Part shown: positions 1 to 64,000 of the stretch, one piece after another | Layout: every line of letters begins with the position of its first letter | Position numbering within the stretch: the first letter of the stretch is position 1 | NCBI GenBank assembly: GCA_963717985.1 | Contig: CAVQYC010000005.1 | Span: forward strand, 265,106-329,105 | Direction of reading: 5' to 3' | DNA: 64,000 nt | Source: an uncultured delta proteobacterium | GTDB taxonomy: Bacteria > Desulfobacterota > Syntrophorhabdia > Syntrophorhabdales > WCHB1-27 | Program-made: the position numbers and the translations under genes | Notes under the pieces: generated by a model | Told to the model about the DNA's origin: nothing | What the model saw: the letters and a program-made list of their open reading frames with translations, nothing else | The model's database searches: none

Positions 1-268
1 TAAATTGCAGCGGTCGCAGAATACTTCAAAAGTCTTTGCTTCGTTTTCTTGGCTCATAGTTCACTTTTAGCCCAAACATCCAGCAGGGGACCCCCGAGGA
101 GACGACCGTAAACACTAAATGACTTTCAATCCAATGGCAAAAAACAAGAGAGCATGCCTTTCTCGCCTCGCCCTCGTCATCGAGGCCCACAGTCTATCGG
201 TTAATCATTACCGCCATAAAGCACTGTACGGAACGTGTCAATGAAAATGAGACACTTCCAGCAAATAT

Positions 269-1243
269 TTAGTGTACCTCACCATCGCTCGTAAGCGACG
301 GCTTGTTAATCCAGACGGCATCAGGCAGTGACGCCGGTTTCGGTATCCTCCCCTTGAACCGTTCCGGATGTTTTTCATAGGCAGCCCGCAGCACGTCCTT
401 GCGATCTTCAATGATCCCTGACGCCCTCCCATGATGGACATCCGCAGGGGTGAGAAGACCCAACCCCGAATGGTAGTGCCCGGCATTGTACCAGGGAAAG
501 AATGTCTGGCAAAAAGCCCTGGCATCCTCGATGGAACCGAACCTCTCTGGGAACTCCGGGCGGTACTTCATGGTCTTGAACTGAGATTCAGAATAGGGGT
601 TGTCGTTACTGACGGAGGGTCTCGAATGGCTCCTGGTGACGCCAAGATCGGCCATGAGCAAAGCAACTGGTTTTGACGTCATGCTCGACCCCCTGTCCGC
701 ATGGATCAGGAGTTGATCCGGTTGGATCGTTTGCTTGGCGCAGGTCTCCGCAATCAATTTACGGGCAAGGGCGGCAAGTTCCCTGTGGGCCACCATCCAC
801 CCCACGACATAACGGCTGTAGATGTCGAGGATCACGTAGAGATAAAAGTAGGTCCACTTTACCGGCCCCTTGAGCTTCGTGATGTCCCAGCTCCACGCTT
901 CGTTGGGCGCTCTTGCAAGAATCTCCGGCTTTGCATACCGGGGACGGGATACCTGCCTTCTCCTTTCTTTCAGCTCACCCTCTTTTTCAAGGATCCGGTA
1001 CATGGTGCGCACCGAACAGAGATAGCTCTTCTCATCGAGAAGGGCCGCGTAGATTTCCCTGGGCGCCTTGTCGATGAAACGACCCGCGTGAAGGATATCG
1101 AGCACCTCGTTCCGTTCCTCGAAGGAGAGGGATAGCGGAGGAAGACGGCGTGAGGGCTCTTTCTCTCTTGGATGCCGCCACCGGTAAAAGCCCGCACGGG
1201 ATACGTCGAGGGCGTTGCAGGCCGGCCGGATGTCAAGAGCCAA
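269..1243 (-). CDS. IS3-family transposase OrfB (DDE integrase core), detached from its orfA
   Basis: 324-aa ORF with DDE-type motifs WSWDITK, HADRGS and NDNPYSES and an N-terminal HTH-like ACNALDVSRAGFYRW. The frame is cut upstream by the IS200-like insertion at 1246. Confidence 0.85.
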   Translation of the reverse strand: MALDIRPACNALDVSRAGFYRWRHPREKEPSRRLPPLSLSFEERNEVLDILHAGRFIDKAPREIYAALLDEKSYLCSVRTMYRILEKEGELKERRRQVSRPRYAKPEILARAPNEAWSWDITKLKGPVKWTYFYLYVILDIYSRYVVGWMVAHRELAALARKLIAETCAKQTIQPDQLLIHADRGSSMTSKPVALLMADLGVTRSHSRPSVSNDNPYSESQFKTMKYRPEFPERFGSIEDARAFCQTFFPWYNAGHYHSGLGLLTPADVHHGRASGIIEDRKDVLRAAYEKHPERFKGRIPKPASLPDAVWINKPSLTSDGEVH

Positions 1244-1245
1244 GG

Positions 1246-1880
1246 TAATTATCCTCTGGGTATACCCCCGGCTCTGCCGGGGGACTCCAAAAGTTTGACA
1301 TTTTCGGGAATATAAAAGAAAACCTCCTCCAATGTGAACCGCTCGAAGTTACACAAGGAGGAGGCCTTAGTGAATAACTTTCAGAGTTTAAATCACACCA
1401 GGTGGGATTGCAAGTTCCATGTGGTGTGGATACCGAAGTACAGGAAGAGGGCACTCTACGGGCAGCTCAGGAAACAGTTAGCGCCGGTGCTCAAGGAGCT
1501 GGCGAATCAGAAGGAAAGCGAAGTATTGGAAGGGCGTCTCGTAGAGGATCACGTACACATGCTCATATCAATACCGCCCAAGTATGCCGTCGCCCAAGTT
1601 ATAGGCTACATCAAGGGGAAGAGCGCCATATGGATCGCCCGTACGTGCGGAAGGAGAAAAAACTTCATCGGCCAGAATTTTTGGGCCAGGGGCTACTATG
1701 TGACAACGGCAGGGTTGGATGAAGAAACGGTCCGCGACTACATCAGAAAGCAGGAAGACGAGGATAAGAAGCTCGATCAGCTCAAGATGTTCGACGAGTA
1801 GGGCTACCTTTAGGTAGCTCACGGTGTTTAACCGCTTTGAGCGGTTCACATATTTTCAAACCCCCGGCTCTGCCGGGGGA
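1246..1880 (+). mobile_element. IS200/IS605-family element, copy 1
   Basis: The same 19-nt hairpin CCCCCGG-CTCTG-CCGGGGG sits subterminally at both ends (1265-1283 and 1861-1879). A single Y1 transposase gene lies inside. The left 5' ~500 bp is repeated at 4982-5486. Confidence 0.8.
1370..1801 (+). CDS. tnpA: IS200/IS605-family Y1 (HUH) transposase TnpA
   Basis: HUH motif in EDHVHMLISIPPKY, conserved WDCKFHVVWIPKYRK and C-terminal ARGYYVTTAG. GTG start at 1370 is preceded by AAGGAGGAGG. The ORF track extends the frame to 1334. Confidence 0.85.
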   Translation: MNNFQSLNHTRWDCKFHVVWIPKYRKRALYGQLRKQLAPVLKELANQKESEVLEGRLVEDHVHMLISIPPKYAVAQVIGYIKGKSAIWIARTCGRRKNFIGQNFWARGYYVTTAGLDEETVRDYIRKQEDEDKKLDQLKMFDE

Positions 1881-1942
1881 TGAGTAATTCCCCACCCCCG
1901 GGGCGGCGGTAATTCCTCACTTCTGCCCGGATGGGTAGTCAG

Positions 1943-2689
1943 TCATCGGTTGTTGTTTGGGCTCAGTTTCCTCCTATATGATTCTCCTTCATCTATAATG
2001 ATGTGATGGGCATGGTGGCTCAGGCGGTCGAGCGCTGAGTTGGCCATGACCGGATCGGGGAAAAGACCTATCCAGTCCTGCGGCGGCCGGTTGCTGGTGA
2101 TGACGATGGATGACCGAAGGTGCCGCTCCGCGACGAGCTCGTAGAAGTCCTCCGCCTGGATCGGCGTCAACGCTGTAAGCCCGAAGTCATCGATAATGAG
2201 GAGGTCCGGTCTCACGAACCTCTTGAGCTGCCTCTCCCATGACTGATCCGCTCGTGCCGCAAAAAGGCTCCTGAGTATCTTTGCCGATTTAATAAAGAGC
2301 GTCGTATATCCTCTCCTGCAAGCCTCGTGTCCCAGCGCCTCGGCCAAGTGGGTCTTCCCCACGCCGGCGGGTCCGTATATGAGGACATGCTCTTTTTTCT
2401 CTATGAACAGACAGGTCGCGAGGTCGGTAACAACGCCCCTTCTGATCCTTGGATTGAAGGCAAAGTCGAACCCCTCCAGAGTCTTCTCTTCTTCGAAGGC
2501 GGCCTGCCGGATACGGAGGGATAGCTTCTTCGCCTCTCTCCGTTCGATCTCGTCCTGGATGATAAGGGTGAGAAAAGCGAGATGGGACAGGTCGTCATTT
2601 GTCACCTGGGCAAGCCTGAGCTCCAGGCTTTCCAGGAACCCTCCCAGCTTCAACTTACGTAATTGGTCTATGAGGTGGTGGTCGATCAT
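1943..2689 (-). CDS. istB: IS21-family helper ATPase IstB
   Basis: Walker A GPAGVGKTHLA and Walker B LLIIDDFG. Typical N-terminus MIDHHLIDQLRKLKLGGF. Its start overlaps the istA stop (ATGA). Confidence 0.9.
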   Translation of the reverse strand: MIDHHLIDQLRKLKLGGFLESLELRLAQVTNDDLSHLAFLTLIIQDEIERREAKKLSLRIRQAAFEEEKTLEGFDFAFNPRIRRGVVTDLATCLFIEKKEHVLIYGPAGVGKTHLAEALGHEACRRGYTTLFIKSAKILRSLFAARADQSWERQLKRFVRPDLLIIDDFGLTALTPIQAEDFYELVAERHLRSSIVITSNRPPQDWIGLFPDPVMANSALDRLSHHAHHIIIDEGESYRRKLSPNNNR

Positions 2690-4221
2690 CGCGCGACCCC
2701 CTTAAAATAATCGGGTGATCGGAGGAAGCGCTTCCCCAGTTCCGACAACGGCGCCGTTCTGGTGGTCATGTGATCTGTCTGGGTCATGCCGTTCTCAAGC
2801 ATGGCCTTGATGCTCTTGTATCTGGTATTGCCGAAGGAAAGAGCCCTCTCCGCGACCTTCTCGATGATGTCGCGGTATTTTTCCGCGAGACGCAGGATTG
2901 CCTGGGTTTTACGGAGGTTCCTCATGGCGTGTTCCTCAAGGATTGCCGTGATGAGCGCCTCGGTGTGGGGACCATACTCGGCGGCCTTCTTCCGGCACCA
3001 TGTAGGCGTTGCCATAAGAAAGGCGAGTTTATCCGGCGGATAGTCTGTCTGGTCGGTGACCCAGCTCCCTGGCCGGGACGCCCGCGGATGGAGCTTGATT
3101 CGCTCGTGGTCAAGGAAAACCTCTACCTTTTTGTACGTTCCCTTCGCCCACACCTTTTTCCCGATGTATCTCGTAGGGAGGGAGTAATAGGACTTGTCGA
3201 AGACGATGTGGTGGTCGGGATGGACCGTGCACTTCTTCCATAAGGGACGCTCGAAAGGCGCGTCCGGAAGGGCTTTCAGCCGGGGCCTTTCTTCGGCGAG
3301 GAAGACGGGATAGGGCTTTCTCTTTGTGGTACCATGGATCTCCTGGCCGATCTCCTCCTTGCACCAGTGCAGCGCCCGCTCGTTCGCCTCATGGATATCC
3401 TTGAACGTCCTGCCTGCAAGGAGATGCTTTTTCACCACCGCAACGGACCGCTCGACCTTTCCCTTTTGTTCGGCGTCCCCCGCCTTGGCAGGGTCAGCGA
3501 CAAAACCATAGTATCGTTCGAGATCGGCATAGGCGTAATTGACGAGGGGGTCATAAATGTCCGCCTTCAAAACACCGGATTTTAGGTTGTCCAGGGTTAC
3601 CCTTGCGGGTACCCCTCCGAGCCACTGGAAGGCCCGTTCGTGGCAGTCGAGCCAGGTGGGGATGTCCTGGTGGAAGACGAACCGCACGAACCGATGGCGG
3701 CTAAAAGACAGGGTCATGATGAACGCCCAGGTCTTGCGCTTCCTTTGCGCCTCGGGATCGTACATGAGCCCCGCGTAGCCGAAGTCTACCTGCGCCTCAT
3801 CGCCTGCAGGCGTCTCGATGCGGACGGTCACGTGGGGCTTTTCCCGGTGGAACTCCTTTCTCACATACCGCTTGACGGTGGTGTAGCCGACGTCAATGTT
3901 GTAGTTCTCCTTCAAAAGCCGCCATGCCTGCTTGGCGGTCATGCGAGTGTCATCGAACCATTGTTTGATATCATCCCGGTACTGTGCGACGAGATCAAAC
4001 GCCGGACGCTCGTAGGCAGCCGCCTGCGTTGCCATAAGGTCCTTCAACTTACCGATGATCTCCTGCTCGTCAGGGAGAGGACTTCCACGGTCTATCGACA
4101 GCTCGTTTATCATGCCAAGATACTTGCGCACGGTTTTGCGATCAAGGCCCAGCGATTTGCTGATCTGCTGGATCTTTCTTCCCTGGTGCCACTGGTAGAT
4201 TGTCTCCACAACTTCATTCAT
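2686..4221 (-). CDS. istA: IS21-family transposase IstA
   Basis: N-terminal HTH (IQQISKSLGLDRKTVRKY) followed by an integrase-core DDE region. Start chosen at the ATG at 4221, preceded by GGAGGG 8 nt upstream. The ORF track extends the frame to 4314. Confidence 0.85.
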   Translation of the reverse strand: MNEVVETIYQWHQGRKIQQISKSLGLDRKTVRKYLGMINELSIDRGSPLPDEQEIIGKLKDLMATQAAAYERPAFDLVAQYRDDIKQWFDDTRMTAKQAWRLLKENYNIDVGYTTVKRYVRKEFHREKPHVTVRIETPAGDEAQVDFGYAGLMYDPEAQRKRKTWAFIMTLSFSRHRFVRFVFHQDIPTWLDCHERAFQWLGGVPARVTLDNLKSGVLKADIYDPLVNYAYADLERYYGFVADPAKAGDAEQKGKVERSVAVVKKHLLAGRTFKDIHEANERALHWCKEEIGQEIHGTTKRKPYPVFLAEERPRLKALPDAPFERPLWKKCTVHPDHHIVFDKSYYSLPTRYIGKKVWAKGTYKKVEVFLDHERIKLHPRASRPGSWVTDQTDYPPDKLAFLMATPTWCRKKAAEYGPHTEALITAILEEHAMRNLRKTQAILRLAEKYRDIIEKVAERALSFGNTRYKSIKAMLENGMTQTDHMTTRTAPLSELGKRFLRSPDYFKGVAR

Positions 4222-4441
4222 CGGTATATCCCTCCTTGCCATGATCCCTCCGTTCCCATTTGTTGCCATAGGAATGGCAGGATCAGATTCGGTTTGTCTA
4301 CCGACATCCGGCAAAAGTGGGGAATTATCTTGGCCCTACCAAGTGGGGAATAACCTTGGCCCTAAGAGCCTTCTAGTGGGGATATACCATAGTCCTCGAC
4401 AGGCCGGATACCCACTTCACAGGCAAGCGACGCGGTGATGT

Positions 4442-4840
4442 TCATGACTTCTCCTCGCTGGACCCCTTGAGCAGTTCGGCCACTTTTTTTTGGACATCGA
4501 TAATCAGCTCCGCCTGTTTGAGCTTATGCGCGAGTTTTTCATTTTCCTTTTCCAGTTCGGTAATACGGCGCACGTGGGGATCCGCCTTTTGCGCAGCAGG
4601 TCCTCTCTTCTTAGGAACGAGGCCTTGGGCAACCTGACGCCGCCACGAGGTGAGGCTCGACGAGTAGAGACCTTCCCTGCGCAGAAGGGCTCCGATCTGG
4701 CCGGGCTCGGTACAGCTCTCCGCCTCTTTGAGGATACGGAGCTTATACGCCGCAGTGAATTTCCTGCGTACCGTCTTCTCCGGCACCTCCGGATCAGGGA
4801 CTACCTTCGGGTGTGCCATCACTGAATTCTTCTCTTCCAT
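4442..4840 (-). CDS. IS3-family transposase OrfA (HTH / leucine zipper)
   Basis: FTAAYKLRILKEAE HTH region and a coiled-coil C-terminus (ELEKENEKLAHKLKQAELIIDVQKK). The stop overlaps a -1 frame ATG (ATGA at 4445-4442). Start chosen at MEEKNS; the ORF track begins at 4897. Confidence 0.8.
   Translation of the reverse strand: MEEKNSVMAHPKVVPDPEVPEKTVRRKFTAAYKLRILKEAESCTEPGQIGALLRREGLYSSSLTSWRRQVAQGLVPKKRGPAAQKADPHVRRITELEKENEKLAHKLKQAELIIDVQKKVAELLKGSSEEKS
4484..4491 (-). promoter_or_regulatory. Candidate programmed -1 ribosomal frameshift site (A-run) of IS3 element 1
   Basis: The run of eight T on the plus strand reads CAA AAA AAA G in the orfA frame. I translated the -1 frame and it stays open from this run through the orfA stop up to the IS21 insertion point at 4390. 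Confidence 0.55.
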
Positions 4841-4981
4841 GATCGTTCTTTCCTTCCCGCCCTCAGAGTCTAAACTATTGGGTGGGAAGTGTCTCACTTA
4901 TATTGGCACAGAGGGGTATGTCAAGGAAAGAATGGGACCCACACTTTCAGGAAGCTATTATGCATAGAAGGAAGCCACACA

Positions 4982-5486
4982 TAATTATCCTCTGGGTATA
5001 CCCCCGGCTCTGCCGGGGGACTCGAAAAGTTTGACATTTTCGGGAATATAAAAGAAAACCTCCTCCAATGTGAACCGCTCGAAGTTACACAAGGAGGAGG
5101 CCTTAGTGAATAACTTTCAGAGTTTAAATCACACCAGGTGGGATTGCAAGTTCCATGTGGTGTGGATACCGAAGTACAGGAAGAGGGCACTCTACGGGCA
5201 GCTCAGGAAACAGTTAGCGCCGGTGCTCAAGGAGCTGGCGAATCAGAAGGAAAGCGAAGTATTGGAAGGGCGTCTCGTAGAGGATCACGTACACATGCTC
5301 ATATCAATACCGCCCAAGTATGCCGTCGCCCAAGTTATAGGCTACATCAAGGGGAAGAGCGCCATATGGATCGCCCGTACGTGCGGAAGGAGAAAAAACT
5401 TCATCGGCCAGAATTTTTGGGCCAGGGGCTACTATGTGACAACGGCAGGGTTGGATGAAGAAACGGTCCGCGACTACATCAGAAAG
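4982..5486 (+). mobile_element. IS200/IS605-family element, copy 2, truncated at the 3' end
   Basis: Matches copy 1 from TAATTATCC (4982, equivalent to 1246), including the hairpin at 5001-5019. Homology ends after CATCAGAAAG at 5486. The right-end hairpin is missing. Confidence 0.8.
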
Positions 5487-5534
5487 GGGCTCTTGGGGGG
5501 GCTCTTGGGGACGCTCTTGAAATGTGATTCCTGA
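5106..5534 (+). pseudogene. tnpA: Truncated tnpA (IS200 family) with a chimeric C-terminus
   Basis: The protein is identical to copy 1 through ...ETVRDYIRK. It then reads GLLGGLLGTLLKCDS from unrelated flanking DNA instead of QEDEDKKLDQLKMFDE. Confidence 0.7.
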
Positions 5535-7365
5535 GAAGAAAGTGCCCTTTCTGAAAGGATCAATCGTCACCATCGTTGTGTTACCACCATCGTGAAGATG
5601 AACTTCTTAGGCAAGGACACGCTGACTATTTGGGCCAAGAATACCTTCATGCTAATACAAAGAGACGATATGCAGCCTTCCAGGGTCTTTTTCAAGGCCC
5701 AAGGGGCCTTGGCCCACCTCTTTATGTTGCAGGCGATCAGTTTGCATGCAACGGCAAAGCATACTTTTGCCAGCCGGCGCACCCGAAGTCTGCCGATTCC
5801 GTGCGCTCGTTTCAGTTCGGAGTTCGTTGCTTCGATCCCTGCACGAATCTTGTACCGGTCCTTCCATTCAGTGGTCTGCTGGATGGCATACATCTGATCC
5901 CGCAGGCGAAGCTCGGCAGTGATCTCCAGACGAAAGTCCCCGACCGTTTCACGGGCCTGGCAGCCTTTGTTGCGGTGGTTCGGAGCTCTTACCGGGCACC
6001 TATCGAGCATCGTGCACGATCGACAGGCGTTTCCGTCAAAGATCGCATGGAGAGAACGACGGGTGCTGTTGTTGCCGCTCAGTATGCGATGGTCTATGGG
6101 ACTATTACCCATGGGACATCGGGTCACCAAACCTTCCGAGTCGAAGGAGAAAAGGTCTCTGCCCACGATATCGTCGGAGAGCCTGCTGCGGTTGACGGGC
6201 GTGACGAATTCGATACCTTGCTCTATGACCTTTGCCGCTGAAGGGACAGACGGATAACCGCCGTCGGCAAAGAGCGCTTCGGGCTTCAACCCGGCAGCCT
6301 CCAAACGTTCGATAACAGGAAGGGCCTTGCCGATGTCGGATCTGGCGGCGCCATGCACCTCATAGTCTGTGATGATTTCGGTTTTTCCGGTATTCTTGCA
6401 CGTCTCCGTAACATGAAGGCTGTATCCCGGCCCTTTATGTCCGCAGGACGCATCCGGGTCGTAAGGGGATTGAAGGGTTGCTCCTTCACTCTTTTTCTTC
6501 ACCTGGACCTTGGACGATTCTTGGTCTGAGGTGAATTCGCATTGTTCGGAGAAAAGGCGCTTCAACAATTGGTACGGCTCATTGCCTGTAAGTTCATTAT
6601 CCTTCTCGAAGATAACAATAAGGTCATAGAGATACTGCGCCAGTTCTTCCAGCTTGATCTTCTGCTCGGCCGGACCCAATCCGAACCAACCCTCGGGTTC
6701 GCTTGAATGCCATTCCTGAATTGCCTTCGGGACTCTCGACAATTGATCTTCATTCAGACTCTTGAGAAACTGGGTGAGCGTATTCGAGAATAGAGCCAAT
6801 CTGCCTCGTACACGAATGTTCGAGATTATGTGGGTAGAATCAAGCCGCTGGCTGGAAGACGAGAGGCCAAGTTTGCTTATCGCTGAATCTCTGATATTGT
6901 CGAATACATGGCGGACCAGCTTCATCTCCGGGTCTTTGGCGGCCAATCGCCTGCGGAACTCTACAAGAGAGCGACGGGACAAATAATCTTCCTCATCGCT
7001 GACATCCAAGGCGTATCGCCACCGGGTGTCAAAGCTGAAGGTGTCGAGGGCCTCCTGGTCACTCAAGTTGCTCCACTCCTGAAGGAGACACAAACCCAAA
7101 AGACGCGCAACGCTGAAATTAGGCCGGCCTGTTGTGCCGTACAGAATCGCATAGCGATCTTCGTTCCTGAACAGGATTGGAAATACCTCGCCTCTAAACA
7201 GGTGAGCCCATGAAGACTCAAGACGGTTCCGCAAAGAGGGGGACACCTGCGTCTCCACGCCGAGTAGTTTTTGTTGAGGTGGTGTTTTCTTATACATGAC
7301 ATATTCTATCATTGTATGTAATTAAATACAATAGTTATTTGTGGAGAGTTACTTCTCAGGAATCA
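5525..7365 (-). mobile_element. IS1182/IS5-superfamily-like element, copy A
   Basis: Terminal inverted repeats TGATTCCTGAGAAG (5525-) and CTTCTCAGGAATCA (-7365). AATG is present on both flanks. Confidence 0.7.
5567..7312 (-). CDS. DDE transposase, IS1182/IS5-superfamily-like (copy A)
   Basis: 581-aa ORF. The N-terminal region (FSVARLLGLCLLQEW, DQEALD) resembles the DUF772-type transposase N-terminal domain. FADGGY is present, and so is the C-terminal motif RAGIEATNSELKRAHGIGRLRVRR, typical of IS5/IS1182 DDE transposases. Confidence 0.75.
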   Translation of the reverse strand: MIEYVMYKKTPPQQKLLGVETQVSPSLRNRLESSWAHLFRGEVFPILFRNEDRYAILYGTTGRPNFSVARLLGLCLLQEWSNLSDQEALDTFSFDTRWRYALDVSDEEDYLSRRSLVEFRRRLAAKDPEMKLVRHVFDNIRDSAISKLGLSSSSQRLDSTHIISNIRVRGRLALFSNTLTQFLKSLNEDQLSRVPKAIQEWHSSEPEGWFGLGPAEQKIKLEELAQYLYDLIVIFEKDNELTGNEPYQLLKRLFSEQCEFTSDQESSKVQVKKKSEGATLQSPYDPDASCGHKGPGYSLHVTETCKNTGKTEIITDYEVHGAARSDIGKALPVIERLEAAGLKPEALFADGGYPSVPSAAKVIEQGIEFVTPVNRSRLSDDIVGRDLFSFDSEGLVTRCPMGNSPIDHRILSGNNSTRRSLHAIFDGNACRSCTMLDRCPVRAPNHRNKGCQARETVGDFRLEITAELRLRDQMYAIQQTTEWKDRYKIRAGIEATNSELKRAHGIGRLRVRRLAKVCFAVACKLIACNIKRWAKAPWALKKTLEGCISSLCISMKVFLAQIVSVSLPKKFIFTMVVTQRW

Positions 7366-7369
7366 AATG

Positions 7370-9215
7370 TGATTCCTGAGAAGTAAGTGCCCTTTCTGAA
7401 AGGAATCAACGCCACCCATCATTGTGCCACCACCATCGTGAAGGTGAACTTCTTAGGCAAGGACACGCTGACTATTTCGGCCAAGAATACCTTCACGCGA
7501 ACACAAAGAGACGATATGCAGCCTTCCAGGGTCCTTTTTAAGGCCCAATGGGCCTTGGCCCACCTCTTTATGTTGCAGGCGATCAGCTTGCATGCCACGG
7601 CGAAGTATACTTTTGCCAGCCGGCGCACCCGAAGTCTGCCGATTCCGTGCGCTCGTTTCAATTCGGAGTTTGTTGCTTCGATCCCTGCGCGGATCTTATA
7701 CCGGTCCTTCCATTCAGTTGTTTGCTGGACGGCGTACATCCGATCCCTCAGGCGAAGCTCGGGGGTGATCTCCAGACGAAAATCCCCGACCGTGTCACGG
7801 GCATTGCAGCCTTTCAGACGATGGTTGGGAGCCCGCACCGGACATCGATCGAGCATCGTGCACGATCGACAGAGGTTTCCGTCAAAGATCGCATGGAGAG
7901 AACGGCGGGTGCTGTTGTTGCCGCTCAGTACGCGATGGTCTTTGGGACTATGGCCCATGGGACATGTAGTTACCAAACCTTCCGGGTCGAAGGAGAAAAG
8001 GTCTCTGCCCACGATATCGTCGGAGAGCCTGCTCCGGTTTACCGGAGTAATGAATTCGATGCCTTGCTCTATGACCTTCGACGCTGAAGGAACAGATGGA
8101 TAACCGCCGTCGGCAAAAAGTGTTTGAGGCTTACACCCGGCAGCGTCAAGCCGTTCGATGACCGGAAGGGCTTTGCCGATGTCGGACCTGGCAGCGCCGT
8201 GCACCTCATAGTCGGTGATGATTTCGGTTTTTCCGGTATTCTTGCACGTCTCCGTAATATGAAGGCTGTATCCCGGTCCTTTATGTCCGCAGGACGCATC
8301 CGGATCGTAGGGGGATTGAAGGGCGGCTCCTTCGCTCTTTTTCTTCACCTGAACCTTGGACGAATCCGAGGAGTTGTCCTGTACGAATTCGCATTGTTCC
8401 GAGAAAAGGCGGTTAAGCAATTGATATGGCTCATTGCCTGTAAGTCCATCATCTTTCTCAAAGATAACGATAAGGTCGTAAAGATACTGAGCCAGTTCTT
8501 GCAGCTTGACGGTTTGCTCAGCCGGACCCAATCCGAACCAGCCTTCGGAGTCACGTGAATGCCACTCCAGAATTGCCTTCGGGACTGTCGACAATTGATC
8601 TTCATTCAGACTCTTGAGAAACTGGGTAAGCGTGTTTGAGAAGAGCGCCAACCTGCCTCGTACACGAATATTTGAGATGATATGGGTAGAATCAAGCCGC
8701 TGGCTGGAGGACGAGAGGCCAAGTTTGCTTATCGCTGAATCTCTGATATTGTCGAATATACCGCGAACCAGCTTCATCTCAGGGTCTTTGGCCGCCAACC
8801 GCCTGCGGAACTCTACAAGAGAGCGACGGGAAAGATAGTCTTCTTCATCGCTGACATCCAACGCATAGCGCCACCGGATGTCAAAGCTGAATTCGTCCAG
8901 GGCCTCCTGATCGCTCAAGTCGTTCCACTCCTGCAGGAGACACAGGCCCAAAAGACGCGCAACGCTGAAATTGGGACGGCCTGTTGTGCCGTACAGCATC
9001 GCATAGCGATCTTCGTTTCTGAACAAGACTGGAAATACCTCGCCTCTAAACAGGTGAGCCCAAGAAGACTCAAGACGGTTCCGCAAAGAGGGAGACACCT
9101 GCGTCTCCACGCCGAGTAGCTTTTGTTGAGGTGGTGTTCTCTTATACATGACATATTCTATCATTGTATGTAATTAAATACAATAGTTTTTTCGGGAGTT
9201 ACTTCTCAGGGATCA
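7370..9215 (-). mobile_element. IS1182/IS5-superfamily-like element, copy B, abutting copy A
   Basis: IRs TGATTCCTGAGAAG (7370-) and CTTCTCAGGGATCA (-9215). Flanked by AATG at 7366-7369 (shared with copy A) and at 9216-9219. Confidence 0.7.
7419..9164 (-). CDS. DDE transposase, IS1182/IS5-superfamily-like (copy B)
   Basis: 581-aa paralogue of 5567-7312. By eye it is roughly nine-tenths identical, with scattered substitutions and a small indel near residue 270. Confidence 0.75.
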   Translation of the reverse strand: MIEYVMYKRTPPQQKLLGVETQVSPSLRNRLESSWAHLFRGEVFPVLFRNEDRYAMLYGTTGRPNFSVARLLGLCLLQEWNDLSDQEALDEFSFDIRWRYALDVSDEEDYLSRRSLVEFRRRLAAKDPEMKLVRGIFDNIRDSAISKLGLSSSSQRLDSTHIISNIRVRGRLALFSNTLTQFLKSLNEDQLSTVPKAILEWHSRDSEGWFGLGPAEQTVKLQELAQYLYDLIVIFEKDDGLTGNEPYQLLNRLFSEQCEFVQDNSSDSSKVQVKKKSEGAALQSPYDPDASCGHKGPGYSLHITETCKNTGKTEIITDYEVHGAARSDIGKALPVIERLDAAGCKPQTLFADGGYPSVPSASKVIEQGIEFITPVNRSRLSDDIVGRDLFSFDPEGLVTTCPMGHSPKDHRVLSGNNSTRRSLHAIFDGNLCRSCTMLDRCPVRAPNHRLKGCNARDTVGDFRLEITPELRLRDRMYAVQQTTEWKDRYKIRAGIEATNSELKRAHGIGRLRVRRLAKVYFAVACKLIACNIKRWAKAHWALKRTLEGCISSLCVRVKVFLAEIVSVSLPKKFTFTMVVAQ

Positions 9216-9282
9216 AATGTTGAAATTGGGCAGCGTCGGGGCCGTAGCTCCGTTTATTCCGTTATTCCAGCAGAACAGTGCG

Positions 9283-9684
9283 TTACGGAGCTATCAGGTT
9301 GAGAGTGGGAAAATAGTTTCTGTACCGTTTACCGTCCCTGGTGAGAAGAGGCATGCCTTGCACTGCAGCGTGAGCCCCGATAAAGAAGTCAGGGAGGGGC
9401 GTAACTTTTCTGCCGCCTTTCTTTCTGTACTTGAGAAAGACTTTCCCAGCGAGAAAAGCGGCTTCCCAAGGGAGTGGGTCTTTCCGGAAGAACAGGGGAT
9501 CAAGGACTTCCTCCAGATCCTCGATAGAGGCAAAGCGTATTGATATCTCTGCATAGATAATGGGATTGATGACGAGGGTGTTCTTGTCTGCTTCAAAAGC
9601 CAGCTTCTCGGAGGACCAGGCGAACCACGCGGCATCGTTCGTAAGGACATCGAGAATAACGTTACTGTCGACAAGGACTTCCAA
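9283..9684 (-). CDS. vapC: PIN-domain toxin VapC
   Basis: 133 aa. N-terminal VLVDSNVILD and C-terminal LLTRD match the PIN acidic-residue pattern. It lies immediately downstream of an AbrB-type antitoxin gene with a 1-nt gap. Confidence 0.85.
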   Translation of the reverse strand: MEVLVDSNVILDVLTNDAAWFAWSSEKLAFEADKNTLVINPIIYAEISIRFASIEDLEEVLDPLFFRKDPLPWEAAFLAGKVFLKYRKKGGRKVTPLPDFFIGAHAAVQGMPLLTRDGKRYRNYFPTLNLIAP

Positions 9685-9685
9685 T

Positions 9686-9907
9686 TCAACCCCTTGTGAG
9701 GGCCATGATCTCGTCGGTCGTCATCCGGACCGAACCCTTGCCGCGAATGCGCTCGATAAGCTCTTTACCGCGGCCACCTGGTTTGCTTTTCAATACACAC
9801 ACGTTGTTCCCTTCCAGTGTGAACTCTACCTCTACTCCTGGCAGCAAACCGGCCTTATCCCTGATTTCTTGTGGAATTGTCACCTGACCCTTGCTGGTGA
9901 TCCGCAT
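9686..9907 (-). CDS. vapB: AbrB/SpoVT/MazE-fold antitoxin VapB
   Basis: MRITSKGQVTIPQEIRDKAGL is the classic SpoVT-AbrB swapped-hairpin motif. The ATG at 9907 is preceded by GGAGGG. The ORF track extends the frame to 9967. Confidence 0.8.
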   Translation of the reverse strand: MRITSKGQVTIPQEIRDKAGLLPGVEVEFTLEGNNVCVLKSKPGGRGKELIERIRGKGSVRMTTDEIMALTRG

Positions 9908-10210
9908 ATGATCCCTCCGCCTAGTCTTACTCTTACCAATATTACTGTATATTGAGAGAGAAGCCATGTCAAGGAGTCTACACGGGAAAGCCCTTCTCCT
10001 TCATGATTGCTTGTCCTCGCGCCGTCGCGATACCGACAACTGGTTGGTGTCATCATTCCTCGTCATCAGTGATAAGGAACTCAAAGGTGAGGAAGCAGGC
10101 GAAAGCCTTGTGGGCATCAGAAAAAGGCTGCACGGATGACCGAATAGGACTGTTTTCGGAACCGCCTCGCCGCACCTTTATACCGGTCGTGGCGCCGAAC
10201 GGAGAAGGGC

Positions 10211-10705
10211 TCACTGCGACACCTTGGCAATCACTCCCATGATATGGCCCTGGAGCGTCTGGTAGCTCTGGAAGTCGGTAAAGATAAAGGACGCCCCGAT
10301 GGTCGTCTGGCCGTTGGAGTGTGTATGCCTGGCCAGGCAATCCACGGTGAGCGCTCTCTCGCCTTCGGACAGGGTGAAGATCACGGAGATGGCAGACTCC
10401 TCCCCTGCCTCGCACTGAAAGCCCTGGGGGACCGATATCCGTATGCCGTCGAGGGAGATGTCCTGGAGCATTCCCGCGTGCACCGTCCCATCAAGGCCCC
10501 TCACAAGGGCGGGGATGGATATCTTTTTCCGAGGATAAAGGCGCTTCTCCCCGTCCACGTTTTTCAGCTCTCGCTCTTTTATGTGCGCATAGAGGATGTT
10601 CTCTATGAAGGAAGAAAGAGATCTCTTTTCCTCGCTGGAGATCTTCTCCAGCGCTTTGCGCAATTCCTCGCTCGTCCGGAAACATATTGTCGTATCCCTG
10701 CTCAA
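10211..10705 (-). CDS. Ribbon-helix-helix (CopG-like) / PilZ-domain fusion protein
   Basis: The N-terminus TICFRTSEELRKALEKISSEEKRSLSSFIENILYAHI fits an RHH fold. Both PilZ signatures are present: RLYPR (RxxxR), then DISLDG (DxSxxG) about 20 residues later. Confidence 0.7.
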   Translation of the reverse strand: MSRDTTICFRTSEELRKALEKISSEEKRSLSSFIENILYAHIKERELKNVDGEKRLYPRKKISIPALVRGLDGTVHAGMLQDISLDGIRISVPQGFQCEAGEESAISVIFTLSEGERALTVDCLARHTHSNGQTTIGASFIFTDFQSYQTLQGHIMGVIAKVSQ

Positions 10706-10947
10706 GCGGTCCCTTTCTCCTCAATGAGATTATAAGCGTGCCGGGGTAGAAATGCTGCAAGAGTCATCGGAGATCAGCCGGAACTATTGCCTCAATTCCT
10801 TTTTCAACTGCACAAAATAGCCCCTGATATATTCATAGTCCCCTAACTCATCTTCTACAGTTTTCCCCCATTTTTGCCAATCGACCCACGTATTTATGCG
10901 GGTTTTCGGGCAATAATCTGAAAAACGGCCCTTTCCGTAGTGCCACG

Positions 10948-12659
10948 TTATTACCACTATTTGCTTGACAGGTAGGATAATAGTATTTAGTATAGTGGTG
11001 ATATGTTCTTCAGAACCAAGAAGTCGGGACCCCGGGAGTATCTCCAGATCGTCCGCAATCGAAGGGATGAAGGAAAGGTGAAACAGGAGGTCATCGGAAC
11101 CATCGGCCGGACCGATCTCCTTAAAGAAAGCGGTGCCATTGACAGCCTCCTCCGTTCGGGCGCCCGGTTCTCTGAAAGACTCGCCCTTCTGGATGCCTAT
11201 GAGAAGGGGGAGGCATCTCCGGCGAAAGATACGAAGATAGGCATACTGCTTATCTTCGGTCGTCTCTGGAACGAACTCGGCATACGGGAAGTTCTCGATG
11301 ATCTTCTTGCCCGCCGCCAGTTCCAGTTTCCCCTCGAAAGAGCCCTTTTTCTTACAGTGCTCCACCGTCTCACAGAAACCGGTTCCGACCGCTCCTGCGA
11401 CGAATGGCAGAAGGACTACCGGATAGAAGGGACAGAAGATATCGCTCTTCACCATCTCTACCGGGCGATGGCATGGCTCGGTGAACCTCTTCCGGATCAA
11501 ACAGACGCTACGCCCTTCTCGCCCCGCTGTGTGAAGGACATCGTGGAGGAGAAGCTCTTCGAGAAAAGAAAGGATCTCTTTGCCGACCTCACCCTTGCCT
11601 TCTTCGATACGACGAGCATCTACTTCGAGGGCGAGGGGGATTACTTGGGGGAGTATGGTAACTCGAAGGACAGCCGGCCTGATCTGTTGCAGATGGTGGT
11701 CGGCGTCGTCTTGGACCGATCAGGCACTCCCCTCTGCTCCGAGATGTGGCCCGGCAACACGGCCGACGTAAAGACCCTTCTCCCCGTCGTCACACGACTG
11801 CAAAAGCGCTTCGGCATAGGCAGGATATGCATAGTCGCCGACAGGGGGATGATAAGCAGGGAAACAATCGCCGAACTCGAAAGAAACCACATCGACTATA
11901 TCCTGGGCGTCAGGATGAGAAGCCAAAAGGAGATAGGAACAGATGTTCTCTCCAGAGCCGGACGCTATCATGAGGTGGAAGAGAACCTGAAGGTAAAGGA
12001 AGTCCTGCACGGAGGCAAGCGTTATATCGTCTGCGTCAATGAAGACCAGGCGAAGAAAGATGCTCATGATAGGCAGGCCATAGTCGCGGCGCTCGAAGAG
12101 CGCCTGACGAAGGGGACGAAAGGCCTCATCGGGAATAAAGGCTATAGGAAGTACGTCAGGATGGAGAGGAATGCAGTGACGATCGACAACGACAAGATTG
12201 CCGATGAGGCGCGCTACGACGGCAAGTGGGTGCTCGCCACGAACACGTCCCTTAAACCGGAGCACGTGGCAAGACAGTACAAAAACCTCTGGATGGTGGA
12301 GCAGGCGTTCAGGACGATGAAATCCGTGCTCAACACACGGCCCATCTTCCACAAGAGGACCGAGACGATAAGAGGTCATGTCTTTTGCAGCTTCCTGGCG
12401 CTTATCCTCATGAAAGAGCTCAAGACCAGGCTTGCGAAGAAAGGCTGGAAGCTCGAATGGGACAGGCTGATCCGTGATCTCGATCATCTCAAGGAAATAG
12501 AAGTGTCGGCTGTCGGGAAAAACGTGATCATCAGAACGGAACTCAGGGGTGACACGGGCAAGGTGTTCCAGGCAGCGGGCGTCGCCGTCCCCTCTACAGT
12601 GAAACTGATAAACAGGACAGAGTCAGATGAGGCATGATCCCGTAACCCCAACCTCTTTT
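10948..12659 (+). mobile_element. IS1634-like (IS4 superfamily) element; boundaries inferred from an 11-bp flanking direct repeat
   Basis: GTAGTGCCACG occurs at 10937-10947 and again at 12660-12670, bracketing the transposase gene. I could not recognise convincing terminal inverted repeats. Confidence 0.5.
11003..12637 (+). CDS. IS1634-family (IS4 superfamily) DDE transposase
   Basis: 544 aa. The N-terminus FRTKKSGPREYLQIVRNRRDEGKVKQEVIGTIGR is characteristic of IS1634-type transposases. Also present: DTTSIYFEG, VADRGM and a C-terminal YKNLWMVEQAFRTMKS block. Confidence 0.8.
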   Translation: MFFRTKKSGPREYLQIVRNRRDEGKVKQEVIGTIGRTDLLKESGAIDSLLRSGARFSERLALLDAYEKGEASPAKDTKIGILLIFGRLWNELGIREVLDDLLARRQFQFPLERALFLTVLHRLTETGSDRSCDEWQKDYRIEGTEDIALHHLYRAMAWLGEPLPDQTDATPFSPRCVKDIVEEKLFEKRKDLFADLTLAFFDTTSIYFEGEGDYLGEYGNSKDSRPDLLQMVVGVVLDRSGTPLCSEMWPGNTADVKTLLPVVTRLQKRFGIGRICIVADRGMISRETIAELERNHIDYILGVRMRSQKEIGTDVLSRAGRYHEVEENLKVKEVLHGGKRYIVCVNEDQAKKDAHDRQAIVAALEERLTKGTKGLIGNKGYRKYVRMERNAVTIDNDKIADEARYDGKWVLATNTSLKPEHVARQYKNLWMVEQAFRTMKSVLNTRPIFHKRTETIRGHVFCSFLALILMKELKTRLAKKGWKLEWDRLIRDLDHLKEIEVSAVGKNVIIRTELRGDTGKVFQAAGVAVPSTVKLINRTESDEA

Positions 12660-12684
12660 GTAGTGCCACGCCCTCTTTCTGTCT

Positions 12685-13311
12685 CTATAAGTCGTTAATT
12701 TTGCAGAAGAATAAATTTGTTGGTGTAGAAGATGAGCCTAATGCAAGCTCTCGCGTCTCCGGGAGAGCAAGTCCCTGCCACCTCTGCTCGATATCGTCGA
12801 GCATGTAATCTATCGGCTTTTTCCCATAATAGTGTCGGATATACCTGAGGATGCCTATGACCCCCAGAGTATCTATCTTATCGGCATCGTAGAGGATTTT
12901 AGATTCTATGCTCGTCCTCTGATCCGATGTTGCACTCACATCATGTACCCTGATGGCATGGAGAACGCGCTCTCTCTTTTCCGTGGGGAAATGGATTCTC
13001 TCCAGCACCGGCTCCGCCTTCTGGGCGCTCAGGGCGCCGTGAGCCGTATCGGGAATGTAGTGTCGACCGAGATCGTGCAGATAGACAGCAGCCACCAGTA
13101 TCTCGGGGTCCGCGTCGAGTTTCTTTCCCAGACGGTCGCAACGTTCCCGTACCCGGAGAATATGATCCAGGGCGTGCACCTCCGACACCGCCGGAGCCTT
13201 TTCCATCTCATCAAGGAGTTCCTTTTCAAGCACTGGTATCCAGCTCATCCAATGGTCTTTCCAATCATCCATCTGTGCCTCCCGATGCATAAGGGCGGTG
13301 CGGACGTCCAC
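12685..13311 (-). CDS. HD-domain metal-dependent phosphohydrolase
   Basis: H...HD pattern (HALDHILRV, VYLHDLGRH), a downstream HAIRVHD and YDADKIDTLG. The C-terminal 20 aa look atypical and end 15 bp from the IS1634-like flank. Confidence 0.75.
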   Translation of the reverse strand: MDVRTALMHREAQMDDWKDHWMSWIPVLEKELLDEMEKAPAVSEVHALDHILRVRERCDRLGKKLDADPEILVAAVYLHDLGRHYIPDTAHGALSAQKAEPVLERIHFPTEKRERVLHAIRVHDVSATSDQRTSIESKILYDADKIDTLGVIGILRYIRHYYGKKPIDYMLDDIEQRWQGLALPETRELALGSSSTPTNLFFCKINDL

Positions 13312-13371
13312 TCGGAAGGGATTTCAGAAATCACTTCCGAGACGCAGGAAATCAGCGCATCACCTACGTAC

Positions 13372-13587
13372 CTACGATCTCTCTTCATCAAGAAGCAAAT
13401 AGACGTTACGTACCTCCTGGCCTACGGCATGGAGATAGTCGCGTACCGTTGTTGCGGCGCTGTCTACACTGCCTCCTGCGGCTGGTAAAAGGCCGTTGTC
13501 GATGAGCGCACACAGAATGTCAGTCGATAGCTTCATTATCTCTTCGGTCTTCACGTCGTGCCTCCTATCCGTCATTATCAAACGCAT
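13372..13587 (-). CDS. Small hypothetical protein (no recognisable domain)
   Basis: A 71-codon ORF fills the gap between the ATPase and HD genes on the same strand. There is no motif support. Confidence 0.25.
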   Translation of the reverse strand: MRLIMTDRRHDVKTEEIMKLSTDILCALIDNGLLPAAGGSVDSAATTVRDYLHAVGQEVRNVYLLLDEERS

Positions 13588-13598
13588 ACACCGAGTTA

Positions 13599-14765
13599 CT
13601 ATCTCAACACGTGCTCATGGGGAAATTCATTCCGAAGGGCATTGACAAGATCGGTAAGCCCTACGAATTGGACGGCTACATTTCCGGCAATACGAGAGAA
13701 CGGCCTATCCACGTCTGACGCGACAACGAAATTCGCACCTGCAGGATACCATCTTCTGAAAATATGAAGGTTTTTGGCGTCAAAGTCCGACGCGGACCAT
13801 TTACATTCGATCGCTATCGGATCGCCGCCACGCACATCGAGTATTATATCGATCTCGTGGTTATTCTTGTCTCTCCAGTAGTACAGTTGCCGCGTCTGGA
13901 GCCTGGCGAAAAGCTCATTCATCACATAATGTTCCCAGAGCACTCCCATGTCTTCACTCCGCAGATCGTACCATCCACGATAGTAGCAGTGGAAGCCCGT
14001 ATCGAAGGCGTATACTTTCGGGGCCGCGACAATTTCGGTAGGGCGATGCGAGCTGAAGGGCCGTATGACGTGTGCGATGAATGTTGTTTCGAGCACCGAG
14101 AGGTAGTTTGCAATAGTCGCTCTGCTCACCTCGCACGGTTTTGAGAATTTACTTGCTTCGAAAATACCACCACTTTGCGCCAAAAGCAACTCGACAAACT
14201 TCAAGAACGAGTGGCGCCGCTCAAGCCTGAAAAGCTCCTGGATGTCTTTAGCCCAGTAGGCGTCCATCCACTCCACGAAATCCCGTTCCGGGATGTCCTT
14301 GGAGAGAAAAAACGGGGGTAAGCCGCCTCGGAGAAAACGATGGGTGAGGGCTGTTTGTTGAAAAGCTTCAAGATCCGATGAGATCATCGGCGTGAGCCAT
14401 AACTCGGTCTTACGTCCGGTCAAGGTGTCCTTGAATTTGGAGGAAGCGCCGAGTGTCGAGGATCCTGTCGCAATTACCTTGGTTTCAGGGTAGTGGTCAG
14501 CCGCAATTTTGAGGATCTCCGATGGATTGTCGAGTCGGTGGATCTCGTCCAGAACGATTGTTCGGCCTTGTAGGCCTTGAAGAAAGCCCTGGGGGTCCTC
14601 CATCTCACGGCGTACTCGGGGCAGTTCACAGTCGAAGTATTCAATGTCCGGTATGCTTTTGCAAAGGTATGTCTTTCCGACGCGCCTAACACCCGAGAGC
14701 CACAGGACCGAACGTTGCTGCAGTTGTTCTTCAATGCGATGAATCCAGAAGTCCCGCTTTACCAT
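13599..14765 (-). CDS. AAA-family ATPase of the AAA_14 + DUF4143 type
   Basis: Walker A SGVRRVGKTY and Walker B IVLDEIH. The ~390-aa length and C-terminal architecture match this widespread stand-alone ATPase family. Confidence 0.75.
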   Translation of the reverse strand: MVKRDFWIHRIEEQLQQRSVLWLSGVRRVGKTYLCKSIPDIEYFDCELPRVRREMEDPQGFLQGLQGRTIVLDEIHRLDNPSEILKIAADHYPETKVIATGSSTLGASSKFKDTLTGRKTELWLTPMISSDLEAFQQTALTHRFLRGGLPPFFLSKDIPERDFVEWMDAYWAKDIQELFRLERRHSFLKFVELLLAQSGGIFEASKFSKPCEVSRATIANYLSVLETTFIAHVIRPFSSHRPTEIVAAPKVYAFDTGFHCYYRGWYDLRSEDMGVLWEHYVMNELFARLQTRQLYYWRDKNNHEIDIILDVRGGDPIAIECKWSASDFDAKNLHIFRRWYPAGANFVVASDVDRPFSRIAGNVAVQFVGLTDLVNALRNEFPHEHVLR

Positions 14766-15214
14766 ATGCTTATCATGATAACATATAGTGATTCTAACTG
14801 CAAACGGATATGACAGTTAGTGTTGACGGTGGGGACGTCGCTCTGCAAGATCATATGACAGAAGAACCGATGAGAAAGACGCATTCAGGATTGACATAGG
14901 CCGAACACTCTTATAGAGTAAGGGCGGCCGGGGCAGAAGCGCCGGAAGACCGTTCGGACAAGAGTGGGCAAAGCGTTCGAGGAAAATAGACTGGGCACTC
15001 CTGCCTGTTTGCGAGGGTCGGGCTTAAGTATGACTCCCGACCGCCGACCATATACGAAACTCGTCGCTGGATCATGAGCGACAATGTGCGTACCCTGGGG
15101 ACACCATGAGAGTGTGGAAATTTGGAGAAGGGAATATCACAACCTTGCTTTATTTCCTGCCTGCCATTGAAGACACCATTGAGACAGCAAAATCCGCAAA
15201 GGAGGCGGACAGAC

Positions 15215-16174
15215 ATGAAAAGACTCAACCTAGCAGCTATTTCCACACTATTCGTGCTATTTTTTGCGAACGCAGCGATATCCGCAACCTATCATATTTC
15301 ACCAGGCGGCAGTGACAGCAATCCGGGCTCCATTACCGCACCATTCGCAACTATAGGGAAGGCGGCCGCTCTGGTTAATGCGGGAGATACCGTAATCGCG
15401 TCGAACGGCACCTACTATGAGAATTACCAGGCGCAAGGAGTGTTCGGTCTTCTTCTCAGCAGAGGAGGGACCGCGAGCAACCCGATCCTGTTCATGTCTG
15501 CCAGCCCGGGCGGGGCGATCATCGATGGGAATAGCACGGTACAGATAGGAGTCTACATCCCCGCCAACTACGTACAGATCCAGGGCTTTCAACTGAGAAA
15601 CTTTTCGCGTGAAGGAGTATCGGTACACGGACAGTACGCGACGATAAGGGGGAACATCGTCAAAAACAACGGGAGCGATACCACCGTGAGTCCTACCCTC
15701 GGCCACAACGGGATCTACACCGACCAAAACGCCACGAATTCCATGGTAGACGGTAATATCGTCTACGGAAACGGCAGGCTCTCTTTGGGTTCCGGAATCC
15801 CTTACGGGTATTTAGATCAGGGGGTTTACGTTTGCAGTCCAAATTCCACTGTGCAGAACAACCTGATATACGGAAACCAGGCTTATGGCATCCAGATCGC
15901 CGGATATGTGAGCTTGAGTAATATCCTGGTGCAAAACAATACGATAGCCAGCGAGCAAAATGCCGGGGGCATCGTCATCTGGCAGGCCGGCGCCAAGGGC
16001 TGCGTTATCCAAAATAACACCGTGATGAACAATGCCGGCTACGGATTGGACTTCTTCGATGACGGCGGGGGACATGTCGTCCAGAACAACACATTTTACG
16101 GAAATGCTGCGGGCGGCATCGATCCATCAATGAGCGCGCAATACACAGGGTCGAATAATTTAGTCGGACCCTAG
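15215..16174 (+). CDS. Secreted right-handed parallel beta-helix repeat protein (DUF1565 / pectate-lyase-fold like)
   Basis: Signal peptide MKRLNLAAISTLFVLFFANAAISA, followed by TYHISPGGSDSNPGS. Repeated NN-I-x-GN-type turns occur (IRGNIVKNNG, VDGNIVYGNG, VQNNLIYGNQ, IQNNTVMNNA, VQNNTFYGNA). The ATG at 15215 follows AAAGGAGG. Confidence 0.75.
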   Translation: MKRLNLAAISTLFVLFFANAAISATYHISPGGSDSNPGSITAPFATIGKAAALVNAGDTVIASNGTYYENYQAQGVFGLLLSRGGTASNPILFMSASPGGAIIDGNSTVQIGVYIPANYVQIQGFQLRNFSREGVSVHGQYATIRGNIVKNNGSDTTVSPTLGHNGIYTDQNATNSMVDGNIVYGNGRLSLGSGIPYGYLDQGVYVCSPNSTVQNNLIYGNQAYGIQIAGYVSLSNILVQNNTIASEQNAGGIVIWQAGAKGCVIQNNTVMNNAGYGLDFFDDGGGHVVQNNTFYGNAAGGIDPSMSAQYTGSNNLVGP

Positions 16175-16181
16175 AGGACGC

Positions 16182-16389
16182 GTACCTTTTCTGCCGCCTT
16201 TCTTTCTGTACTTGAGAAAGACTTTTCCAGCGAGAAAGGCGGCTTCCCAGGGGAGTGGGTCTTTCCGGAAGAACAGGGGATCGAGGACTTCCTCCAGATC
16301 CTCGATAGAGGCAAAGCGTATCGATATCTCTGCATAGATAAGGGGATTGATGACGAGAGTGTTCTTGTCTGCTTCAAAAGCCGGCTTCT
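16182..16389 (-). pseudogene. vapC: Internal fragment of a second vapC gene
   Basis: 208 bp align base-for-base with vapC positions 9401-9608, with only about ten mismatches by eye. No start codon, no N- or C-terminal portion and no antitoxin partner are present. Confidence 0.8.
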
Positions 16390-16419
16390 AGGTCCATTGC
16401 CTGGGTGTGGTTTCAGCCG

Positions 16420-17316
16420 CTATTGACTCGGGTCGAGAAAGGAACTGTCCATTCTCTCTATAACATCATTCAGAGAGCCCGTGAACGGACCGGCGGATTC
16501 CATCTTGATCGATGCGAGCGCTGCGGCGAAGCGAAGCGAGTCTTCGACAGAATGATCCAGCCTGCGTGCCAGGTACGATCCCATAACGGTATCGCCCCGG
16601 CCCATCCTGCCCCGGGTGCTCCTGTTAGTAAATTTCGCAAACGTAGTTTTCCCCTTGCTGCGAGCCAGGGCTCCCTCCGAAGAAGTTATTATAGTCTCGG
16701 AACTTCCCCAGTCTTCCAGCCTGTCCGCCTGGTCCTGCAGAACTTCGGTACCCGTCAAGGTCTTTGCCTCCATGGCATCAAGCTTTACGAAATCGGCCAT
16801 GTCCAGGATTTCTTTTTTCTCCGGAACATCTTTAAGCTGGACGACCCCCGTCTCATCGTCCGCCTGGAGCACGAAGCTCTGCATATCCACTGACAAACGG
16901 AATCCGCGTGCCTTCAGTGCTCGCATCAAGTCCAACTGAAACTCGCGGACGCCCATGCAGCAAAGGTGGATCAGACACGCTTCAAAAGGAGGTATGTCTC
17001 TAATAGCAAAATGTTCTCCGCCCTTTATGAGAAAGGCCTGCCTTTGATCGACATTTGCGGTCGGGAAAACGACACGGTATCGAGTAATCTCTCCGGGCTC
17101 CACAAAGAGATCAATCCCGGCAGCTTTCAGCGGTTCCAGGAGGTATTCTTCGCTCTCGGAGATTTTCGTCACGGCGGCAATCCTTTTTCCCAGACAGGAG
17201 GCTGCTATTGGAGCAAAGAGTACCGGACTGCCCTGTTCGACGAAAGGGGATCCCTCGAAAGGAACAATTATACCCGTACCCAAGTGACCGATAAATACGA
17301 TATCGTAGCGATTCAT
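16420..17316 (-). CDS. PfkB-family carbohydrate/nucleoside kinase
   Basis: Ribokinase-like layout: N-terminal YDIVFIGHLG and a C-terminal GRGDT anion-hole-like motif. The ATG at 17316 is preceded by GGAGGG. Confidence 0.65.
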   Translation of the reverse strand: MNRYDIVFIGHLGTGIIVPFEGSPFVEQGSPVLFAPIAASCLGKRIAAVTKISESEEYLLEPLKAAGIDLFVEPGEITRYRVVFPTANVDQRQAFLIKGGEHFAIRDIPPFEACLIHLCCMGVREFQLDLMRALKARGFRLSVDMQSFVLQADDETGVVQLKDVPEKKEILDMADFVKLDAMEAKTLTGTEVLQDQADRLEDWGSSETIITSSEGALARSKGKTTFAKFTNRSTRGRMGRGDTVMGSYLARRLDHSVEDSLRFAAALASIKMESAGPFTGSLNDVIERMDSSFLDPSQ

Positions 17317-17337
17317 CTTCAGCCCTCCGGACATCTC

Positions 17338-17835
17338 CTACTTTTCCCATTCATAAAATTCAGTTTGTTTTGCTTCCAATTCTCTTCTTGCCGTCATCTT
17401 CTTTACTTCCATGACTATTGCTCTCGTTTCCAAGAGGGACGACCGTGATATCTCACGTTTCTCTTTCCCGTAATATTTCAGGAATTTATCCAATATTTCC
17501 TGAAGCTCTTGCTCATCCTCAACATACCTCGCATTACCGTAGGCTATTACGCTCTCCCATTTCCCATGACAGTTATTCCTGCTCTTAAAATCCTCCGGAG
17601 ATCCATAATATTTCATGATGGTATACACAACAGATGAGTTTCTTTTTATGTAATCAATCTTTTTCCCGCCGACAGCACAGTGAAAGTAAAAGTTGCCGTC
17701 TTCATACGCGTGATTCACCGGTACGGCATAGGGTTCGCTTTCGTGGCTGAATGACAACACTCCGTGATATGACCCTTTGATAATAGCTTCACACTCTTCA
17801 TTATTTGTTTCTGTAGGTTTGATTCTATATGTCAT
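17338..17835 (-). CDS. Pyridoxamine 5'-phosphate oxidase-like FMN-binding protein
   Basis: CEAIIKGSYHGVLSF...PYAVPVNHAYEDGNFYFHCAVGGKKIDYIK matches the Pyridox_ox_2/NimA-like pattern. The ATG at 17835 is preceded by GAGGAGG. Confidence 0.6.
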   Translation of the reverse strand: MTYRIKPTETNNEECEAIIKGSYHGVLSFSHESEPYAVPVNHAYEDGNFYFHCAVGGKKIDYIKRNSSVVYTIMKYYGSPEDFKSRNNCHGKWESVIAYGNARYVEDEQELQEILDKFLKYYGKEKREISRSSLLETRAIVMEVKKMTARRELEAKQTEFYEWEK

Positions 17836-17858
17836 TATGACCTCCTCTTGTCCAATGG

Positions 17859-18695
17859 CTAACAATTAACATACCACGTTGGTATTCTATGGTGACCTGT
17901 AATCTTCAAAAGAAAAGTTTCTATTGCACTGTTGACGACTTCCGGATGCGTCACCGGACCCATATGACCCATGCCCTCCAGTTCGAGTATTTTCGCATGT
18001 GGCAAGACTGAAGATAACAGCCTGGTCATAGCCCTGGCTGGAGCGGTCGATTTCGTTCCTGACAGAAGGAGGGTTGGAATATCCACCGCTGCGAAGGCAG
18101 CCAGGGGTATCGCCTCGTGGAATGATGCGTGCCATTCCGGACTCGCCGCACACATACTCGCGGCAAAAGCCGAACGTCGCGCTTCCGTCATGCCCTTCCA
18201 GGTGCCGGGGCCAATCCAGTAGTCAATGAAATATTCCCCCGCTCCCGCATAGTCCCTCCCATCGATCAACCGCTGGGTTTCGTCACGGTTGGTTGCTATA
18301 TCTCGTGCGGGGGCACTGCAAGGGTCATCAGCAATCAGGAGACTCCATAGCGCCGGCTCAAAGAGCACCAGTGACAGCAACCGCGGCAAATGGCGTAGGG
18401 CAGCTTTCAGTGCTATTGCGGCGCCCCAGGAGTGTCCAATAAGGTGGAACCTATCGGCGGCCAACCGGAAGACAGGCTCCAGGAGATCGACTTCGTCATC
18501 AACATGCATCCCACGGTGATCCGGCCAGGGGGGCGTGCGGCCATGCCCATAGAGGTCAGGGGCAATGAGCCGGAACCTGTCGGACAGTCTATCCATCAAG
18601 GAGCGCCACTGACCGGACGAGCTTGCGCTTCCGTGAATGCACACAACCGAAGGTCCGCAACCTGCTTCTCTATAACCGGGAATAGGTGTGTCCAT
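17859..18695 (-). CDS. Alpha/beta-fold hydrolase
   Basis: VVCIHGSASSSGQW oxyanion region, nucleophile elbow GHSWG and a C-terminal GHMGPVTHPE histidine motif. Confidence 0.8.
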   Translation of the reverse strand: MDTPIPGYREAGCGPSVVCIHGSASSSGQWRSLMDRLSDRFRLIAPDLYGHGRTPPWPDHRGMHVDDEVDLLEPVFRLAADRFHLIGHSWGAAIALKAALRHLPRLLSLVLFEPALWSLLIADDPCSAPARDIATNRDETQRLIDGRDYAGAGEYFIDYWIGPGTWKGMTEARRSAFAASMCAASPEWHASFHEAIPLAAFAAVDIPTLLLSGTKSTAPARAMTRLLSSVLPHAKILELEGMGHMGPVTHPEVVNSAIETFLLKITGHHRIPTWYVNC

Positions 18696-18859
18696 AGCTT
18701 TTCGCCTGGTGCTGATTATGAGTAAACGGGCATTGGGGCCGGCAAATTATACCAGAACAATTTTATGATATAAAGATCGGTTCTTCTTCCCGATTAGCGG
18801 ACTGAAATGTTGCGCCACGGCTCCGGGAAGCCCATCGTCCTTTTTTCCGAGGATGCTTT

Positions 18860-18924
18860 TTGTCACCCTTGGTTGTCATCTCTGGTTGTCGCTCCTGGTT
18901 GTCACTCCTCCTTGTCGCTTTGAC
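18860..18924. repeat. Five tandem 13-bp repeats (TTGTCAC-type), the inverted counterpart of 31458-31522
   Basis: TTGTC(A/G) recurs at 18860, 18873, 18886, 18899 and 18912, an exact 13-bp period. The reverse complement aligns with the GTGACAA array at 31458-31522. Confidence 0.85.
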
Positions 18925-19088
18925 AGGAGAGCGGAAAACTGAGAAAATCTTATCAGCACCCTTCCCTCCCTGCCGGTCGGGTGGTGCGACGTGAGCAAGT
19001 GGCGACCCGGCCGCATCCGGGTGGGGTATGATGGATTTAGTGGACACCAAAGTTGAGGTACAATACAGAAGCAGACGGAGGTGTCACT

Positions 19089-19409
19089 ATGGCGAAGGAG
19101 AAGATCCCCTATGGCGTCTATTCGAGAGAGTTCCGGGAGGAGGCGGTCAAGCTGGTCATAGAAAACGGCTTCAGCGTCAGGCAGGTGGGCGTTCAGCTAT
19201 CAATCCCTTCTACCACCATAAGGTACTGGGTAAAGGCCCACAAGAAGGGTGAACTCGCATCAGTGGGGAAGACGAAGAAGACCCTCTCGGAAACAGAGCT
19301 GGAACTGGCACGGGTGAGAAGAGAACTGGCCGAAGTGAAGATGGAACGTGATCTACTAAAAAAGGCAGCCGCGTACTTTGCGAAAGGGTCGCTGCCCGGT
19401 ACGCGCTGA
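19089..19409 (+). CDS. IS3-family transposase OrfA
   Basis: HTH (FSVRQVGVQLSIPSTTIRYWV) plus a leucine-zipper-like tail. The ATG at 19089 follows GGAGG. The ORF track begins at 19053. Confidence 0.85.
   Translation: MAKEKIPYGVYSREFREEAVKLVIENGFSVRQVGVQLSIPSTTIRYWVKAHKKGELASVGKTKKTLSETELELARVRRELAEVKMERDLLKKAAAYFAKGSLPGTR
19358..19364 (+). promoter_or_regulatory. Programmed -1 frameshift heptamer A_AAA_AAG (OrfAB fusion)
   Basis: CTA AAA AAG is in the orfA frame. The -1 frame read from here runs in frame into orfB (...ALMKQMRLTY). This is the canonical IS3/IS911/IS150-type motif. Confidence 0.75.
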
Positions 19410-20269
19410 TGAAGCAGATGCGACTCACGTACTCCATCCCCCGGATGTGCCGTTTCTTCAGGGTATCGGCAAGCGGATACTATAAATGGCTCAATGCTCC
19501 TCCTTCAAGACATGCCAGGGAGGAAGCACGGCTGGAAATAGAGATCCGGGTTGCCCACAAAAGGACCCGTGAGACCTCAGGGCCTGAGAAGCTTCAGGCA
19601 GACCTTGCGGAACATGGGATAAGGGTGGGCATCTGCAGGATCAGACGGATCAGGGAGAAACTGGGGATACGGTGCAAACAAATCAGGAAGTTCAAGGCAA
19701 CAACGCACTCGAAACATACGCTTCCCGTGGCGGAGAACCTCCTGGAACAGAACTTCAGGGTAGAAGCTCCAAACGAGGTCTGGGTCAGTGACCTGACCTA
19801 TGTGCCCACCGAAGAAGGCTGGCTCTACTGCGCCGCTCACAAAGACCTCTTCAACGGGGAGATCGTCGGCTACGCCCTGGGATCGAGGATCATCACGGAC
19901 CTAGTGAAGGAGTCCCTCTCCCGGGCAGTAGGGTCCAGGCGCCCGGCCAGGGGACTCATTCATCACTCTGATCGCGGTTGTCAGTACTGCTCCCACGAAT
20001 ACCGGAAGCTGCTCGAACGGTTCGGCATGAAGGCATCAATGAGCAGAAAGGGCAACTGCTACGACAACGCCCCTATGGAGAGCTTTTGGGGCACCTTGAA
20101 GAACGAGCTTGTCCACCACCGGCATTACAGAACAAGAGAGGAGGCACGCAGAGACATTACCGAATACATTGAAGTCTTCTACAACCGGCAGCGGCGTCAG
20201 AGACGGCTTGGCTATCTATCTCCCGTGGCATATGGGAGGCAGTTCCACGCCAGACAGGTTGCGGCATGA
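19409..20269 (+). CDS. IS3-family transposase OrfB (DDE integrase core)
   Basis: DDE motifs WVSDLTY, HHSDRGCQY and CYDNAPMESFW. It overlaps the orfA stop. Confidence 0.9.
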   Translation: MKQMRLTYSIPRMCRFFRVSASGYYKWLNAPPSRHAREEARLEIEIRVAHKRTRETSGPEKLQADLAEHGIRVGICRIRRIREKLGIRCKQIRKFKATTHSKHTLPVAENLLEQNFRVEAPNEVWVSDLTYVPTEEGWLYCAAHKDLFNGEIVGYALGSRIITDLVKESLSRAVGSRRPARGLIHHSDRGCQYCSHEYRKLLERFGMKASMSRKGNCYDNAPMESFWGTLKNELVHHRHYRTREEARRDITEYIEVFYNRQRRQRRLGYLSPVAYGRQFHARQVAA

Positions 20270-20318
20270 AAGATATTTCGTGTCCACTATTGACATCAGG
20301 GGTCAGACGGCGGTGCCC

Positions 20319-20516
20319 CACCCCCCCCTAAACCGTCCAGTTTCGTCCACTTTCGTCCACCCCCCTTCTGGAAGGCTTGCGGGAGAAGAGAATGAGAAGA
20401 GGGGTTGCGAGACGGCCTGTGAAAAATGCGTGCCGAAGAGGGCAAAGAAAGAGTAAAAGGCGGTAAAACATGCCAAAACTAAGCGTTTTTGCGTTTGTTT
20501 GTTCACAACGTTGCGC
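20319..20516. repeat. ~0.2-kb repeat block with three tandem 10-bp units, the inverted counterpart of 31113-31268
   Basis: CGTCCAGTTT, CGTCCACTTT and CGTCCACCCC at 20334-20363, followed by CCTTCTGGAAGGCTTGCGGGAGAAG. The reverse complement aligns, with indels, to 31113-31268. Confidence 0.8.
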
Positions 20517-20585
20517 GGCCGGTCTAACTCCGCAACAACATGGTTGTAATTGCCGGTGTAACCTGTATAATCTTTAGCGATATTT

Positions 20586-21272
20586 ATGGAGAACTCCTTT
20601 ACTATACATGATCTCCCCAGGGCCGAAAGGCCGCGGGAGCGCATGCAAGCACTTGGGGCCGAAGCGCTTTCGTCCCTGGAGCTGCTCAGCCTGATTATCG
20701 GCAGGGGTGTCTCCGGCAAATCGGCCATGCACATAGCCCAGGAACTTTTGACCACATTCGGGAACATCCATGCCGTCAGCCTTGCTACAATAGAGGAGCT
20801 TTCCCGGGTAAAAGGCATAGGGCTTGCGAAGGCTGCCCAGATCAGGGCCGCCTTCGAGCTGGGCAGGCGCCAGGACCTGGAGCCGGATGTGGGACAGTAC
20901 AGTATAAGCGATCCGGAGCGTCTCGTAAAAGCCCTTCGAAAAGGTATTCAGGAGAAGGCAAAGGAGCACTTCAAGCTTGTCCTTCTCAACACGAGGAACA
21001 AGATTATCGGTATATCGACTATATCCGTGGGAACCTTGAACGCGAGTCTCGTGCATCCCCGCGAGGTCTTCAAGGACGCGCTGACGCACAACGCCTCGTC
21101 GATCATACTCGTCCACAACCACCCTTCGGACGACCCCGAGCCTTCGGATGACGACCTTACGGTAACCCGCAGGCTGGTCGATGCAGGCCGGCTGATGGGG
21201 ATCGAGGTGCTCGACCATATCATTATCACCCGGAGCGGCTACACGAGCCTCAAAGAAAAGGGCCTGCTGTGA
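20586..21272 (+). CDS. radC: RadC-family JAB/MPN-domain protein
   Basis: N-terminal HhH region (ELLSLIIGRG, VKGIGLAKAAQI) and the JAMM motif HNHPSDDPEPSDDD. Confidence 0.9.
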   Translation: MENSFTIHDLPRAERPRERMQALGAEALSSLELLSLIIGRGVSGKSAMHIAQELLTTFGNIHAVSLATIEELSRVKGIGLAKAAQIRAAFELGRRQDLEPDVGQYSISDPERLVKALRKGIQEKAKEHFKLVLLNTRNKIIGISTISVGTLNASLVHPREVFKDALTHNASSIILVHNHPSDDPEPSDDDLTVTRRLVDAGRLMGIEVLDHIIITRSGYTSLKEKGLL

Positions 21273-21297
21273 TCCGGCCGCGAGAGGAGACCGGCGC

Positions 21298-22149
21298 ATG
21301 CTGCGCATGAACGTCGTTTGCAAGAGGAACAAGGAGGCTGCCTTCGCTGCCGCCCAGGAGATTATTGATCGGTACGGGGCATCTCTCGACATCGCCCTCG
21401 ATGAAGATGCAGCGAGCCGGATCGGCCACGGGAAGACATTCGAGATGGAGCATGTGGCGGATGGTGCAGACCTCATCGTAGTACTCGGCGGGGACGGCAC
21501 CCTGCTTTCGGTTGCCCGGCAAGTAAGGGGGAGAGACGTGCCCGTCCTTGGGGTGAACCTGGGGGGCCTCGGTTTCCTTACGGAGATAACCCTCGAAGAG
21601 TTGCCGGAAATGCTGACCCGTGTGTGTGCAGGTGATTACTGCACCTCAACCAGGGCCATGCTCGATGTGGCGGTGAAGAGAGAGGGAGAGGAGATTTTTG
21701 CCCTTTCTCTCCTCAATGACGCGGTTATCGCAAAGGATGCCCTGGCGCGCATTATCAATATCGAGACGTACGTGGACAACGACTATCTGACGACCTTCCG
21801 AGGCGACGGCCTGATCGTCTCCACCCCTACCGGTTCCACGGGTTATTCTCTGGCCGCGGGCGGCCCTATCCTCTATCCTTCCCTGGAGCAGATCGTGCTC
21901 ACCCCCATCTGCCCGCACATGCTGACCAATCGTCCTATCATCCTTTCCCGGGAGGTGATAGTGCGGGCAAAGCTCGTTTCCCCTGACGAAAAAGTGATAC
22001 TGACCCTGGATGGTCAGGTGGGACTGCCCCTCGACCACATGGACGAGGTGCTGATGAGAAAATCGGCATTTTCCGTGACTTTGATAAAATCGGAGACGAG
22101 GGATTATTTCGAAGTGCTGCGGGATAAACTGAAGTGGGGTGAGAGGTAA
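21298..22149 (+). CDS. nadK: NAD(+) kinase
   Basis: GGDGTLL motif (VVLGGDGTLLSVAR), NLGGLGFL and the TPTGSTGYSLAAGGP block. Confidence 0.9.
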   Translation: MLRMNVVCKRNKEAAFAAAQEIIDRYGASLDIALDEDAASRIGHGKTFEMEHVADGADLIVVLGGDGTLLSVARQVRGRDVPVLGVNLGGLGFLTEITLEELPEMLTRVCAGDYCTSTRAMLDVAVKREGEEIFALSLLNDAVIAKDALARIINIETYVDNDYLTTFRGDGLIVSTPTGSTGYSLAAGGPILYPSLEQIVLTPICPHMLTNRPIILSREVIVRAKLVSPDEKVILTLDGQVGLPLDHMDEVLMRKSAFSVTLIKSETRDYFEVLRDKLKWGER

Positions 22150-22150
22150 C

Positions 22151-23770
22151 ATGCTCGCTTTCCTGCGGGTGAAGGGTTTTGCCATTATCGATGAGCTGGA
22201 CGTGGAATTCAAGGAAGGGTTCAACGTGATAACAGGGGAAACAGGCGCGGGAAAATCGATCATCATCAACGCCCTCGCGTCGCTGCTTAATGCGCGGGTG
22301 CCGACCGATGTAGTTCGGGGAGCGGCGGAGCGCGCGGAGGTAGTGGGCCATTGCTTTCAGGACGGCGAGGAATATGTTTTAAGAAGAATTATAGGCAATC
22401 AGGGGAGGTCACGGGCTTTTATCAATGACAACCCCGTCACGGTGAAAAGCTTGGAGGAGCTTGGGAGTCTGCTCATCCACGTGTACGGCCAGAACGAGTC
22501 GCAGCAGCTTCTCAGCAAGGAGAACTATGTCTCCATGGTCGACCGTTTTCTCCATTTGGAGGGGGAAGCGCAGGCCCTCTCCGGCCGGGTGAGACGCCTT
22601 GACGAGGTGAGGCGGCTCCTGGAGGCGCGGAAGTCGGCTGCTGCCGGTCAGGGCAAGGAGATAGACCTCCTCACGTACCAGCTTCAGGAGATCGAGAAGG
22701 AGCGCATCGGGGCCGGCGAGGAAGAGAGGGTCAGGCAGAGGCTGAAAGTGTTGAAAGATGCGGCGAGGATAAAGAACAGCATCCAGGGCGTCGCGGGCGG
22801 GTTGTATGAAGACGAGCAATCGGCGCATGCCTTGGTCACCGGGTGCTCGGCACTCCTCAGACCATTTTCCGGCATCGCGTGGGTAGATGCGATCAGGAAG
22901 AGGATAGAAGGCATATCTTTTGACGTGGAGGACATAGTCCGGTCGATCAGGGAAGAGGAAAAATCCCTCGATGACGAGCCGGGCGAGCTTGAAGGGCTCG
23001 GGGAGCGGCTGGCGACGATCGCCAGGCTTAAAGAGAAGTACGGCAAGACTTACGGCGGCATCGCGGAGTTTGAAGACTGGGCGCGAAAACGGCTCGAAGA
23101 GCTTCTCCATATGAAGACGGATGAAGAGGAGCTGGAATTGGAGAAGGCATCTCTTGAGGCCGCCGTCGGAGAGATGGCGGCCGCCTTGTCCGCATCGAGG
23201 AAGAACGGGGCACAGGAGATCGAGGAACTCGTGAAGGGAGAGCTCGCGTTCCTTTCCATGAAAGGCGTTCAATTCAAGGTCGATATCGCGGACAAGGGCT
23301 GGATCGGCGAAGACGGCAGGGACGAGGTGGAGTTCCTGCTCACGACGAACCCGGGAGAGCCCCTGAGGCCGTTGCGGAAGGTCGCGTCCGGCGGCGAGCT
23401 TTCGAGGATCATGCTCGCCGTCAAGAAGGTCACGGGCGGCGAAGAGGATAAGACCTTTGTCTTCGACGAGATTGATGCAGGCATCGGGGGCAGGGTGGCC
23501 GAGGTTGTGGGTAAAAGGCTCGGGGAGCTTTCAGGGAAACACCAGATCATCTGTATTACCCATCTCCCGCAGATAGCGGTATACGCAGACCACCATTTCC
23601 TTGTGGAGAAATACCAGGAAGAGGCTGCGACCCGCACCTCGATCAGGCAGCTCACAGGTCCTGAGCGGATCGAAGAGATCGCAAGGATGCTCGGGGGTAT
23701 CACGATTACCGGGAAGACACGGGGGCAAGCGGAGGAGATGCTGAGGAATGCTCAGAAAAGCGCGTATTAG
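22151..23770 (+). CDS. recN: DNA repair protein RecN
   Basis: Walker A GETGAGKS, a long coiled-coil centre, the signature ASGGELSRIMLA and Walker B FVFDEIDAGIGG. The ATG at 22151 follows the nadK stop. Confidence 0.9.
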   Translation: MLAFLRVKGFAIIDELDVEFKEGFNVITGETGAGKSIIINALASLLNARVPTDVVRGAAERAEVVGHCFQDGEEYVLRRIIGNQGRSRAFINDNPVTVKSLEELGSLLIHVYGQNESQQLLSKENYVSMVDRFLHLEGEAQALSGRVRRLDEVRRLLEARKSAAAGQGKEIDLLTYQLQEIEKERIGAGEEERVRQRLKVLKDAARIKNSIQGVAGGLYEDEQSAHALVTGCSALLRPFSGIAWVDAIRKRIEGISFDVEDIVRSIREEEKSLDDEPGELEGLGERLATIARLKEKYGKTYGGIAEFEDWARKRLEELLHMKTDEEELELEKASLEAAVGEMAAALSASRKNGAQEIEELVKGELAFLSMKGVQFKVDIADKGWIGEDGRDEVEFLLTTNPGEPLRPLRKVASGGELSRIMLAVKKVTGGEEDKTFVFDEIDAGIGGRVAEVVGKRLGELSGKHQIICITHLPQIAVYADHHFLVEKYQEEAATRTSIRQLTGPERIEEIARMLGGITITGKTRGQAEEMLRNAQKSAY

Positions 23771-24206
23771 CGATGTCAGCCTTATCCACCGGTTGATCAA
23801 CTCGTGCGCCGAGCGCGGGGAGATGCTTCCGCGGTCGCTGGCCGAGTTGTATGATAACATGCGCGACTATTTTGTGTATGAGCATCCGGAAACAGGCGAG
23901 ATCGGAGGTGCGTGCAGCCTTCACATCTGCTGGGAAGACCTGGCCGAGATAAGGTCTCTCTGTGTCGTGGAACACCTGCGGCGCCTGGGTGTGGGTGCGG
24001 ACCTTGTGAGGGCATGCATGGAAGAGGCGAAGCAGTTTGCTGTAGAAGAGCTGTTCGTTCTGACCTATCGACGTGAATTCTTCGGGCAGTTCGGGTTCGA
24101 AGAGGTGGAGAAAACGCGGCTCCCCCAGAAGATTTGGACCGATTGCGTGAAATGTCCGAAATTCCCTCTCTGCGACGAAGTCGCAATGATCACCCGTCTG
24201 CCGTAA
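23748..24206 (+). CDS. GNAT-family N-acetyltransferase
   Basis: 152 aa with an acetyl-CoA binding motif (VVEHLRRLGVGADLV). It overlaps the recN 3' end by 23 nt. Confidence 0.75.
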   Translation: MLRKARISDVSLIHRLINSCAERGEMLPRSLAELYDNMRDYFVYEHPETGEIGGACSLHICWEDLAEIRSLCVVEHLRRLGVGADLVRACMEEAKQFAVEELFVLTYRREFFGQFGFEEVEKTRLPQKIWTDCVKCPKFPLCDEVAMITRLP

Positions 24207-24236
24207 TTTACCGCGCCGGCGCAAGGAGGTTTCGCC

Positions 24237-25541
24237 ATGGAGAGCCAATTCTGGACACAACGTCTGGAGACAATCTTTGAAGACTGGGAGGTCTGCCTGG
24301 TAAAAGAGCGCGCCAAGAAGTACGAAGCCGCTGATGGCGAGCTCCTTACCATGGAGGTCAAGGAGGAGGAGGGCATCTCACTCCGCGCCGTGAAAGACGG
24401 GAAGAGGTGTTTCTCATACACCTTCGAAAAGGGGGAGAAGGCGGTCTCCAGCCTCTTAGGGAATGTCACCGCGTTGATGCCCTTTCTCGATGCAGACCCC
24501 TGCTACGTGTTCCCGTCCGGATCCGGGCAGTATCCAGACCTCGATCTTTACGACGAAACAGGCCTAAGGACCGCTGACGACGTGAAAATCGACGCGCTCC
24601 TGCAAATGGAATCGACCATCCGGCTAATCGACCGGCGGATCACCCACACGAGGAATTGCGAGCTTCATGAATCGGAGCTGCACGTGGGTATCATCAATTC
24701 ACGTGGCTTGAGGGCAGATGCAAAAAAGACCGTGTACACCTTGGGCGCCATGGCGGTTGCGCAGGACGGCAGCGACGAGGTCTCCTGGTACGACTGGTCA
24801 TGGGCGTCGCGGTACCGCGATCTGGATGGACACAAACTAGGGCGCCGGATAGCGGAAAAGGCGCTCTCCTGCCTCGCGGGGGAGGTCCTCACGACAGGCG
24901 TCTATAATGGCCTTCTGACCCCTGCATGCGCCTGCCAGATACTGGAGATTCTCTCTCCCTCTTTCCTGTCCGAGAACCTGTACAAGAATAAGACCTGCCT
25001 GAGAGACAAGGTGGGGACGCGGTGTTTTTCAGAGCATCTCACGGTCATCGATTCGGGGTTAAGGGGGATGGACGCGTTCCCCTTTGACGGGGAGGGCGTT
25101 CCTTCTCAGGAGAACGTGCTGGTGAACGATGGTGTGCTTCAGGCCTTCCTCTACGACACGTATTATGCAAAAAGGATGGAGAAGGAGTCCACGGGTAATT
25201 CCGTGCGGCCAGGCATCAAAGAGCCGCCGAGATGCGGGTCGCGAGGTTTTTTTATCGATCGCGGCCGTATGGACGATCCGGAGGCGGGAAGGGACGGGGT
25301 CGTGATTGAGGAGTTGATGGGCACCCACATGGCAAACACTATCACGGGCGATTTTTCCCTGGGCGCTATCGGTCACTACTGTTCGGGCACCGCGCCGACG
25401 CCCTTCAAGGGTGTCATCCTCTCGGGAAATCTGTTCGATCTCCTCGGCCGGGTGAAGGCCGTGGGGAAGGACCTCACCTTCTACGGCGACTACGGTTCGC
25501 CGACGCTTCTTGTGGAGGGTCTCAAGATAAGCGGAAGGTAA
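24237..25541 (+). CDS. TldD/PmbA-family metalloprotease-like protein
   Basis: 434 aa. The C-terminal conserved block NTITGDFSLGAIGHY is typical of PmbA_TldD proteins. Confidence 0.75.
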   Translation: MESQFWTQRLETIFEDWEVCLVKERAKKYEAADGELLTMEVKEEEGISLRAVKDGKRCFSYTFEKGEKAVSSLLGNVTALMPFLDADPCYVFPSGSGQYPDLDLYDETGLRTADDVKIDALLQMESTIRLIDRRITHTRNCELHESELHVGIINSRGLRADAKKTVYTLGAMAVAQDGSDEVSWYDWSWASRYRDLDGHKLGRRIAEKALSCLAGEVLTTGVYNGLLTPACACQILEILSPSFLSENLYKNKTCLRDKVGTRCFSEHLTVIDSGLRGMDAFPFDGEGVPSQENVLVNDGVLQAFLYDTYYAKRMEKESTGNSVRPGIKEPPRCGSRGFFIDRGRMDDPEAGRDGVVIEELMGTHMANTITGDFSLGAIGHYCSGTAPTPFKGVILSGNLFDLLGRVKAVGKDLTFYGDYGSPTLLVEGLKISGR

Positions 25542-25564
25542 GAGGGGGCCGGGAGATACCCGCG

Positions 25565-26932
25565 TTGGATAATAAAGGAAAGAGATACATACTGCTCGCG
25601 TTGATCTTCTCTGCGGCGATTGGTCTCAGATTGGCCATCATGGCGAATTCCACGGCCATCGAGCTGGACGGTATAGGCTATGCGACCATGGCCGAACAAT
25701 TCGTCAGGGGCCTTTTCAGCCAGGCCCTGGGCAGTGTTTTCCCTCCCGTTTATCCCCTTATCGTCGCGTCTTTCCACCTTTTCATACCAGACGTGGAGCT
25801 GGCTGGCCGCCTGGTCTCTCTTGTGTTCGGCATGGCCACGATCTACGTCTCTTTCCTCTTCGCGAGACGGCTGCTCCACGACGAGACAAAGGCCGTATGG
25901 GTCGTCTTTCTCCTCGCACTTCAGCCATATCTGGTGCGGTACTCAGGGGCCGTGCTCTCCGAATCCCTCGCCGTCTTTCTCTTTAGCGTCACTGTTTTTG
26001 CCTTCTACGTGGGATGGCAGGAGGGGCGGTCATGGTATATCGCCGTGGCCGGCTTCTGTCTCACGCTGACCTACCTTACAAGGCCCGAGTATCTTATTTT
26101 CTACGTGCCCTTCGTTGCTTTTCTTGCAAAAGGCCGACGTATAAAGGATCTTTTCTTGCTTCTCCTGCCTTTCTTTGTGCTCGGTCTTTTATACATCTGC
26201 TATCTTCGGATTGAAACGGGCTTGTGGATGGTGAGCAAAAAGGCGGTTCCTTCGCCCTTTGCCATGCTTCATGCTTTTGCTGGCAACGTTTCTCTCGTTT
26301 CCTACGAATTCATTATCGCTCTTTACCCGCTGTTTGTTTTTCTTGCAACGCTCGGCTTAAATAAGGTCGAAAGACCTTACCGGAACCTCGTCCTCGGCTT
26401 GATCATCTTCCATGTACTCAGTCTTTGCTTTGTGGGCCATTCGACAAAACGATACTCAGTTGAATTTATTCCTATCTGCATGGTCTTTGTTGTCGAAGGG
26501 ATCTACGCTTCTCGAGCATACTCAAAGGGGATCTTTTTTCAACGGTCCTTCATCTATATTGTTGTCCTGGTCATCATGTGTTTGACCGCTTTTCAGACCT
26601 TTACCCCAATTCGGAATGATAGGGCTCTCCACAAGCAGGCAGGTGTTTTTCTTCTTCGGTACGGGCCGGGTAGTCTCATTGCAGCCCGACTTCCCATCGT
26701 CGCCTTTTATGCCAGAGGTAAGCCTATCGACCTTGCCCACGAGATCGGAGGCAAGAAGGATTTGGCCCATTTTCTCGAAATAGTGTCTGAAAAGAAGGTG
26801 GCGTATCTCGTAGTTGACGAGGAAACGGAGGAGGAGTTTCCATTTCTCAGGAACTACCCAACGTCGGCGCCTCTAAGAGAGTTCAGGAATAAACAGTCTT
26901 TCGTCCGATTGTACAGGCTTCCGTATGGATGA
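25565..26932 (+). CDS. Polytopic membrane glycosyltransferase of the ArnT/PMT type (GT39/GT83-like, GT-C fold)
   Basis: About 11-12 hydrophobic segments. The N-terminus RLAIMANSTAIELDGIGYATMA resembles the first periplasmic loop of ArnT/PMT_2-like enzymes. TTG start. Confidence 0.6.
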   Translation: MDNKGKRYILLALIFSAAIGLRLAIMANSTAIELDGIGYATMAEQFVRGLFSQALGSVFPPVYPLIVASFHLFIPDVELAGRLVSLVFGMATIYVSFLFARRLLHDETKAVWVVFLLALQPYLVRYSGAVLSESLAVFLFSVTVFAFYVGWQEGRSWYIAVAGFCLTLTYLTRPEYLIFYVPFVAFLAKGRRIKDLFLLLLPFFVLGLLYICYLRIETGLWMVSKKAVPSPFAMLHAFAGNVSLVSYEFIIALYPLFVFLATLGLNKVERPYRNLVLGLIIFHVLSLCFVGHSTKRYSVEFIPICMVFVVEGIYASRAYSKGIFFQRSFIYIVVLVIMCLTAFQTFTPIRNDRALHKQAGVFLLRYGPGSLIAARLPIVAFYARGKPIDLAHEIGGKKDLAHFLEIVSEKKVAYLVVDEETEEEFPFLRNYPTSAPLREFRNKQSFVRLYRLPYG

Positions 26933-27953
26933 TCTTGTTTCCGTTGTTATCGTGAATTGGAACGGTGAGCCATTCCTGGGGAAAGCCCTCGACAGCGTTC
27001 TCAGGCAGGATTACCGATCAATTGAAATAATAGCGGTCGATAATGCTTCTACAGACCGGTCGGTCGACCTGGTAAGGGAGCGTTATCCCCAGGTAAAGCT
27101 GCTATTAAACGGACAAAACCTGGGTTTTGCCGCGGGTAATAACATGGGGATTCGTCACGCACGAGGGCGATATATCGTGCTGCTTAACAATGACGCGGAA
27201 CTGGGACACGACTGTATCACCGAGATGAAGCGGGCCATAGATAGCGATCCGAGGTTCGGCGCGTGCGCATCCAAAATTTATCTAAAATTCGAGGAGAATT
27301 TGCTGGATGCGGCCGGGATTGCAATTTGTCCTGACGGACTGTCTATTGGACGGGGAAGACTGGAGAGGGGTGATTGCTATAATGCGGAGGAAGAGGTTTT
27401 TTTTGGGAGCGGTTGCTGCATTATGTGCAGGAGGGATATGCTCGAGGATGTGAGCATTGATAATGATTATTTTGATGAGGACTTTTTCATGTACGCCGAC
27501 GATACCGATCTCGGTTGGAGGGCGAGGCTGCGAGGCTGGAAGACTATCTATTCTCCTCTGGCAAGGACCTACCATGCCCACTCGCTGGCAGCAGGCAGTT
27601 ATTCGCCATTCAAGGCCTTTCACGTAGAGAGAAACAGAATCTGGGTGGCGTTGAAATATTTCCCCCCGGGCCTTCTCGCTTGCGGCCAGATCTTTACGCT
27701 TCAGCGATATGTGCTTCAGGCATATGGGGCATTCGCGGGAAAAGGCGCGGCAGGTTCATTCGTGAAGGAGCGGTCAAGAAGAGAGTTGGTCCGTGTATTG
27801 GGAAGGGTCTACTGGGCGGCCCTCAAGGGTCTTCCGAAGATGCTCAGAAAAAGAAACGAGGTACAAAAGCGACGCACGATCACAAAGAGTGAGATATACA
27901 GGCTTTTCAAAGATTATGGAATACGGGCGCGGGATATCGCGCTGAGAAAATAG
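26925..27953 (+). CDS. Family 2 glycosyltransferase
   Basis: VSVVIVNWNG, AVDNASTD, NLGFAAGNN and an ADDTD (DxD-like) motif. Confidence 0.85.
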   Translation: MDDLVSVVIVNWNGEPFLGKALDSVLRQDYRSIEIIAVDNASTDRSVDLVRERYPQVKLLLNGQNLGFAAGNNMGIRHARGRYIVLLNNDAELGHDCITEMKRAIDSDPRFGACASKIYLKFEENLLDAAGIAICPDGLSIGRGRLERGDCYNAEEEVFFGSGCCIMCRRDMLEDVSIDNDYFDEDFFMYADDTDLGWRARLRGWKTIYSPLARTYHAHSLAAGSYSPFKAFHVERNRIWVALKYFPPGLLACGQIFTLQRYVLQAYGAFAGKGAAGSFVKERSRRELVRVLGRVYWAALKGLPKMLRKRNEVQKRRTITKSEIYRLFKDYGIRARDIALRK

Positions 27954-27970
27954 AGGCGGGTTCGCGTGGG

Positions 27971-28945
27971 TTACTTGAGGAATCTTTCGACAATGCGAAA
28001 CAGGCGGTAAACTAAAGCTTTAGGGAGTGCAATAGCCGGGACGGTAAAGAGCCAAAAGTAGAGATACCCACGGTACAGGGGGTACAGGGAGCGGAAGTAA
28101 TTTTCGGGGATGAGGTTGATCACCTTGCTTCGGGCGAGCGCGAGCATGGCCGGGAAGTGCATCAGCAGGAGCTTCCGGTTAATCGCGCGGAAGTATCTGT
28201 CATCCACGCCTTGTTTTCTGAATATATCGAAAATTTTGTTGAAGTTGTGCCCGAAGACCTGACACAGGGCGTATCCGCTCCAGTCATGGACTCGTGCCGC
28301 GAGCAGATACTCATCAACGTACACCTGTTTTTTGGCATTGAATAGGGCCGAAAATATCCACGCGAGGTGGACGAGGTTTGAGTCGAGGAACGGACGCCAT
28401 TCGGAAGGCTCCTCGACTAAGGTGCGGTTGAATATATTGGCTGACATGAACGCGAACAGGTAACGGGCCCTGTTGACGAAGGCCAGGGTGTCCGTATAGA
28501 CGGTATAGCCCGTCGGCCTGTCGGCCGGTTTCTCCCGGACAAAATCGCTCTCAAAACCGTATGAGTTCAGAAAGACCACGCCGTAATCTCCGCCCCTCAG
28601 GATGGGGAGTAGTTTGTCCAGCGCGCCATCCAAGAGCACGTCGTCATCCCCTGTCATGAGCACGTACTTGCCTTTCGCTTTCCTGTAGCACTGCTCGAAG
28701 TTTCTGTCCGGGCCGATGTTTTCGGCGTTCTTCAGGTAGGTGAGAGGATGGCCGAGAGAGAGGTATTTGTGGACCACCTCCTCTGTTGCATCAGGCGAGC
28801 AGTTGTCCGAGATAAGAAGCTCCACCTCACTTTCGTGGGTTTTTAGTTGACTGCAAATGTTATGAAGACATATATCAAGGTACGATGCCCTGTTATACGT
28901 TGGCACCGCGATGGTGAAGAGGTAAGAGGGGGCGGAAGCGGTCAT
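27971..28945 (-). CDS. Family 2 glycosyltransferase
   Basis: AVPTYNRASYL, ISDNCSPD and GDDDVL (DxD). Start set at the ATG that forms an ATGA overlap with the upstream gene's stop (28942-28945). The ORF track extends the frame to 29023. Confidence 0.8.
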   Translation of the reverse strand: MTASAPSYLFTIAVPTYNRASYLDICLHNICSQLKTHESEVELLISDNCSPDATEEVVHKYLSLGHPLTYLKNAENIGPDRNFEQCYRKAKGKYVLMTGDDDVLLDGALDKLLPILRGGDYGVVFLNSYGFESDFVREKPADRPTGYTVYTDTLAFVNRARYLFAFMSANIFNRTLVEEPSEWRPFLDSNLVHLAWIFSALFNAKKQVYVDEYLLAARVHDWSGYALCQVFGHNFNKIFDIFRKQGVDDRYFRAINRKLLLMHFPAMLALARSKVINLIPENYFRSLYPLYRGYLYFWLFTVPAIALPKALVYRLFRIVERFLK

Positions 28946-30306
28946 ATAGTTTGCCAGGCGCGCTTTTTCGTTCTGAATATCCAGAGAATCCAGGGAAAGC
29001 CCCAGACGCAGCCGGAGAGCCATCCGAGAAAGAAATACTGGGGAGCGAAATACTTGGCACAGAGGACGGTCGTCAGCGTGACGTAGATGGCGGAGAGCAC
29101 CGAGGGCAGCACGAGCGGTTCCTGCTTGTGGGCCCGAAGGTAGGTAGCAAGGCCGTTAACGATGATCTGCAAAAACCAGGCGATTGCGAGAAAAAGCATG
29201 GAGAGCGGGTCGGAAAAGCGGTCTATTATCGCGTACCTCCCTTTCAAAAGGTAGATGAGGGCAAAGATCGCGAGACCGCCTGTGAGAAACGTTGCCCCTG
29301 AAAAGAGCAGGTTCCGCCAAAAGAGCGCATCGAGGCCGGTCCAGTCGCGCTTCGACACGAGCATGTTCAGCCGCGGCGTCACGGCGTAGATCCATGAATT
29401 GGAGACGGCAAAGATGCCTATCCAGAGCATGACGGAGAGGCCCACCCTGCCTGCCTCCACGGGGCCGTGGAACTGGAACGCCAGAGGGGTGTAAACCTGG
29501 AAGATGAAATAACCCGAAGACCAGCTCAGGGCGTAGCGCCAGAGAAGAGCGAGGACGTGGCGCCTCCATGAATAGGCGGCAGCCCTGGACTCGGTAATGA
29601 AGGCGCCGAAGAGCGGTCCGTACCGCCGCCAGACCGCGTAGAGACCGTAGAGCGCCGCCCCGAGCATGGAGAGGGAGAGCGCGTAGAGGCCGAAATGGAA
29701 CACGAGGCCCAGCCACATGAGCACCATGGTCAAGGCCGTGATGAAAAGCCTGAGCCTCTGGATTGCGGCGACCAGGTTGCAGCCCTCCAGAAAGCAGAGG
29801 AGGCCGCTCGTGAAGAAGGTGACGCCTCCCCCCGCCACGTAAACGACCCAGGGAATACCCCAGCGGATGGCGGTCTTCTGTTGAGAAAGGAAGAGGAACC
29901 CCACGAGAAAAATAACCGGAAAGGCCACCACGGCAACGGACAGCGCCCACTTGGCACAGAAAACGAAGAGGCTCGCAAGCCTCTTCTTGTGCTCCTCGCT
30001 ACCGACAATGTCATTGCTGTCGAATTTCAGATAGGCGAACTCGTGGGCGGCAAACTGCAGGGTCACCTGAAAAAAGCCAAGCTCGGCGAGCATGGCCAAC
30101 GCAGCGAGGCTCGTCATGGTGAACCAGTATCCCTGCTGCTCTTTGGTAAGGAAAAGCGGGATCAGGATGAGTGTAAAGATGCCCGAAAGCCCGCGAAAAA
30201 GCTGGTTCGCCTGCGTAAAGATGACGGCTTCATGCAGATACCTCTTCAAACTACTGCCCTGACAAATGCTTTCCTCATTGCATGCCGTCCGGCAACCTAT
30301 TTCCAT
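28942..30306 (-). CDS. Wzx-like oligosaccharide/polysaccharide flippase family membrane protein
   Basis: About 12-14 TM segments. The N-terminal pattern FRGLSGIFTLILIPLFLTKEQQGYWFTMTSL resembles Polysacc_synt-type flippases. Start codon uncertain. Confidence 0.55.
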   Translation of the reverse strand: MEIGCRTACNEESICQGSSLKRYLHEAVIFTQANQLFRGLSGIFTLILIPLFLTKEQQGYWFTMTSLAALAMLAELGFFQVTLQFAAHEFAYLKFDSNDIVGSEEHKKRLASLFVFCAKWALSVAVVAFPVIFLVGFLFLSQQKTAIRWGIPWVVYVAGGGVTFFTSGLLCFLEGCNLVAAIQRLRLFITALTMVLMWLGLVFHFGLYALSLSMLGAALYGLYAVWRRYGPLFGAFITESRAAAYSWRRHVLALLWRYALSWSSGYFIFQVYTPLAFQFHGPVEAGRVGLSVMLWIGIFAVSNSWIYAVTPRLNMLVSKRDWTGLDALFWRNLLFSGATFLTGGLAIFALIYLLKGRYAIIDRFSDPLSMLFLAIAWFLQIIVNGLATYLRAHKQEPLVLPSVLSAIYVTLTTVLCAKYFAPQYFFLGWLSGCVWGFPWILWIFRTKKRAWQTI

Positions 30307-30366
30307 ACACGGTCGTCAAGCGAAAACGGACGTGGGTTGCCGGTACCTCTCCTCCCGGCCGGCCGA

Positions 30367-30768
30367 TCATCGCCAGAGAGTTTTGAGGCCAAGCTTTTTG
30401 TAAGGCCCCAGCCCCCTGTCTTTTGTAATGAGCACGGCATTTCGGTTGAGAGCCTGCCATACAACGAGCCGGTCAAAAGGGTCTTTGTGCGAACCCCTCG
30501 GAAGCTTGTAGAAGGTCGACGCCGTCTCTGCATCCACGTCCATGGTCTCGAAACTCATTTGTTGGGAAATGCCGGGAAGGGCGTCCGGCAAGACATTCGT
30601 CAGCACGAGTTTCCCGAGGGCATATTTCAATGATATCTCCCAGTATGTTGCCGCGCTTACGTACACTCTATTGTCAGGGTCCTCGATTGTTTCCCGGGCT
30701 TTTTGGCTGAGTTTGTCCGGGTCGAATAACGTCCAGAGAAAAACATAGGTATCAAGGAGATAGTTCAC
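30367..30768 (-). CDS. PIN-domain toxin (VapC-like)
   Basis: The N-terminus YLLDTYVFLW and C-terminus LITKD fit the PIN acidic pattern. It overlaps the upstream antitoxin stop by 4 nt. Confidence 0.8.
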   Translation of the reverse strand: MNYLLDTYVFLWTLFDPDKLSQKARETIEDPDNRVYVSAATYWEISLKYALGKLVLTNVLPDALPGISQQMSFETMDVDAETASTFYKLPRGSHKDPFDRLVVWQALNRNAVLITKDRGLGPYKKLGLKTLWR

Positions 30769-31013
30769 GACGCGAACAATTCTTCATCTGTTATCTGAAA
30801 CGGCTCACAGACTTCAAACCTCGCCTTGTCGTGCAGCGGCCCGAGTTTTCTCCGTCCCTTGGGGCGATACTCATCGTACGACACGATTACCGCGACCCTT
30901 TCTCTCTTCTTTCCGTAAGCAACGGCTATCTTCTCTCCGCCCTTCACCCGTTCCAGCACCTCCGAAAAATGTGCCTTGATCTCGCCGACGCCTAACGTTT
31001 TCACTTCATTCAC
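30765..31013 (-). CDS. Phd/YefM-family antitoxin
   Basis: 82 aa. KTLGVGEIKAHFSEVLERVKGGEKIAV is a typical Phd/YefM N-terminal fold signature. Confidence 0.75.
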   Translation of the reverse strand: MNEVKTLGVGEIKAHFSEVLERVKGGEKIAVAYGKKRERVAVIVSYDEYRPKGRRKLGPLHDKARFEVCEPFQITDEELFAS

Positions 31014-31112
31014 CTCATTCTCACAGAGAAATTATAGCCTGGTGTTTGACAAGTTGTCAAGAATAAAGGACGGCCCTAATCGTTCCGGCCGGGTGCCGTC
31101 ATGGACAAATAT

Positions 31113-31268
31113 GCGCAACAAACAGTCTTCTTTTGGCATTGTTTGCCCTTTTTTGCACGCATTTGTCACCAACCGTTTTGCAACCCCTTCCGGATCCCCT
31201 TCTCCCGCAAGCCTTCCAGAAGGGGGGTTTACGAAAGTGGACGAAAGTGGACGGTTTCAGGGGGGGTG
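31113..31268. repeat. ~0.16-kb repeat block with tandem 10-bp GTGGACGAAA units, the counterpart of 20319-20516
   Basis: TTTACGAAAG, TGGACGAAAG and TGGACGGTTT at 31228-31257, preceded by CTTCTCCCGCAAGCCTTCCAGAAGG. It aligns to the reverse complement of 20319-20516. Confidence 0.8.
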
Positions 31269-31457
31269 CATGCCCATTCGACGGAAGATGGGCGACGGGA
31301 GAGGGGAGCAACACTGCTATCCGAAGGGCTGTCGCGGCTCAGTTGTCAAAGAACACGGCCGGGCACGTGATCTATATACGCGGCCTTGGGCTCACACGCT
31401 GACGAAGTGCGGGCGCCTATGCGATATAGTATCTCTCAATCCCTTCTTCCCGTCAAA

Positions 31458-31522
31458 GTGACAAGGAGGGGTGACAATCAGAGACGACAAGGAGAGGTGA
31501 CAACCAGGGGTGACAATAGGCA
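31458..31522. repeat. Five tandem 13-bp repeats (GTGACAA-type)
   Basis: (G/A)(T/C)GACAA starts at 31458, 31471, 31484, 31497 and 31510, an exact 13-bp period. The array ends 3 bp before the IS3 copy 2 terminus. Confidence 0.85.
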
Positions 31523-31561
31523 TGTTGACCCCTGATGTCAATAGTGGACACGAAATATCTT

Positions 31562-32422
31562 TCATGCCGCAACCTGTCTGGCGTGGAACTGCCTCCCATA
31601 TGCCACGGGAGATAGATAGCCAAGCCGTCTCTGACGCCGCTGCCGGTTGTAGAAGACTTCAATGTATTCGGTAATGTCTCTGCGTGCCTCCTCTCTTGTT
31701 CTGTAATGCCGGTGGTGGACAAGCTCGTTCTTCAAGGTGCCCCAAAAGCTCTCCATAGGGGCGTTGTCGTAGCAGTTGCCCTTTCTGCTCATTGATGCCT
31801 TCATGCCGAACCGTTCGAGCAGCTTCCGGTATTCGTGGGAGCAGTACTGACAACCGCGATCAGAGTGATGAATGAGTCCCCTGGCCGGGCGCCTGGACCC
31901 TACTGCCCGGGAGAGGGACTCCTTGACTAGGTCCGTGATGATCCTCGATCCCAGGGCGTAGCCGACGATCTCCCCGTTGAAGAGGTCTTTGTGAGCGGCG
32001 CAGTAGAGCCAGCCTTCTTCGGTGGGCACATAGGTCAGGTCACTGACCCAGACCTCGTTTGGAGCTTCTACCCTGAAGTTCTGTTCCAGGAGGTTCTCCG
32101 CCACGGGAAGCGTATGTTTCGAGTGCGTTGTTGCCTTGAACTTCCTGATTTGTTTGCACCGTATCCCCAGTTTCTCCCTGATCCGTCTGATCCTGCAGAT
32201 GCCCACCCTTATCCCATGTTCCGCAAGGTCTGCCTGAAGCTTCTCAGGCCCTGAGGTCTCACGGGTCCTTTTGTGGGCGACCCGGATCTCTATTTCCAGC
32301 CGTGCTTCCTCCCTGGCATGTCTTGAAGGAGGAGCATTGAGCCATTTATAGTATCCGCTTGCCGATACCCTGAAGAAACGGCACATCCGGGGGATGGAGT
32401 ACGTGAGTCGCATCTGCTTCAT
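31562..32422 (-). CDS. IS3-family transposase OrfB (copy 2)
   Basis: Protein identical to 19409-20269. Confidence 0.9.
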   Translation of the reverse strand: MKQMRLTYSIPRMCRFFRVSASGYYKWLNAPPSRHAREEARLEIEIRVAHKRTRETSGPEKLQADLAEHGIRVGICRIRRIREKLGIRCKQIRKFKATTHSKHTLPVAENLLEQNFRVEAPNEVWVSDLTYVPTEEGWLYCAAHKDLFNGEIVGYALGSRIITDLVKESLSRAVGSRRPARGLIHHSDRGCQYCSHEYRKLLERFGMKASMSRKGNCYDNAPMESFWGTLKNELVHHRHYRTREEARRDITEYIEVFYNRQRRQRRLGYLSPVAYGRQFHARQVAA

Positions 32423-32742
32423 CAGCGCGTACCGGGCAGCGACCCTTTCGCAAAGTACGCGGCTGCCTTTTTTAGTAGATCACGTTCCATCTTCACTTCG
32501 GCCAGTTCTCTTCTCACCCGTGCCAGTTCCAGCTCTGTTTCCGAGAGGGTCTTCTTCGTCTTCCCCACTGATGCGAGTTCACCCTTCTTGTGGGCCTTTA
32601 CCCAGTACCTTATGGTGGTAGAAGGGATTGATAGCTGAACGCCCACCTGCCTGACGCTGAAGCCGTTTTCTATGACCAGCTTGACCGCCTCCTCCCGGAA
32701 CTCTCTCGAATAGACGCCATAGGGGATCTTCTCCTTCGCCAT
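32422..32742 (-). CDS. IS3-family transposase OrfA (copy 2)
   Basis: Protein identical to 19089-19409. Confidence 0.85.
   Translation of the reverse strand: MAKEKIPYGVYSREFREEAVKLVIENGFSVRQVGVQLSIPSTTIRYWVKAHKKGELASVGKTKKTLSETELELARVRRELAEVKMERDLLKKAAAYFAKGSLPGTR
32467..32473 (-). promoter_or_regulatory. Programmed -1 frameshift heptamer A_AAA_AAG (copy 2)
   Basis: CTTTTTT on the plus strand is the mirror of 19358-19364. Confidence 0.7.
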
Positions 32743-32955
32743 AGTGACACCTCCGTCTGCTTCTGTATTGTACCTCAACTTTGGTGTCCACTAAATCCAT
32801 CATACTCTATGTTTGAGATTTTTTGATCGGCCTGTTGTCATATTACCGGCTGGCAGCGAGACGCCGGAGAATATCAGTATTGACGCGAAAGAAGCATAAC
32901 GCCGAAGGCATGGCGAGGGTAGCGAGACTCATCATGGTAAACCATGTTCTGTTAC

Positions 32956-33693
32956 TTATCGTACTTCTTTTGCGGCGTAAAAATCAGTATAGAAATATCG
33001 ATCATGAATCATGTCATCGAAATTGTCATGCTTTTTTATGTGAGGAAATCTAACAGAAAGCCCTAAATTTTCCAAGAGCTTAAGGTATTCATTGGGCCTA
33101 ACTCCCGCCTTGTTGAGTGCGTAAGGCCACAATTCCCCCAGTATGACAAGAGATGAAGAATGGTTTATTGTTTCAACAGCCCCTTTGATGGCGTAAAAAT
33201 CGTATCCTTGGATATCGATCTTGATGAAGTCGACCTTTTCACTGTTGTTGAGATAATCGTCGATAGAAACAGACTGAGTTTCAACGCACTTTCTGCCTTC
33301 GCCGCTGTCAAAAGTCTGATGGTCCACATTAAATCTGTCGGAGAGGTAGAGTTTCAGTTTCCCGGTTTTGTCTCCGCAGGCCAACTGACGCACGGTAACA
33401 TTTGCAAATTTCCTTGCATTTGCACTAAGACGCCTGAAATTAAGTGCATCCGGCTCAAAGGCTATGACATGCCCCTTTTCGCCCACCAATTTTGAGAATA
33501 GAATAGAATAGAAACCAATATTCGCGCCGATATCTAGAACCTTCATTCCGGGCTTGACGGTTCTCTTGATTAACGCAATCTGTTCTCTATCGCTCACGGT
33601 TTTATAGAGAAAATACAGAGGTTTGTAAAGAAAATAGAAATGCCTGTAGAGCCCGTTAAAACACGTGTATACGGCGTATAGCAGTTTATTCAA
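32956..33693 (-). CDS. FkbM-family SAM-dependent methyltransferase
   Basis: VLDIGANIGFYSILF followed by VIAFEPDALNFRRL and ACGDKTGKLKLY is the FkbM family pattern. Confidence 0.8.
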   Translation of the reverse strand: MNKLLYAVYTCFNGLYRHFYFLYKPLYFLYKTVSDREQIALIKRTVKPGMKVLDIGANIGFYSILFSKLVGEKGHVIAFEPDALNFRRLSANARKFANVTVRQLACGDKTGKLKLYLSDRFNVDHQTFDSGEGRKCVETQSVSIDDYLNNSEKVDFIKIDIQGYDFYAIKGAVETINHSSSLVILGELWPYALNKAGVRPNEYLKLLENLGLSVRFPHIKKHDNFDDMIHDRYFYTDFYAAKEVR

Positions 33694-33883
33694 GTTTACC
33701 TTTCAGATTGTAGCCAACATTGGTTCTTATCTGTCCGGAACGGCTTTTGAAGGCGGGCCCGAAACGGCGAGAATGTGTTCGGCCAAAACGACATAGGACC
33801 CTGACAAAGTTTCCCGGCATTGTGTTCTCCGGCGCAGCGCGAGCTATGCAGGGTGCTTGACGCGGCAGACCGGTCATCACATA

Positions 33884-34675
33884 TCAGGTTCGCATGAAAA
33901 TGAACTCATTACAGCCCGTCGGCACGCCTGCCCTTACCGTCCGAACTGTGACAAAACCCTCCTTGTTCAGGACCTGCTCGATCTCAGGCACGGAAGCATA
34001 TTCGTAGGGATACCCACCCACCCAGTCCACGACATTGAAATAGAAGTCCATGCCCCGCTGCTGCTTCTTGGGGCTCCGGCGGGCAACGGCAAACTTGGCA
34101 AGATAGATAACAGGATACAGCAGGGCCACTAACGGTTTTTGAAGGAGGGGGAACTTATTGTAGCTGTATTTAATGACGAGCCACGCAGGGCTTGTCCAGT
34201 GTCTGTTGTAGATGGCGATTATGAGTTGTCCTCCCGGTTTGACAAGGGAGCATACGTTTTTCAAGGCCATCTTCATATTGCCTGTATGGTGAAGCACGCC
34301 CCAGGAATGAACGATATCGTACTGTCCGCTCCTATCCGGCGATCTGTCTCGCAACGTTTTCACCGCATCTCCCTCGATAATCGAGCCAACCACAAGGTCC
34401 ACTTTCCGATCGTTCGCCTCAGGAAAATAGACGTGGTTCCTCTCTATTACTTCACGGCATCTGGGATTTATGTCGCATCCTACCGCGCGTGCTCCCTGCT
34501 CTGCCGCAATCAGAAGGCTGATCCCCTGTCCGAATCCGACATCAAGAAAAGAGCGATCGCGCAGTTCTATCCCCTGGAATAACGCGGCAAAGTCCCTCCT
34601 TGCCTGCGATATCTTTTCCTCGGAAAGCGCAGCCTGAGAGAATTTTAACCAGTTTCTACCGAAATCAAACTGCAT
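33884..34675 (-). CDS. Class I SAM-dependent methyltransferase
   Basis: Motif I FLDVGFGQG, an acidic loop GCDINP and post-I YDIVHSWGVLHH. Confidence 0.8.
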   Translation of the reverse strand: MQFDFGRNWLKFSQAALSEEKISQARRDFAALFQGIELRDRSFLDVGFGQGISLLIAAEQGARAVGCDINPRCREVIERNHVYFPEANDRKVDLVVGSIIEGDAVKTLRDRSPDRSGQYDIVHSWGVLHHTGNMKMALKNVCSLVKPGGQLIIAIYNRHWTSPAWLVIKYSYNKFPLLQKPLVALLYPVIYLAKFAVARRSPKKQQRGMDFYFNVVDWVGGYPYEYASVPEIEQVLNKEGFVTVRTVRAGVPTGCNEFIFMRT

Positions 34676-34744
34676 GAAGGCCCATGGAATAGAACGATAC
34701 CCCGAACATTATGACATGTTCACTATCGCGGTCCTATGCCACTG

Positions 34745-35446
34745 TCACGTGACGATGCCGACTATAGTGAACCTCCTGAGAAAGGTCAACCTTAGTTTGT
34801 ACAACTTATCCTCATCGCTTCGAGATCCTGACGTGAGAAATGTAAGCACCTTGACGCATCGGCTCACCAGAAACCCGCCAACTCCGGTAAAAGGCCCGTA
34901 GGTATATCGGCTCCCTGCTATACGAAAACCGGCGTCGTACAATAGTTGCCTGGCACGGCGCAGAGTGGTCACGTAGTTGTGCGTAAAATCACAGTTAAAA
35001 AAATCGGTTTTCCAGTCAAGGCTGTCCGGACTGATGATTGACAAGATACCTCCGGGTCTCAAAACCCGACGGGCTTCCTTAACAAACTGTTGCGCGTATT
35101 CAGCATCAGCCAAGTGTTCGAGGACATCGGCTATGATCAGAGCATCATAGGACCGGTCAGGCGCCTGTATGGGCGGGACCATGAAATTGCTTATCGTCCT
35201 TATCCCGAGGCCGGTTAATAGTGAATTCATCAGCGGATTGGGCTCACATGCGTCGAACCGTGAGAAACCACTGTTGATAAATATCCGAGCGAGCAGGCCC
35301 TGCCCCGGGCCAATTTCCAGTATTTCGGCTTCCCTGGAGCTCAGGAACCGGCTTATGTAGACCTGTTCTCGACGTTTGGTCAGTTTTTCAAGCCACGCAC
35401 CGACCTGCGTGGGAGTGCCGCGAGCAAAGTGATCAAAAAAGGCCAT
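34745..35446 (-). CDS. Class I SAM-dependent methyltransferase
   Basis: Motif I ILEIGPGQG, YDALIIADVLEH and LRPGGILSI. Confidence 0.8.
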   Translation of the reverse strand: MAFFDHFARGTPTQVGAWLEKLTKRREQVYISRFLSSREAEILEIGPGQGLLARIFINSGFSRFDACEPNPLMNSLLTGLGIRTISNFMVPPIQAPDRSYDALIIADVLEHLADAEYAQQFVKEARRVLRPGGILSIISPDSLDWKTDFFNCDFTHNYVTTLRRARQLLYDAGFRIAGSRYTYGPFTGVGGFLVSRCVKVLTFLTSGSRSDEDKLYKLRLTFLRRFTIVGIVT

Positions 35447-35481
35447 ACTGTCAATCCTCTGAAGCGTTTTGCTGGATTCTT

Positions 35482-36309
35482 TTATAGGGGCTGTTTTCGA
35501 GCGACCACAAACTTCATATCACTGCACCTGTCTCTGAAACGCTCATACAAAGCCACGCCTCCTTTGGGCCTATAGAACAGGTAGTCTTCATTCCGCACAA
35601 GAACGCATTGCCGGCATAGGGTCTCAAGTACCTTACCCCAGTCTACATGGTCGTCAGGCCAGACATGAATGTCGCCTTCTCTCTTGTAGCGCCGGTTTAC
35701 AAACAACTTGATTAACGCAGTTTTATAAAGCGACAGCGAGAAGAGGTCTCCGTCCCTCATGAGTTGTGCCAAGTGATCGAGGATGCGGTAAGACGTCAGA
35801 GCCTGATATTCACCTAACACGCCATCAGGCCTCCAATGGTTGTCGGTGAACTCGTGGTCTATATAAAGCAGGCCCCCTGGCTTAAGCACCCGGACCAACT
35901 CGTTCACCGCGCGAAGGTAGTCCGGAACATGGTGTAAGACCGAATATGTGACTGCCATATGAAACGTGTGATCAGCAAAGGGAAGATTCTCCCCGGCGAA
36001 GAGTGTCGTATTGAGACGATCGGACCCCATTTTTTGCTTCAGGATATCAAGTGACATCCTCGAAACATCGCAAGCGGTTACCAGAAACTTTTTCTCAAGA
36101 AAAAACTTTGTCAGGTTCCCGGTTCCCGCTCCGAAATCCACCACATGTATTTCGCCATGTTCTGCGTAGCTCGCTGCCAAGTCTGCGACTATTTTTCCGA
36201 TTCGACCTTGTTCGATATCATTAAAGATCTCCCGGTGCTTTGAATCGTAGGTGTGCGCCATTCTGTTTTGAGAGCCGCCATTCAATTTAGACAGATTGTG
36301 ACGAGTCAT
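35482..36309 (-). CDS. Class I SAM-dependent methyltransferase
   Basis: Motif I VVDFGAGTG, ACDVS, VTYSVLHHV and LKPGGLLYI. Start codon uncertain. Confidence 0.8.
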   Translation of the reverse strand: MTRHNLSKLNGGSQNRMAHTYDSKHREIFNDIEQGRIGKIVADLAASYAEHGEIHVVDFGAGTGNLTKFFLEKKFLVTACDVSRMSLDILKQKMGSDRLNTTLFAGENLPFADHTFHMAVTYSVLHHVPDYLRAVNELVRVLKPGGLLYIDHEFTDNHWRPDGVLGEYQALTSYRILDHLAQLMRDGDLFSLSLYKTALIKLFVNRRYKREGDIHVWPDDHVDWGKVLETLCRQCVLVRNEDYLFYRPKGGVALYERFRDRCSDMKFVVARKQPL

Positions 36310-36315
36310 TGAGTC

Positions 36316-37440
36316 TCACGCACACAGCAATTGTTCATAAATTGTCCTGAGCTGGGACACGTAGCGCTCGACATCGTACTGTCTCGATGTGGCAAGCCCC
36401 CCGGCCGTGAGCTTGTCTCGCAAATCAGGCTGTGACCGGAGGAGCAGGATTTTGTTCGCCAAATCCTCCGCGTTGCCCGTTTCAAACAGAAGGCCATTCT
36501 GACCATCCTGAATTATTTCGTTCAGGGCTTCGGTATTGGAGGCAATTACAGGCACACCGAGGGCTTGGGCCTCGATCTCAACCAAACCCTGCGGTTCCCA
36601 TAATGACGGCACGACCAGACAATTCAGGCCCATATAGAATGACTTCATGTCTTCGATCTGGCCAAAATAGATGATACGGTCTGCCCGTGCTCTCTCCCTG
36701 ATCGCCTCAAGAACCCGCTGCTTTTCGGGGCCGTCGCCGGCAATCAGGAATTTGAATGCCGGGAACTTCCCGAAGACGTGATCCGTGGCGTCCAGAAAGG
36801 TCAACCAGCCCTTGCGATGCACCAACCTGCCCGCAAAACCGACACGGAAATCTGAGGCATCAGGACCCCGAGCACTGTGGTCCAACCTTCGTCCTCTATC
36901 TGAGACGGGATCGGCATTGCGGAAAAGTGGATCAACGAAGTTGTACAGCACGCTAATTTTGTCGGCCCTGATACGGGAGCGATTGATCAACCGATTCCGG
37001 GTCGCTTTGGAGATGGCAATGAAACCATCGACCTGAAGAGAAGCGATGCGAAGAAACGCCGCATAGAGCCTGTCCCCTGACACGCTACCCAACTCCGACC
37101 CGAAAATCCGCCCATGTTCATGAAATATCAGCTTTATCCTGGGAAAGAATAGCGTCTTCAACAACCAACCGAATACCTGTGACCGAAAGAGATGGCAGTG
37201 AAGAACATCTACGGGATGGCCACTAACCCATTTCCGCAAACCAAGCAGGGGCATTAGAGAAAAGCGCCATTCCGAATCGTTGATAGTGACTCTTGGATGC
37301 TCTACAGGGACAGGGTTCTTCACGGGGCGCAAAACGTAAAGGGAAACATCCGGGTCCTGGCGTTGACGCTCCAGCAATCCTTTGACAATTATCTGGGCTC
37401 CACCTCTTGCCAAAGAGTCCACGACATGAAGCGCTCTCAT
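36316..37440 (-). CDS. Family 4 (GT-B, group 1) glycosyltransferase
   Basis: N-terminal HVVDSLARGGAQ and the C-terminal E-x7-E region EPQGLVEIEAQALGVPVIAS. Confidence 0.85.
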   Translation of the reverse strand: MRALHVVDSLARGGAQIIVKGLLERQRQDPDVSLYVLRPVKNPVPVEHPRVTINDSEWRFSLMPLLGLRKWVSGHPVDVLHCHLFRSQVFGWLLKTLFFPRIKLIFHEHGRIFGSELGSVSGDRLYAAFLRIASLQVDGFIAISKATRNRLINRSRIRADKISVLYNFVDPLFRNADPVSDRGRRLDHSARGPDASDFRVGFAGRLVHRKGWLTFLDATDHVFGKFPAFKFLIAGDGPEKQRVLEAIRERARADRIIYFGQIEDMKSFYMGLNCLVVPSLWEPQGLVEIEAQALGVPVIASNTEALNEIIQDGQNGLLFETGNAEDLANKILLLRSQPDLRDKLTAGGLATSRQYDVERYVSQLRTIYEQLLCA

Positions 37441-39155
37441 CGTTGCCTAAGATCCCCCGATTTCGATCCAACAGGAGAGATGCGAATGACCGAGAAAAGC
37501 TGATCGGTGTAGACGGCATTGGCAACGGGCCATGGAACCACTGCCAGTTCTGCGCGGTGTTTCTGTGCGACGCGGACGACTTCTTCCGTCCTGCCGCTGC
37601 TCAACGCCTTCTGGGTGTCGGACAATTCATCGACCCATGTGACAGCTTTAGCGGTAACCGCAGCCACGGCAGCCGCCTGTCGCGACCCCACTAGGGTCAA
37701 GTTCAGCAAAGACAGGTCGTCCCGATTGGTCAGCACCCGGGTCCCTGGCCTGGCATTCCGGTCCAGCCATGTCCTAAGTTGTTCAGTGGAGTAATAGAGA
37801 GAACTGGCATTGCCGCCGCCACCAATGCCTAAAGCCGAGCGTGCATTTCGCATCGCAGCCATATCCTGTCCGTTCACGATGCCGGTGTTAGTGGCTACCG
37901 ACAGAAGATACTCCCGCGCCGAGCCTGACATGGACTTCATAAACGCCGGCAACGCCAAGTAGGCTACGACAATAAACATTGCTCCGGCGATTGCTTTTCG
38001 GTCTCCCGGCTCGGTCGCTTTCTCAAAGAGACAGAAGATAAAGTAGATGGACGGGATCATGACGACAGACAGAGCGCGAACCTCTTCGAAGTTAATCGGG
38101 TAAACAGGAAAAAATGACCTGACGATCCACATGAGAGTCTGAGGTCCGAATGACACTACAACCGAACTGAGAAAAAGTCCCGCCATCAGCCGGTCGTTCC
38201 CAGTCAGTCCCTGACGCTTTCGGACAAAGAATCCGGCCACTGCCAGAAGACCAATCAAGGCGTACGACGAAATCATATTGGCCACATTGACGAGGGGCAC
38301 GGGCATATTCCGCCATGGCCGCAGACTGAGCTCGACGTCCCAGGCCACTGCAGGGGTCATCACATCGCCTGGCACCATTGGCAGGATGGATCTCCCTTTG
38401 GCCATCGCGCTAAGTACAGCCACATTGTTCGTGCTGAACCTTGTCTGTTGCAGCGCCAGAAGCGTCAGGCAAGCCAGTCCCAAACCTCCAATAAACCAGA
38501 AGATACGAGCATCAACTTTCCACTTCCGAAGCACGGCAAAGTCCCAGGCCTCCAGCGCAACAAAAATGGCGATGATGTGAAAGGCACTCAGATGAATTGG
38601 GGAGCAAAGCACCAATAGCGAATACACTAGATATTTCGCTGGAGTTTTAGAAAATTGCCAGAAGAACCAGAACGCCAGGATGATCAGGGGCATCACAAGG
38701 GTTCGACTCAGCAACGCCGTCGAATCGGTGACGCCCCATGAGGAAATACCAAAGGAAACCGCAAAGGCGGCCAGGATGGCAAAAAACACGCATTTCCATT
38801 TCAGGTCGGTGAAAAGCGACATCCACAGCTCAAACGCGAACAGGTAAAAGACCGTCGCCACAGCCAGAATGATCCTCATCGAAAGTATATGCGAGCCGGT
38901 ATACGCATGGAGGTAGGCCATCAGGACGGCAAAGTTCCTGACAGAATTCGACTCCTTCCAGTAATCACCCGCCGGCCTCGCCGCCAGAATGGAGTCTGCA
39001 AGTTTGATATAGGAGATGTGATCCCCACCCAAGGGCGGTTGCGGACCCATGGCCACAAAAGTAAGAGCCGAAAATCCAATGTAAAGAGCGAAGGATACCA
39101 GGAGTCCCTTCAACCAACTTGATCTCGCTGCTGCGGTCGTCACATTCATCGTCAT
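37437..39155 (-). CDS. Uncharacterised polytopic membrane protein with a C-terminal soluble domain (polymerase or GT-C candidate)
   Basis: 572 aa. About 12 hydrophobic segments span residues 1-420, followed by a hydrophilic tail of roughly 150 aa. No family motif recognised. Coupled by ATGA overlaps to both neighbours. Confidence 0.5.
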   Translation of the reverse strand: MTMNVTTAAARSSWLKGLLVSFALYIGFSALTFVAMGPQPPLGGDHISYIKLADSILAARPAGDYWKESNSVRNFAVLMAYLHAYTGSHILSMRIILAVATVFYLFAFELWMSLFTDLKWKCVFFAILAAFAVSFGISSWGVTDSTALLSRTLVMPLIILAFWFFWQFSKTPAKYLVYSLLVLCSPIHLSAFHIIAIFVALEAWDFAVLRKWKVDARIFWFIGGLGLACLTLLALQQTRFSTNNVAVLSAMAKGRSILPMVPGDVMTPAVAWDVELSLRPWRNMPVPLVNVANMISSYALIGLLAVAGFFVRKRQGLTGNDRLMAGLFLSSVVVSFGPQTLMWIVRSFFPVYPINFEEVRALSVVMIPSIYFIFCLFEKATEPGDRKAIAGAMFIVVAYLALPAFMKSMSGSAREYLLSVATNTGIVNGQDMAAMRNARSALGIGGGGNASSLYYSTEQLRTWLDRNARPGTRVLTNRDDLSLLNLTLVGSRQAAAVAAVTAKAVTWVDELSDTQKALSSGRTEEVVRVAQKHRAELAVVPWPVANAVYTDQLFSVIRISPVGSKSGDLRQR

Positions 39156-40093
39156 CTCTGCCCCGAAGGAAGCGGACCCGTGGACTTATGCACGACAATT
39201 CCCATGTCAGTGCTAAGATCGACCAGGGCCAGCAGAGAAGGCAGAAGAAATGGTCGGTCAAAGCGATAGACAATTTCAACCCGCCCGAAACCTTTGGCCT
39301 TCAATAACCTCCTGATCGTGCCCGGACTCATGACGTTGATATGCGTCTGCATGTAATACTGATGGATAAGCTCTGTCTCCGCGCTCCGAAACCCAGTCAG
39401 TTTCCGCCAACAGGAACGAAGAGATTCCCGGATAACCACCAGGACATGGTAAACGCCATTGCTGGCCGTCCTATCAACATTTCCATTGGGCGTATGGATC
39501 AGGAGCTTTCCGTCATCTTTCAGAAGATTCTTGAATACGTCCAGAAGGTTCTTGAACTCGCCCTCACCGAGATGTTCAACTACGTCCGACAATAGTATGT
39601 AGTCATACCGATCCTTGAACGGTTCGAGACTATCCACCCTGAAGAATTCCACGGTGCCCGGCATGGCTCCTCGGCAGCGGGCCAGCTTCTCCTTGGCCTT
39701 ATCGATAGCGTCAGTGTCAAAATCCACCCCGTGAACACGAAACCCCATGCTGCCAAGCGCCAGATCGAGTTCGCCGGCTCCACAGCCAAAGTCCATAACC
39801 GCAAGGGATTGCCGTTTTTCGTAATTTTGTAGACGGTCGAATATAAAGCTACAGTAATGATGGATACGGAACCCAGACACAGTTTCTACCGCCGGTAAGC
39901 TATCATGTATTTCCGTGTACTGCTTGTCGTAGATCGACTTCACATCCGAGCTAGTCAATGAACCGTATCGGGCCCGCGCATTCCGTTTTAGAAGGCCGAT
40001 TGTCGCATCGATTCCAATAATCTCTGCCAGGGCAAAGATCATCTTCTTGTCATCAAATACTTTCATGCCACATTCCACTGACAGTTTTTGCAT
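39152..40093 (-). CDS. Class I SAM-dependent methyltransferase
   Basis: Motif I VMDFGCGAG, GVDFD, ILLSDVVEHL and LKDDGKLLI. Confidence 0.8.
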   Translation of the reverse strand: MQKLSVECGMKVFDDKKMIFALAEIIGIDATIGLLKRNARARYGSLTSSDVKSIYDKQYTEIHDSLPAVETVSGFRIHHYCSFIFDRLQNYEKRQSLAVMDFGCGAGELDLALGSMGFRVHGVDFDTDAIDKAKEKLARCRGAMPGTVEFFRVDSLEPFKDRYDYILLSDVVEHLGEGEFKNLLDVFKNLLKDDGKLLIHTPNGNVDRTASNGVYHVLVVIRESLRSCWRKLTGFRSAETELIHQYYMQTHINVMSPGTIRRLLKAKGFGRVEIVYRFDRPFLLPSLLALVDLSTDMGIVVHKSTGPLPSGQR

Positions 40094-40265
40094 TGCGTCT
40101 CAAAAATTGTTGAAGCTCAGAGCGTTCTCCGCTATAAACAATGTACGCTGAAGATATCTTGACTTACTGGGTTCTAAACGGTTGTCTGCAAGGAATTCTA
40201 TGCGATACCGATGTGTGCCGATGAGTCTACCGCCAGTTCGGGTAAAATGCTCACCGCAAGGGGAA

Positions 40266-41732
40266 TTATATGTTTTTATAAAAACGTTGAAAAACCCCAA
40301 ACCACATACGACGCACAAAGAGCCAAAGTTTCTCAACATCATTTATCTTAGGAAAAAAGCCAACAAGGACGTATTTGGGGCTAAGAAATCGTCGTATTCG
40401 GGCTTTGTTGAACCGGCGGACTGCGGAAAGCCTTATTTCTTCCAGTTGCTCTTTTGTAAAATGCAGCGAATCGCATGTTCGCGCAGCGGTTTGGTCCGGC
40501 GCCATCAACCCGTGTTTGATATAATCTTTACCTAAGTCCGTGTGAGAGTACGCGATGGGTAACACAATATTGACGGCATCGACGTTGAGCTTTTCGATAA
40601 ACTGAATTGTAGTTTCGATGTCTTCTTTTGTCTCTTTTGGAAATCCTAGAATAATATTCGTTTTGGTCCAGAATCCGAGTTGATTGGCTTTATCGATAAT
40701 TTCCACACCTTTTGCGAGGTTGATTGGTTTCCGGATGTATTTTACAGTCTTGGGGTTTCCTGTTTCAAATTGTGGATTAATAACATACAGGCCACTTCGT
40801 TTGAATTTGATGAGCAATTCTTCATCGAGTAAATGAAGATTGACTCCCGGTGGAATCTGGTAACGGATGTCTAACCCACGGTTTATGATTTCATCACATA
40901 TTCCAATAACACGGGACCGATCTGCAGTAAAACTATCGTCGTTAATCAAGAACTCACGGACCCCATACTCATTGTGCAGGTGCGCCATTTCATCAACAAC
41001 ATTCTTTGGGGAGTTTCCTCGGAACTTCCTTCCCCACAGCAAAGTAGTGCTGCAAAAAATGCAGTTAAAAGGACAGGCTCGGCTAGTCATGATGGATGCG
41101 ACAGGGTGCCTCATGTAATAATATCTCGGCCGATGTTTGAAATAATTGTGCATTGGCAGAAGGTGCCGGGCAGGAAAAGGGAGGCTTTCGATGTTGACTG
41201 GTTCTCTTTCTGCTGTTTTGACCGGCACCTCGTCCTTATTTTTGAATACGATTCCTCTGATCGACTCAAGGGGGGACTGGATCTCAATACTCTCAAGGAG
41301 TTCGACAACGGTTCTTTCCCCCTCACCCATGACAATGATGTCGATGGAGGGTTCCTTGATACATCTTTTCCATTCAAGGGTTGCATGAGCCCCTCCAACC
41401 ATCAGCAGGACATCAGGTTTGATCCTTTTGATCTCTTTTAGGAAGGAAATAATCTCCTGTGCATACAAAGACGTAATAAGCGAAACGCCAACAATGTCTG
41501 GGTCTCTTTCTTTCACCATGGCCAAAAGTTCTTCCACAGGTAGACCAATCCGGAGTGTATCGTTCTCTTTATCGAAGGCGTGAGACAATCCGACACTGTC
41601 AATGATTTCAACGTGATGCTTTGTGCTGCGCTCGATGACGGCGGCAATATAGGCAAGTCCCAGTGGCTCTCCAAAAGATAAACCAAGGGAGAAGAAAGTA
41701 TGATACGTTGGATTTATCAGTAGGACGTTCAT
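40266..41732 (-). CDS. B12-binding-domain radical SAM enzyme (class B type)
   Basis: N-terminal cobalamin-binding-like Rossmann region (VLLINP..., IVGVSLITS, LMVGGAHAT), then the radical SAM cluster motif CPFNCIFC (CxxxCxxC). Confidence 0.8.
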   Translation of the reverse strand: MNVLLINPTYHTFFSLGLSFGEPLGLAYIAAVIERSTKHHVEIIDSVGLSHAFDKENDTLRIGLPVEELLAMVKERDPDIVGVSLITSLYAQEIISFLKEIKRIKPDVLLMVGGAHATLEWKRCIKEPSIDIIVMGEGERTVVELLESIEIQSPLESIRGIVFKNKDEVPVKTAEREPVNIESLPFPARHLLPMHNYFKHRPRYYYMRHPVASIMTSRACPFNCIFCSTTLLWGRKFRGNSPKNVVDEMAHLHNEYGVREFLINDDSFTADRSRVIGICDEIINRGLDIRYQIPPGVNLHLLDEELLIKFKRSGLYVINPQFETGNPKTVKYIRKPINLAKGVEIIDKANQLGFWTKTNIILGFPKETKEDIETTIQFIEKLNVDAVNIVLPIAYSHTDLGKDYIKHGLMAPDQTAARTCDSLHFTKEQLEEIRLSAVRRFNKARIRRFLSPKYVLVGFFPKINDVEKLWLFVRRMWFGVFQRFYKNI

Positions 41733-41892
41733 ACGGATCGTTTTGTTATGGTCTTTAACACAACTAACCCTCTGTCAGCGAGGTTTCCACAGGCATACGA
41801 AACAACGCATGCTGAAGATGGGTGTGCTTGCCGGAGTGTCACGGAGGGGCTATCTGTGAAAAGCCCTTGTGGATAAGTTTTACGCCTCTCCC

Positions 41893-42897
41893 TCAAGCAG
41901 GTCGAGGTCTCCGGGTCGCTCTCCAGGGGAAAAGATCGGCGATTTGAACGAGGCCGCCCGCCATGGCTGTTATCACCAGGAGAGCAAGTGACAACCATGC
42001 AAAGGCCACCCCCGCCTGTCCATCGCCCCAGAAGGACTGAAAAAAGGCGAGAGAGAACCAATCTCGCAAGCCAAGCCCTGATATGGTCACTGGAAGGGAA
42101 ACAAGCACTGCAAGCACGGAGTAGAACACCACCACCTCGATCGTGCGGCAGCCCACGCCCAGCCCTCGGATTACAAGATAAAATGACAGCACACCCAGGC
42201 AGTGTATGAGCATACTGTATCCCATTGCTTTCAGAAGCAGACAAGGCTGACGCCTGTAAAGCTGCAGGGTATCGAAAGCCTGGCTGAAGAAAGCCAGGAT
42301 TCTATTGGAGGGACGCCGGCCTATTTCACGCCTGCCGAGCGCCTTTCCTACTAGACCTGCCCCGCAAGCTCCAAACAATAGTGCTAAGGCTCCGGCAGTG
42401 AATCCGTACCTGCCAAGCTTTTTCAAGTAGGGGTTCAAGGTCCCGTCGCCGAGCGCCAGAATCGCGCAGCTTATGACAAAGAAGACGAGCAGTGTGTAGA
42501 GACCGATGATCCTATCCATTGCTATCGACAAAGGTAGCTCCCCAACACGGGCATCCTTGTTCTTGAGCGCCAGCGAAGCACCCTTGGCCACGTCGCCGGA
42601 AACCACCCCGGGCAGGATTGCACCGTAGAACACCCCAATCCAATTGTATCTGAGAGTCTGCGCGTATGAAAGCAGGTCACCTGAAAGTATCTGCCAGCGA
42701 CGAGCGGCCAGAAAGAGGATAACCACGAAGCACATCAGAGAAGCTCCCGGAAAAACCAACCCCACGCTCCTAACTCGAGACACAACCTCTACCACATCAA
42801 CTTTTCTCAGAACAAGAAAGACTAGAATTGCCGATAGCAGGGCCTTGCCAATAAATATAGCGACTACCTTGACTTTCTTCATTCCCATTCGGCTCAA
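41893..42897 (-). CDS. Flippase-like / LPG-synthase-TM (UPF0104) family membrane protein
   Basis: The N-terminus KALLSAILVFLVLRKVDVVEV and about 8 TM segments fit the TIGR00374-type family. The frame opens with TTG at 42897, overlapping the upstream stop; ATG alternatives are at 42888 and 42882. Confidence 0.6.
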   Translation of the reverse strand: MSRMGMKKVKVVAIFIGKALLSAILVFLVLRKVDVVEVVSRVRSVGLVFPGASLMCFVVILFLAARRWQILSGDLLSYAQTLRYNWIGVFYGAILPGVVSGDVAKGASLALKNKDARVGELPLSIAMDRIIGLYTLLVFFVISCAILALGDGTLNPYLKKLGRYGFTAGALALLFGACGAGLVGKALGRREIGRRPSNRILAFFSQAFDTLQLYRRQPCLLLKAMGYSMLIHCLGVLSFYLVIRGLGVGCRTIEVVVFYSVLAVLVSLPVTISGLGLRDWFSLAFFQSFWGDGQAGVAFAWLSLALLVITAMAGGLVQIADLFPWRATRRPRPA

Positions 42898-44021
42898 GAG
42901 AGTAACCTTATGAATCTTTCTGCGATACTGTCCCAGGAATAACTTTTTACAGCCCTTCGTCTGCCTCGGTCCCCCATTGTCGAGGCGCCCTCGGGATCTC
43001 GCGCTATTTTCGCCAAGGCATCAAAACACGCATCAGGCTTCTTGAGGTCAAAAATATATCCATTCTGACCATCCTTTATCAGAGTATTGTTTCCAGGTAT
43101 GTCACTTGCTACCACCGGCAATCCGCTCGCCATGGCTTCCAGCACGGTATTGGGCATGCCTTCATAGAGGGACGGGTTCACGAAGCAACTCGAAGTCGCA
43201 TACAGTCCTCTCAGTTGGTCTTTATTTGTCCATCCATACCACGTCACGGATCCTTCAAGACCCACTTTAGCCGCATATGTTTCTAACTCCCCCCTCTGGG
43301 GTCCATCTCCAACCATGCGCAATGACACTTTCCCCGGGAACGCTGATTTCAGCTTCGAACATTGATCCAGCAGATAAAAGAGGTTCTTTTGCACTACAAA
43401 CCGCCCTGCAAACAAAATATGGAAGCCATTAATGTGCGGTTCATGTTTTGCCGGGGCAAAATAGTCCGTGTCGACTCCGTTGGGTATGACGCCTACGGGA
43501 TAAGGGTCTGCAGCCATTGATAGATTGGCCAATCCGTCATCGTTGGCGATAATGGCTGATGCGTTTCGCAGAATCAACCGCCTTATCGGCCTGGTAATTC
43601 GATGAATCCTTTCAAGTTCTGGTGCCCACCCTGGAACCTCACCGCCCCTCAGAAGAATCACGTATGGAATCCCGTGTCTTTTTTTCAGCCAATACCCCAA
43701 TGCGCCGGAAGGCAGAGTGAAGAACGCCATCGTTCTCTGTATGCCGTGTTTTCGCACAAGGCGATCGGCGCGAATAGCCGCAGCAGCCGGGAAAAGCATC
43801 ATTTCCATTATCCGTGCCCTGTCTATGGATCTCCTAAGAACCGGGACTCTATAAACTTGAAGCCCTTCTTCGTCTCTGTATCCCCTCAAATCGGCGAAAG
43901 ACGATGTCAAGACCACCGTATTGATTCCCATTCGGCAAAAGGCCCTGCCCAGAGAGAAAGTGGCGTTGCTTGCACCACCGCCAATTGGCGGATACTCATA
44001 ATTAACAAGCAGCAGATTCAT
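42894..44021 (-). CDS. Family 4 (GT-B, group 1) glycosyltransferase
   Basis: MNLLLVNYEYPPIGGGASN N-terminus and an E-x7-E region YEGMPNTVLEAMASGLPVVASD. Confidence 0.85.
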   Translation of the reverse strand: MNLLLVNYEYPPIGGGASNATFSLGRAFCRMGINTVVLTSSFADLRGYRDEEGLQVYRVPVLRRSIDRARIMEMMLFPAAAAIRADRLVRKHGIQRTMAFFTLPSGALGYWLKKRHGIPYVILLRGGEVPGWAPELERIHRITRPIRRLILRNASAIIANDDGLANLSMAADPYPVGVIPNGVDTDYFAPAKHEPHINGFHILFAGRFVVQKNLFYLLDQCSKLKSAFPGKVSLRMVGDGPQRGELETYAAKVGLEGSVTWYGWTNKDQLRGLYATSSCFVNPSLYEGMPNTVLEAMASGLPVVASDIPGNNTLIKDGQNGYIFDLKKPDACFDALAKIARDPEGASTMGDRGRRRAVKSYSWDSIAERFIRLLS

Positions 44022-44030
44022 CTATTGACA

Positions 44031-44915
44031 CTAGGAGACCTTATAAATGTTGGACACGTTTTGGTTCATGGCCCTTTTTCTTAATACAAATATATGACAT
44101 GAACTCCCTAATATATAGCTAAGATGCCTCCTGAGTTTAAGTGATAGTGCCGACCCAAGAATCCCATACCCTGTATAAAACAATCTATTCGTAAATATCT
44201 TTTCTATTTTCCAGTCGGTAATTGTAAACAGTTTAACCCATTTATGTCTGCTGAAATGATACAATTCGGTAAATGCAGTACCGATTTCTCCATGCCTAGG
44301 TGCGAGCGCCATTCTTCTAAGTAGATAACCAAGGCTCAAGTGTTGTATTCTTGACAGATCGTTGGTTTTGGCGACATTTTCCGCTTCGCCAGAACTATCT
44401 TCACTTTTTGACGACGCTAGTTGTTTGATAATGATGTTTTTGATGGTTTTGATTACAAACCCGTAGTGTGCCACATTTGTCCAAAATCGCCAACTCCCGC
44501 TGGGGACTATATTGATAGAAAGGCCATCTGATTTCAATACTCTCTTAATTTCATGTTGAAACGCTATAACATGAGGGACATGTTCTAATACGTTTGAGGT
44601 GAACACAATATCAAAATAATCATCTGGAAAGGGGATATGTTTACCGTCATAGTTTGTTATAGGCCAAATCCTACCTTTTGAGTAATTACTACTGTCAATA
44701 TCTATTGCCTCGACGGAATGACCGTTCTCACTTAGTTTTTGTGACTGCCATCCCGAGCCGGCTCCGATTTCCAATATGATATTTCGTCCAGGCTTTTCTA
44801 TTTTTATCTCAGATAATACACACTCAAGTTCCAATAAACGTATTGACTCAAGATACTCTAAAGTCATTAATGAATCCCGAAAAGCAGCCACGAATACCCT
44901 ATTATTTTGTATCAT
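44031..44915 (-). CDS. Class I SAM-dependent methyltransferase
   Basis: Motif I ILEIGAGSG, AIDID and FDIVFTSNVLEHV. The ATG at 44915 is preceded by GGAGG. The ORF track extends the frame to 45014. Confidence 0.8.
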   Translation of the reverse strand: MIQNNRVFVAAFRDSLMTLEYLESIRLLELECVLSEIKIEKPGRNIILEIGAGSGWQSQKLSENGHSVEAIDIDSSNYSKGRIWPITNYDGKHIPFPDDYFDIVFTSNVLEHVPHVIAFQHEIKRVLKSDGLSINIVPSGSWRFWTNVAHYGFVIKTIKNIIIKQLASSKSEDSSGEAENVAKTNDLSRIQHLSLGYLLRRMALAPRHGEIGTAFTELYHFSRHKWVKLFTITDWKIEKIFTNRLFYTGYGILGSALSLKLRRHLSYILGSSCHIFVLRKRAMNQNVSNIYKVS

Positions 44916-44949
44916 GGTGTGCCACCTCCGTCCGAAATAATGAGATGGT

Positions 44950-46809
44950 CTATCCAGCCGGTTCGTTCCATCGCGACAAAAGCCACGCATTCCAGAGAAA
45001 CGCGCGGTGATCATGGCGGCTGCTCCGATGCTCTTCGATCATGCGTTTCGTGAATGCGGCGTTGATTAAGCCGGTGCCGTCGGTTCCATCAACCGCGAAA
45101 TTGCCGTTCTGAAACCATTTGCCGATGGGAACTCCGAAGCCTTTTTTGGAGCGGTAGAGGATGCTGCCGGGGAGTACCGGCTCAAGAGCCTTCTTGAGTA
45201 TGTATTTGGATTGTCCCCTCCTGCACTTATAGTCACTGGGGATTCGCCGAACAAAATCGACGAGATCGATGTCAAGAAAGGGGGCACGGACCTCCAGAGA
45301 GTTCATCATGCTGGCGCGGTCTACCTTGACCAGGATATCATCCTGCAAATAAAGTTTTGTGTAAAACTGCAGCGTCTTGTCGGTCAGGTTATCCTGGGGA
45401 CAATTTTCCCAGTGCTCGATGGCCTCGGCATACACTTCCTCAAGGTCGACCGGTTCGTTGAACAGCTCCGCAAGATCGGTGGGATCAAGCGGCCCAAGCC
45501 ACACCGCGTTCCAGAATCGGCAAGGGTAGCTCAATCCGCGGAGGGTCCGCTTTATTCTGAAGTCAAGACTCATGTTTCGATGGGAGGTAGGTAGGCGAGC
45601 CATCACCATCCGGATCGCGGCATGAATCGGCTTCGGGACCAGGCGACCATATAGTTCGGCCCAGTAGAGTGCTTTGAATGGATCATAGCCGGCGAACAAC
45701 TCGTCTGCACCATCGCCACCGAGAGCCACTGTGACCTGCCTTCGTGCCTCCCTGCAGAGCAAGAATGTGGGTAGGATGGAGCTGTCACCCATGGGTTCGT
45801 CAAGTTTGCCGGCAATGTCGTCCAACAGCGACGCCGATCTCTCCAGAGAAAGGAATTCGAGGACATGGTCCGTCCCGAGAAAGGATGCTACTTGCCGTGA
45901 ATAGCTGGATTCATCAAATGATGGTTCCTCAAAACCGATTGAGAATGACTTGATCCTGTCTCCCGCGGAAGAAACCGCGAAAGCGGCAATTGAGGAAGAG
46001 TCGATTCCGCCGCTGAGGAAAATACCCAGCGGAACATCCGACATAAGTCTACGCTTGACGGCTCGCTGCAAGAGGTCGCGAATGGCCTCTCCCCATTCAC
46101 TCTCCGGGTTTTGTGGGATCTTCTCGAAAGGTTCTATCGCAAGGTCCCAGTATTTTGTGATCTCAACCTCCATCCGGGGCAGGCTTAGGAGCAGGTTGTA
46201 TCCACCCGGCAGCTTGAGAATCTTGTGATACAAGGACCAGGGGGCCGGAATGTATCCGTAGGCAAAGTATTTCTTAAGGCTCATCGGGTTGATACTTGTC
46301 ACTATAGACGGATGCTTGACGAGTGAACTCAGCTCGGAGGCGAAGGCAAATGTTCCATTCTGAAGTGAATAAAAGAGCGGCTTCTTGCCAAAACGGTCGC
46401 GACTGATAAATATCTCCTGCTTCTGCCGGTCATAAATAGCGAATGCCCACATACCGTTCAGCCTCTGGGGCAGACCGTCGCCCCACTCCCGGTATCCGTG
46501 GAGTAAGACCTCCGTGTCCGAATGGTCTGACGAGAATCGGTGGCCGGCGTCGGTCAGGGCTGCACGAAGGTCGACATGGTTGTAAATCTCCCCATTGAAG
46601 ACCACGCCGAGGGCTCCGTCGGCCGTCCACATCGGCTGATTTCCACCTGCCAGATCGATGATGGAAAGCCTGCGATGCCCGAGATATACGGCTTTCTTTT
46701 CATCGCTCCACAGCCCCTCAGCATCAGGGCCACGGTGGGTCATAGCCCTTGACATACGTGTCAGGTCCTGCAAATCGCCTTGACCGACAAAACCGCAAAT
46801 GCCGCACAT
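44950..46809 (-). CDS. asnB: Asparagine synthase (glutamine-hydrolysing) family amidotransferase
   Basis: N-terminal nucleophile MCGICG, the Ntn glutaminase domain and the PP-loop FLSGGIDSS. Confidence 0.9.
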   Translation of the reverse strand: MCGICGFVGQGDLQDLTRMSRAMTHRGPDAEGLWSDEKKAVYLGHRRLSIIDLAGGNQPMWTADGALGVVFNGEIYNHVDLRAALTDAGHRFSSDHSDTEVLLHGYREWGDGLPQRLNGMWAFAIYDRQKQEIFISRDRFGKKPLFYSLQNGTFAFASELSSLVKHPSIVTSINPMSLKKYFAYGYIPAPWSLYHKILKLPGGYNLLLSLPRMEVEITKYWDLAIEPFEKIPQNPESEWGEAIRDLLQRAVKRRLMSDVPLGIFLSGGIDSSSIAAFAVSSAGDRIKSFSIGFEEPSFDESSYSRQVASFLGTDHVLEFLSLERSASLLDDIAGKLDEPMGDSSILPTFLLCREARRQVTVALGGDGADELFAGYDPFKALYWAELYGRLVPKPIHAAIRMVMARLPTSHRNMSLDFRIKRTLRGLSYPCRFWNAVWLGPLDPTDLAELFNEPVDLEEVYAEAIEHWENCPQDNLTDKTLQFYTKLYLQDDILVKVDRASMMNSLEVRAPFLDIDLVDFVRRIPSDYKCRRGQSKYILKKALEPVLPGSILYRSKKGFGVPIGKWFQNGNFAVDGTDGTGLINAAFTKRMIEEHRSSRHDHRAFLWNAWLLSRWNEPAG

Positions 46810-46811
46810 AA

Positions 46812-47831
46812 TCAATTGCCTTCAAAGTTACGGGATTCCGAGACGGAATATACCGGTTTCTGCTGGGATTCGTGATAGGTCCTGATAAGAATCTCAGCTA
46901 TCAGACCCATAAGAACGCACATGACGCCGGTGATGCTGCACATTATGAAGAGCAGGGGTAAAGGGGTTGAGATAAAAGCTTTGCCGTGGAAGAGCTTGTA
47001 GTACAGGCTGGCAACAGCCGAGCAAAATGCGGCCATGAGATTCAGGATTCCAAAGACACCGAAGACGTAAATCGGTTTCTGGGCATATTTGGCAAAAAAC
47101 TTTACCACGATGAGATCGAGGAGCACCTTGACCGCCCTTTCAATCCCGTACTTCGACTTGCCGTGTATCCTTGCATGGTGATTGACGGGGATCTCCGTGA
47201 CTCTCGCCCCTTCCCAAAAGGCATATATGGGGATGAAACGATGCATCTCGCCGTAAAGCTTGACCTCTTTTATAACCTCTTTTCTGTAAGCTTTAAGGGA
47301 GCAGCCGTAGTCGTGGAGATGGACCCCGGAAATCCAGGATATCAGGAAATTGGCAATGCGACTGGGCAGGTTGCGCCTCAAGGCATGGTCTTTGCGGTTC
47401 TTACGCCATCCCGAGCACACGTCGTACCCTTCTTCCAGCTTGGCAAGCAAAAGCGGTATATCCTGCGGGTCGTTTTGGAGGTCTCCATCCATGGGAACCA
47501 GCACATCCCCCGAGGAAAAATCGATTCCCGCCATCATCGCCGCCGTTTGACCAAAATTTCTCCGGAAGTGGATCACTTTTACCCGGAGGTCCCTTTCGGC
47601 CAGTTTGTCCAGGGTACTCTTAGTTCCGTCGGTAGATCCGTCGTTAATGAAAATCAATTCGAACGGGCAACCAAGGATTGGCGCCACATTCAACACCATT
47701 TCATAAAGGGGCAGGATATTTTGTTCCTCATTGTAAACAGGTACGATGAAAGATAGAAGCCCGAGCCATGAGGGGTCAGTCATGGTTCTTGCCCGGGGCG
47801 CGTCTGCATCAAAGGGATGAGGGGTTTTCAT
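46812..47831 (-). CDS. GT2 polyprenyl-phosphate glycosyltransferase (GtrB/ArnC/DPM1-like)
   Basis: VPVYNEE, INDGSTDGT, MDGDLQNDP and two C-terminal TM helices. The ATG at 47831 forms an ATGA overlap with the upstream gene. Confidence 0.8.
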   Translation of the reverse strand: MKTPHPFDADAPRARTMTDPSWLGLLSFIVPVYNEEQNILPLYEMVLNVAPILGCPFELIFINDGSTDGTKSTLDKLAERDLRVKVIHFRRNFGQTAAMMAGIDFSSGDVLVPMDGDLQNDPQDIPLLLAKLEEGYDVCSGWRKNRKDHALRRNLPSRIANFLISWISGVHLHDYGCSLKAYRKEVIKEVKLYGEMHRFIPIYAFWEGARVTEIPVNHHARIHGKSKYGIERAVKVLLDLIVVKFFAKYAQKPIYVFGVFGILNLMAAFCSAVASLYYKLFHGKAFISTPLPLLFIMCSITGVMCVLMGLIAEILIRTYHESQQKPVYSVSESRNFEGN

Positions 47832-49210
47832 CCAACACGTTTGCACTCCGTTGAGCGGACTTTCCTGAACCAAAATATATAACAGGCAGCGGTCAGGTGT
47901 TCGCGCACGTTTTGCTTAATATCTGCCACGAAAACATTGCGCAGCCCACTCGCAATCATGCTCAGCAGAAAAACAGATATTATCAACGGATTCAGTATGA
48001 CTGAGATGCTTATATCTCCTTTTATAGGATAGTACGCCTTCGGAATCAAAAGCAATGCGAAAAGAATCGAGTAGAGGAGGTCTGCTCCGCTCCTTTCCTT
48101 GGAATTGAGAAATAGCCACATGGGTATGTACAAGTTGAGAAGCCTGTAATCGGCCGTTACAAAGGGGAAAAATATCATACTCAGTGTCAGGATCGCCACT
48201 TTTTTCCATAGTTCTTTCTCTACCAACACTATGTACAGAGCAACAAGTGCAAAAAGCAGCAAGGAGACCCAATAATAGGTTCTGTAAAGCAGCAGTAGGC
48301 GCGGGGCCGATACTTGCGGAGCCCACGCGTAAATCGCTGCCTTAAGCGCTCCGAAGGCGCTCGAGCAAAACGCCGCTCCCCCGTCGCCTATCACGTATAG
48401 AGCGTTGTAAGTATTCCGAGGGTCCCCAGAGCTCTTGATTATTGAAGTAAAGCTTGAAAAGCGAAAAGTGATGCCTTGGAGGCTATTATAAGTCAACCCA
48501 GACAAGACGAGCAGGGTGCCCCCGAAGATGGCTATGTCTTTGTACCTTTTTTCTGATAAGTAAAGAAGGAAAAATATGACGGGGTAGATTTTCAGCGCCG
48601 TTGCTGCGGCGAGGAAGATGGCGCTTATCCATGTCTTATTAGAGCGAAAAAAGTACACAAATAGAGACAACAATATGAAGGCAAAACCTTCGACATTTCC
48701 TCTATCCAGGGTAAAAAGTACGGGATAAGAGAGGAATGACAAAACGAAGAGGCCAAGAATAAGGCTGACCGGGGACATCTTCGGGAAAGATCCCGACAGT
48801 AGATTCTTCAGGTTGTAAAACAGCACATACAGAGCTATCGTTACGGTGTAGACTAGAAAAGACACGTAGGCGTTCTTGAAAGAGATCAGATAAAGGAACC
48901 GCCACACGAAGTATGCCAGTCCTGATGTGCCGACCATGCCTTCACCATGACCGGCTGTTACGTAAGTGAGCGAGTTAAAGTAATCCATGAATCTATCCCC
49001 AGGTTGAAACAGGAAAGTATTGAAGGGATATCCCAGATGCATATACGTGCCCATGAAGTAGTGAAAAAGAGCGGACAAAATGAACCCAGTGAACACGATG
49101 AAGGAAACGATGCTGATCTTGTCCTTTCTCTCCAAAGATATCTTTGCCCATCTCGAAGTTTTCAGGAATGACAGGAAGGCGCTATTTTTACTGAAGAAAG
49201 TTTTGTGCAT
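47828..49210 (-). CDS. Uncharacterised polytopic membrane protein (GT-C or polymerase candidate)
   Basis: 460 aa, about 12 TM segments, with an LKIYPVIFFLLYL segment reminiscent of DUF2029/GT87-type proteins. Family assignment is weak. Confidence 0.45.
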   Translation of the reverse strand: MHKTFFSKNSAFLSFLKTSRWAKISLERKDKISIVSFIVFTGFILSALFHYFMGTYMHLGYPFNTFLFQPGDRFMDYFNSLTYVTAGHGEGMVGTSGLAYFVWRFLYLISFKNAYVSFLVYTVTIALYVLFYNLKNLLSGSFPKMSPVSLILGLFVLSFLSYPVLFTLDRGNVEGFAFILLSLFVYFFRSNKTWISAIFLAAATALKIYPVIFFLLYLSEKRYKDIAIFGGTLLVLSGLTYNSLQGITFRFSSFTSIIKSSGDPRNTYNALYVIGDGGAAFCSSAFGALKAAIYAWAPQVSAPRLLLLYRTYYWVSLLLFALVALYIVLVEKELWKKVAILTLSMIFFPFVTADYRLLNLYIPMWLFLNSKERSGADLLYSILFALLLIPKAYYPIKGDISISVILNPLIISVFLLSMIASGLRNVFVADIKQNVREHLTAACYIFWFRKVRSTECKRVG

Positions 49211-49278
49211 GGCTGATCCTGTTACCTGGGCATGGCTTTATTTGTCCAGAAGCAATAAGGTGGGCCGCAAACCGGTAT

Positions 49279-51747
49279 TCAGTTTATCCGCTCGTACACA
49301 CTCACGAGCTCCCCTTTCGCGATTTTTCTATAGTTGTTTCTTACCCCATCGAATACTTTTTTCAATTCAAGGAGTCTTCCGTATCTTGAAGCCCTCTCAT
49401 TTTTGTCGAAATTACTGATAAATAGTGTATTCCATGGATCGAAGGGCTTGTTGGTGAGATCGATATCCGTATCCACGAAGAGGAATCGCGCGCGGTTCTT
49501 TTCAATGCTATCAACCGCCACCGCAGTATCCTCACGGGAAATCAAAGCCCAAGACAGTTCGAACTGGGGCATGCGGCTGTATTTACGAGCGAGAAATGGC
49601 AGAAGATTATCATACCGTGAGATAATGAAAATCCCGTCATCCGCTTCGCTGTATTTGTCTATGAGCGAGACGGCCTCTGTCAGTGGGGAAGGATTGATTG
49701 TCGTTATCACTTTTGCCCTCGGAAACTGCCAGTGATAGACGCGATGATCGGTGAAGTTATTATAAAACTCTTGTTTACCGGTGTAGTAACTAACGGCTGC
49801 AACTAACATAAGCAGGAAGAAACCGGCGGTAAGAGCCGCTACCCCCATGCGCAGTTTGTCTCTTGCTTCTTCCCTTTCCCTGAGGAGTACTTTATGCGCG
49901 ACGAAGAGCATAAGAAAGAGCTGTACTCCGAGAAAGGGAAGGACCAAAGGAAGATGGTTGAGAAAGCCGGACCAGTAGAAGTAAACGAGCAACCCCTGGC
50001 TGTACATGAAGCTGAACGTATAGAGGTATTTGACAGGTTCTCTGTGAGGCCTCAATAAGAGCATGAATGCATAGGATACGACCAGGTAAAAAAGCGTCAA
50101 TACCACAATCACTCTTTCGGGCTCCCATGAGAAGTAGCCGAGAAGGAAGTAGTGGAAATCGTGAGCCGATTTTCCGGCGGGCAGAAGAAGAAGCAGGGCA
50201 ACGTCCAAGGCAAGCATGGCGACAGTGATTGCAACCGCAGGATAAGTTCCTTTTTTGTAGAAGTTTTCAAGAATGAAAAGGCCTGCGATGAGGACAAAGG
50301 CTGTAGAAAGGATCGCCCCGAACTGAAAGCTGCACAATAGGGCCAGCGTTGAGGCAAGCGCCGCAAGGCCGAGAAAGATCAAGTTCTTCCGCGAAAAAAA
50401 CAGGACCAGCAGAATGAGTACCACTACATCGAACATGTGACCCGAAGGCATTATGCCCGGAGCTAACACGAAGCCTATAAAGCCTGTCCAGAAGAAAGCG
50501 AGGGCATAGACGGCGAAAGATCCGAGCGTGAACAGGCGATCCCCCTTGAACAGCATTCTCAGCATAATGAAGAAGAGCGCTGCGTAGATCAAATAGAATA
50601 CGTAGCACTTGTAGTACCCCTGGAGGGAGAGGTCTCCAGACAGGTCTGTCACCCATTTCATGAGAAACGTGTTCCCAACGCCATACTGAAAGTACGATTG
50701 GTCTAGTGGCCTGCCTAGCGCATATTCATTGAGTGGGTTAAGGATGTGGCCGATATGGTTGATCTGCCCCCTAGTCATGTTCTGATGTTGGTATTCCAAC
50801 ACATTGTTGAGATAGAAGCTCTTTATGTCTTCGATATCGGTGTTCGGATTCCGGATTGTCGAATTATCACCAAGTTTCTCTCCACCCTCGAGCGTAGAAG
50901 GTTCGTTCACCTTGCGATCGAGGTCATGGTATGCCTCGATCGGCCTGAGGTCCTCACTCTTCACGAAGGCAAGGACGACTGATCGGGATTTGATCGTCCT
51001 GTAGTTAATCGCTTTGTATCGATTCCTTAGGTCCTGAAATAAGGTGAAATCATATGCATTCTCGTGAAACCGGCCCAAAAACTCTCTGTTATTAACGTAC
51101 TTGTTTCTGATTAATGTCTCGCCATACAGGTCCTGGTACTCATTCATGAGATAAACCGGACCGAGCATGAGAAAGAAAGGCTCAAGAAGCAGCGCAAAAA
51201 GAATCAGATAGGAGCAGGCTAGCGACATTCGGGACAAGCGCCGGACAAGCGCCAGTTTGTCCGGCTTCCATGATGGAGTCAGAAAGAGTATCAGAGGAAT
51301 TACGAATATGAGGGCATAGACAGTGGGGCGTAATCCTGTAAAGAAAAAAGCGGTAGTGCCGAGACCGGATAAGGAAAGAATAGGTGACGCCACAAGGAGC
51401 AGGTATCCGATGCCATCGCTTTTGTTTCTTACGTAGCTTGTCAGTCTCCCGGTATAGAGGCATAGAGCACAAGCCCCGAGGAACGCAGCAACAATCACAT
51501 AATTGAATAGAGAACTCTCGGAGGGGTGGAAGAAGATATATACCCACGTATTGACATCGAGCTTCCCTATGACGGAGCTCTTCACGAAGGTAACCAGTTC
51601 CCACAGAAGAAGCGCCGCACCCGTCACCGAGAGCATGAGCTGAATGGTCAATAAGATAGTCTTACGTTCCGACAAGTTCCGAAAAGTCTCCTTGGTTATT
51701 CTGCGACTTTTGAGGAAAGGCTTGCCCTGCTGCGTGCGCTTGGGCAA
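49279..51747 (-). CDS. Large uncharacterised polytopic membrane protein (822 aa) in the GtrC position
   Basis: TM bundles occupy residues ~30-210 and ~390-650. They are separated by a ~170-aa hydrophilic insert, and a ~150-aa soluble C-terminus follows. TTG start, so the start is uncertain. No motif recognised. Confidence 0.5.
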   Translation of the reverse strand: MPKRTQQGKPFLKSRRITKETFRNLSERKTILLTIQLMLSVTGAALLLWELVTFVKSSVIGKLDVNTWVYIFFHPSESSLFNYVIVAAFLGACALCLYTGRLTSYVRNKSDGIGYLLLVASPILSLSGLGTTAFFFTGLRPTVYALIFVIPLILFLTPSWKPDKLALVRRLSRMSLACSYLILFALLLEPFFLMLGPVYLMNEYQDLYGETLIRNKYVNNREFLGRFHENAYDFTLFQDLRNRYKAINYRTIKSRSVVLAFVKSEDLRPIEAYHDLDRKVNEPSTLEGGEKLGDNSTIRNPNTDIEDIKSFYLNNVLEYQHQNMTRGQINHIGHILNPLNEYALGRPLDQSYFQYGVGNTFLMKWVTDLSGDLSLQGYYKCYVFYLIYAALFFIMLRMLFKGDRLFTLGSFAVYALAFFWTGFIGFVLAPGIMPSGHMFDVVVLILLVLFFSRKNLIFLGLAALASTLALLCSFQFGAILSTAFVLIAGLFILENFYKKGTYPAVAITVAMLALDVALLLLLPAGKSAHDFHYFLLGYFSWEPERVIVVLTLFYLVVSYAFMLLLRPHREPVKYLYTFSFMYSQGLLVYFYWSGFLNHLPLVLPFLGVQLFLMLFVAHKVLLREREEARDKLRMGVAALTAGFFLLMLVAAVSYYTGKQEFYNNFTDHRVYHWQFPRAKVITTINPSPLTEAVSLIDKYSEADDGIFIISRYDNLLPFLARKYSRMPQFELSWALISREDTAVAVDSIEKNRARFLFVDTDIDLTNKPFDPWNTLFISNFDKNERASRYGRLLELKKVFDGVRNNYRKIAKGELVSVYERIN

Positions 51748-51759
51748 ATTGATTCGGCT

Positions 51760-52212
51760 TCATCTATTCTTAAAGGAGAACTTCGAGTGTCCTACATAAC
51801 TTATGATGACACAGGCGAGGATCACGAGAGCGGCCGCGAACTTTGGAGTGAGCCTGAAGAATTCGACGAAGACAGGCAAAAGCACGAGGCTTAGCAGAAA
51901 AGTGCCGACATAGGTGAGGCAAAATCGAATAAACTCGATTATGAGAGAGGTACCCTCTTTAGTTGACCTGAAAGTAATGTACTTGTGGAAGACATATGCA
52001 TTGATGACCGAAATGATGTTTGAGACGATATTGGCACTCATATACGTGAGGTAACGGGTCTGAAAGACACCGGTAAAAAGCGTGTCAAAGAGAACGAACA
52101 TCAGATATCCGAATAGGGTATTCCACGCCCCGACAGCGACGAACCTCGCCTTCGTTTCATGTCTCTTATAAAGAGACAGATAGTGAGTTGATTCCGTGAT
52201 TGACATCTGCAT
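51760..52212 (-). CDS. gtrA: GtrA-family small membrane protein (polyprenyl-P-sugar translocase-like)
   Basis: 150 aa with 4 TM segments. FVAVGAWNTLFGYLMFVLF is the GtrA-family N-terminal signature. Confidence 0.75.
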   Translation of the reverse strand: MQMSITESTHYLSLYKRHETKARFVAVGAWNTLFGYLMFVLFDTLFTGVFQTRYLTYMSANIVSNIISVINAYVFHKYITFRSTKEGTSLIIEFIRFCLTYVGTFLLSLVLLPVFVEFFRLTPKFAAALVILACVIISYVGHSKFSFKNR

Positions 52213-52285
52213 CCGTCAAGTAGCCTCGAATGGCAATTATTGCTTTCACCTTGACTTTTGTCCTATCTCGAAATGGCAATTCCGA

Positions 52286-53227
52286 TTATGGCTTCTCGAA
52301 GCCTATCTTTTGATTGACAATGAAACTCGGCCTCGCCTTCACTTCCTCGTATATCTGCGCGATATACTGCCCCAATATCCCGAGGATGAAGAAAAGGATT
52401 CCGAACATCAACACGATGAGTGAAACGATTGTGCCATACCCGGCGAAGGGGACACCTTTCAAAATTATCCTGGCCACGGTAAACAGGAGATAGAGGAGCG
52501 ATACTCCCGATACAAATACACCGAAAACTGAGATGGAGCGAATGGGGATGTACGAGAAGGCAAATATGCTGCTCACGGCGAGCTGGACCACGTGAAACGA
52601 ATGGGCATGGGACTGCCCGGAAAACCTCCTGGCGCGCTCGTATTCCACCCCGACGGACTTGAAGCCGGTCCATGCGACCATGCCGCGAATAAAGCGGTTG
52701 CGCTCTTTCATGAAATTGATCGTTTCGTATACCTTTCGGTCAATAAGTCTGAAATCGCTCACGTTCTGTGGAATGAGATCATCGGTCATGACGTTTATTA
52801 TCTTGTAAAAGAGCACCGAGTTGAACCGCCTCAATAACCCCTTGCCCGTCCTCTTCTTTACTATGCCATAGACGTTTTCATACCCTTCTTCCCATCGCTT
52901 GATGAACTCGGTGATGACCTCCGGTCTGTCCTGCAGGTTTGCCGTCATAATAACGGCGGCATCGCCCCTGGCGTGGCTCAGCCCCGCCGTGATGCCCCCA
53001 TCCATCCTAAAATTCCTTGATAACTGGACAATCTTGAAACGTCTGTCCTCTTCGTTGACCTTGAGCATCTTTTCGAATGTGTGGTCTTGGGAGCCGTTTT
53101 CAACCAGGATGACTTCGAAATCATACTTATCGTTCTCATTGAATACAGCCTTGAGCTGCCGGGCCAGCTCGTCTACGTTGCCTTCCTCATTGTATGCTGA
53201 GGCAACTATGCTTATCAGTTTTTTCAC
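52286..53227 (-). CDS. gtrB: GT2 polyprenyl-phosphate glycosyltransferase (GtrB/ArnC-like)
   Basis: SAYNEEGNV, VENGSQDHT, MTANLQDRP and two C-terminal TM helices. Confidence 0.8.
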   Translation of the reverse strand: MKKLISIVASAYNEEGNVDELARQLKAVFNENDKYDFEVILVENGSQDHTFEKMLKVNEEDRRFKIVQLSRNFRMDGGITAGLSHARGDAAVIMTANLQDRPEVITEFIKRWEEGYENVYGIVKKRTGKGLLRRFNSVLFYKIINVMTDDLIPQNVSDFRLIDRKVYETINFMKERNRFIRGMVAWTGFKSVGVEYERARRFSGQSHAHSFHVVQLAVSSIFAFSYIPIRSISVFGVFVSGVSLLYLLFTVARIILKGVPFAGYGTIVSLIVLMFGILFFILGILGQYIAQIYEEVKARPSFIVNQKIGFEKP

Positions 53228-53344
53228 GGCGCATCTCCTTCCGTGAAGCCGGCATCAACGAATTGTCGGTAGATTTTATGAACGTCAAGAAGATCGGCCG
53301 GACACGTGGCATGCCAAAGTGAGGTAGGCCGGGAAGAACTATGA

Positions 53345-54415
53345 TTAACGCAACTGATCTGAAGCGATGTCAAGGGCTTTGCCCGCTTCCTGTTCGGTGA
53401 GGTCGTGTACTCTGTACATTTGATTGTTGTCGCCCATCATCACGAGGGCCAGCCCAATGCCTGTCCGTTTCTTGTCTTTCTTCATGCCTTCGATCACGCT
53501 TGCACGATCGAAGTAGTCGCTCCTCACCTTGACGGCAAGGCTCGGCAGGAGCAGCTCACGCATGATGAACTGATAGAACTCATCGGAAAGAAGGCCCCGT
53601 TCCCGGGCGACTATATTCGCAAGGAGCATGCCCAGAACAACCGCTTGTCCGTGGGGAATCTCGTACCTGGCTGCCGATTCGATGGCGTGTCCGAAGCAGT
53701 GACCGAAATTGAGCATGTTGCGTCTACCTGTATCGAACTCGTCTTCCGTAATAAATCCTTTCTTGATTAAGAGGGAGCTCTGTACGCTTTCAAGGAGAGC
53801 ATCGGGTTCCCTTCCAATGATGGCAGGTAATGCCGCTATGATGCGGTGCATACTATCGGTTCCCCCGATCATGTGGAGCTTCACCACTTCACCGAGACCG
53901 CTGTAAAAGTCGACGTCCTCCTGGGTGAGAAGGAACGGCGTATGGATCAGGACCTGCGAAGGTGGATAGAAGGTGCCTATCAGGTTCTTGAATGCCTTAT
54001 AGTTGAGGGACGTCTTGGCGCCGATGCAGCTATCCGCCTGGGCGAGCAGCGTGGTGGGAATGAAAACCCAGTTTATGCCCCGGTAGAGGGTAGAGGCGGC
54101 AAAACCTGAAATATCCTGCAGAATGCCCCCCCCAATGGAGATAAGCGTCAGATTTCGCTTGGCGCTCCGTTGAACCAGGTAGTCATAAAGCTTTTGAACG
54201 CTCTCCAGGGATTTCAGCTCCTCCTCGATGGGGAGCACGATAACGTCTGAATGGCGCAGGTCCTTGAGCGGCCCCTCGGAATAAAGACGCCATACGTTCT
54301 TATCGATGGCATAGCACCGCTCTCGATATTGTTCGAGTTCCTGTAGAAACTGAAAGGATTCAGGGAAGCTCACCGTGTAGTCGCGGATATTCGATTTGAT
54401 GGTAATCAAAGACAC
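53345..54415 (-). CDS. 3-dehydroquinate synthase-like enzyme (sugar phosphate cyclase superfamily)
   Basis: Nucleotide-binding GGGILQD, metal-binding NFGHCFGHAIE and HGQAVVLGM, arranged collinearly with the AroB motifs GGGVIGD, GHTFGHAxE and HGEAVAxGM. Confidence 0.75.
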   Translation of the reverse strand: MSLITIKSNIRDYTVSFPESFQFLQELEQYRERCYAIDKNVWRLYSEGPLKDLRHSDVIVLPIEEELKSLESVQKLYDYLVQRSAKRNLTLISIGGGILQDISGFAASTLYRGINWVFIPTTLLAQADSCIGAKTSLNYKAFKNLIGTFYPPSQVLIHTPFLLTQEDVDFYSGLGEVVKLHMIGGTDSMHRIIAALPAIIGREPDALLESVQSSLLIKKGFITEDEFDTGRRNMLNFGHCFGHAIESAARYEIPHGQAVVLGMLLANIVARERGLLSDEFYQFIMRELLLPSLAVKVRSDYFDRASVIEGMKKDKKRTGIGLALVMMGDNNQMYRVHDLTEQEAGKALDIASDQLR

Positions 54416-55080
54416 GTAAACCCCCCGTCGACCATGATGATCTGCCCCGTGACGTACGAGTTCCTGTCCGAGGCAAGAAAGGCGGCCACTTCCGCGATTT
54501 CTTCGGGTTCGGCCAGCCGGCCGACAGGGATAGTCCTTTCAATTGCCTCTATTTCTGCCCCGGTATTGTTCCGGCGCGTCAACTCCGTGTTGACGTAACC
54601 CGGTGCGAGTGCGTTTACGAGGACATTGTAAGGGGCCAGCTCAACGGAAAGGGTCCTTGTCATTCCTCCCAGGCCGGCCTTGGCGGTAGAGTACATGAGC
54701 CTTCCCGCCTTGGTGACGACGGCCCAGACAGAGCTGATATTGACGATCCTCCCGTAGCGCCGTTCCATCATTGAGGGCGCAAGGGCCCTAGCGAGGCGAA
54801 GTGGAGCGAGAAGGTCGATCTGTATGGTGTCCTGAATATCAGGGTCGGCTATCTCGGCCAAAGAGGCTATAATGTTGATCCCCGCATTGTTAATGAGAAT
54901 ATCGACAGGCTGTTTCAGCGACCGCACGTAAGCGTCTATGGACGCGCCCGACAAAAGGTCCATTTCCGTGCGGGTTGGCGCTATGATATCGACCCCGTCC
55001 GCGTGCAGCCTCTTACCGATGGCGAGCCCGATGCCCCTCGACCCTCCCGTAACCAGCGCCGTTCGCCTGTCCGTGTTCAT
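54406..55080 (-). CDS. Classical short-chain dehydrogenase/reductase
   Basis: TGGSRGIGLA (TGxxxGIG), NNAG and the catalytic YSTAK (YxxxK). Confidence 0.85.
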   Translation of the reverse strand: MNTDRRTALVTGGSRGIGLAIGKRLHADGVDIIAPTRTEMDLLSGASIDAYVRSLKQPVDILINNAGINIIASLAEIADPDIQDTIQIDLLAPLRLARALAPSMMERRYGRIVNISSVWAVVTKAGRLMYSTAKAGLGGMTRTLSVELAPYNVLVNALAPGYVNTELTRRNNTGAEIEAIERTIPVGRLAEPEEIAEVAAFLASDRNSYVTGQIIMVDGGFTCL

Positions 55081-55099
55081 CGTGCTTTCGTGTCCCTAC

Positions 55100-55897
55100 C
55101 TACGTCCGGGACTGCTCATGGCGAGCTTCGAGCATCGAGATTCTTTTTTCGTCCTCTTCCGCGATGGTTTTGTAGTAACTTCTCTTGTTTTGCAGCCACA
55201 GCAGCTCAAATTCGACGGCCTTTTCTATCCCTTTTTCGGCGCCATCCTTCAGGGCGGCCGGGCAGGAGAAACATATCTTCCTCGTTTCATACCTGTCGAT
55301 CATCACGCCGTCTGAAAGCCGTCTCAGGAAGGGCAGGGCATCCGCCGATATGCCGCCCCCCACAACCACCGTCATCTTTTTTTCCTTGGCTACGGTGAGT
55401 ACGTCCTTTGTAATGGCAAAAATTTTGTCGCTGTCACATGCGCTCCTGCCAAGCCCCATCGACCCCACGAGGTCAACCCTGCCGACCACTATCCCGCCCA
55501 GTTTCTCTATGCCCGGGATTTTTATCATGTTGCCGAAGTTCTGCGCAGTCATTAGTGTTTCGACGTTGATCAGGAATTCAATCTTCTCCTGTTCGTCTTT
55601 CGGGAACACGAGGTCAATTACTTTCAGGTATTTTTGAAGGGCAAAGGGTGTTTCAACCATGGGAGCGACGAGATAATTGACTCCAACGGTGCGGGCATCG
55701 TACATGTCCCGAACAGCTTCGCAGCCACCGATCTTAAGCGTCAGCGCCACCTTCGCCGTCATGCAGATCTCTTTCAGCCGCATAAGCTCTTCGGTTCGTG
55801 TCCCCTCCGCCTCGAATTCGGCTTTCACCCCAACGACCGCGTGGTTGTCTCTTAGTTCTTTGAGCACGTCCACTATCTTGATCTCTATCGCGTTCAT
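55100..55897 (-). CDS. HpcH/HpaI-like TIM-barrel aldolase/lyase family protein (paralogue 1)
   Basis: FEAEG, LVAPMVETPFAL, INVET and GRVDLVGSMG parallel the HpcH/citrate-lyase-beta motifs (xPMVET, IEt, GxxDLS). Family assignment rests on pattern only. Confidence 0.55.
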   Translation of the reverse strand: MNAIEIKIVDVLKELRDNHAVVGVKAEFEAEGTRTEELMRLKEICMTAKVALTLKIGGCEAVRDMYDARTVGVNYLVAPMVETPFALQKYLKVIDLVFPKDEQEKIEFLINVETLMTAQNFGNMIKIPGIEKLGGIVVGRVDLVGSMGLGRSACDSDKIFAITKDVLTVAKEKKMTVVVGGGISADALPFLRRLSDGVMIDRYETRKICFSCPAALKDGAEKGIEKAVEFELLWLQNKRSYYKTIAEEDEKRISMLEARHEQSRT

Positions 55898-55922
55898 GTC
55901 ACACCCCTAATGAGGCTAAGAT

Positions 55923-56723
55923 TCAAGCCTCAATTATCTTCCAGTACTGGTCTTCGATGACCCCGATTCTTTGTCTGTCCAGAGATGCTATCGCGTCGTA
56001 GTAGCTCAGTTTGTTGCGAAGCCACAGGAGCTCGAATGCAAGGGCCTTAAGGATACCCTTTCCCAGGTCAGCCTTTTTACCTTTCGTATAATCGAAGCAA
56101 ATCTTTCGCGTCTCGCACCGATCCAGACGGCCCTCAGGGAGTCGCGAAAAAAACGGCAAAGAATGAGCCGACACACCTCCTCCGATGGTACAACTCAGAC
56201 CTTTTGTCTTCGCCTTTGCGGTTACACCGGCTATCAGCTCATTGATTTCCTCATCATTGATGCACCGCTCGTCCCTTCCCAGGGAAAAACACAAATCGAC
56301 CCGCTCGATTACGATGCCGTCGAGCGACCCTATTTCCGGGACCTCCAGCATCTCGACGAAATTGTCTATAGCAGTTGCAGTCTCCACATTGCAAAGTATT
56401 TCGACATGTTGCTCCCGTTGGTCTTTCGAAAAGAGCTTGCTCACGGCCTGTAGATATTTGCGTAGTGCATAGGCGGATTCGACCATGGGCGCCACGAGAT
56501 AGTTCACCCCTACCACCCTGGCTTCGAGCATATCCCTTATTGATTCGCAGCCGCCTATCTTCAAGGTGAGTCCGAGTTCGGCGGCCATGCAGATCTCTTT
56601 CAGCCGAAGCAGTTCCTCGAGCTTGGTCCCCTCCTGCTCGAACTCGGCACGAATGCTTAATGCCCCATGCTTTTCCTTCAGTTCCCTGAGGACATCCAGC
56701 ATCTTGTACTCTAATGTATTCAC
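55923..56723 (-). CDS. HpcH/HpaI-like TIM-barrel aldolase/lyase family protein (paralogue 2)
   Basis: Collinear with 55100-55897 and about half identical by eye: FEQEG, LVAPMVESAYAL, CNVET, ERVDLCFSLG. Confidence 0.55.
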   Translation of the reverse strand: MNTLEYKMLDVLRELKEKHGALSIRAEFEQEGTKLEELLRLKEICMAAELGLTLKIGGCESIRDMLEARVVGVNYLVAPMVESAYALRKYLQAVSKLFSKDQREQHVEILCNVETATAIDNFVEMLEVPEIGSLDGIVIERVDLCFSLGRDERCINDEEINELIAGVTAKAKTKGLSCTIGGGVSAHSLPFFSRLPEGRLDRCETRKICFDYTKGKKADLGKGILKALAFELLWLRNKLSYYDAIASLDRQRIGVIEDQYWKIIEA

Positions 56724-56753
56724 TCAACCCCCCCCCTTATTAGTGGTAAACGC

Positions 56754-58568
56754 CTACTCCTTGAGCGGCTCTAATATCATATTACTGAGCATCTCTTCTC
56801 TCGACAAAAATGGATACATGTCTTCGAGAGGCTTTGATACAATCCTTCCGTCCGGCTCTTTCTTGGATGAAACGCGGGGACTGAAATTCTGTTCAGGTGA
56901 GAGGATGACTTCACAAACCACAGGTCCCGGGGTTGTCAGTACCTCTTCTATCCTTTCTTTCAGGCCAATCTGGTTGGCGATAACGGCCGAAGGGATTCCA
57001 TAGGCGACCGCGACCCGACAAACATCGGGGAAGGTAACGCCGCTGCTCGGACCGCACGCAACATACCTGCTCTCGAAAAAGCTGTCCTGCGTCTGCCTGA
57101 TGGATACGTAGCCGCCGTTGTTCAGAACAAAGAGTTTTACGGGGACTTTGTGATGGGATAACGTCTGCAACTCCTGTATGTTCATTTGCAGGCTCCCGTC
57201 CCCCGCCAGGCACACGACCGGATTTCCCGATGAGCCGAGGCAAGCGCCTACGGCCGCCGGCAGGTCGTATCCCATGGAGGCACATCCCGAGTTCCAAAAG
57301 AAACGCTGCCCGTCCTTTACGATTCCTGCCTGAAAGAGTGTTACGCAAGCGGTTCCGTTTCCCGCGACCACGATTGCCCTTTCGTCGAGGGCCTCGGTTA
57401 ATGTCTGCATGAAACAGTAAGGATTGACGGGCTCTTTACGCTCCCAGTATTCGGTAAGCACGACCGGGTAGCGCTCTCTGCGCTCACGGCACCAGTCGAT
57501 CCAGGGTTGGCGGTTAGGGAAGGAGGCTATTTCCACTGCTTCCTTGAAACGGCGCAGGAACTCTGTAGCATCGGCGCGGATAGCGACATCGGGAAAAAAG
57601 GTCGGTTTCTTCAGCTCCGCCTCATCTATGTCCACAACGACCTTTATCGCGTTCTTGGCAAAATCACCTGAATTGTAACTCACCTGGCGGATATTGTTCC
57701 TGGAGCCGACCGATATGAGCAGGTCGGCGTTCTGGAGCGCGAAATTTCCAAACCTTGACCCGAGTGTTCCGGGCCTTCCGGCAAAAAGACGATGGCTTGA
57801 AGGTATGAGATCGAAGCCGCAGAATGAGGCAAGTACGGGAATTTGGATCTTATCTACCACCTGCCTGAACAGGTCGATGCCTTTGCTTATCCGGATGCCC
57901 TGTCCGGCCAGAAAAATGGGACGCTCGGCTTTTTGCAGCAGTGCGACCACCTGGGCGACTTGCCGCGAGAGCGCGGCCCCGTCGAACGGCATCTCGTCTT
58001 CCCGGTTGTCGTAGGGGGTGAGGCCATCGGGATCAACGAGGGCCGCCTGCACGTCGAGGGGTATGTCGAGCCAAACCGGGCCGGGCCGTCCGTGCGTGGC
58101 GAGATAGATCGCCTTATCAAGGTGATAGCGGATGTCCTGCGGACCTTTTACGATTGCCGTATACTTTGTCACGGGCCTCACGATATCCGTGATGTTGATT
58201 TCCTGGTCGCCGAGTTGTCTGAGGCTCAATTCGCGGCACGATTCTATTGTTGTTTCTTGCTTTACCTGTCCCGAGAGATAGAGAACAGGCACGGAGTCGA
58301 GCCATTGTCCAATGACGCCGGTGAGGGCATTGGTGCCGCCCGGACCGCTGGTCACGACCACGACGGCGAGCTTGCCCGTGACGCGGGAATACCCTTCTGC
58401 CGCAATGGCAGCCGCTTGCTCATGATGGGGACATATGTATTGGAGGCCCGGCTGCTTCCCTACGGAGTCAACTAGGTGCATCGCCCCTCCTCCAGAGATC
58501 ATAAAAACATCACGCACGGCATACTCGGTCGCAAGGCGGTTAGTCACATAGTCGGTCAACTTGATCAT
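56754..58568 (-). CDS. Thiamine-diphosphate-dependent enzyme, acetolactate-synthase-like (YerE-like candidate)
   Basis: 604 aa. N-terminal Pyr domain (ISGGGAMHL, VTSGPGGTNA) and the ThDP motif GDGSLQMNIQEL...NNGGY, with 24 residues counted between GDG and NN. Confidence 0.8.
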   Translation of the reverse strand: MIKLTDYVTNRLATEYAVRDVFMISGGGAMHLVDSVGKQPGLQYICPHHEQAAAIAAEGYSRVTGKLAVVVVTSGPGGTNALTGVIGQWLDSVPVLYLSGQVKQETTIESCRELSLRQLGDQEINITDIVRPVTKYTAIVKGPQDIRYHLDKAIYLATHGRPGPVWLDIPLDVQAALVDPDGLTPYDNREDEMPFDGAALSRQVAQVVALLQKAERPIFLAGQGIRISKGIDLFRQVVDKIQIPVLASFCGFDLIPSSHRLFAGRPGTLGSRFGNFALQNADLLISVGSRNNIRQVSYNSGDFAKNAIKVVVDIDEAELKKPTFFPDVAIRADATEFLRRFKEAVEIASFPNRQPWIDWCRERRERYPVVLTEYWERKEPVNPYCFMQTLTEALDERAIVVAGNGTACVTLFQAGIVKDGQRFFWNSGCASMGYDLPAAVGACLGSSGNPVVCLAGDGSLQMNIQELQTLSHHKVPVKLFVLNNGGYVSIRQTQDSFFESRYVACGPSSGVTFPDVCRVAVAYGIPSAVIANQIGLKERIEEVLTTPGPVVCEVILSPEQNFSPRVSSKKEPDGRIVSKPLEDMYPFLSREEMLSNMILEPLKE

Positions 58569-59713
58569 GCGTTGCAGTCTCTGTTTGCTTCCTGATCCAT
58601 GGAGGAATCAGCCTTTTTCCAGGGTCTCTTGCCGCCTTCCCGTTTCACCCGATGCCACTCGACCGTCTTCTTGATGGCGCTTATGAAGTCAACGTCTTGT
58701 CTTAACCCAAGTTCCTGACGCGCCTTCGAGGTACTTGGCACGTACCGCTCGGCCTGAAGGCCGGGCGCCTTCTTTTCGTTTATCGTGACCTGTTGGGGCG
58801 GGTCAAAGCAGTCGGCGACGGCGCGGGCGGTTTCGGAGATGGAAACGGCTTGTTCAGACCCCACATTATACGCAGACCCTGCCTTTCCCTTGAAAAGAAG
58901 GACCCATAGCCAGATGGCGAGATCCGAGGCGTAGAGATAGGAACGGAGGGGCGTCCCATCTCCCTTTACCACAATGGGACCCCCGTTGAGGCCATCCCGG
59001 ATAAAGTTCCCTATGGCAAAATGTGTGTCCAGATTCAAATAGGGTCCGACAAAGGCGAAACAGCGTGCGATCACGGTGTCAATCTCATAAGAACGGTGGT
59101 AAGTGGAACAAAGGAGCTCCCCCAATCTCTTGGCCTCACCATACGCCGAGCCGGGATCAAGGGGGTTGGGACCGCCGGAATAACTCTCGGCCACATGGCC
59201 TATGTGGGCGGACTGTTTCCCGTATACAGCCCCTGAGCTGATGAAAAGGAAACGCTCCGTTCCTCGATTCCTCGCCAGCTCCAGAACGGCTTGCGTCCCT
59301 TCGGTAATCGTTTGTACCATCAGCAGGGGAGTTTCCTTGTTCAATGCTGCACTCGCCTGGGCTGCCCCATGTATCACCGCGTCGAATGAGCCTTGGGGCC
59401 ATGCGAAGGTCCTCACATCACCCTGAGTGAACTGAAGGGCGGGATGGGAAGCAAGACGAGGACTGTTCCTCTTGAATGAGTCGAAGTCCCTGGTGAGGAC
59501 AGTCATCCGGGCTCGAAGGTCAAGTTTGTCGCAAGCCCACGTGAAGCTCTCAAGAAGCCACTTCCCGATGAAACCCGTTCCCCCGGTAACGAATATCGAT
59601 TTTCCCCGGAGCTGTTCCCATATCTCTCGCGTGGACGCCAGGATATGATCGAGATCGGAGGATAGCGGATTCTCGCGATTCGTCGTGCGACTGCCGGAAG
59701 GCCTTATTCCCAA
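58565..59713 (-). CDS. Extended SDR, NAD-dependent epimerase/dehydratase/reductase family (YerF-like or RfbS/RfbE-like candidate)
   Basis: VTGGTGFIGKWL Rossmann motif and the catalytic YGEAK (YxxxK). Confidence 0.75.
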   Translation of the reverse strand: MGIRPSGSRTTNRENPLSSDLDHILASTREIWEQLRGKSIFVTGGTGFIGKWLLESFTWACDKLDLRARMTVLTRDFDSFKRNSPRLASHPALQFTQGDVRTFAWPQGSFDAVIHGAAQASAALNKETPLLMVQTITEGTQAVLELARNRGTERFLFISSGAVYGKQSAHIGHVAESYSGGPNPLDPGSAYGEAKRLGELLCSTYHRSYEIDTVIARCFAFVGPYLNLDTHFAIGNFIRDGLNGGPIVVKGDGTPLRSYLYASDLAIWLWVLLFKGKAGSAYNVGSEQAVSISETARAVADCFDPPQQVTINEKKAPGLQAERYVPSTSKARQELGLRQDVDFISAIKKTVEWHRVKREGGKRPWKKADSSMDQEANRDCNA

Positions 59714-60426
59714 TCATCCACCTTGATGCTGCTTTCGGCTACCCCGGCCGCCGTCAAGCAGGACCTAAAGTCCCTAATCATCTGAAGGGGACCGGACAAA
59801 TAGTATACCGAAGCTGTCTCTGCCTTGTTTTCGGCATATATCTCTTCTATAGGGATGATACCCTGTCTGCATCGGCCGACGCCGTCCACGATGCTTCCAT
59901 CCTCGAAATAACAGGAATATTTAAAATCCGCCAATTGCTTCGCGCATTCTCTCAGAAGATCACCACAGATCAAGTCGGCGCCGGTCCTTACTCCGTAGTG
60001 GAGCCTGATCTGTGTGCCTGCCTGTTTATCAAGGCACTGCTCGAGAAAAGAGAGAAAAGGAGTCACTCCGGTGCCCCCTGCGATAAGAACAACCGGGTGG
60101 TCACTCAAGAAAGTGAAGCTCCCGTAAGGCAGCTTCACAAACAACTCGTCACCCTCTTTCACCTCGTGGAACATTCTGGAGGTGAAGGGGCCTTTTACCG
60201 CGAAGACAATCCTCAGTGGATCCCGTGAAGGGGCGCTTGCTATGGAGAAGACGCGTGATTCGGGCCAATGACTTGCGGGGTCATAGGGATCGAGTGCCAG
60301 GTGAAGAAATTGTCCTGGCTTGAAGACGGGGCATTTTTTCAGGGGTCTGAGAAGAAAGGTCTTGACCTTATCGGTATGCTGGATGACGGCTTCTACGACA
60401 ACGGGGATTTTTATCGGCGTAGTCAA
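59704..60426 (-). CDS. FNR-like FAD/NAD(P)H oxidoreductase (E3/AscD/DdhD-like, lacking the ferredoxin domain)
   Basis: FAD motif RVFSIAS and NAD(P) motif GGTGVTPF. At 240 aa it starts directly with the FAD beta-barrel. No Cys-rich 2Fe-2S N-terminal domain is present. Confidence 0.7.
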   Translation of the reverse strand: MTTPIKIPVVVEAVIQHTDKVKTFLLRPLKKCPVFKPGQFLHLALDPYDPASHWPESRVFSIASAPSRDPLRIVFAVKGPFTSRMFHEVKEGDELFVKLPYGSFTFLSDHPVVLIAGGTGVTPFLSFLEQCLDKQAGTQIRLHYGVRTGADLICGDLLRECAKQLADFKYSCYFEDGSIVDGVGRCRQGIIPIEEIYAENKAETASVYYLSGPLQMIRDFRSCLTAAGVAESSIKVDDWE

Positions 60427-61743
60427 CTAATGGTTCCTCAGGAACCGATCGAAGTGCTCGATGATGTAATCGATCTGCGGGTTGCCGAGACCGGGAAAGA
60501 CCCCGATAAAAAAAGTGTTCTCCATGATATAATCGGTGTTCCCCAGGTCGCCGATCTGTCGTTTTTCGATGTCCGCATAAGCCGGCTGGCGCGTCAGGTT
60601 CCCGGAGAAGAGGTTGCGCGTCTCGATCCCGTTTTGTTCGAGATAGGTGGACAGCTCGTTCCGGGTGAAGCCGCTGTTCTTCCTGACGCTTATGACAAAA
60701 CCGAACCAGGAAGGATCGCTGTGAGGGGTCGGCTCGGGCAAGAGCAGCCGGTCCTCGAACTGCCGCAACCCCTTGAGGATGCGGTCAAAATTCTCTTTTC
60801 TTTTTTCGATGAAGCCTTCCAGCTTATCGAGCTGCGCAACTCCTATGGCCGCCTGCATGTCGGTGGCCTTTAAATTGTATCCTATGTGTGAGTAAACGTA
60901 CTTGTGGTCATAGCCAAGCGGCAGGGTGCCGAATTGCTGCGTGAACCTCTTTCCGCAGGTATTGTTTTCACCTCCGCTGCAATAGCAGTCCCTTCCCCAG
61001 TCGCGAAAGGAGCGGACGATTCTTGCAAGATCTTCTGAGTTGGTAAGGACGCAGCCGCCTTCACCCATGGTAATGTGATGCGCCGGGTAGAAGGAACATG
61101 TGGCAAGGTCGCCGAAGGTGCCTGTCAGCTTTCCGGTATACCTGCTGCCCAAGGCGTCGCAATTATCTTCGATGACCCAGAGATTGTTTTTCCTCGCTAT
61201 TTCGACCACTGCCTCGACTTCGAAAGGATTCCCCATGGTGTGGGCCATGAAGATGGCGCGGGTCAGGGGACCTATAGCATCTGCGACCTGCTCGACAAGG
61301 GCATTGTAGGTTCCCAGGTGAACGTCGACAAAGACGGGAATGAGTCTGTTTTGAACGATCGGCGCCACTGTGGTGGGAAAACCTGCCGCTGCCGTGATGA
61401 CCTCGTCTCCCGGCTTGAGCCGCCTCTCTCCCAGCTTGGGGGACGTGAGGGCGCTGAGTGCCACAAGATTGGCGGACGAGCCGGAATTTACGAGGACCGC
61501 ATCGGAGAGGTCGAAGAAACCGGCGAACCTTGACTCGAATTCCTCTGCGTACCGGCCGGCAGTAAGCCAGAAATCGAGCGACGCGTCGACAAGATTGATC
61601 ATTTCCCGTTCGTCAAAGACCCGTCCTGCATAGCGGACGGGGGTTTTTCCGGGAATGAACGGACTCGCGCCGCAGCGCTGCCGGTGAAGCCGTCTTACCA
61701 AATCAAAAATGTCGCTTCTAATCTGCTCTTCTTCCCGCGTCAT
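60427..61743 (-). CDS. ddhC: CDP-6-deoxy-L-threo-D-glycero-4-hexulose-3-dehydrase (E1; RfbH/DdhC/AscC)
   Basis: DegT/RfbH-type blocks NSGSSANL, SFYPAHHITMGEGG (His in place of the PLP Lys) and GYDHKYVYSHIGYNLKATDMQAA. The E1 iron-sulfur motif C-X57-C-X1-C-X7-C was counted directly (EDNC ... RDCYCSGGENNTC). Confidence 0.9.
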   Translation of the reverse strand: MTREEEQIRSDIFDLVRRLHRQRCGASPFIPGKTPVRYAGRVFDEREMINLVDASLDFWLTAGRYAEEFESRFAGFFDLSDAVLVNSGSSANLVALSALTSPKLGERRLKPGDEVITAAAGFPTTVAPIVQNRLIPVFVDVHLGTYNALVEQVADAIGPLTRAIFMAHTMGNPFEVEAVVEIARKNNLWVIEDNCDALGSRYTGKLTGTFGDLATCSFYPAHHITMGEGGCVLTNSEDLARIVRSFRDWGRDCYCSGGENNTCGKRFTQQFGTLPLGYDHKYVYSHIGYNLKATDMQAAIGVAQLDKLEGFIEKRKENFDRILKGLRQFEDRLLLPEPTPHSDPSWFGFVISVRKNSGFTRNELSTYLEQNGIETRNLFSGNLTRQPAYADIEKRQIGDLGNTDYIMENTFFIGVFPGLGNPQIDYIIEHFDRFLRNH

Positions 61744-62836
61744 CAGTGAGCATCCGTTCCATGTAGTCTTTGATCTGGTCTACGTTCACTCGGGCCATAT
61801 CGGCGTTCCCGCTGGATGCCCTGTACCACTCGACCGTTCTCTTGACCGCCTCCTGTACCCGGAGGCATGGCGTCCAGCCGAGCTTATAGCGGGCCTTGTT
61901 GATGTCGAGGATAAGCAGACCGTCTTCATGCGACTGATTATCGACCGCGGTCGATTCCCATGACCCCGATCCCCATTCTGATACTACGAGTCCGACAAGC
62001 TCGCCGACGGTTATAGTAGAATATCTTTCGGGGCCGAAGTTCCATGGGCCGCTGTACATATCCGGATGCTCGCTCATCATCGCCCCGAGGAGCAGGTAGC
62101 CGCCGAGGGGCTCCAGGACGTACTGCCATGGCCTTATAGCATAGGGACTCCTGACCTTTATCGCCTCTCCCGTTTCAAGAAACCTGATGCAGTCAGGCAC
62201 GATCCGGTCTTTGGACCAATCGCCGCCGCCTATCACATTTCCCGCCCGCACCGTGGCGAGAGCCTTTCCGTATGGTTGCGGTCTGTTGCCGTTGAAGAAG
62301 GACTTCGCGTAAGCCGCGCTTATAAGCTCCGAACAGCCCTTGCTCGCGCTGTAGGGGTCATGACCGCCCATAGGGTCGCACTCCCTGTATCCCCAAAACC
62401 ATTCCTTGTTCTCATAGCACTTGTCGCTTGTCACATTAACGATTATCCCGGCCGAATCTGAAAGTCTGCAGCTCTCCAAAACATTGACGGTGCCCCCCAG
62501 ATTCGTGTCAAACGTCTCCTTGGGGCTTTCGTAACCTTTCATTACGAGCGCCTGGGCTGCGAGGTGGAAGACAAACTCCGGCTTGAACTCTTCGAAGACC
62601 TTCCGGAGTGCTCCTAAGTCTCTCACATCGCCACGGACGTCAACGATCCGATCCCCCAACCGTGAGACTACGAAATTGTCACGGGCGGTACGGGGATCAA
62701 GGGCATACCCGACGACATGAGCACCAAGCTCGGCCAGCCAGAGCGCGAGCCAGGAGCCCTTAAATCCTGTGTGGCCGGTTATCAGGACTCTGCGGTCACG
62801 GTAGCACTTTTGAAGGAGATCAGCCGCGCGTCCCAT
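61718..62836 (-). CDS. rfbG: CDP-glucose 4,6-dehydratase
   Basis: VLITGHTGFKGSWLALWL and YSASK are typical RfbG signatures. The ATG at 62836 lies 1 nt after the rfbF stop. The ORF track extends the frame to 62881. Confidence 0.9.
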   Translation of the reverse strand: MGRAADLLQKCYRDRRVLITGHTGFKGSWLALWLAELGAHVVGYALDPRTARDNFVVSRLGDRIVDVRGDVRDLGALRKVFEEFKPEFVFHLAAQALVMKGYESPKETFDTNLGGTVNVLESCRLSDSAGIIVNVTSDKCYENKEWFWGYRECDPMGGHDPYSASKGCSELISAAYAKSFFNGNRPQPYGKALATVRAGNVIGGGDWSKDRIVPDCIRFLETGEAIKVRSPYAIRPWQYVLEPLGGYLLLGAMMSEHPDMYSGPWNFGPERYSTITVGELVGLVVSEWGSGSWESTAVDNQSHEDGLLILDINKARYKLGWTPCLRVQEAVKRTVEWYRASSGNADMARVNVDQIKDYMERMLTDDAGRRAD

Positions 62837-62837
62837 T

Positions 62838-63605
62838 CTACCAGACCTTCCAGGGGCAGGCGCCTGAATCCCAGAGCTCATTGAGGAGCATCACATCCCT
62901 CAAGGTGTCCATGCACTGCCAGAAACTGTCGTGCTTATACGCCGCCAATTGGCCATCCCGCGCCAGCCGCTCCAGGGGCTGGCGTTCAAAAGGCATCTCG
63001 TCGCCGCTAATGTAATCGAAAACTCCCGGCTCCAATACAAAAAACCCTCCGTTGATCCAGCCTTCCCCTAACTGCGGCTTTTCGATGAAGTCGGTGACCA
63101 GCCCGTTATCGATGGCCATACCCCCGAACCTGGACGGTGGACGTACGGCGGTTACGGTGGCAAGCTTGCCATGGCTCTTGTGGAATGCCAGGAGTGCCTG
63201 AATGTCGATATCGGCCACCCCGTCCCCATAAGTGAGCATGAAGGTTTGATTGTCCAGATAGTTCCGGATGCGCAGGATGCGGCCTCCCGTCATCGTCTTG
63301 TCGCCGGTATCGACGAGGGTAATCCTCCACGGCTCGGTACTGTTACTGTGAAGAAGGGAGCTGTTGGTTCTCAGGTCGATGGTAATGTCCGATCCGTGGG
63401 TTACATAGTTTGCGAAGAATTCTTTGATCGTGTAGCCCTTGTACCCCAGGCAGACTACGAAATCCTCAAAGCCCCAGCGTCCGTATATCTTCATGATATG
63501 CCAGATGATCGGTCTCCCTCCGATTTCAACCATGGGTTTTGGCTTGACAATAGTTTCCTCGGTCAAGCGTGTGCCTAGTCCGCCGGCCAGAATGACAGTT
63601 TTCAT
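62838..63605 (-). CDS. rfbF: Glucose-1-phosphate cytidylyltransferase
   Basis: MKTVILAGGLGTRL...KPKPMVEIGGRPIIWHIMKIY is the RfbF N-terminal signature. The ORF track extends the frame to 63641. Confidence 0.9.
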   Translation of the reverse strand: MKTVILAGGLGTRLTEETIVKPKPMVEIGGRPIIWHIMKIYGRWGFEDFVVCLGYKGYTIKEFFANYVTHGSDITIDLRTNSSLLHSNSTEPWRITLVDTGDKTMTGGRILRIRNYLDNQTFMLTYGDGVADIDIQALLAFHKSHGKLATVTAVRPPSRFGGMAIDNGLVTDFIEKPQLGEGWINGGFFVLEPGVFDYISGDEMPFERQPLERLARDGQLAAYKHDSFWQCMDTLRDVMLLNELWDSGACPWKVW

Positions 63606-63774
63606 GATAGTACCTCGTTCATGCGGGTGAGAGGCGGGCAATCATCGACAAAAAGTGTGCGCTTCGCCACAGATTTGGGTCGGCGCAACAGATGAAGCAT
63701 CGAGATTGGTCGCCGCTGGAAAATGCAATATTGACAAACACGACCGATAGCATACGGCTAAGAAGACAAGGAAT

Positions 63775-64000
63775 TCAAGGCTTTTTTCCAGGAGCGGCAC
63801 CGCCTCCCGTAATCTCCTCCACGTACCGGTCCACGCTGCTTGTCCAGTCCGGTATCTCCGCGCCGAGGGCGGCTGCGAGCTTCGCGTTCGACAGCGCTGA
63901 AAAGCGGGGGCGCCGGGCAGGGGAGGGGAAATAGTCCGTGGAAACGGGTATGATGGTATTCGTCATGCCCATCCGCGTCAGGAAGTAACGCGCGATCTGA
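63775..64000 (-). CDS. rfbD: dTDP-4-dehydrorhamnose reductase, C-terminal part only (the gene continues beyond the window)
   Basis: TDYFPSPARRPRFSALSNAKL...IPDWTSSV matches the RmlD C-terminal pattern (YPTPAxRPxxSxLxxxKL...PxW). The frame stays open to the window edge. Confidence 0.65.
   Translation of the reverse strand, partial: QIARYFLTRMGMTNTIIPVSTDYFPSPARRPRFSALSNAKLAAALGAEIPDWTSSVDRYVEEITGGGAAPGKKP

Follow-up and report, generated by a model that had tools for sequence, protein, structure and literature searches.

Two inverted copies of an IS3-family insertion sequence around a conserved 11.2-kb chromosomal block: probably independent insertions with no net inversion

The window analysed here is a stretch of 64,000 nucleotides of contig CAVQYC010000005.1, in which a repeat search finds two inverted arms at 19026-20305 and 31526-32805, of 1280 nt each and with 11220 nt between them. 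Base-by-base comparison of the arms returns exactly two mismatches, at 19552 (T vs C) and 19906 (G vs C), which corresponds to an identity of 99.84%; both fall on third-codon positions and keep Val, and the two copies have identical OrfA and OrfB. The initial annotation had described near-identical inverted copies of an IS3-family element, with two synonymous differences only and identical OrfA and OrfB; the repeat search together with the NCBIfam IS3 model bears out the former, and the exhaustive alignment of the copies agrees with the latter. The limits that it had given to the copies are sound as those of the exact repeat and not as IS ends, for the full element is 1284 bp long, the 4 additional bp being those of the left (IRL) end. 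The left start reads TGGG in all copies except the second one of the window (copy B), and the exact repeat stops at 19026/32805 because the outermost 4 nt of B are TAGA instead. Copy A, a complete IS3-family element of 1284 bp, thus occupies 19022-20305 on the + strand (the non-B copies match it from 19022 onward), and copy B, also of 1284 bp, occupies 31526-32809 on the - strand, with a degenerate left terminus that appears as TCTA on the + strand (32806-32809). The 1280-bp core of B is identical to that of every copy at other sites; the two synonymous SNPs (19552 and 19906) are private to copy A and are absent from the copies found at the same site (site 1) in other samples.

Alignment of the two ends of copy A reveals terminal inverted repeats of 26 bp, imperfect and of the form TG...CA, namely the IRL, TGGGGTATGATGGATTTAGTGGACAC, at 19022-19047, and the IRR, whose reverse complement is TGACCCCTGATGTCAATAGTGGACAC, at 20280-20305 (both +). 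Also on the + strand, OrfA (19089-19409, frame 0, 106 aa) carries an HTH_Tnp_1 domain, and OrfB (19409-20269, frame -1, 286 aa) an rve DDE domain, OrfB scoring 339.3 bits on NCBIfam NF033516 (IS3 family transposase, cut-off 160) and 2e-25 on Pfam rve. From the sequence and the frames given by the coordinates, a slippery heptamer A AAA AAG (A6G) at 19358-19364 (+) provides for a -1 frameshift from OrfA into OrfB. An outward-facing TTGACA is present in the IRR of A (20290-20295), with its equivalent in B at 31541-31536 on the - strand, and the TATGAT at 19027-19032 in the IRL of A could be the -10 of a circle-junction promoter. Joined end to end, IRR and IRL would give TTGACA, 10 nt, a 3-nt spacer, TGGGG and TATGAT, hence TTGACA-N18-TATGAT, a spacing that appears compatible with a promoter.

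Members of the IS3 family duplicate 3-4 bp of their target, use -1 frameshifting and transpose in copy-out-paste-in fashion (PMC5896891). The element has a DDE transposase, ORFs in 0/-1 register with a slippery motif, TG...CA repeats and 3-bp target-site duplications (TSDs), and it presumably transposes by the copy-out-paste-in route. Its nearest named relatives are IS600, ISGlo1 and ISBvi4 (IS3 family, IS3 group). The likeness to this group extends to the 0/-1 ORFs, the A AAA AAG motif, the rve domain, the size of ~1.28 kb, the 26-bp repeats and the 3-bp TSDs, and the outward -35 in the IRR and the -10-like hexamer in the IRL fit a circle-junction promoter; unlike the named elements of the group, one of its copies has a left end reading TAGA, and its OrfB is only ~57-63% identical to theirs, and it would therefore be a new, unnamed IS. 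I regard it as an ordinary, active, multi-copy IS3-family insertion sequence.

To place the ends of the element, three other sites of insertion were used, taken from public metagenome contigs and bearing the TSDs AAC, GGG and GTT; a systematic scan over five sites covered other end positions and TSDs of 4 bp. Only the placement at left +4 and right 0 yields 3-bp direct repeats at four of the five (AAC, GGG, GTT and, for copy B, ACA); no other placement explains more than two sites, nor do 4-bp TSDs. Copy B accordingly has TGT, read on the + strand, both on its inner (31523-31525) and on its outer side (32810-32812), which in the orientation of the IS is ACA. The claim that neither copy has a TSD consequently stands for A, which with ends at 19022/20305 has GGG on its left (19019-19021) and GAC on its right (20306-20308), and falls for B, whose duplication was missed because the TAGA end had cut the repeat 4 bp short. 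Clear duplications at each copy, which the initial annotation had named as the sign of two simple insertions, were thus found for B only. If 1L and 1R denote the flanks of copy A and 2L and 2R those of copy B, the swapped pairing across copies fails both ways (GGG at 1L vs ACA at 2R, ACA at 2L vs GAC at 1R), as had been reported. The TSD call at B depends on ends defined at other sites, the left terminus of B itself being non-canonical (no TG). Loss of a TSD is usually caused by recombination between IS copies or by adjacent deletion (PMC11708052).

The enclosed chromosomal block of 11.2 kb (20306-31525) was characterised by domain annotation and by synteny with IS-free relatives. It consists of housekeeping and sugar-transferase genes and comprises radC, nadK, recN, a GNAT gene, pmbA, a GT-C gene and a first GT2 gene (GT2a) on the + strand, and a second GT2 gene (GT2b), a Wzx-like gene, PIN and Phd on the - strand. 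Pfam and NCBIfam recognise radC, NAD kinase, RecN, GNAT, PmbA/TldD, PMT_2 (GT-C), two GT2, PIN and Phd, so that the gene content first proposed is upheld except for the "flippase", which is a weak Wzx-like match only (81 bits vs a cut-off of 300). In the synteny comparison, for which relatives were drawn through recN from genome contigs and through the hydrolase from JGI metagenomes, the order and relative orientation radC-nadK-recN-GNAT-pmbA-GTC-GT2a are kept in several IS-free relatives. The pair GT2b-flippase is also syntenic in one IS-free relative, and in relative L050 sugar-pathway genes of the - strand follow the flippase as they do in the window. Across both sets of relatives the interior block is kept and neither outer flank is shared, and among them neither copy has an empty-site allele.

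Upstream of radC, copy A interrupts one copy of an intergenic module, ~400 bp long, that occurs repeatedly. By alignment with other module copies, the left half lies at 18848-19021 (+) and contains five TTGTCAC units with a 13-bp period (18860-18925), next to which is a promoter-like TTGACA-17-GAAAAT (18920-18948); the right half, with a poly-C run and CGTCCAnTTT repeats, lies at 20306-20446 (+). A second module copy, uninterrupted and with IS B at its left edge, is found at 31139-31523 (-). Compared with an uninterrupted module on another contig (L029), the halves at site A are 90.6% (left) and 87% (right) identical, in the same order and orientation, and the right half is 84% identical to the module copy next to B; relative to both of these, ~30 bp of the module are absent at the insertion point of A. 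The right half also occurs upstream of radC in relative L042. The hydrolase relatives share only 18702-18814 with the window, their homology ending ~200 bp left of the IS, and therefore the boundary between the hydrolase and radC contexts lies left of the module and not at the IS end. As to the nature of the module, no Rfam match or tRNA was found in the window, and an alignment fold of five copies contained no compensatory pairs, by which a structured RNA was rejected. Contig L010 was considered as a possible empty site: it is a strain variant that diverges left of 20322, and the 103 bases upstream, after which the contig ends, are without BLAST match to the module, with which they have by eye only a few short motifs in common.

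Taken together, these data make it quite probable that two independent insertions of one IS, a simple one at B and one with a small deletion at A, surround a conserved block that has undergone no net inversion. An active multi-copy IS3-family element of 1284 bp would have entered intergenic DNA of an uncultured Syntrophorhabdales-like deltaproteobacterium twice, by independent copy-out-paste-in events. Copy B would be a simple insertion that has retained its 3-bp target duplication; it lies in the interval bounded on one side by the 3' end of a gene for an FkbM-type methyltransferase and on the other by the sequence upstream of phd-PIN. Copy A would have been inserted into the ~400-bp module upstream of radC and would afterwards have lost its TSD along with ~30 bp of the module, possibly through adjacent deletion or through recombination between two closely spaced insertions. 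I take copy A to be an insertion made in place and accompanied by a small deletion, a history suggested by paralogous module copies that are 84-90% identical and variable in indels. A crossover between A and B would split the TSD of B between the copies, and therefore the present orientation is the one in which B was inserted. The retained duplication of B, intact once the ends are placed correctly, thus rules out a net A x B inversion of the block since B was inserted, an even number of flips aside, and the history, which had been said to stay open, is to that extent closed.

The same IS, with an identical core, is present at at least five sites in public metagenome contigs, and hybrid junctions occur in other samples, namely 1L-IS-3R, 3L-IS-1R and 5L-IS-1R. 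Site 3 is an IS copy in a NACHT-family gene, and 1L-IS-3R and 3L-IS-1R are reciprocal to each other and derive from different samples. In these junctions the flanks of A have been exchanged with those of other IS copies, so that rearrangement at the locus is not hypothetical. That active recombination links the IS copies of this uncultured deltaproteobacterium of soil or peat into a network is nevertheless a speculative proposition, to which I would give rather low credence. Were it true, the A-B block could flip below the consensus, and the flippase and the GT2 genes would then be uncoupled from the polysaccharide cluster that adjoins them.

Slightly less plausible, and on the whole improbable, is repeated flipping of the 11.2-kb block through RecA-mediated recombination of A with B, the window being the majority and original state. 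The initial annotation had called the segment potentially invertible, and generically this holds, as any 1.28-kb inverted repeat is a RecA substrate, here 1280 bp long and 99.84% identical; A and B are thus a possible substrate for RecA-mediated inversion, yet nothing shows that an inversion happened. The IS-mediated exchanges of copy A in other samples favour repeated flipping, and so would the + strand GC skew, which is positive within the block and negative to either side of it, were it not that GC and GC3 skew per gene are heterogeneous and without replication-strand pattern, so that the skew argument fails. The intact TSD of B, the mismatch of the swapped TSDs and the fact that both private SNPs are still on A speak against repeated flipping. 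Moreover, contigs that span the IS read 1L-IS-1R (in L009) and 2L-IS-2R (in ERZ25039454 contig_2316), and all IS-spanning public contigs with the flanks of B, or with both flanks of A, match the window; neither 1L-IS-2R nor 2L-IS-1R is seen among these few contigs, which as consensus assemblies would hide any minority flipped population. Look-ups with pmbA and with a shorter radC flank gave no additional spanning contigs, the long ones having merged into an 11.5-kb short-read contig. The locus resembles described IS-mediated inversions (PMC11708052) in its near-identical inverted copies 11 kb apart, one of them TSD-less, and in the exchange of flanks between IS copies in other samples; it differs from them in that the A-B pair lacks the diagnostic swapped TSD halves, the TSD of B being intact. 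With the Hin/Gin/Cin invertase switches and the shufflons it has in common only the geometry of inverted repeats around a segment, for the repeats here are whole transposable elements rather than short recombination sites. Among the genes annotated within the segment and next to it, no invertase or recombinase domain was found, and DDE/rve proteins are limited to the IS transposases.

Unlikely, too, is an origin of copy A as the recombinant product of some large IS x IS rearrangement, be it inversion, deletion or translocation, with the adjacency of hydrolase and radC created at the IS. Along this line one may cite the missing TSD of A, a region upstream of radC that is different in every relative, hydrolase neighbours that differ in relatives, the hybrid junctions that join 1L and 1R to sites 3 and 5, and a nest of IS 6-19 kb leftward. 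The flanks of A are, however, halves of one module copy in correct order and orientation, the hydrolase homology stops well short of the IS end, and among the known copies there is none whose left flank ends in GAC.

An assembly artefact, in which the source contig would have either an IS copy or the direction of the block wrong, is very improbable: the source is a metagenome assembly of a multi-strain population and the two SNPs of A are missing from site-1 copies of other samples, but all four junctions recur in independent samples and assemblers, and each IS is spanned by two independent contigs with the partners seen in the window. Least credible of all is a composite transposon, with the enclosed 11 kb as cargo mobilised by the IS pair. 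As inverted copies do in the Tn5/Tn10 type, a near-identical IS pair brackets the DNA, here with IRL outward on both sides. Unlike in that type, however, no TSD flanks the whole IS-block-IS unit (GGG at 19019-19021 vs TGT at 32810-32812), B has a TSD of its own and a mutated outer terminus, and in IS-free relatives the interior from radC to GT2a (in one of them as far as the flippase) is chromosomal DNA with conserved synteny, not cargo, in keeping with the first reading of the locus as no classic composite transposon.

To sum up, an IS3-family element is newly delimited, with its exact ends, its TSD length and at least five sites, in a Syntrophorhabdales-like lineage, the significance of which is slight beyond annotation. 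An error of 4 bp in the IS ends is enough to hide a TSD, and where two IS copies are inverted, an intact TSD at either of them suffices to exclude a net inversion between the two. Lastly, if the hybrid contigs are real, large IS-mediated inversions would segregate in the natural population; the hybrid junctions hint at such IS-driven structural polymorphism, a phenomenon already known.

A repeat search in the window returns a 1280-nt inverted repeat, far beyond chance, whose arms (19026-20305 and 31526-32805) are separated by 11,220 nt. Base-by-base comparison over the 1280 nt finds exactly two mismatches, at 19552 (T/C) and 19906 (G/C), both of them silent third-position changes in Val codons (GTT/GTC and GTG/GTC), and the OrfA and OrfB proteins of the two copies do not differ at any residue, as the initial annotation had described. 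Both synonymous variants of the left-hand copy (A) are private to the source of the window, being found neither in copies at the same site elsewhere (L009, L001) nor in any other copy. Domain searches likewise recover the gene content reported for the enclosed block, namely RadC, NAD kinase, RecN, a GNAT, PmbA/TldD, PMT_2 (GT-C), two GT2 enzymes, PIN and a Phd/YefM antitoxin; the label 'flippase', given to a 454-aa protein, derives from a sub-threshold Wzx-like NCBIfam match only (81 bits against a cut-off of 300), and a Pfam search returned no match for it. On the left the block is flanked by genes for a PfkB kinase, a PNPOx-like protein and an alpha/beta hydrolase, and on the right by a run of methyltransferase and GT4 genes forming a polysaccharide cluster, all on the minus strand.

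The true ends of the element emerge from its other copies. Exact-protein look-ups show the same IS to be multi-copy across a group of related metagenome assemblies from ENA (ERZ250394xx-5xx, whose contig names are of long-read style) and from NCBI (GCA_0529157xx-62xx), at no fewer than five distinct sites. All copies at other sites are 100% identical to the right-hand copy (B) across the 1280-bp core, and each matches copy A for another 4 bp on the left, as far as 19022 (TGGG). This gives the element a length of 1284 bp and shows that the ends initially annotated were off by 4 bp (true left end at 19022 for A and 32809 for B). With these ends, perfect 3-bp target-site duplications (TSDs) appear at other sites, namely AAC/AAC (L034, L036), GGG/GGG (L031) and GTT/GTT (L029), and in a systematic scan of end placements only this one gives repeats at more than two sites.

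Copy A encodes OrfA (19089-19409, plus strand), an HTH_Tnp_1 protein, and OrfB (19409-20269, plus strand), with an rve DDE core and an NCBIfam IS3 family transposase match of 339 bits against a cut-off of 160. With respect to OrfA, OrfB is shifted into the -1 frame; the canonical slippery heptamer A AAA AAG occurs at 19358-19364. Since the closest named elements, ISGlo1, ISBvi4 and IS600, share only ~57-63% amino-acid identity with it, the element is an unnamed IS3-family member. Its imperfect 26-bp inverted repeats (IRL, TGGGGTATGATGGATTTAGTGGACAC; IRR, TGACCCCTGATGTCAATAGTGGACAC) both show the TG...CA termini typical of the family. An outward-facing TTGACA lies inside IRR (20290-20295 in copy A); composed with a 3-bp circle junction and the TGGGG of IRL followed by TATGAT, it would give TTGACA-N18-TATGAT, a junction-promoter-like arrangement.

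Copy B (31526-32809) is a simple insertion whose TSD has remained intact: ACA/ACA, read on the plus strand as TGT at 31523-31525 and 32810-32812. Its outermost four bases are TAGA (32806-32809), whereas all other copies have TGGG, the remaining 1280 bp being identical. For this reason the exact repeat between A and B ends 4 bp short of the real terminus, and the TSD of B had been missed. The earlier statement that matching duplications could be found for neither copy, direct or swapped, thus holds for A, flanked by GGG (19019-19021, left) and GAC (20306-20308, right), and for the swapped pairings (GGG with ACA, ACA with GAC), but not for B. The predicted empty site of B reads ...AAAAAATCTCAAACATGCCTATTGTCACC..., with one ACA only. 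The TA terminus of copy B probably impairs further movement, and this copy, lacking the canonical TG, may be immobile.

Inversion of the A-B block finds no support. In a crossover between inverted A and B the outer flanks keep their own IS end and the inner flanks swap. An odd number of inversions would therefore put the two ACA on different IS copies; as both flank B, the current orientation has either stayed as it was when B inserted or been restored by an even number of flips. Contigs that span the copies agree with the window: hydrolase-IS-radC in GCA_052915705.1 (L009), and FkbM-IS-PIN through to radC, FkbM being the methyltransferase gene beside B, in ERZ25039454 contig_2316 (L014, L021, L030). 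The flipped junctions, hydrolase-IS-PIN and FkbM-IS-radC, were seen in none of the public contigs retrieved. Short-read contigs stop at the IS and so cannot tell the orientations apart; the interior is recovered as one such contig of 11,473 bp, with 126-127 bp of IRR at either end. Leaving the choice between independent insertions and inversion open, as was done initially, was therefore wrong, given the intact TSD of B, the failing swapped pairings and the spanning contigs.

Nor is the block a classic composite transposon, a reading that had rightly been rejected at the outset. The comparison comprised 12 loci carrying recN, taken from species-representative genomes (MAGs from Microflora Danica and from peat bogs, assigned to Syntrophorhabdales, Syntrophaceae or 'delta proteobacterium'). 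In 11 of them RecN is 68-93% identical to that of the window; the IS is absent from all 12. The order nadK-recN-GNAT-pmbA is kept in all 11 close relatives, together with radC in ten, and continues in the same order and relative orientation into the GT-C and first GT2 (GT2a) genes in six and as far as the second GT2 gene (GT2b) and flippase in one. In L050, a relative's locus, the flippase is followed, just as it is in the window, by sugar-pathway genes on the minus strand. Such conservation in IS-free relatives marks the interior as native chromosome rather than the cargo of a transposon. No relative examined shares either outer flank of the window. On inspection of the sequence, genes and obvious proximal promoters are left intact by the insertion at either site, radC keeping a conserved putative promoter (TTGTAA-16-TATAAT, 20544-20571) and phd a perfect one (TTGACA-18-TATAAT, 31060-31031).

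Each IS copy falls within or next to a repeated intergenic module of ~400 bp. In order, the module has five TTGTCAC units spaced at exactly 13 bp, then a promoter-like TTGACA-17-GAAAAT, then a variable stretch of ~150 bp, and lastly a poly-C run with CGTCCAnTTT repeats after it. An uninterrupted copy is found in a retrieved contig (L029:15388-15763), and B inserted at the left edge of another (31139-31523, minus strand). At site A the array half (18848-19021, 90.6% identical to the L029 copy) lies left of the IS and the poly-C half (20306-20446, 87%) right of it, in correct order and orientation; ~30 bp common to both paralogous copies are absent at the insertion point. The poly-C half also occurs upstream of radC in L042, from a relative of a different species. 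Relatives of the hydrolase share just 18702-18814 with the window, which places the boundary between the hydrolase and radC contexts left of the module, ~200 bp from the IS end. Given this boundary and the ordered module halves, copy A did not create the hydrolase/radC adjacency. It would have inserted in place and then lost its TSD with a small deletion; the loss may reflect deletion of adjacent DNA, or else recombination that resolved two insertions lying close together, these being the usual causes of TSD-less copies (PMC11708052). An empty-site allele for A was not found among the retrieved contigs and relatives. In a co-occurring strain (GCA_052915925.1, L010) the sequence is 99.6% identical from window position 20322 rightward and unrelated or strongly diverged immediately leftward (L010:1-103), the switch falling at the poly-C run, with no IS 16 bp upstream. 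The module is low-copy, and two of the five known IS insertion sites lie inside it or at its edge; it gave no match in an Rfam search and no covariation in a covariation analysis, and may serve as a hotspot for insertion or as a regulatory array.

Other repeats crowd the left of the window, where 229-12736 is a nest of insertion sequences. A second IS3-like element there (229-1231 and 4402-4915) is interrupted by the gene for an IS200-like Y1 transposase and by an IS21 istA/istB pair. The nest also contains another IS200-like copy (4982-5486, a 100% repeat of 1246-1545), a tandem pair of 1.85-kb DDE_Tnp_1_6 elements (about 5520-9220, 87-93% identical) and, at 10847-12736, an IS4-like DDE_Tnp_1 element. 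The last, together with genes for a DUF4143 ATPase and a beta-helix protein, is flanked by a 213-bp direct repeat (9399-9611 and 16180-16392, 95% identity, 6.8 kb apart). Elsewhere, in ERZ25039528 contig_8226 (L031:9618-20500), the same IS (TSD GGG) sits immediately next to the cas4-cas2-cas1 adaptation module of a type I CRISPR-Cas locus (Cas3, Cas5, Cas7/DevR, Cas6b).

Signs of recombination between IS copies do exist, with partners other than the A-B pair. In ERZ25039466 contig_67 (L001/L032) a full IS connects the hydrolase flank with the right flank of a copy at a third site, within a gene for a 1591-aa NACHT-like protein, and in ERZ25039486 contig_5151 (L033/L038) the IS connects the left flank of that site with radC; the 'parental' third site, with AAC/AAC, is present in ERZ25039528 and ERZ25039509. 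Identity over the shared flanks is 99.99% (10 kb) and 99.96% (2.3 kb). The two junctions are reciprocal products, as expected from a real inversion or translocation; they come from different samples and could be assembly joins at the repeat, which makes them probable but unproven. A third hybrid, in GCA_052916065.1 (L037), links the left flank of a fifth site, with a Transposase_mut neighbour, through the IS to the radC flank. In contig_5151 (L038:11966-18033), window homology ends inside GT2a (window 27195) and gives way to PriCT_2/DUF927 primase-like genes, possibly an integrated element in a strain variant, or else a chimeric contig. The hybrid junctions mean one of two things: IS-mediated structural polymorphism within the population, or chimeric assembly.

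To sum up, the arrangement is ordinary, and the IS is a new member of the well-known IS3 family. Elements of this family transpose by copy-out-paste-in (PMC5896891), and the present one carries every sequence feature of a functional member that would move in this manner.

Follow-up and report, generated by a model that had tools for sequence, protein, structure and literature searches.

Among insertion sequences of the IS3 family, IS1397 and ISKpn1 insert into the palindromic units of BIMEs and ISPsy8 inserts into the REPs of Pseudomonas, and this targeting of repeats is conserved across related copies of the elements (PMC1525189). The case that we describe here is similar, in that an IS3-family element strongly prefers a dispersed family of intergenic repeats, but the target itself is of another kind. 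The REP targeted by IS1397-type elements is a hairpin of 20-40 bp, and insertion occurs in the hairpin loop, whereas the target here is a polar composite of 0.4-0.7 kb that combines a predicted promoter cassette with phased direct repeats, and the insertion points either spread over about 30 bp beside a set of 10-bp repeats or lie at the edge of the unit. REPs and BIMEs are made up of imperfect palindromes, 20-40 bp long and alternating in orientation, and a RAYT transposase usually accompanies them. We do not assign the present unit to this class, since its conserved blocks are direct repeats with periods of 13 and 10 bp rather than palindromic units; no RAYT-like gene was found in the annotated neighborhood.

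A second comparison is with IS911, which shares with the present element its membership of the IS3 family, copy-out/paste-in transposition and a junction promoter, in our case a predicted one. The idea developed for IS911 is that transposase bound to a site resembling the terminal inverted repeats (IRs) captures the target. In the present case, however, the likeness of the target to the IRs does not exceed chance.

Modular intergenic repeats are also well known. BIMEs in enterobacteria and BOX elements in Streptococcus pneumoniae are built of modules that vary in number and contain tandem sub-repeats. The multicopy intergenic sequences of Geobacter bemidjiensis are modular as well, with several families in a single intergenic region and rapid exchange (PMC2996986). 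Like all of these, the unit studied here is a modular intergenic mosaic with tandem sub-repeats, and no sequence match to it was found in the supplementary tables of the G. bemidjiensis multicopy sequences. We know of no member of these three groups that is built on a complete consensus promoter joined to a heptad array, nor of any that is shared with phage packaging operons.

Arrays beside promoters are familiar from two further settings. The RinA-dependent late promoters of staphylococcal phages lie directly upstream of terS, and the cosB repeats of lambda lie upstream of Nu1. Here, too, a repeat array, consisting of candidate protein sites, is found immediately before a first packaging gene; unlike those systems, the array consists of heptads that repeat directly every 13 bp and is fused to a sigma-70 -35 element, and the same cassette is dispersed in host chromosomes before non-coding sequence. 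In parC of plasmid R1, 11-bp repeats flank a promoter, and tubC contains 12-bp repeats; in such systems a small DNA-binding protein binds cooperatively. The short direct repeats of 11-13 bp period that abut a promoter are common to these loci and to ours, but the likeness is one of resemblance only: our units have no partition or replication genes nearby, and there are many copies per chromosome.

In this paper we analyze a stretch of 64,000 nucleotides from an uncultured delta proteobacterium, which we call the window. The unit that it contains represents a modular intergenic repeat that is widespread and had not been described before. We think it probable that this is a polar family which carries a regulated promoter cassette and which one IS3-family lineage enters preferentially.

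Results

Two copies of a two-block unit

An earlier note on the window had described a two-block unit, present twice in inverted orientation, with an IS3 insertion at each copy. This description holds, and the two IS3-family elements are nearly identical. We refer to the block with 10-bp repeats as block A and to the block with the 13-bp array as block B (Table 1), and each occurs exactly twice in the 64-kb window. Block A at 31113/31139-31268 and the reverse-complemented segment 20319-20449/20516 share about 85% identity over an alignment with a single indel, and a core of 30 nt is identical between the copies, where shuffled sequences predict 0 matches. TRF reports a period of 10 at 31231-31253 in copy 2 (2.3 copies, 100% matches) and at 20334-20360 in copy 1 (2.7 copies); a third, degenerate copy completes the array of three that had been claimed. 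Between block B at 31448-31523 and the reverse-complemented segment 18853-18928 the identity is about 83%. The array of five 13-bp repeats is also as reported: each copy has five heptads whose period is exactly 13 bp, and the heptads give 8 paired matches against 0.33 expected. The segment from A to B is not conserved: the intact copy has 179 bp there, and the other has 110 bp in addition to the IS. We found no homology of the spacers, either between the two copies in the window or with locus L013 (z≤2.1).

The unit is a DNA-level entity and, as the note had proposed, not coding. The two-block structure is real as well, but the direction in which it had been read must be reversed, for the array lies upstream of a predicted promoter that reads towards the 10-bp block. 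That is, on the strand opposite to the one first chosen, the order is an RTGCTTT edge, block B, a variable mosaic, and block A. The RTGCTTT edge is found again in most family members, in some of which a terminator-like hairpin precedes it; at copy 2, the outer edge reads ATGCCTA. Modules CACCCTTCCCTCCCTGCCGGTCGGGTGG and CCGGCCGCATCCGACGGCGGTGC from the spacer of copy 1 recur in L152, L165, L109, L172, L145 and L183. The roughly 75 bp that precede the array of copy 1 also precede the array in L090; we do not treat L090 as an orthologous locus, because only those 75 bp upstream of the array are shared.

Table 1. Positions of the repeat units, predicted promoters and IS copies in the window.
Feature	Position	Strand	Details
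Upstream module, unit copy 1	18805..18859	+	terminator-like hairpin 18836-18855; conserved left edge ATGCTTT
Block B array, copy 1	18860..18924	+	five TTGTCAC-type heptads, 13-bp period; last overlaps -35
Predicted promoter, copy 1	18920..18948	+	TTGACA, 17 bp, GAAAAT; TG upstream of -10
Left spacer, copy 1	18949..19021	+	modules CACCCTTCCCTCCCTGCCGGTCGGGTGG (18957-18984) and first half of CCGGCCGCATCCGACGGCGGTGC
IS copy 1	19022..20305	+	orfA 19089-19409; slippery A6G 19358-19364; orfB to 20269
Right spacer (20306-20320), then block A, copy 1	20306..20516	+	poly-C 20321-20328; three phased 10-bp repeats 20330-20361; CTTCTGGAAGGCTTGCGGGAGAAG box; A-tract tail with end at TTGTTTGTTCAC
Block A, copy 2 (intact unit)	31113..31268	-	10-bp repeats 31231-31254
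Poly-C tract, block A copy 2	31260-31266		read as G on + strand
Variable spacer, copy 2	31269..31427	-	family box CTCTTTGACAAYTGA, here GTTCTTTGACAACTGAGC at 31337-31354
Predicted promoter, copy 2	31428..31456	-	TTGACG, 17 bp, GATACT
Block B array, copy 2	31458..31522	-	five heptads, 13-bp period
Target duplication TGT, IS copy 2	31523..31525 and 32810-32812		insertion exactly at outer edge of unit
IS copy 2	31526..32809	-	2 substitutions relative to copy 1; IRL tip TAGA, not TGGG

The IS3-family element

We set the boundaries of the IS from the sequences that flank other copies of it in public assemblies, at the ten places listed. The earlier placement of one IS at each unit stands, with boundaries corrected to those of Table 1. 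The mobile unit is 1284 bp long, with ends TGGGGTATGATGG... and ...CATCAGGGGTCA, and its termini are imperfect inverted repeats of the 5'-TG...CA-3' type. Against the IS3-family model NF033516, whose cut-off is 160, OrfB reaches 339 bits, and the Pfam domains on record for the called IS genes are HTH_Tnp_1, HTH_21, rve and rve_3; the membership of the 1284-bp elements in the IS3 family is confirmed. The genes orfA and orfB overlap, with orfB in the -1 frame, and AAAAAAG (Table 1) is a putative -1 frameshift site. TTGACA in the right inverted repeat (IRR) and TATGAT in the left (IRL) could together assemble a predicted junction promoter.

Target duplications of 3 bp accompany the insertions in L001 (GTT), L004 (GGG), L005 (AAC), window copy 2 (ACA/TGT) and L170/L198 (CCC). 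The second IS had been said to lie 3 bp after the 13-bp array; the spacing is right, but these 3 bp are the target duplication TGT. IS copy 1 has no perfect duplication (GGG versus GAC). A large deletion is not needed to explain this copy, because both of its flanks abut within the family consensus module CCGGCCGCATCCGACGGCGGTGC. We also rejected an inversion between the two inverted IS copies, given the matching TGT duplications of copy 2 and the absence of any contig with swapped-flank pairings. The radC-side block A does have a different preceding sequence in another assembly (L013), and some rearrangement is therefore possible. The IS occurs with seven combinations of flanks, which may reflect recombination between its copies or chimeric assembly.

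A family of predicted promoter cassettes

The pattern TTGTCACN6TTGTCRCTTTGAC identifies at least 120 public metagenome loci with a 13-bp array block, and it also matches two IMG/VR contigs. Block B contains between two and six TTGTCAC heptads, the last of which overlaps a -35 element TTGACA, followed after 17 bp by a GAAAAT-like -10. The last heptad and the -35 together form TGTCA-N3-TGACA, and the -10 is of the type nAnAAT. Among 95 distinct members in the matches listed, the commonest -10 at 17-bp spacing is GAAAAT or a close variant, and at that spacing the bases left free by the search pattern are conserved too; after TTGACA and 17 bp we observe GAAAAT, GAGAAT, CACAAT, TAAGCT and GATACT. 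This is the layout of a sigma-70-type promoter with an upstream array of candidate binding sites, and we infer promoter activity from it.

It does not follow that the unit serves as the 5' regulatory region of the next gene. According to a crude ORF call, the next gene is co-directional with the unit in 13 cases and opposed in 6, so a simple role as a downstream-gene promoter is not general, and we rejected it.

Outside the metagenomes, a scan of species-representative genomes with a 20-nt core of block A returned just three chance matches with no flanking similarity, from which we conclude that the source species is absent from that collection. BLAST searches gave no match for the full unit among plasmids and none for the phage cassette among GenBank phages. 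A more generic pattern, four TTGTC at 13-bp spacing, was discarded as unspecific, its viral matches being mostly unrelated 13-bp tandem repeats.

Coupling of blocks B and A

Four features make up block A: a poly-C tract whose length varies, a set of three TTTYGT-NN-AC repeats with a period of 10 bp, a conserved box, and phased A-tracts. Within the GT-NN-AC repeat the central NN varies freely and the flanking bases are fixed; for example, the 10-bp repeats of the family mostly read GTGCAC, GTCAAC or GTAAAC instead of GTCCAC. The 10-bp core lies 46-459 nt downstream of B on the same strand in 26 of 53 non-redundant cassettes among the matches listed, compared with 0/53 in each of three control placements and a background rate of 0. 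By BLAST, an A-like match stands downstream of B in the same orientation for 57 of the 125 B instances. The coupling of B and A in order and strand is strict. Together with the count of at least 120 loci, it bears out the third role that the earlier note had offered for the unit, that of a genome-wide intergenic repeat.

In the middle of the units, small palindromic and AT-rich modules form a variable mosaic, and the 13-nt box CTCTTTGACAAYTGA of the 5' region is invariant across 22 aligned family members and is present in the window copy. The units of L170 and L198 are set apart by one heptad, a 77-bp module and an IS.

Such a structure might suggest a non-autonomous, MITE-like mobile element whose ends, B and A, carry repeats bound by a transposase or recombinase. 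The units are dispersed, modular and variable in copy number, both ends bear related direct repeats in the same orientation (TTGT-CAC and TYGTNNAC), and a similar 10-bp array adjoins a tyrosine-integrase gene in the viral contig L200. Yet we found no terminal inverted repeats between the RTGCTTT edge and the block A tail, no target duplications and no filled-versus-empty pair for the whole unit, and no transposase or recombinase is consistently adjacent. Moreover, the promoter elements conserved in B would be needless at the end of a transposon. We consider this explanation very unlikely.

DNA-level or RNA-level signals

The earlier note had spoken of a DNA- or RNA-level signal. We found no match of the unit to Rfam, searching the window at the gathering threshold, the unit at an E-value threshold, and 31 metagenome loci. 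In block A, the sequence of which is well conserved, RNAalifold gives a covariation term of +0.2, with three pairs that show a single compensatory change and most pairs invariant; in the 5' region it finds no supported consensus fold, with four pairs, none of them compensatory. Because there is neither an Rfam match nor covariation to support an RNA fold, the conserved blocks look like DNA-level protein-binding arrays, and of the two levels we favor that of DNA, where the blocks would act as binding sites. Elsewhere in the metagenome loci, the Rfam searches returned just tRNAs, a variant of the c-di-GMP riboswitch and a group II intron.

The same results bear on whether the unit is a non-coding RNA gene of roughly 250-600 nt, transcribed from the block B promoter, with block A as its conserved 3' part. 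Such an RNA may act, for example, as a protein sponge, or as a scaffold with a variable 5' region. The promoter has a fixed polarity, pointing at block A; hairpin-forming modules occur in the 5' region, with apparent changes in the stems from class to class; an AU-rich hairpin and then a U-rich run stand at the end of block A; and there is no plausible conserved ORF, the apparent peptide conservation of one class falling in different reading frames. But the 5' region lacks a supported consensus structure, the covariation term of block A is small and its pairs are mostly invariant, no Rfam family is found at either threshold, and the best-conserved parts are short phased direct repeats with free central bases, as is typical of DNA sites. 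An RNA gene is therefore unlikely in our judgment, and we retain the reading of the blocks as DNA-level arrays.

The blocks do not form a CRISPR array, as they have periods of 13 and 10 bp and no unique spacers. A true CRISPR array of the same population (L004) looks quite different.

Insertion of the IS into units

The earlier note had proposed a search for further copies of the unit with IS3 elements alongside, and such copies exist: among the cassette loci, of which there are at least 120, related IS copies of the same lineage (80-88% identical) lie inside the units of L170, L188, L085 and L089. L198 provides an empty site for L170, from which it differs at that point by the IS and the CCC duplication alone. 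Measured upstream from the 10-bp repeats, the insertion lies at 27 nt in window copy 1, 14 nt in L170 and 26 nt in L089, and by homology with L152 the insertion in L188 lies about 10-13 nt before the repeats. Where both junctions can be placed, insertions thus fall about 11-27 nt upstream of the 10-bp repeats. The L085 insertion lies in the spacer, and that of window copy 2 at the outer edge of B.

Unit interiors make up a few per cent of the DNA of the metagenome loci and contain 4 of the 5 IS segments found there, although these loci were chosen because they carry the cassette, and this selection exaggerates the association. The association reported for the window therefore recurs in L170, L188, L085 and L089, but the source population has 5 IS copies, and 3 of them are outside intact units. 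The shared polarity that had been noted, with both IS copies met IRR-first in the orientation first used, is correct for the window; in L170, L188 and L085 the polarity is opposite. Since related IS copies sit in the units of other genomes, one of them with an empty site, targeting of the units by the IS is supported: the lineage has inserted into the repeat several separate times.

How the target is recognized is a separate question. The earlier note suggested that the repeat cores mimic the inverted repeats of the IS, so that the element would be drawn to them as IS911 is drawn to its targets; IS911 reportedly targets IR-like sequences, a finding said to go back to Loot et al. 2002 and Rousseau et al. 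2008. We regard this mechanism as doubtful. AGTGGAC is common to the IR core and to the 10-bp repeat of the window, IRR reads TTTCGTGTCCAC and the family repeat TTTCGTGCAC, the insertions cluster on one side of the repeats, and IS911 is a precedent. The claimed resemblance fails, however, when compared with chance, for the best local alignments of either IR to A or B are no better than those to random window segments (p=0.04-0.8). In addition, related IS copies still insert where the family repeats read GTGCAC, GTCAAC or GTAAAC and not GTCCAC, and the insertion of window copy 2 took place at B's far edge, away from A.

According to a scenario that the earlier note had raised against itself, the two window copies would have arisen by segmental inverted duplication, the IS being copied with them, as might appear from the fact that each block occurs just twice in the 64-kb window. 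The IS copies are 2 substitutions apart, however, whereas the unit blocks are just 83-85% identical; the IS lies at different positions in the two units; the spacers are unrelated; and the family is present at 120 or more other loci. The divergence of the blocks, the unrelated spacers and the other loci refute this scenario, to which we assign practically no probability.

The cassette in phage contigs

The same cassette, with its predicted promoter, heads leaderless phage packaging operons in two viral contigs and several metagenome loci. In L036, L038, L080, L124, L140 and L164, an ATG that opens a small gene stands 6-7 nt past the -10. In L036 and L038 this small first gene is followed by genes for the terminase large subunit (TerL) and portal, and the TerL proteins of these packaging modules are homologous to those of cultured phages. 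The GATACT architecture of window copy 2 likewise precedes a leaderless ATG in the viral contig L036. The small leaderless proteins matched no informative family in Pfam or PHROGs and no terminase small subunit. Upstream of the cassette in phage-type loci we found no consistent regulator gene, as the upstream genes differ between contigs. L036 also encodes an 88-aa zinc-finger protein (11217-11483). Block A was not found in phage contigs.

Two related readings follow from these loci. According to the first, the heptad array is in essence a phage signal, either a pac-type site of the terminase small subunit or a binding array for a late activator, and the chromosomal units are mimics that may serve as decoys, transduction start points or phage-responsive switches. 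The cassette stands directly upstream of the first, leaderless packaging gene in L036 and L038; just past the portal gene of L038 there are extra heptad arrays, with a 12-bp period and on the opposite strand; and a 13-bp period, which misfits the DNA helical repeat, would suit wrapping around an oligomer. On the other hand, the -35 and -10 are still conserved in chromosomal copies without phage genes nearby, the small first gene fits no terminase small-subunit family, and block A follows most cassettes yet is not found in phage contigs. The density of the cassette, which we estimate at about one extra copy per 100-200 kb, is also high for pac mimics. We give this reading little credence.

In the second, a phage-encoded late activator or small terminase could have the heptad cassette as its response element, and the chromosomal units would be phage-responsive. 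The position of the array beside packaging genes fits a pac or cos site, and the small first gene has no terS family match. This proposal is speculative and, in our view, quite improbable. If it is true, then the dozens of chromosomal units would be decoys that soak up a phage protein, or infection switches that transcribe across block A; they may start the packaging of host DNA, and the same units would also be landing pads for the IS.

Discussion

What appeared to be an oddity at two sites is a defined family of elements, with a strict order, a polarity and a recognizable promoter cassette. We find the family at 120 or more metagenome loci as well as in phage contigs; it matches nothing in Rfam or in the annotated phage and plasmid collections that we searched.

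The reading that we prefer, a dispersed and regulated promoter cassette, can be stated as a mechanism. Both arrays would be protein-binding sites at the DNA level. A regulator covering the heptads would influence RNA polymerase at the -35, and block A would provide a second site, downstream of the transcription start, for binding and bending on the same face of the helix. If the arrays are regulator and bending sites of this kind, then the cassette would be a regulated promoter spread to many loci, and phages of the same hosts would employ it for their leaderless packaging operons. The IS3-family lineage, moving by copy-out/paste-in transposition with 3-bp duplications, would prefer these units, with its usual point of entry 11-27 bp upstream of the repeats in block A; such a preference would explain both IS copies of the window. 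Its mode of target recognition is likewise conjectural.

The family raises several questions. It is important to ask what protein recognizes heptads repeated directly every 13 bp, a spacing off the DNA helical repeat, and why phage packaging operons and non-coding chromosomal loci share one promoter cassette. Equally, we may ask how an IS3-family transposase picks a composite repeat, which extends the precedent of IS1397 and BIMEs to another kind of target.

In practice, the units and the IS interrupt short-read assemblies of these genomes, in which many contigs stop exactly at the IS or the block A edge.

Two copies of the repeat unit

The two blocks of the repeat unit, the 10-bp repeats (block A) and the 13-bp array of TTGTCAC-type heptads (block B), lie where the earlier note had placed them, and exactly two of each occur within the window (see table). 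Both window copies of block A contain the same 30-nt core, which is absent from shuffled sequence, and TRF recovers the 10-bp period in the window at 31231-31253 and 20334-20360. Each block B holds five heptads at an exact 13-bp period, giving 8 paired matches as against 0.33 expected. Between A and B, no conservation was found between the two window copies.

We consider the finding to be real, and broader than a note made from sequence alone could show. It involves known kinds of element, that is, a mosaic intergenic repeat and an insertion sequence (IS) with repeats of this sort as its target. What sets the unit apart is a complete, array-bearing predicted promoter cassette, shared with phages; the unit's native function and the cue read by the IS are what we infer.

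Blocks of the unit and placement of IS copies relative to units (orientation read from B to A)
Feature	Coordinates	Identity or placement	Orientation
Block A (10-bp repeats), copy 2 (intact unit)	31113/31139-31268	~85% to reverse complement of copy 1, one indel	
Block A, copy 1	20319-20449/20516	~85%, one indel, matching copy 2 as reverse complement	
Block B (13-bp array), copy 2	31448-31523	~83% to reverse complement of copy 1	
Block B, copy 1	18853-18928	~83%, matching copy 2 as reverse complement	
IS, window copy 1	19022-20305 (+)	27 nt before 10-bp repeats	IRL...IRR
IS, window copy 2	31526-32809 (-)	exactly at outer edge of B	IRL...IRR, upstream of B
IS, locus L170		14 nt before repeats	IRR...IRL
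IS, locus L089		26 nt before repeats	A-adjoining end is IRL
IS, locus L188		~10-13 nt before repeats, by homology with L152	IRR first
IS, locus L085		within spacer	IRR first

A large family with a putative promoter cassette

Species-representative genomes scanned with a block A core of 20 nt gave chance matches only, and in viral contigs a loose heptad pattern matched mostly unrelated tandem repeats. Two viral contigs, L036 and L038, have in common the 13-mer TTGTCACCCCTGG and the ending TTGTCACTTTGAC. The specific pattern TTGTCACN6TTGTCRCTTTGAC was found at no fewer than 120 loci (at least 120) of the metagenome collection, so that the suggested genome-wide intergenic repeat is borne out as a large family.

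Among the matches listed, all cassette instances share the left edge RTGCTTT, carry 2-6 heptads at a 13-bp period, often with alternating 6-nt spacers CCCTGG and CCCTCC, and end in a heptad fused to TTGACA. A -10 element at 17-bp spacing is conserved although the search pattern leaves those positions free; among the matches listed, 38 of the 95 distinct members have GAAAAT, the commonest form, and GAGAAT, CACAAT, TAAGCT and GATACT come next. Since the terminal heptad is fused to TTGACA and these free positions are conserved as a -10, block B reads as a sigma-70-type promoter cassette. The predicted promoter points towards block A, which reverses the orientation earlier assigned to the unit.

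In BLAST comparisons, 57 of 125 B instances among the matches listed are followed at 100-450 nt by a block A of like orientation. We also applied a relaxed block A pattern, two phased YGT-NN-AC motifs whose background rate in the window is 0, to 53 non-redundant cassettes. Among the matches listed, 26 of the 53 have it on the cassette's own strand 46-459 nt downstream, and 0/53 have it in each of three control placements (opposite strand downstream, either strand upstream). Given this difference, we conclude that the unit is a real, polar entity.

In the middle of the unit, hairpin modules that some members have and others lack form a mosaic with an AT-rich module and an invariant box CTCTTTGACAAYTGA, which also occurs in window copy 2 (31337-31354). 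Among close relatives, units differ in a single heptad, a 77-bp palindromic module and the length of a poly-C tract. This tract, ahead of the 10-bp repeats, measures 6 to 12 nt among near-identical loci (L092 vs L133; L152 vs L165), as slipped-strand variation would produce.

Conservation of primary sequence

Rfam gave no family match for the window and 31 family loci, and RNAalifold found no supported fold in the 5' region of the unit. Block A has a covariation term of +0.2, and its pairs are nearly all invariant. Conservation lies in the primary sequence, in direct repeats with a freely varying central dinucleotide and in A-tracts ~11 bp apart. We read blocks A and B as probable protein-binding or bending arrays acting at the DNA level; no binding protein was identified among the genes upstream of the cassette in phage-type loci or among the small leaderless proteins.

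Cassettes in phage-type loci

In both L036 and L038 a small gene opens with an ATG 6-7 nt after the cassette -10. This gene overlaps that of the terminase large subunit (~50% identity to cultured-phage terminases), with the portal gene next, and the same small leaderless gene follows the cassette in several metagenome loci. Just past the portal gene, L038 carries more heptad arrays on the opposite strand, in two groups of three heptads with a 12-bp period (5880-6010); the packaging genes thereby lie between these arrays and the upstream cassette, which are inverted relative to each other, much as the two units flank 11 kb of the window. Another conserved non-coding class is also preceded by the cassette and again contains the 10-bp repeats.

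Similar arrays with a 10-bp period, of TTCGTNCACT type, whose relation to block A is unproven, occur in three further viral contigs: directly behind a tyrosine-integrase gene (L200, 2490-2560), between an HNH gene and a putative late-regulator-like gene recognized by eye (L201, 455-490), and in 8 copies (L078). In loci L136 (4564-4887) and L173 a heptad cassette converges on a tRNA-Arg(CCG) gene, with a 43-aa ORF with a strong ribosome-binding site between them; this region may be the edge of an integrated element. Cassette locus L134 also carries a c-di-GMP-I-GGC riboswitch and a group II intron (2028-2126 and 2882-2981); the distribution of this riboswitch variant we take to be a weak hint of Geobacter-like hosts.

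The IS3-family element

The two window IS copies are 2 substitutions apart. Their exact OrfB protein was found on 19 contigs of public assemblies, and comparing flanks at the ten places shown defines a mobile unit of 1284 bp with termini TG...CA. Target duplications are of 3 bp: GTT, GGG and AAC at loci L001, L004 and L005, and TGT at window copy 2. Window copy 1 is without a clean duplication (GGG vs GAC), yet its flanks abut inside CCGGCCGCATCCGACGGCGGTGC, a module also seen elsewhere in the family. NCBIfam confirms IS3-family membership (339 bits, cut-off 160); the paired HTH_Tnp_1 and rve domains are consistent with it, as is an A6G slippery site (19358-19364). With TTGACA at 10 nt from the IRR tip and TATGAT at 5 nt from that of the IRL, the known arrangement of IS3-family circle junctions, the joined ends can form a predicted junction promoter.

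Public-assembly contigs show five left and five right IS flanks, and hence at least five IS copies in the source population. These flanks are joined in seven combinations among contigs, either through chimeric assembly or through genuine recombination of one IS copy with another.

Insertion into units

Related IS copies, 80-88% identical, occur at five metagenome loci, and four of the five lie inside units among the matches listed. Because only a few per cent of the DNA sampled is unit interior, this is unlikely by chance, although the loci had themselves been selected for carrying units. Locus L198 is the empty-site counterpart of L170, differing at the insertion point only by the IS and a CCC duplication. 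The unit shared by L095 and L181 likewise carries a MITE-like insertion. Of the five IS copies in the source population, two lie at units and a third in a CRISPR leader near a unit-type box.

The earlier note had suggested mimicry of the IS inverted repeats as the cause of this association and had seen a shared polarity. Mimicry is not supported: similarity between inverted repeats and unit repeats does not exceed that of random segments, and most family members are without GTCCAC. The polarity is shared within the window but not in general, being opposite at L170, L188 and L085. The closest precedent is the insertion of the IS3-family elements IS1397, ISKpn1 and ISPsy8 into REP and BIME repeats (PMC1525189).

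The CRISPR-leader copy (L004, 1-3986) lies between cas4-cas2-cas1 and an array of at least 33 repeats of GTTTCAATCCTTGTTTTTCTGGAATGGCCTTTGGGAC with a period of ~74 nt; the unit-type box, GCTCTTTGACAACTTGAG, is 58 nt from the IS end.

Neighbourhood in the window

Between the two IS copies lies ordinary chromosome, with radC, nadK, recN, a GNAT acetyltransferase gene, pmbA, glycosyltransferase genes and a phd-vapC toxin-antitoxin pair. One block A is upstream of radC and the other upstream of phd, each gene having its own promoter-like site. That of phd-vapC (31031-31060) is a perfect consensus (TTGACA, 18 bp, TATAAT), overlapped by a palindrome, TTGACAACTTGTCAA, whose half-sites are similar to the unit heptad. 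At 31513-31541 the IRR -35 (TTGACA) of IS copy 2 and TATTGT of the unit edge make a hybrid promoter-like site reading into the heptad array. In L013 (1-103), from another assembly, the radC-side block A has no IS ahead of it; outward from its poly-C tract come other modules, among them a hairpin, CCAGCTCCATATTGCCTCGGCTGGGTGGCA, that is present inside other units too.

A second, different IS3-family element (229-1231 and 4402-4915) is contiguous in locus L002 and split here by ~3.2 kb, which looks like a nested insertion; the inserted segment is flanked by direct repeats (1246-1545 and 4982-5281) that match over the 300 nt compared. A 213-nt direct repeat (95% identity) links otherwise unrelated sites at 9399-9611 and 16180-16392. 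Finally, two tandem paralogous ORFs of 581 aa each (5567-7312 and 7419-9164) are 87-93% identical in the DNA segments compared, upstream region included.

Follow-up and report, generated by a model that had tools for sequence, protein, structure and literature searches.

A probable mosaic cell-envelope glycan gene cluster with six SAM methyltransferases in an uncultured Syntrophorhabdales-like bacterium

Among the mycobacterial methylated glycolipids and polysaccharides, GPL and MGLP/MMP stand beside PGL-tb. Three or four sugar methyltransferases in one locus are already known from characterised systems, namely the Tannerella forsythia O-glycan (PMC6120980) and M. tuberculosis PGL (PMC3594219). 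In PGL-tb (Rv2954c/2955c/2956, PMC3594219), compared here by gene content, dedicated sugar O-methyltransferases adjoin GT4-type and other glycosyltransferases, and the methyltransferase-to-glycosyltransferase ratio of mycobacterial methylated-glycan loci is about 1 or higher. The 27-kb protein O-glycosylation cluster of T. forsythia (wzx, gtfSMILE, mtfJOY, asnB), similar in gene content to the locus described here, is one polycistronic locus that encodes a rare-sugar pathway and a flippase along with about five glycosyltransferases, three methyltransferases and an AsnB-type amidotransferase, and the methyl groups on its glycan were demonstrated experimentally (PMC6120980). The nearest three-component systems, ArnC/ArnD/ArnEF/ArnT, GtrA/GtrB/GtrC, CsbB/GtcA/YfhO and PgfS/PgfM1/PgfM2, share with the present locus a GT2 with C-terminal transmembrane (TM) helices, a small or flippase-like membrane protein and a GT-C-fold transferase (PMC5856776). 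By gene composition, its upstream part resembles the acyl-branched-sugar clusters for yersiniose (YerE/YerF), erwiniose (ErwE/F/I/J), caryophyllose (MMAR_2331/2332) and gastriose (MyGE), with which it has in common CDP-4-keto-3,6-dideoxyglucose genes, a ThDP carboligase, an HpcH/citrate-lyase-family aldolase and an NAD(P)H reductase; the acyl-branched 3,6-dideoxyhexose cluster of R. palustris carries a SAM methyltransferase too (PMC9306805).

The locus is a large surface-glycan gene cluster, probably a mosaic one. It belongs to an anaerobic bacterium that has not been cultured, a Syntrophorhabdales-like diderm of the Thermodesulfobacteriota, whose RecN shares 71% identity with sequences from Syntrophorhabdaceae and Syntrophorhabdales. 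It comprises 27 tightly packed genes on the minus strand, to all of which domains were assigned. In most of the array, neighbouring genes overlap or lie <70 nt apart, and the co-directional array continues to the end of the window (the whole 64-kb stretch of DNA that was analysed) and past it. The genes that a preliminary description had reported as clustered on one strand are all intact minus-strand ORFs at the positions it gave, and the AsnB-type amidotransferase, two GT4 and two polyprenyl-phosphate glycosyltransferases that it named are among the following features:

31562..32778 (-): IS3 element (orfA/orfB; rve and HTH_Tnp_1), bordering the 3′ end of the array
32956..33693 (-): MT1, FkbM-family SAM methyltransferase (PF05050 68 bits, cut-off 22.7; TIGR01444 99, cut-off 37.7)
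33884..34675 (-): MT2, class I methyltransferase (Pfam)
34745..35446 (-): MT3, class I methyltransferase, frequent in the cassette (Pfam)
35482..36309 (-): MT4, class I methyltransferase, frequent in the cassette (Pfam)
36316..37440 (-): GT4a, cytoplasmic Leloir glycosyltransferase, cassette core (Glycos_transf_1 114 bits)
37437..39155 (-): new GT-C-fold membrane glycosyltransferase, 572 aa, 12 TM, cassette core (no Pfam family; AF2 pLDDT 86.9)
39152..40093 (-): MT5, class I methyltransferase with hydrophobic ends (Pfam)
40266..41732 (-): B12-binding radical SAM enzyme (PF02310 and PF04055; CPFNCIFC in the radical SAM core)
41893..42897 (-): LPG_synthase_TM/flippase-like membrane protein, cassette core (PF03706 86 bits)
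42894..44021 (-): GT4b, cytoplasmic Leloir glycosyltransferase, cassette core (Glycos_transf_1 124 bits)
44031..45014 (-): MT6, class I methyltransferase (Pfam)
44950..46815 (-): AsnB-type glutamine-dependent amidotransferase (TIGR01536 490 bits, cut-off 267; TIGR03108 540, cut-off 817)
46812..47873 (-): GT2a, ArnC-like polyprenyl-phosphate sugar synthase, cassette core (PF00535; ArnC model 194 bits, full length)
47828..49210 (-): GT87-like GT-C membrane glycosyltransferase, ~11 TM (PF09594 35 bits, cut-off 25)
49279..51747 (-): 822-aa polytopic protein with a GT-C-like fold (no Pfam family; AF2 pLDDT 84.7)
51760..52212 (-): GtrA-family small membrane protein, candidate lipid-linked sugar flippase (PF04138 72 bits)
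52286..53227 (-): GT2b, PgfS/ArnC-like polyprenyl-phosphate sugar synthase (PgfS 232 and ArnC 132 bits, both full length)
53345..56723 (-): AroB-related cyclase (TIGR04425), SDR and two HpcH/citrate-lyase-type aldolase-like genes (HpcH_HpaI)
56754..59713 (-): ThDP-dependent carboligase, acetolactate-synthase-like (three TPP domains), and NAD(P)H reductase of the epimerase family
59704..63641 (-): CDP-4-keto-3,6-dideoxyglucose genes: E3-like reductase, RfbH, RfbG, RfbF (NCBIfam equivalogs for RfbH/G/F)
63775..63999 (-): RmlD-like gene, C-terminus only (translation), where the operon leaves the window

The preferred interpretation, held at a probability of about 0.7, is that of a mosaic envelope glycosylation locus of three modules, which uses lipid-phosphate-sugar logic and not the classical Wzx/Wzy or ABC O-antigen route. 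Against this interpretation, neither an initiating phosphoglycosyltransferase nor Wzy, WaaL or an ABC transporter was found in the window or in the ~6 kb beyond its end, and the genes of the same range point to no identifiable acceptor. A UDP-sugar dehydrogenase, which would supply uronic acid for AsnB, is absent here and in the stand-alone cassettes described below.

The six SAM methyltransferases are intact ORFs whose families were assigned by Pfam/NCBIfam HMMs above cut-off, and the matches of MT2 to MT6 to Methyltransf_11/12/23/25 all exceed the gathering cut-offs. Each presents a readable motif I (VLDIGANIG, FLDVGFGQG, ILEIGPGQG, VVDFGAGTG, VMDFGCGAG, ILEIGAGSG). Since their pairwise identity is ≤31% over ~100 residues, they are not recent paralogues; all their motifs are intact, and dN/dS is 0.12-0.26 in MT2 to MT4. 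MT5 is probably membrane-associated, and the true start of MT6 probably lies internally, near 44891-44915, judging from relatives called as proteins of 286-294 aa. A panel of 26 methyltransferase queries recovered the same six ORFs and zero others across the 64 kb, which corresponds to 2.96 methyltransferases per 10 kb; 68 control loci average 0.29 and reach at most 1.96. Thus, the unusual methyltransferase richness first proposed is borne out relative to generic loci, but it is ordinary within the locus's own cassette family, in which density averages 1.9 and reaches 3.3 per 10 kb. The claim that the methyltransferase-to-glycosyltransferase ratio is far above usual was an overestimate, because three GT-C transferases had been overlooked: the ratio is 6:7, not 6:4. 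A GtrA, a flippase-like protein and the upstream sugar module had likewise been missed.

MT2, MT3 and MT4 belong, together with GT2a, AsnB, GT4b, the flippase-like protein, the new GT-C and GT4a, to a nine-gene cassette shared by many other bacteria and apparently never described before. Its orthologues are co-directional, full-length and 34-63% identical, in unrelated metagenomic loci of 45-65% GC, and some cassettes form stand-alone operons between housekeeping genes. AsnB is the most conserved member (62-63% identity in loci L096 and L100), and orthologue identities are 61-63% for GT2a, 44-45% for GT4b and 39-67% for GT4a. MT2, present in 16 of 33 loci, is the methyltransferase kept most often (50-52% in L096 and L100, 78% in L090; dN/dS 0.12); MT3 (45% in L096, 81% in L090) and MT4 (44% and 71%) have dN/dS of 0.13 and 0.26. 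By the same measure, purifying selection acts on MT2-4, the GT-C, GT4a, GT4b, AsnB and the radical SAM enzyme (0.045 for the latter). The methyltransferases lie within glycan machinery, and MT2-4 are inherited together with these glycosyltransferases even in distant loci. Moreover, L096 carries two extra genes, one for a TylF-type sugar O-methyltransferase and one for a NodU-type carbamoyltransferase, and gene fusions are found elsewhere: an MT5 orthologue (79% identical) joined to a flippase-like domain in L112, an LPG_synthase_TM domain joined to a homologue of the 572-aa GT-C in P0205, and a methyltransferase joined to a GT2. MT5, MT6, the B12-binding radical SAM enzyme and MT1 are additions to the cassette in the present lineage. 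From the glycan context, co-inheritance, purifying selection, TylF/NodU-type genes and fusions, the best reading of the sequences is therefore a methylated, probably amidated glycoconjugate. The heavily methylated, possibly amidated glycan or glycolipid initially suggested stands to this extent, although O-, N- and C-methylation are indistinguishable from sequence.

GT2a and GT2b both carry TM helices at the C-terminus, and all their scores against the ArnC/PgfS models are below the equivalog cut-offs. Two of the three GT-C transferases lie outside any Pfam family and were recognised by structure prediction only. For the 572-aa protein, in which D45-H46 of the first loop is invariant, the best nine Foldseek PDB matches were STT3, AftA, DPY19, ArnT and Pmt4; for the 822-aa protein, whose family has 433 representatives, the best 17 were STT3, PglB, AftA, DPY19 and Emb, at TM-scores of only 0.3-0.4. 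The true start of AsnB is the ATG at 46809, and its N-terminus carries the nucleophile motif MCGICG.

The class-B-type radical SAM enzyme previously noted was recovered, with its B12-binding domain and radical SAM core. However, it is not countable as a methylase, since it falls under the cut-off of every named NCBIfam subfamily and the reactions of B12-binding radical SAM enzymes include rearrangements as well (PMC12931638). Its best NCBIfam model is the Sden_1168 P-methyltransferase (201 bits, cut-off 575), and its nearest solved structure is QCMT (9ccb, E 3e-23). Its own family, of ~40-85% identity, contains no characterised member, and a class I methyltransferase is fused to it in some relatives. 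HpnJ is its third-best match (154 bits), and the trio of glycosyltransferase, B12-binding radical SAM enzyme and LPG_synthase_TM protein resembles HpnI/HpnJ/HpnL, from which an alternative arises: the cassette would tailor a membrane lipid and not a polysaccharide or protein, in parallel to hopanoid HpnI/HpnJ/HpnK/HpnL. A GT4 would add sugar to a lipid (diacylglycerol, phosphatidylglycerol or a polycyclic one), whose head group would be tailored by the methyltransferases together with the radical SAM enzyme, and the LPG_synthase_TM protein would flip the lipid in the manner of MprF. The weak matches of the GT4 proteins to MGlcDAG synthase and GlcN-PG synthase, both glycolipid synthases, and the lack of a polymerase, ligase and initiating transferase are in its favour. 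Nevertheless, it is unlikely: every Hpn score is far under cut-off, no lipid or squalene-hopene genes occur in the window or in stand-alone cassettes, the radical SAM enzyme lies outside the conserved cassette, and the ArnC-like GT2 and GT-C imply polyprenyl-phosphate-sugar donors and extracytoplasmic transfer. A glycolipid end product would remain within the "glycan or glycolipid" wording of the preliminary description.

The surroundings of the locus are rich in IS elements, and an inverted copy near 19026-20305 is 99.8% identical to the IS3 at the 3′ end of the array. On contig L001 of the same strain, an IS insertion breaks MT5 at 39947. MT1, separated from MT2 by 190 nt, has no orthologue in related cassette loci and so appears lineage-specific; the MT6 slot is filled by non-orthologous methyltransferases in L008, L124 and L125; the radical SAM gene is missing in the close relative L112/L090; and four or five separate GT2/GT-C pairs are found in the region. 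These observations would agree with an IS-driven pile-up of unrelated genes for several glycans, some heading for loss, with no single methylated product. Such an origin is quite improbable, given that MT2, MT3 and MT4 stay with their glycosyltransferases in distant loci under the dN/dS values cited, that every motif is intact, that most of the array is closely packed and that fusions physically join methyltransferases to the machinery.

The composition of the upstream module agrees with published acyl-branched-sugar clusters (PMC9306805). RfbH (706 bits, cut-off 423), RfbG (455, cut-off 278) and RfbF (412, cut-off 300; start probably at 63605) are equivalogs, and the E3-like reductase has FAD/NAD domains only. 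The ThDP enzyme is below every acetolactate synthase cut-off, the two aldolase-like proteins score 28 and 38 bits with HpcH_HpaI (cut-off 25) and share 50% identity, and the AroB-related cyclase scores 406 bits with TIGR04425 (cut-off 400). RmlA-like and RmlD-like genes lie upstream in loci L126 and L127. A secondary-metabolite cluster of aminocyclitol or aminoglycoside type, assembled from a DHQS-like cyclase, a DegT-family enzyme, GT4s, a B12-radical SAM methylase, N/O-methyltransferases and an amidotransferase, is highly implausible: its enzyme classes superficially resemble gentamicin/validamycin-type clusters, including the AroB-related cyclase, and the B12-radical SAM class includes GenK and Fom3 (PMC12931638), but the DegT-family protein is the RfbH equivalog, accompanied by those of RfbF and RfbG, the solved structures nearest to the cyclase are true DHQ synthases and not DOIS or EEVS, five polytopic GT-C/flippase-type proteins and two polyprenyl-phosphate GT2 do not fit, and resistance or export genes were not found.

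According to the preferred three-module interpretation, module 1 (63.6 to 53.3 kb) carries genes assigned by family to CDP-4-keto-3,6-dideoxyglucose; HpcH-type aldolases may build an alpha-keto-acid-derived branch that the ThDP carboligase attaches, and the reductase would complete a 4-C-branched 3,6-dideoxyhexose of the yersiniose/caryophyllose kind. In module 2 (53.2 to 47.8 kb), the ArnC/PgfS-like GT2, GtrA and two GT-C-type proteins would charge polyprenyl phosphate with a sugar, flip the loaded lipid and attach the sugar outside the membrane. The nine-gene cassette with its MT5, MT6, radical SAM and MT1 additions makes up module 3 (47.9 to 33.9 kb). In this module, GT2a would provide the polyprenyl-phosphate-sugar, and the GT4 enzymes would lengthen a cytoplasmic or lipid-linked intermediate. 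Because SAM, ATP and glutamine are present there, the tailoring of intermediates by the methyltransferases and AsnB is placed on the cytoplasmic face, with MT5 presumably at the membrane. The Arn pathway, in which ArnD tailors the lipid-linked monosaccharide ahead of flipping, offers a precedent for this step. The LPG_synthase_TM protein is the candidate flippase for the product, and the GT-C enzyme would perform the final transfer to an envelope acceptor. The end result would be a surface glycoconjugate that is multiply methylated and probably amidated. The three modules could serve different glycans.

Compared with the acyl-branched-sugar clusters, the locus has two paralogous aldolase-like genes, an additional SDR, the AroB-related cyclase (TIGR04425) and an E3-like reductase without a 2Fe-2S domain (PMC9306805). 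Its radical SAM enzyme has the N-terminal B12-binding domain and CxxxCxxC core of class B enzymes (QCMT/MgmA, TokK, GenK, Fom3, Sden_1168, HpnJ, BchE; PMC12931638); QCMT, the nearest solved structure, is a C-methyltransferase, whereas the locus enzyme stays below all named class B subfamily cut-offs. The mycobacterial systems differ in phylum and envelope type, their products are lipid-anchored or cytoplasmic, and they reach methylated residues without AsnB or an ArnC/GT-C route. In T. forsythia, Leloir glycosyltransferases build the glycan on a lipid-PP carrier and Wzx flips it, and that cluster has half the methyltransferases and no ArnC-like GT2, GT-C partners or radical SAM enzyme. In contrast to the three-component systems, the present locus combines GT-C families without a Pfam/NCBIfam model and an LPG_synthase_TM protein as candidate flippase with two GT4, AsnB and at least three methyltransferases, found in none of them. 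As proposed for the cassette, the lipid-linked sugar of the Arn system is tailored before it is flipped.

Seventeen genes, all in one direction on the minus strand, occupy positions 32956-53227. Among them are the six SAM methyltransferases (MT1 to MT6) that the preliminary description had reported, in which HMM searches distinguished one FkbM enzyme and five class I enzymes:

Methyltransferases of the array
32956-33693, minus strand: MT1, FkbM methyltransferase (TIGR01444, 99.3 bits, cut-off 37.7; PF05050, 68.1 bits, cut-off 22.7)
33884-34675, minus strand: MT2, class I methyltransferase
34745-35446, minus strand: MT3, class I methyltransferase
35482-36309, minus strand: MT4, class I methyltransferase
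39152-40093, minus strand: MT5, class I methyltransferase
44031-45014, minus strand: MT6, class I methyltransferase

The Pfam methyltransferase domains of MT2 to MT6 scored 43-68 bits against cut-offs of 21-30, which places them in the class I (Rossmann-fold) group, and a glycine-rich motif I was intact and readable in all six proteins, so that Pfam, NCBIfam and motif reading agree on every one. Since pairwise identity among the six was at most 31% over about 100 residues, they are not recent duplicates, and recent paralogy was ruled out. Pseudogenisation, the degenerate-paralogue case that the preliminary description had named as its own refutation, was likewise ruled out by the intact motifs and by dN/dS values well below 1 (0.12-0.26 for MT2 to MT4). 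None of MT1 to MT6 reached an equivalog model in NCBIfam, and because PDB sequence matches of MT1, MT2, MT4 and MT5 covered only the generic SAM-binding core, no substrate can be inferred for these four; sugars as substrates are suggested by gene context. MT1 is preceded by the largest gap of the array, of 190 nt.

The other enzymes noticed initially, namely the class B-type radical SAM enzyme, the AsnB amidotransferase, two GT4 and two GT2 glycosyltransferases, were also recovered by Pfam and NCBIfam. The two GT2 proteins matched polyprenyl-phosphate sugar synthase models below their equivalog cut-offs: GT2a had ArnC as its best family match (194 bits, positions 8-309 of 316), and GT2b matched PgfS (232 bits, positions 3-304 of 308). 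Because these matches run end to end and both proteins carry C-terminal transmembrane segments, GT2a and GT2b are predicted to work like polyprenyl-phosphate sugar synthases. A 572-aa ORF (37437-39155) had no match in Pfam or NCBIfam. Its structure, predicted with an alignment of 49 homologues (pLDDT 86.9), gave GT-C enzymes as all of its best nine PDB matches (STT3, AftA, DPY19, ArnT and Pmt4 among them; probability 1.0, TM about 0.45), and an Asp-His pair (D45) is invariant in the first external loop of the family; as modelled, this protein is a GT-C-fold glycosyltransferase. An 822-aa ORF (49279-51747), also without a family, was predicted at pLDDT 84.7, and its 17 best structure matches were all GT-C with TM-scores of only 0.3-0.4, so this protein is probably, not firmly, GT-C-like on its model. 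PDB profile searches with the 572-aa and 822-aa families gave no matches, and hhalign found no relationship between the two families. A 460-aa ORF (47828-49210) matched the GT87 model PF09594 at 35 bits (cut-off 25), and a GtrA protein (51760-52212) and a flippase-like LPG_synthase_TM protein (41893-42897) complete the membrane set.

The AsnB protein (44950-46815) belongs to its class by TIGR01536 (490 bits, cut-off 267), with the MCGICG nucleophile start lying after two spurious codons. It scored 540 bits against the XrtA/PEP-CTERM amidotransferase model TIGR03108, below the cut-off of 816.9, and no exosortase was found in the window. A UDP-sugar dehydrogenase alongside AsnB was found neither in the window nor in the stand-alone cassettes described below.

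The radical SAM gene (40266-41732) encodes both a B12-binding domain (PF02310, 75 bits, cut-off 32) and a radical SAM domain (PF04055, 75 bits, cut-off 29.5), with the core motif CPFNCIFC, in which C220, C224 and C227 are invariant. By this CxxxCxxC signature, it is assigned to the genuine class B (B12-binding) type. None of the subfamily models was reached (score/cut-off: Sden_1168 201/575, HpnR 130/650, PhpK 72/600, KedN5 74/700, RiPP C-methyltransferases 98/282, HpnJ 154/578, BchE 175/481), the nearest solved structure was the glutamine C-methyltransferase QCMT, and some homologues, 37-39% identical, are fused to a class I methyltransferase. Against genome contigs, the best alignment among the matches listed was 37%, to a Desulfamplus MAG. 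C-methylation by this enzyme is plausible from its sequence, not firm, because some members of the B12-binding class catalyse ring contraction or cyclisation instead (PMC12931638). Gaps of 160 and 172 nt flank the gene; no mobile-element scars were found around it, a repeat search in 32-54 kb having given only short chance matches, and Rfam detected no RNA anywhere in the window, riboswitches for cobalamin or SAM included. Distant homologues in Bathyarchaeota and other MAGs form tandem arrays with as many as seven or eight paralogous B12-radical SAM genes (L017, L018, L029, L031, L034, L050 and other loci), often with one MT4-like methyltransferase and GT2/GT4 genes.

Nine of these genes recur together elsewhere. 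Metagenome contigs were searched with the 572-aa family, and window proteins were mapped onto the 33 loci obtained (GC 45-65%), in which co-directional, full-length orthologues of the cassette genes were observed; MT2, MT3 and MT4 recur beside the same glycosyltransferases, in the kind of comparison that the preliminary description had proposed.

Cassette genes and the radical SAM gene: protein identity in other loci, and dN/dS against relatives (dS partly saturated)
GT2a: identity 61-63%
AsnB: identity 62-63%; dN/dS 0.09
MT2: identity 50-52%; dN/dS 0.12
GT4b: identity 44-45%; dN/dS 0.18
MT3: identity 45%; dN/dS 0.13
MT4: identity 44%; dN/dS 0.26
572-aa GT-C: identity 37-42%; dN/dS 0.24
GT4a: identity 39%; dN/dS 0.17
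Flippase-like protein: identity 34%
Radical SAM enzyme: dN/dS 0.045

In two contigs (L125 and L124), the cassette was a stand-alone operon amid housekeeping genes (shikimate dehydrogenase, ALAD and MlaC in one; gyrB and gyrA in the other), with three methyltransferases built in. Other loci were richer: L096 held seven or eight methyltransferases, one of them a TylF-type sugar O-methyltransferase, together with a NodU-type carbamoyltransferase, and a proteobacterial MAG (L123) held at least six, including an FkbM enzyme and a methyltransferase::GT2 fusion. Two further protein families without assignment were noticed. One, of about 597 aa and without a Pfam family, follows GT4a in many cassettes and is absent from the window (L125 13346-15139, L096 13076-14869, L123 11913-13733; 915-943 bits between copies); the other (L008 8262-9995, L123 3174-4874) lies in L123 after a second LPG_synthase_TM gene.

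A close relative (L112, L091, L090; 74-80% protein identity) showed the order AsnB, methyltransferase, GT4b, MT5::flippase-like fusion, GT-C, GT4a, MT4, MT3, MT2, GT87-like and 822-aa homologue, and no radical SAM gene was found in its contigs. A sister species (L008; 79-84% nucleotide identity) kept GT2a-AsnB, GT4b-flippase and the radical SAM gene, carried a non-orthologous methyltransferase in the MT6 slot, and added a 765-aa methyltransferase fusion, a second B12-radical SAM enzyme, a SPASM radical SAM enzyme and two more methyltransferases. Because the radical SAM gene, the MT6 slot and the extra tailoring genes differ between the window, the close relative and the sister species, the cassette periphery is, by gene content, a hot spot for the swapping of tailoring enzymes. 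Three independent fusions (MT5::flippase-like, flippase-like::GT-C and methyltransferase::GT2) tie the methylation, flipping and transfer steps together.

This family also sets the scale for methylation in the window. A panel of 26 methyltransferase queries found exactly six ORFs in the 64 kb, MT1 to MT6, and none elsewhere, giving a density of 2.96 per 10 kb; 68 unrelated control loci of at least 10 kb averaged 0.29 and reached 1.96 at most, a contrast that is approximate since the panel is biased towards the cassette family. Cassette-bearing loci had a mean of 1.9 and a maximum of 3.3 per 10 kb. The methyltransferase density is high against the control loci and usual for the cassette family: the window ranks near the top of a family rich in methyltransferases and is not a singular exception. 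The methyltransferase-to-glycosyltransferase ratio proposed at the outset falls from 6:4 to 6:7 because three GT-C-type proteins are added.

The array continues to the end of the window without a strand switch. RfbF (its true start internal to the called ORF), RfbG and RfbH (E1) scored above equivalog cut-offs, identifying genes for CDP-4-keto-3,6-dideoxyglucose, and they are followed by an FNR-like reductase, an epimerase-family reductase, a three-domain ThDP enzyme, two HpcH/citrate-lyase-type aldolase-like proteins (50% mutual identity), an SDR and an AroB-related protein. The reductase beside RfbH (59704-60426, minus strand; 240 aa) has only FAD and NAD domains, without the [2Fe-2S] ferredoxin domain expected of an E3 partner. 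Clusters for the acyl-branched 3,6-dideoxyhexoses yersiniose, erwiniose, caryophyllose and gastriose contain, besides the genes for CDP-4-keto-3,6-dideoxyglucose, a ThDP carboligase of the YerE type, an aldolase that supplies the keto-acid donor and a reductase; one of them also has a SAM methyltransferase (PMC9306805). The module of the window resembles these clusters (YerE/ErwE/MMAR_2332) in gene composition only (PMC9306805). The AroB-related protein, the SDR and the two HpcH-like aldolases next to the ThDP enzyme form a combination outside the published scheme, and this set may give the sugar a branch that is longer or carbocyclic. The AroB-related protein (within 53345-56723, minus strand) barely passes TIGR04425 (406 bits, cut-off 400) and has its nearest matches among true dehydroquinate synthases rather than DOIS/EEVS cyclases; the HpcH-like protein had no PDB sequence match.

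Contigs of the same strain revealed that the operon begins about 2 kb past the window with RmlA-like and RmlD-like genes, and no RmlB or RmlC was found at this start (L126/L127 1-7100, which cover about 6 kb past window position 64000). Diverging from it are a seventh class I methyltransferase (258 aa), a GT2 (209 aa) and a PMT_2-type GT-C, that is, another small set of methyltransferase, GT2 and GT-C. Predicted promoters and terminators were no more frequent than in shuffled sequence and hence give no operon evidence.

Exact window proteins were found in several metagenome assemblies, including a 614-kb contig. RecN of the window is 71% identical to Syntrophorhabdaceae or Syntrophorhabdales sequences, an affinity from which the host is taken to be a diderm of the Thermodesulfobacteriota. 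Positions 1-13000 are a dense run of insertion sequences, and further glycan genes lie between there and the array:

Insertion sequences and other features outside the array
269-1243: rve integrase
1943-4314: IS21 IstA/IstB
5567-7312 and 7419-9164: two 581-aa DDE_Tnp_1_6 transposases
11003-12637: IS4-like transposase
About 19026-20305, plus strand, and about 31546-32825, minus strand: inverted IS3 copies, 99.8% identical over 1280 bp
25565-26932, plus strand: PMT_2-type GT-C
26925-27953, plus strand: GT2
27971-29023, minus strand: GT2
28942-30306, minus strand: 454-aa protein with 10-12 transmembrane segments, weak WZX_like match (81 bits, cut-off 300)
30367-30768, minus strand: small ORF between the Wzx-like gene and IS3, a candidate PIN-domain toxin-like protein by eye

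The IS3 pair encloses NAD kinase, RecN, TldD/PmbA and the four more glycan genes, a segment that is inversion-prone or composite-transposon-like and directly adjoins the methyltransferase array on its 3′ side. One contig of the same strain (L001 11786-13288, 99.99% identical) departs from the window at 39947, 146 nt into MT5, at a DDE_Tnp_1 transposase followed by chemotaxis genes; either the methyltransferase module was naturally disrupted by an IS or rearranged in this contig, or the break stems from assembly, as a join at a repeated IS. The split genes in two other contigs (L006 and L007) are more likely long-read assembly indels than decay.

SAM, ATP and glutamine belong to the cytoplasm, and GT-C enzymes take polyprenyl-phosphate-linked donors on the outer side of the membrane; methylation and amidation would for this reason occur on nucleotide- or lipid-linked intermediates and precede the flip. 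A more novel reading, to which a probability of only about 0.3 is given, takes the nine genes (GT2a, AsnB, GT4b, flippase-like protein, 572-aa GT-C, GT4a, MT2, MT3 and MT4) as a pathway not described before, present in loci that differ widely in GC, proteobacterial MAGs among them. A polyprenyl-phosphate-linked sugar or short oligosaccharide would be methylated and amidated on the cytoplasmic side of the membrane, flipped by an MprF-type module and installed on the envelope by the GT-C enzyme, which family databases do not recognise. In the Syntrophorhabdales lineage of the window, the unit would have gained the B12-radical SAM enzyme, acting on a sugar carbon, and would have been coupled to a long-chain or carbocyclic 4-C-branched dideoxyhexose built with the AroB-related cyclase. 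GT2b, GtrA, the 822-aa protein and the GT87-like protein, directly after the CDP-sugar module, would constitute a second, Gtr/Pgf-type system (PMC5856776). A real rival is that the cassette acts on a lipid, echoing HpnI/J/L; among hopanoid genes, the HpnJ score was far below its cut-off, no HpnL model match was obtained, and no shc was present in the window. The array does not look like a classical Wzx/Wzy or ABC-dependent O-antigen or capsule locus, since none of the hallmark genes (initiating phosphoglycosyltransferase, Wzy, Wzm/Wzt, chain-length regulator and WaaL) was found in the window or in about 6 kb beyond it, where the weak Wzx-like protein at 28942-30306 was the only related match.

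Methylated sugars raise the hydrophobicity of bacterial surfaces and change how phages, predators and immune receptors recognise them; the pathways that make these sugars are, to our knowledge, understood for only a few pathogens. With methyltransferases as integral members, the compact and portable cassette offers nine to eleven definable genes for expression and assay, as well as candidate enzymes for regiospecific sugar methylation, for the tailoring of lipid-linked sugars before the flip and for radical chemistry on sugars, possibly B12-dependent; the putative branched-sugar module would extend the acyl-branched cluster signature to an anaerobic syntroph lineage.

The closest working analogy to the proposed sequence of tailoring, flipping and transfer is the Arn pathway, in which undecaprenyl phosphate receives the sugar through ArnC; tailoring by ArnD follows, then flipping by ArnE/F and transfer by ArnT. 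Three or four sugar methyltransferases in one locus have precedents in Tannerella forsythia, whose O-glycan cluster combines mtfJOY with asnB (PMC6120980), and in the PGL biosynthesis of Mycobacterium tuberculosis (PMC3594219), so the kind of system is already known. New are the conserved cassette itself, its architecture based on lipid-phosphate sugars, which includes two GT-C or GT-C-like families that neither Pfam nor NCBIfam contains, and the presence beside it of a putative acyl-branched sugar module and a radical SAM enzyme.
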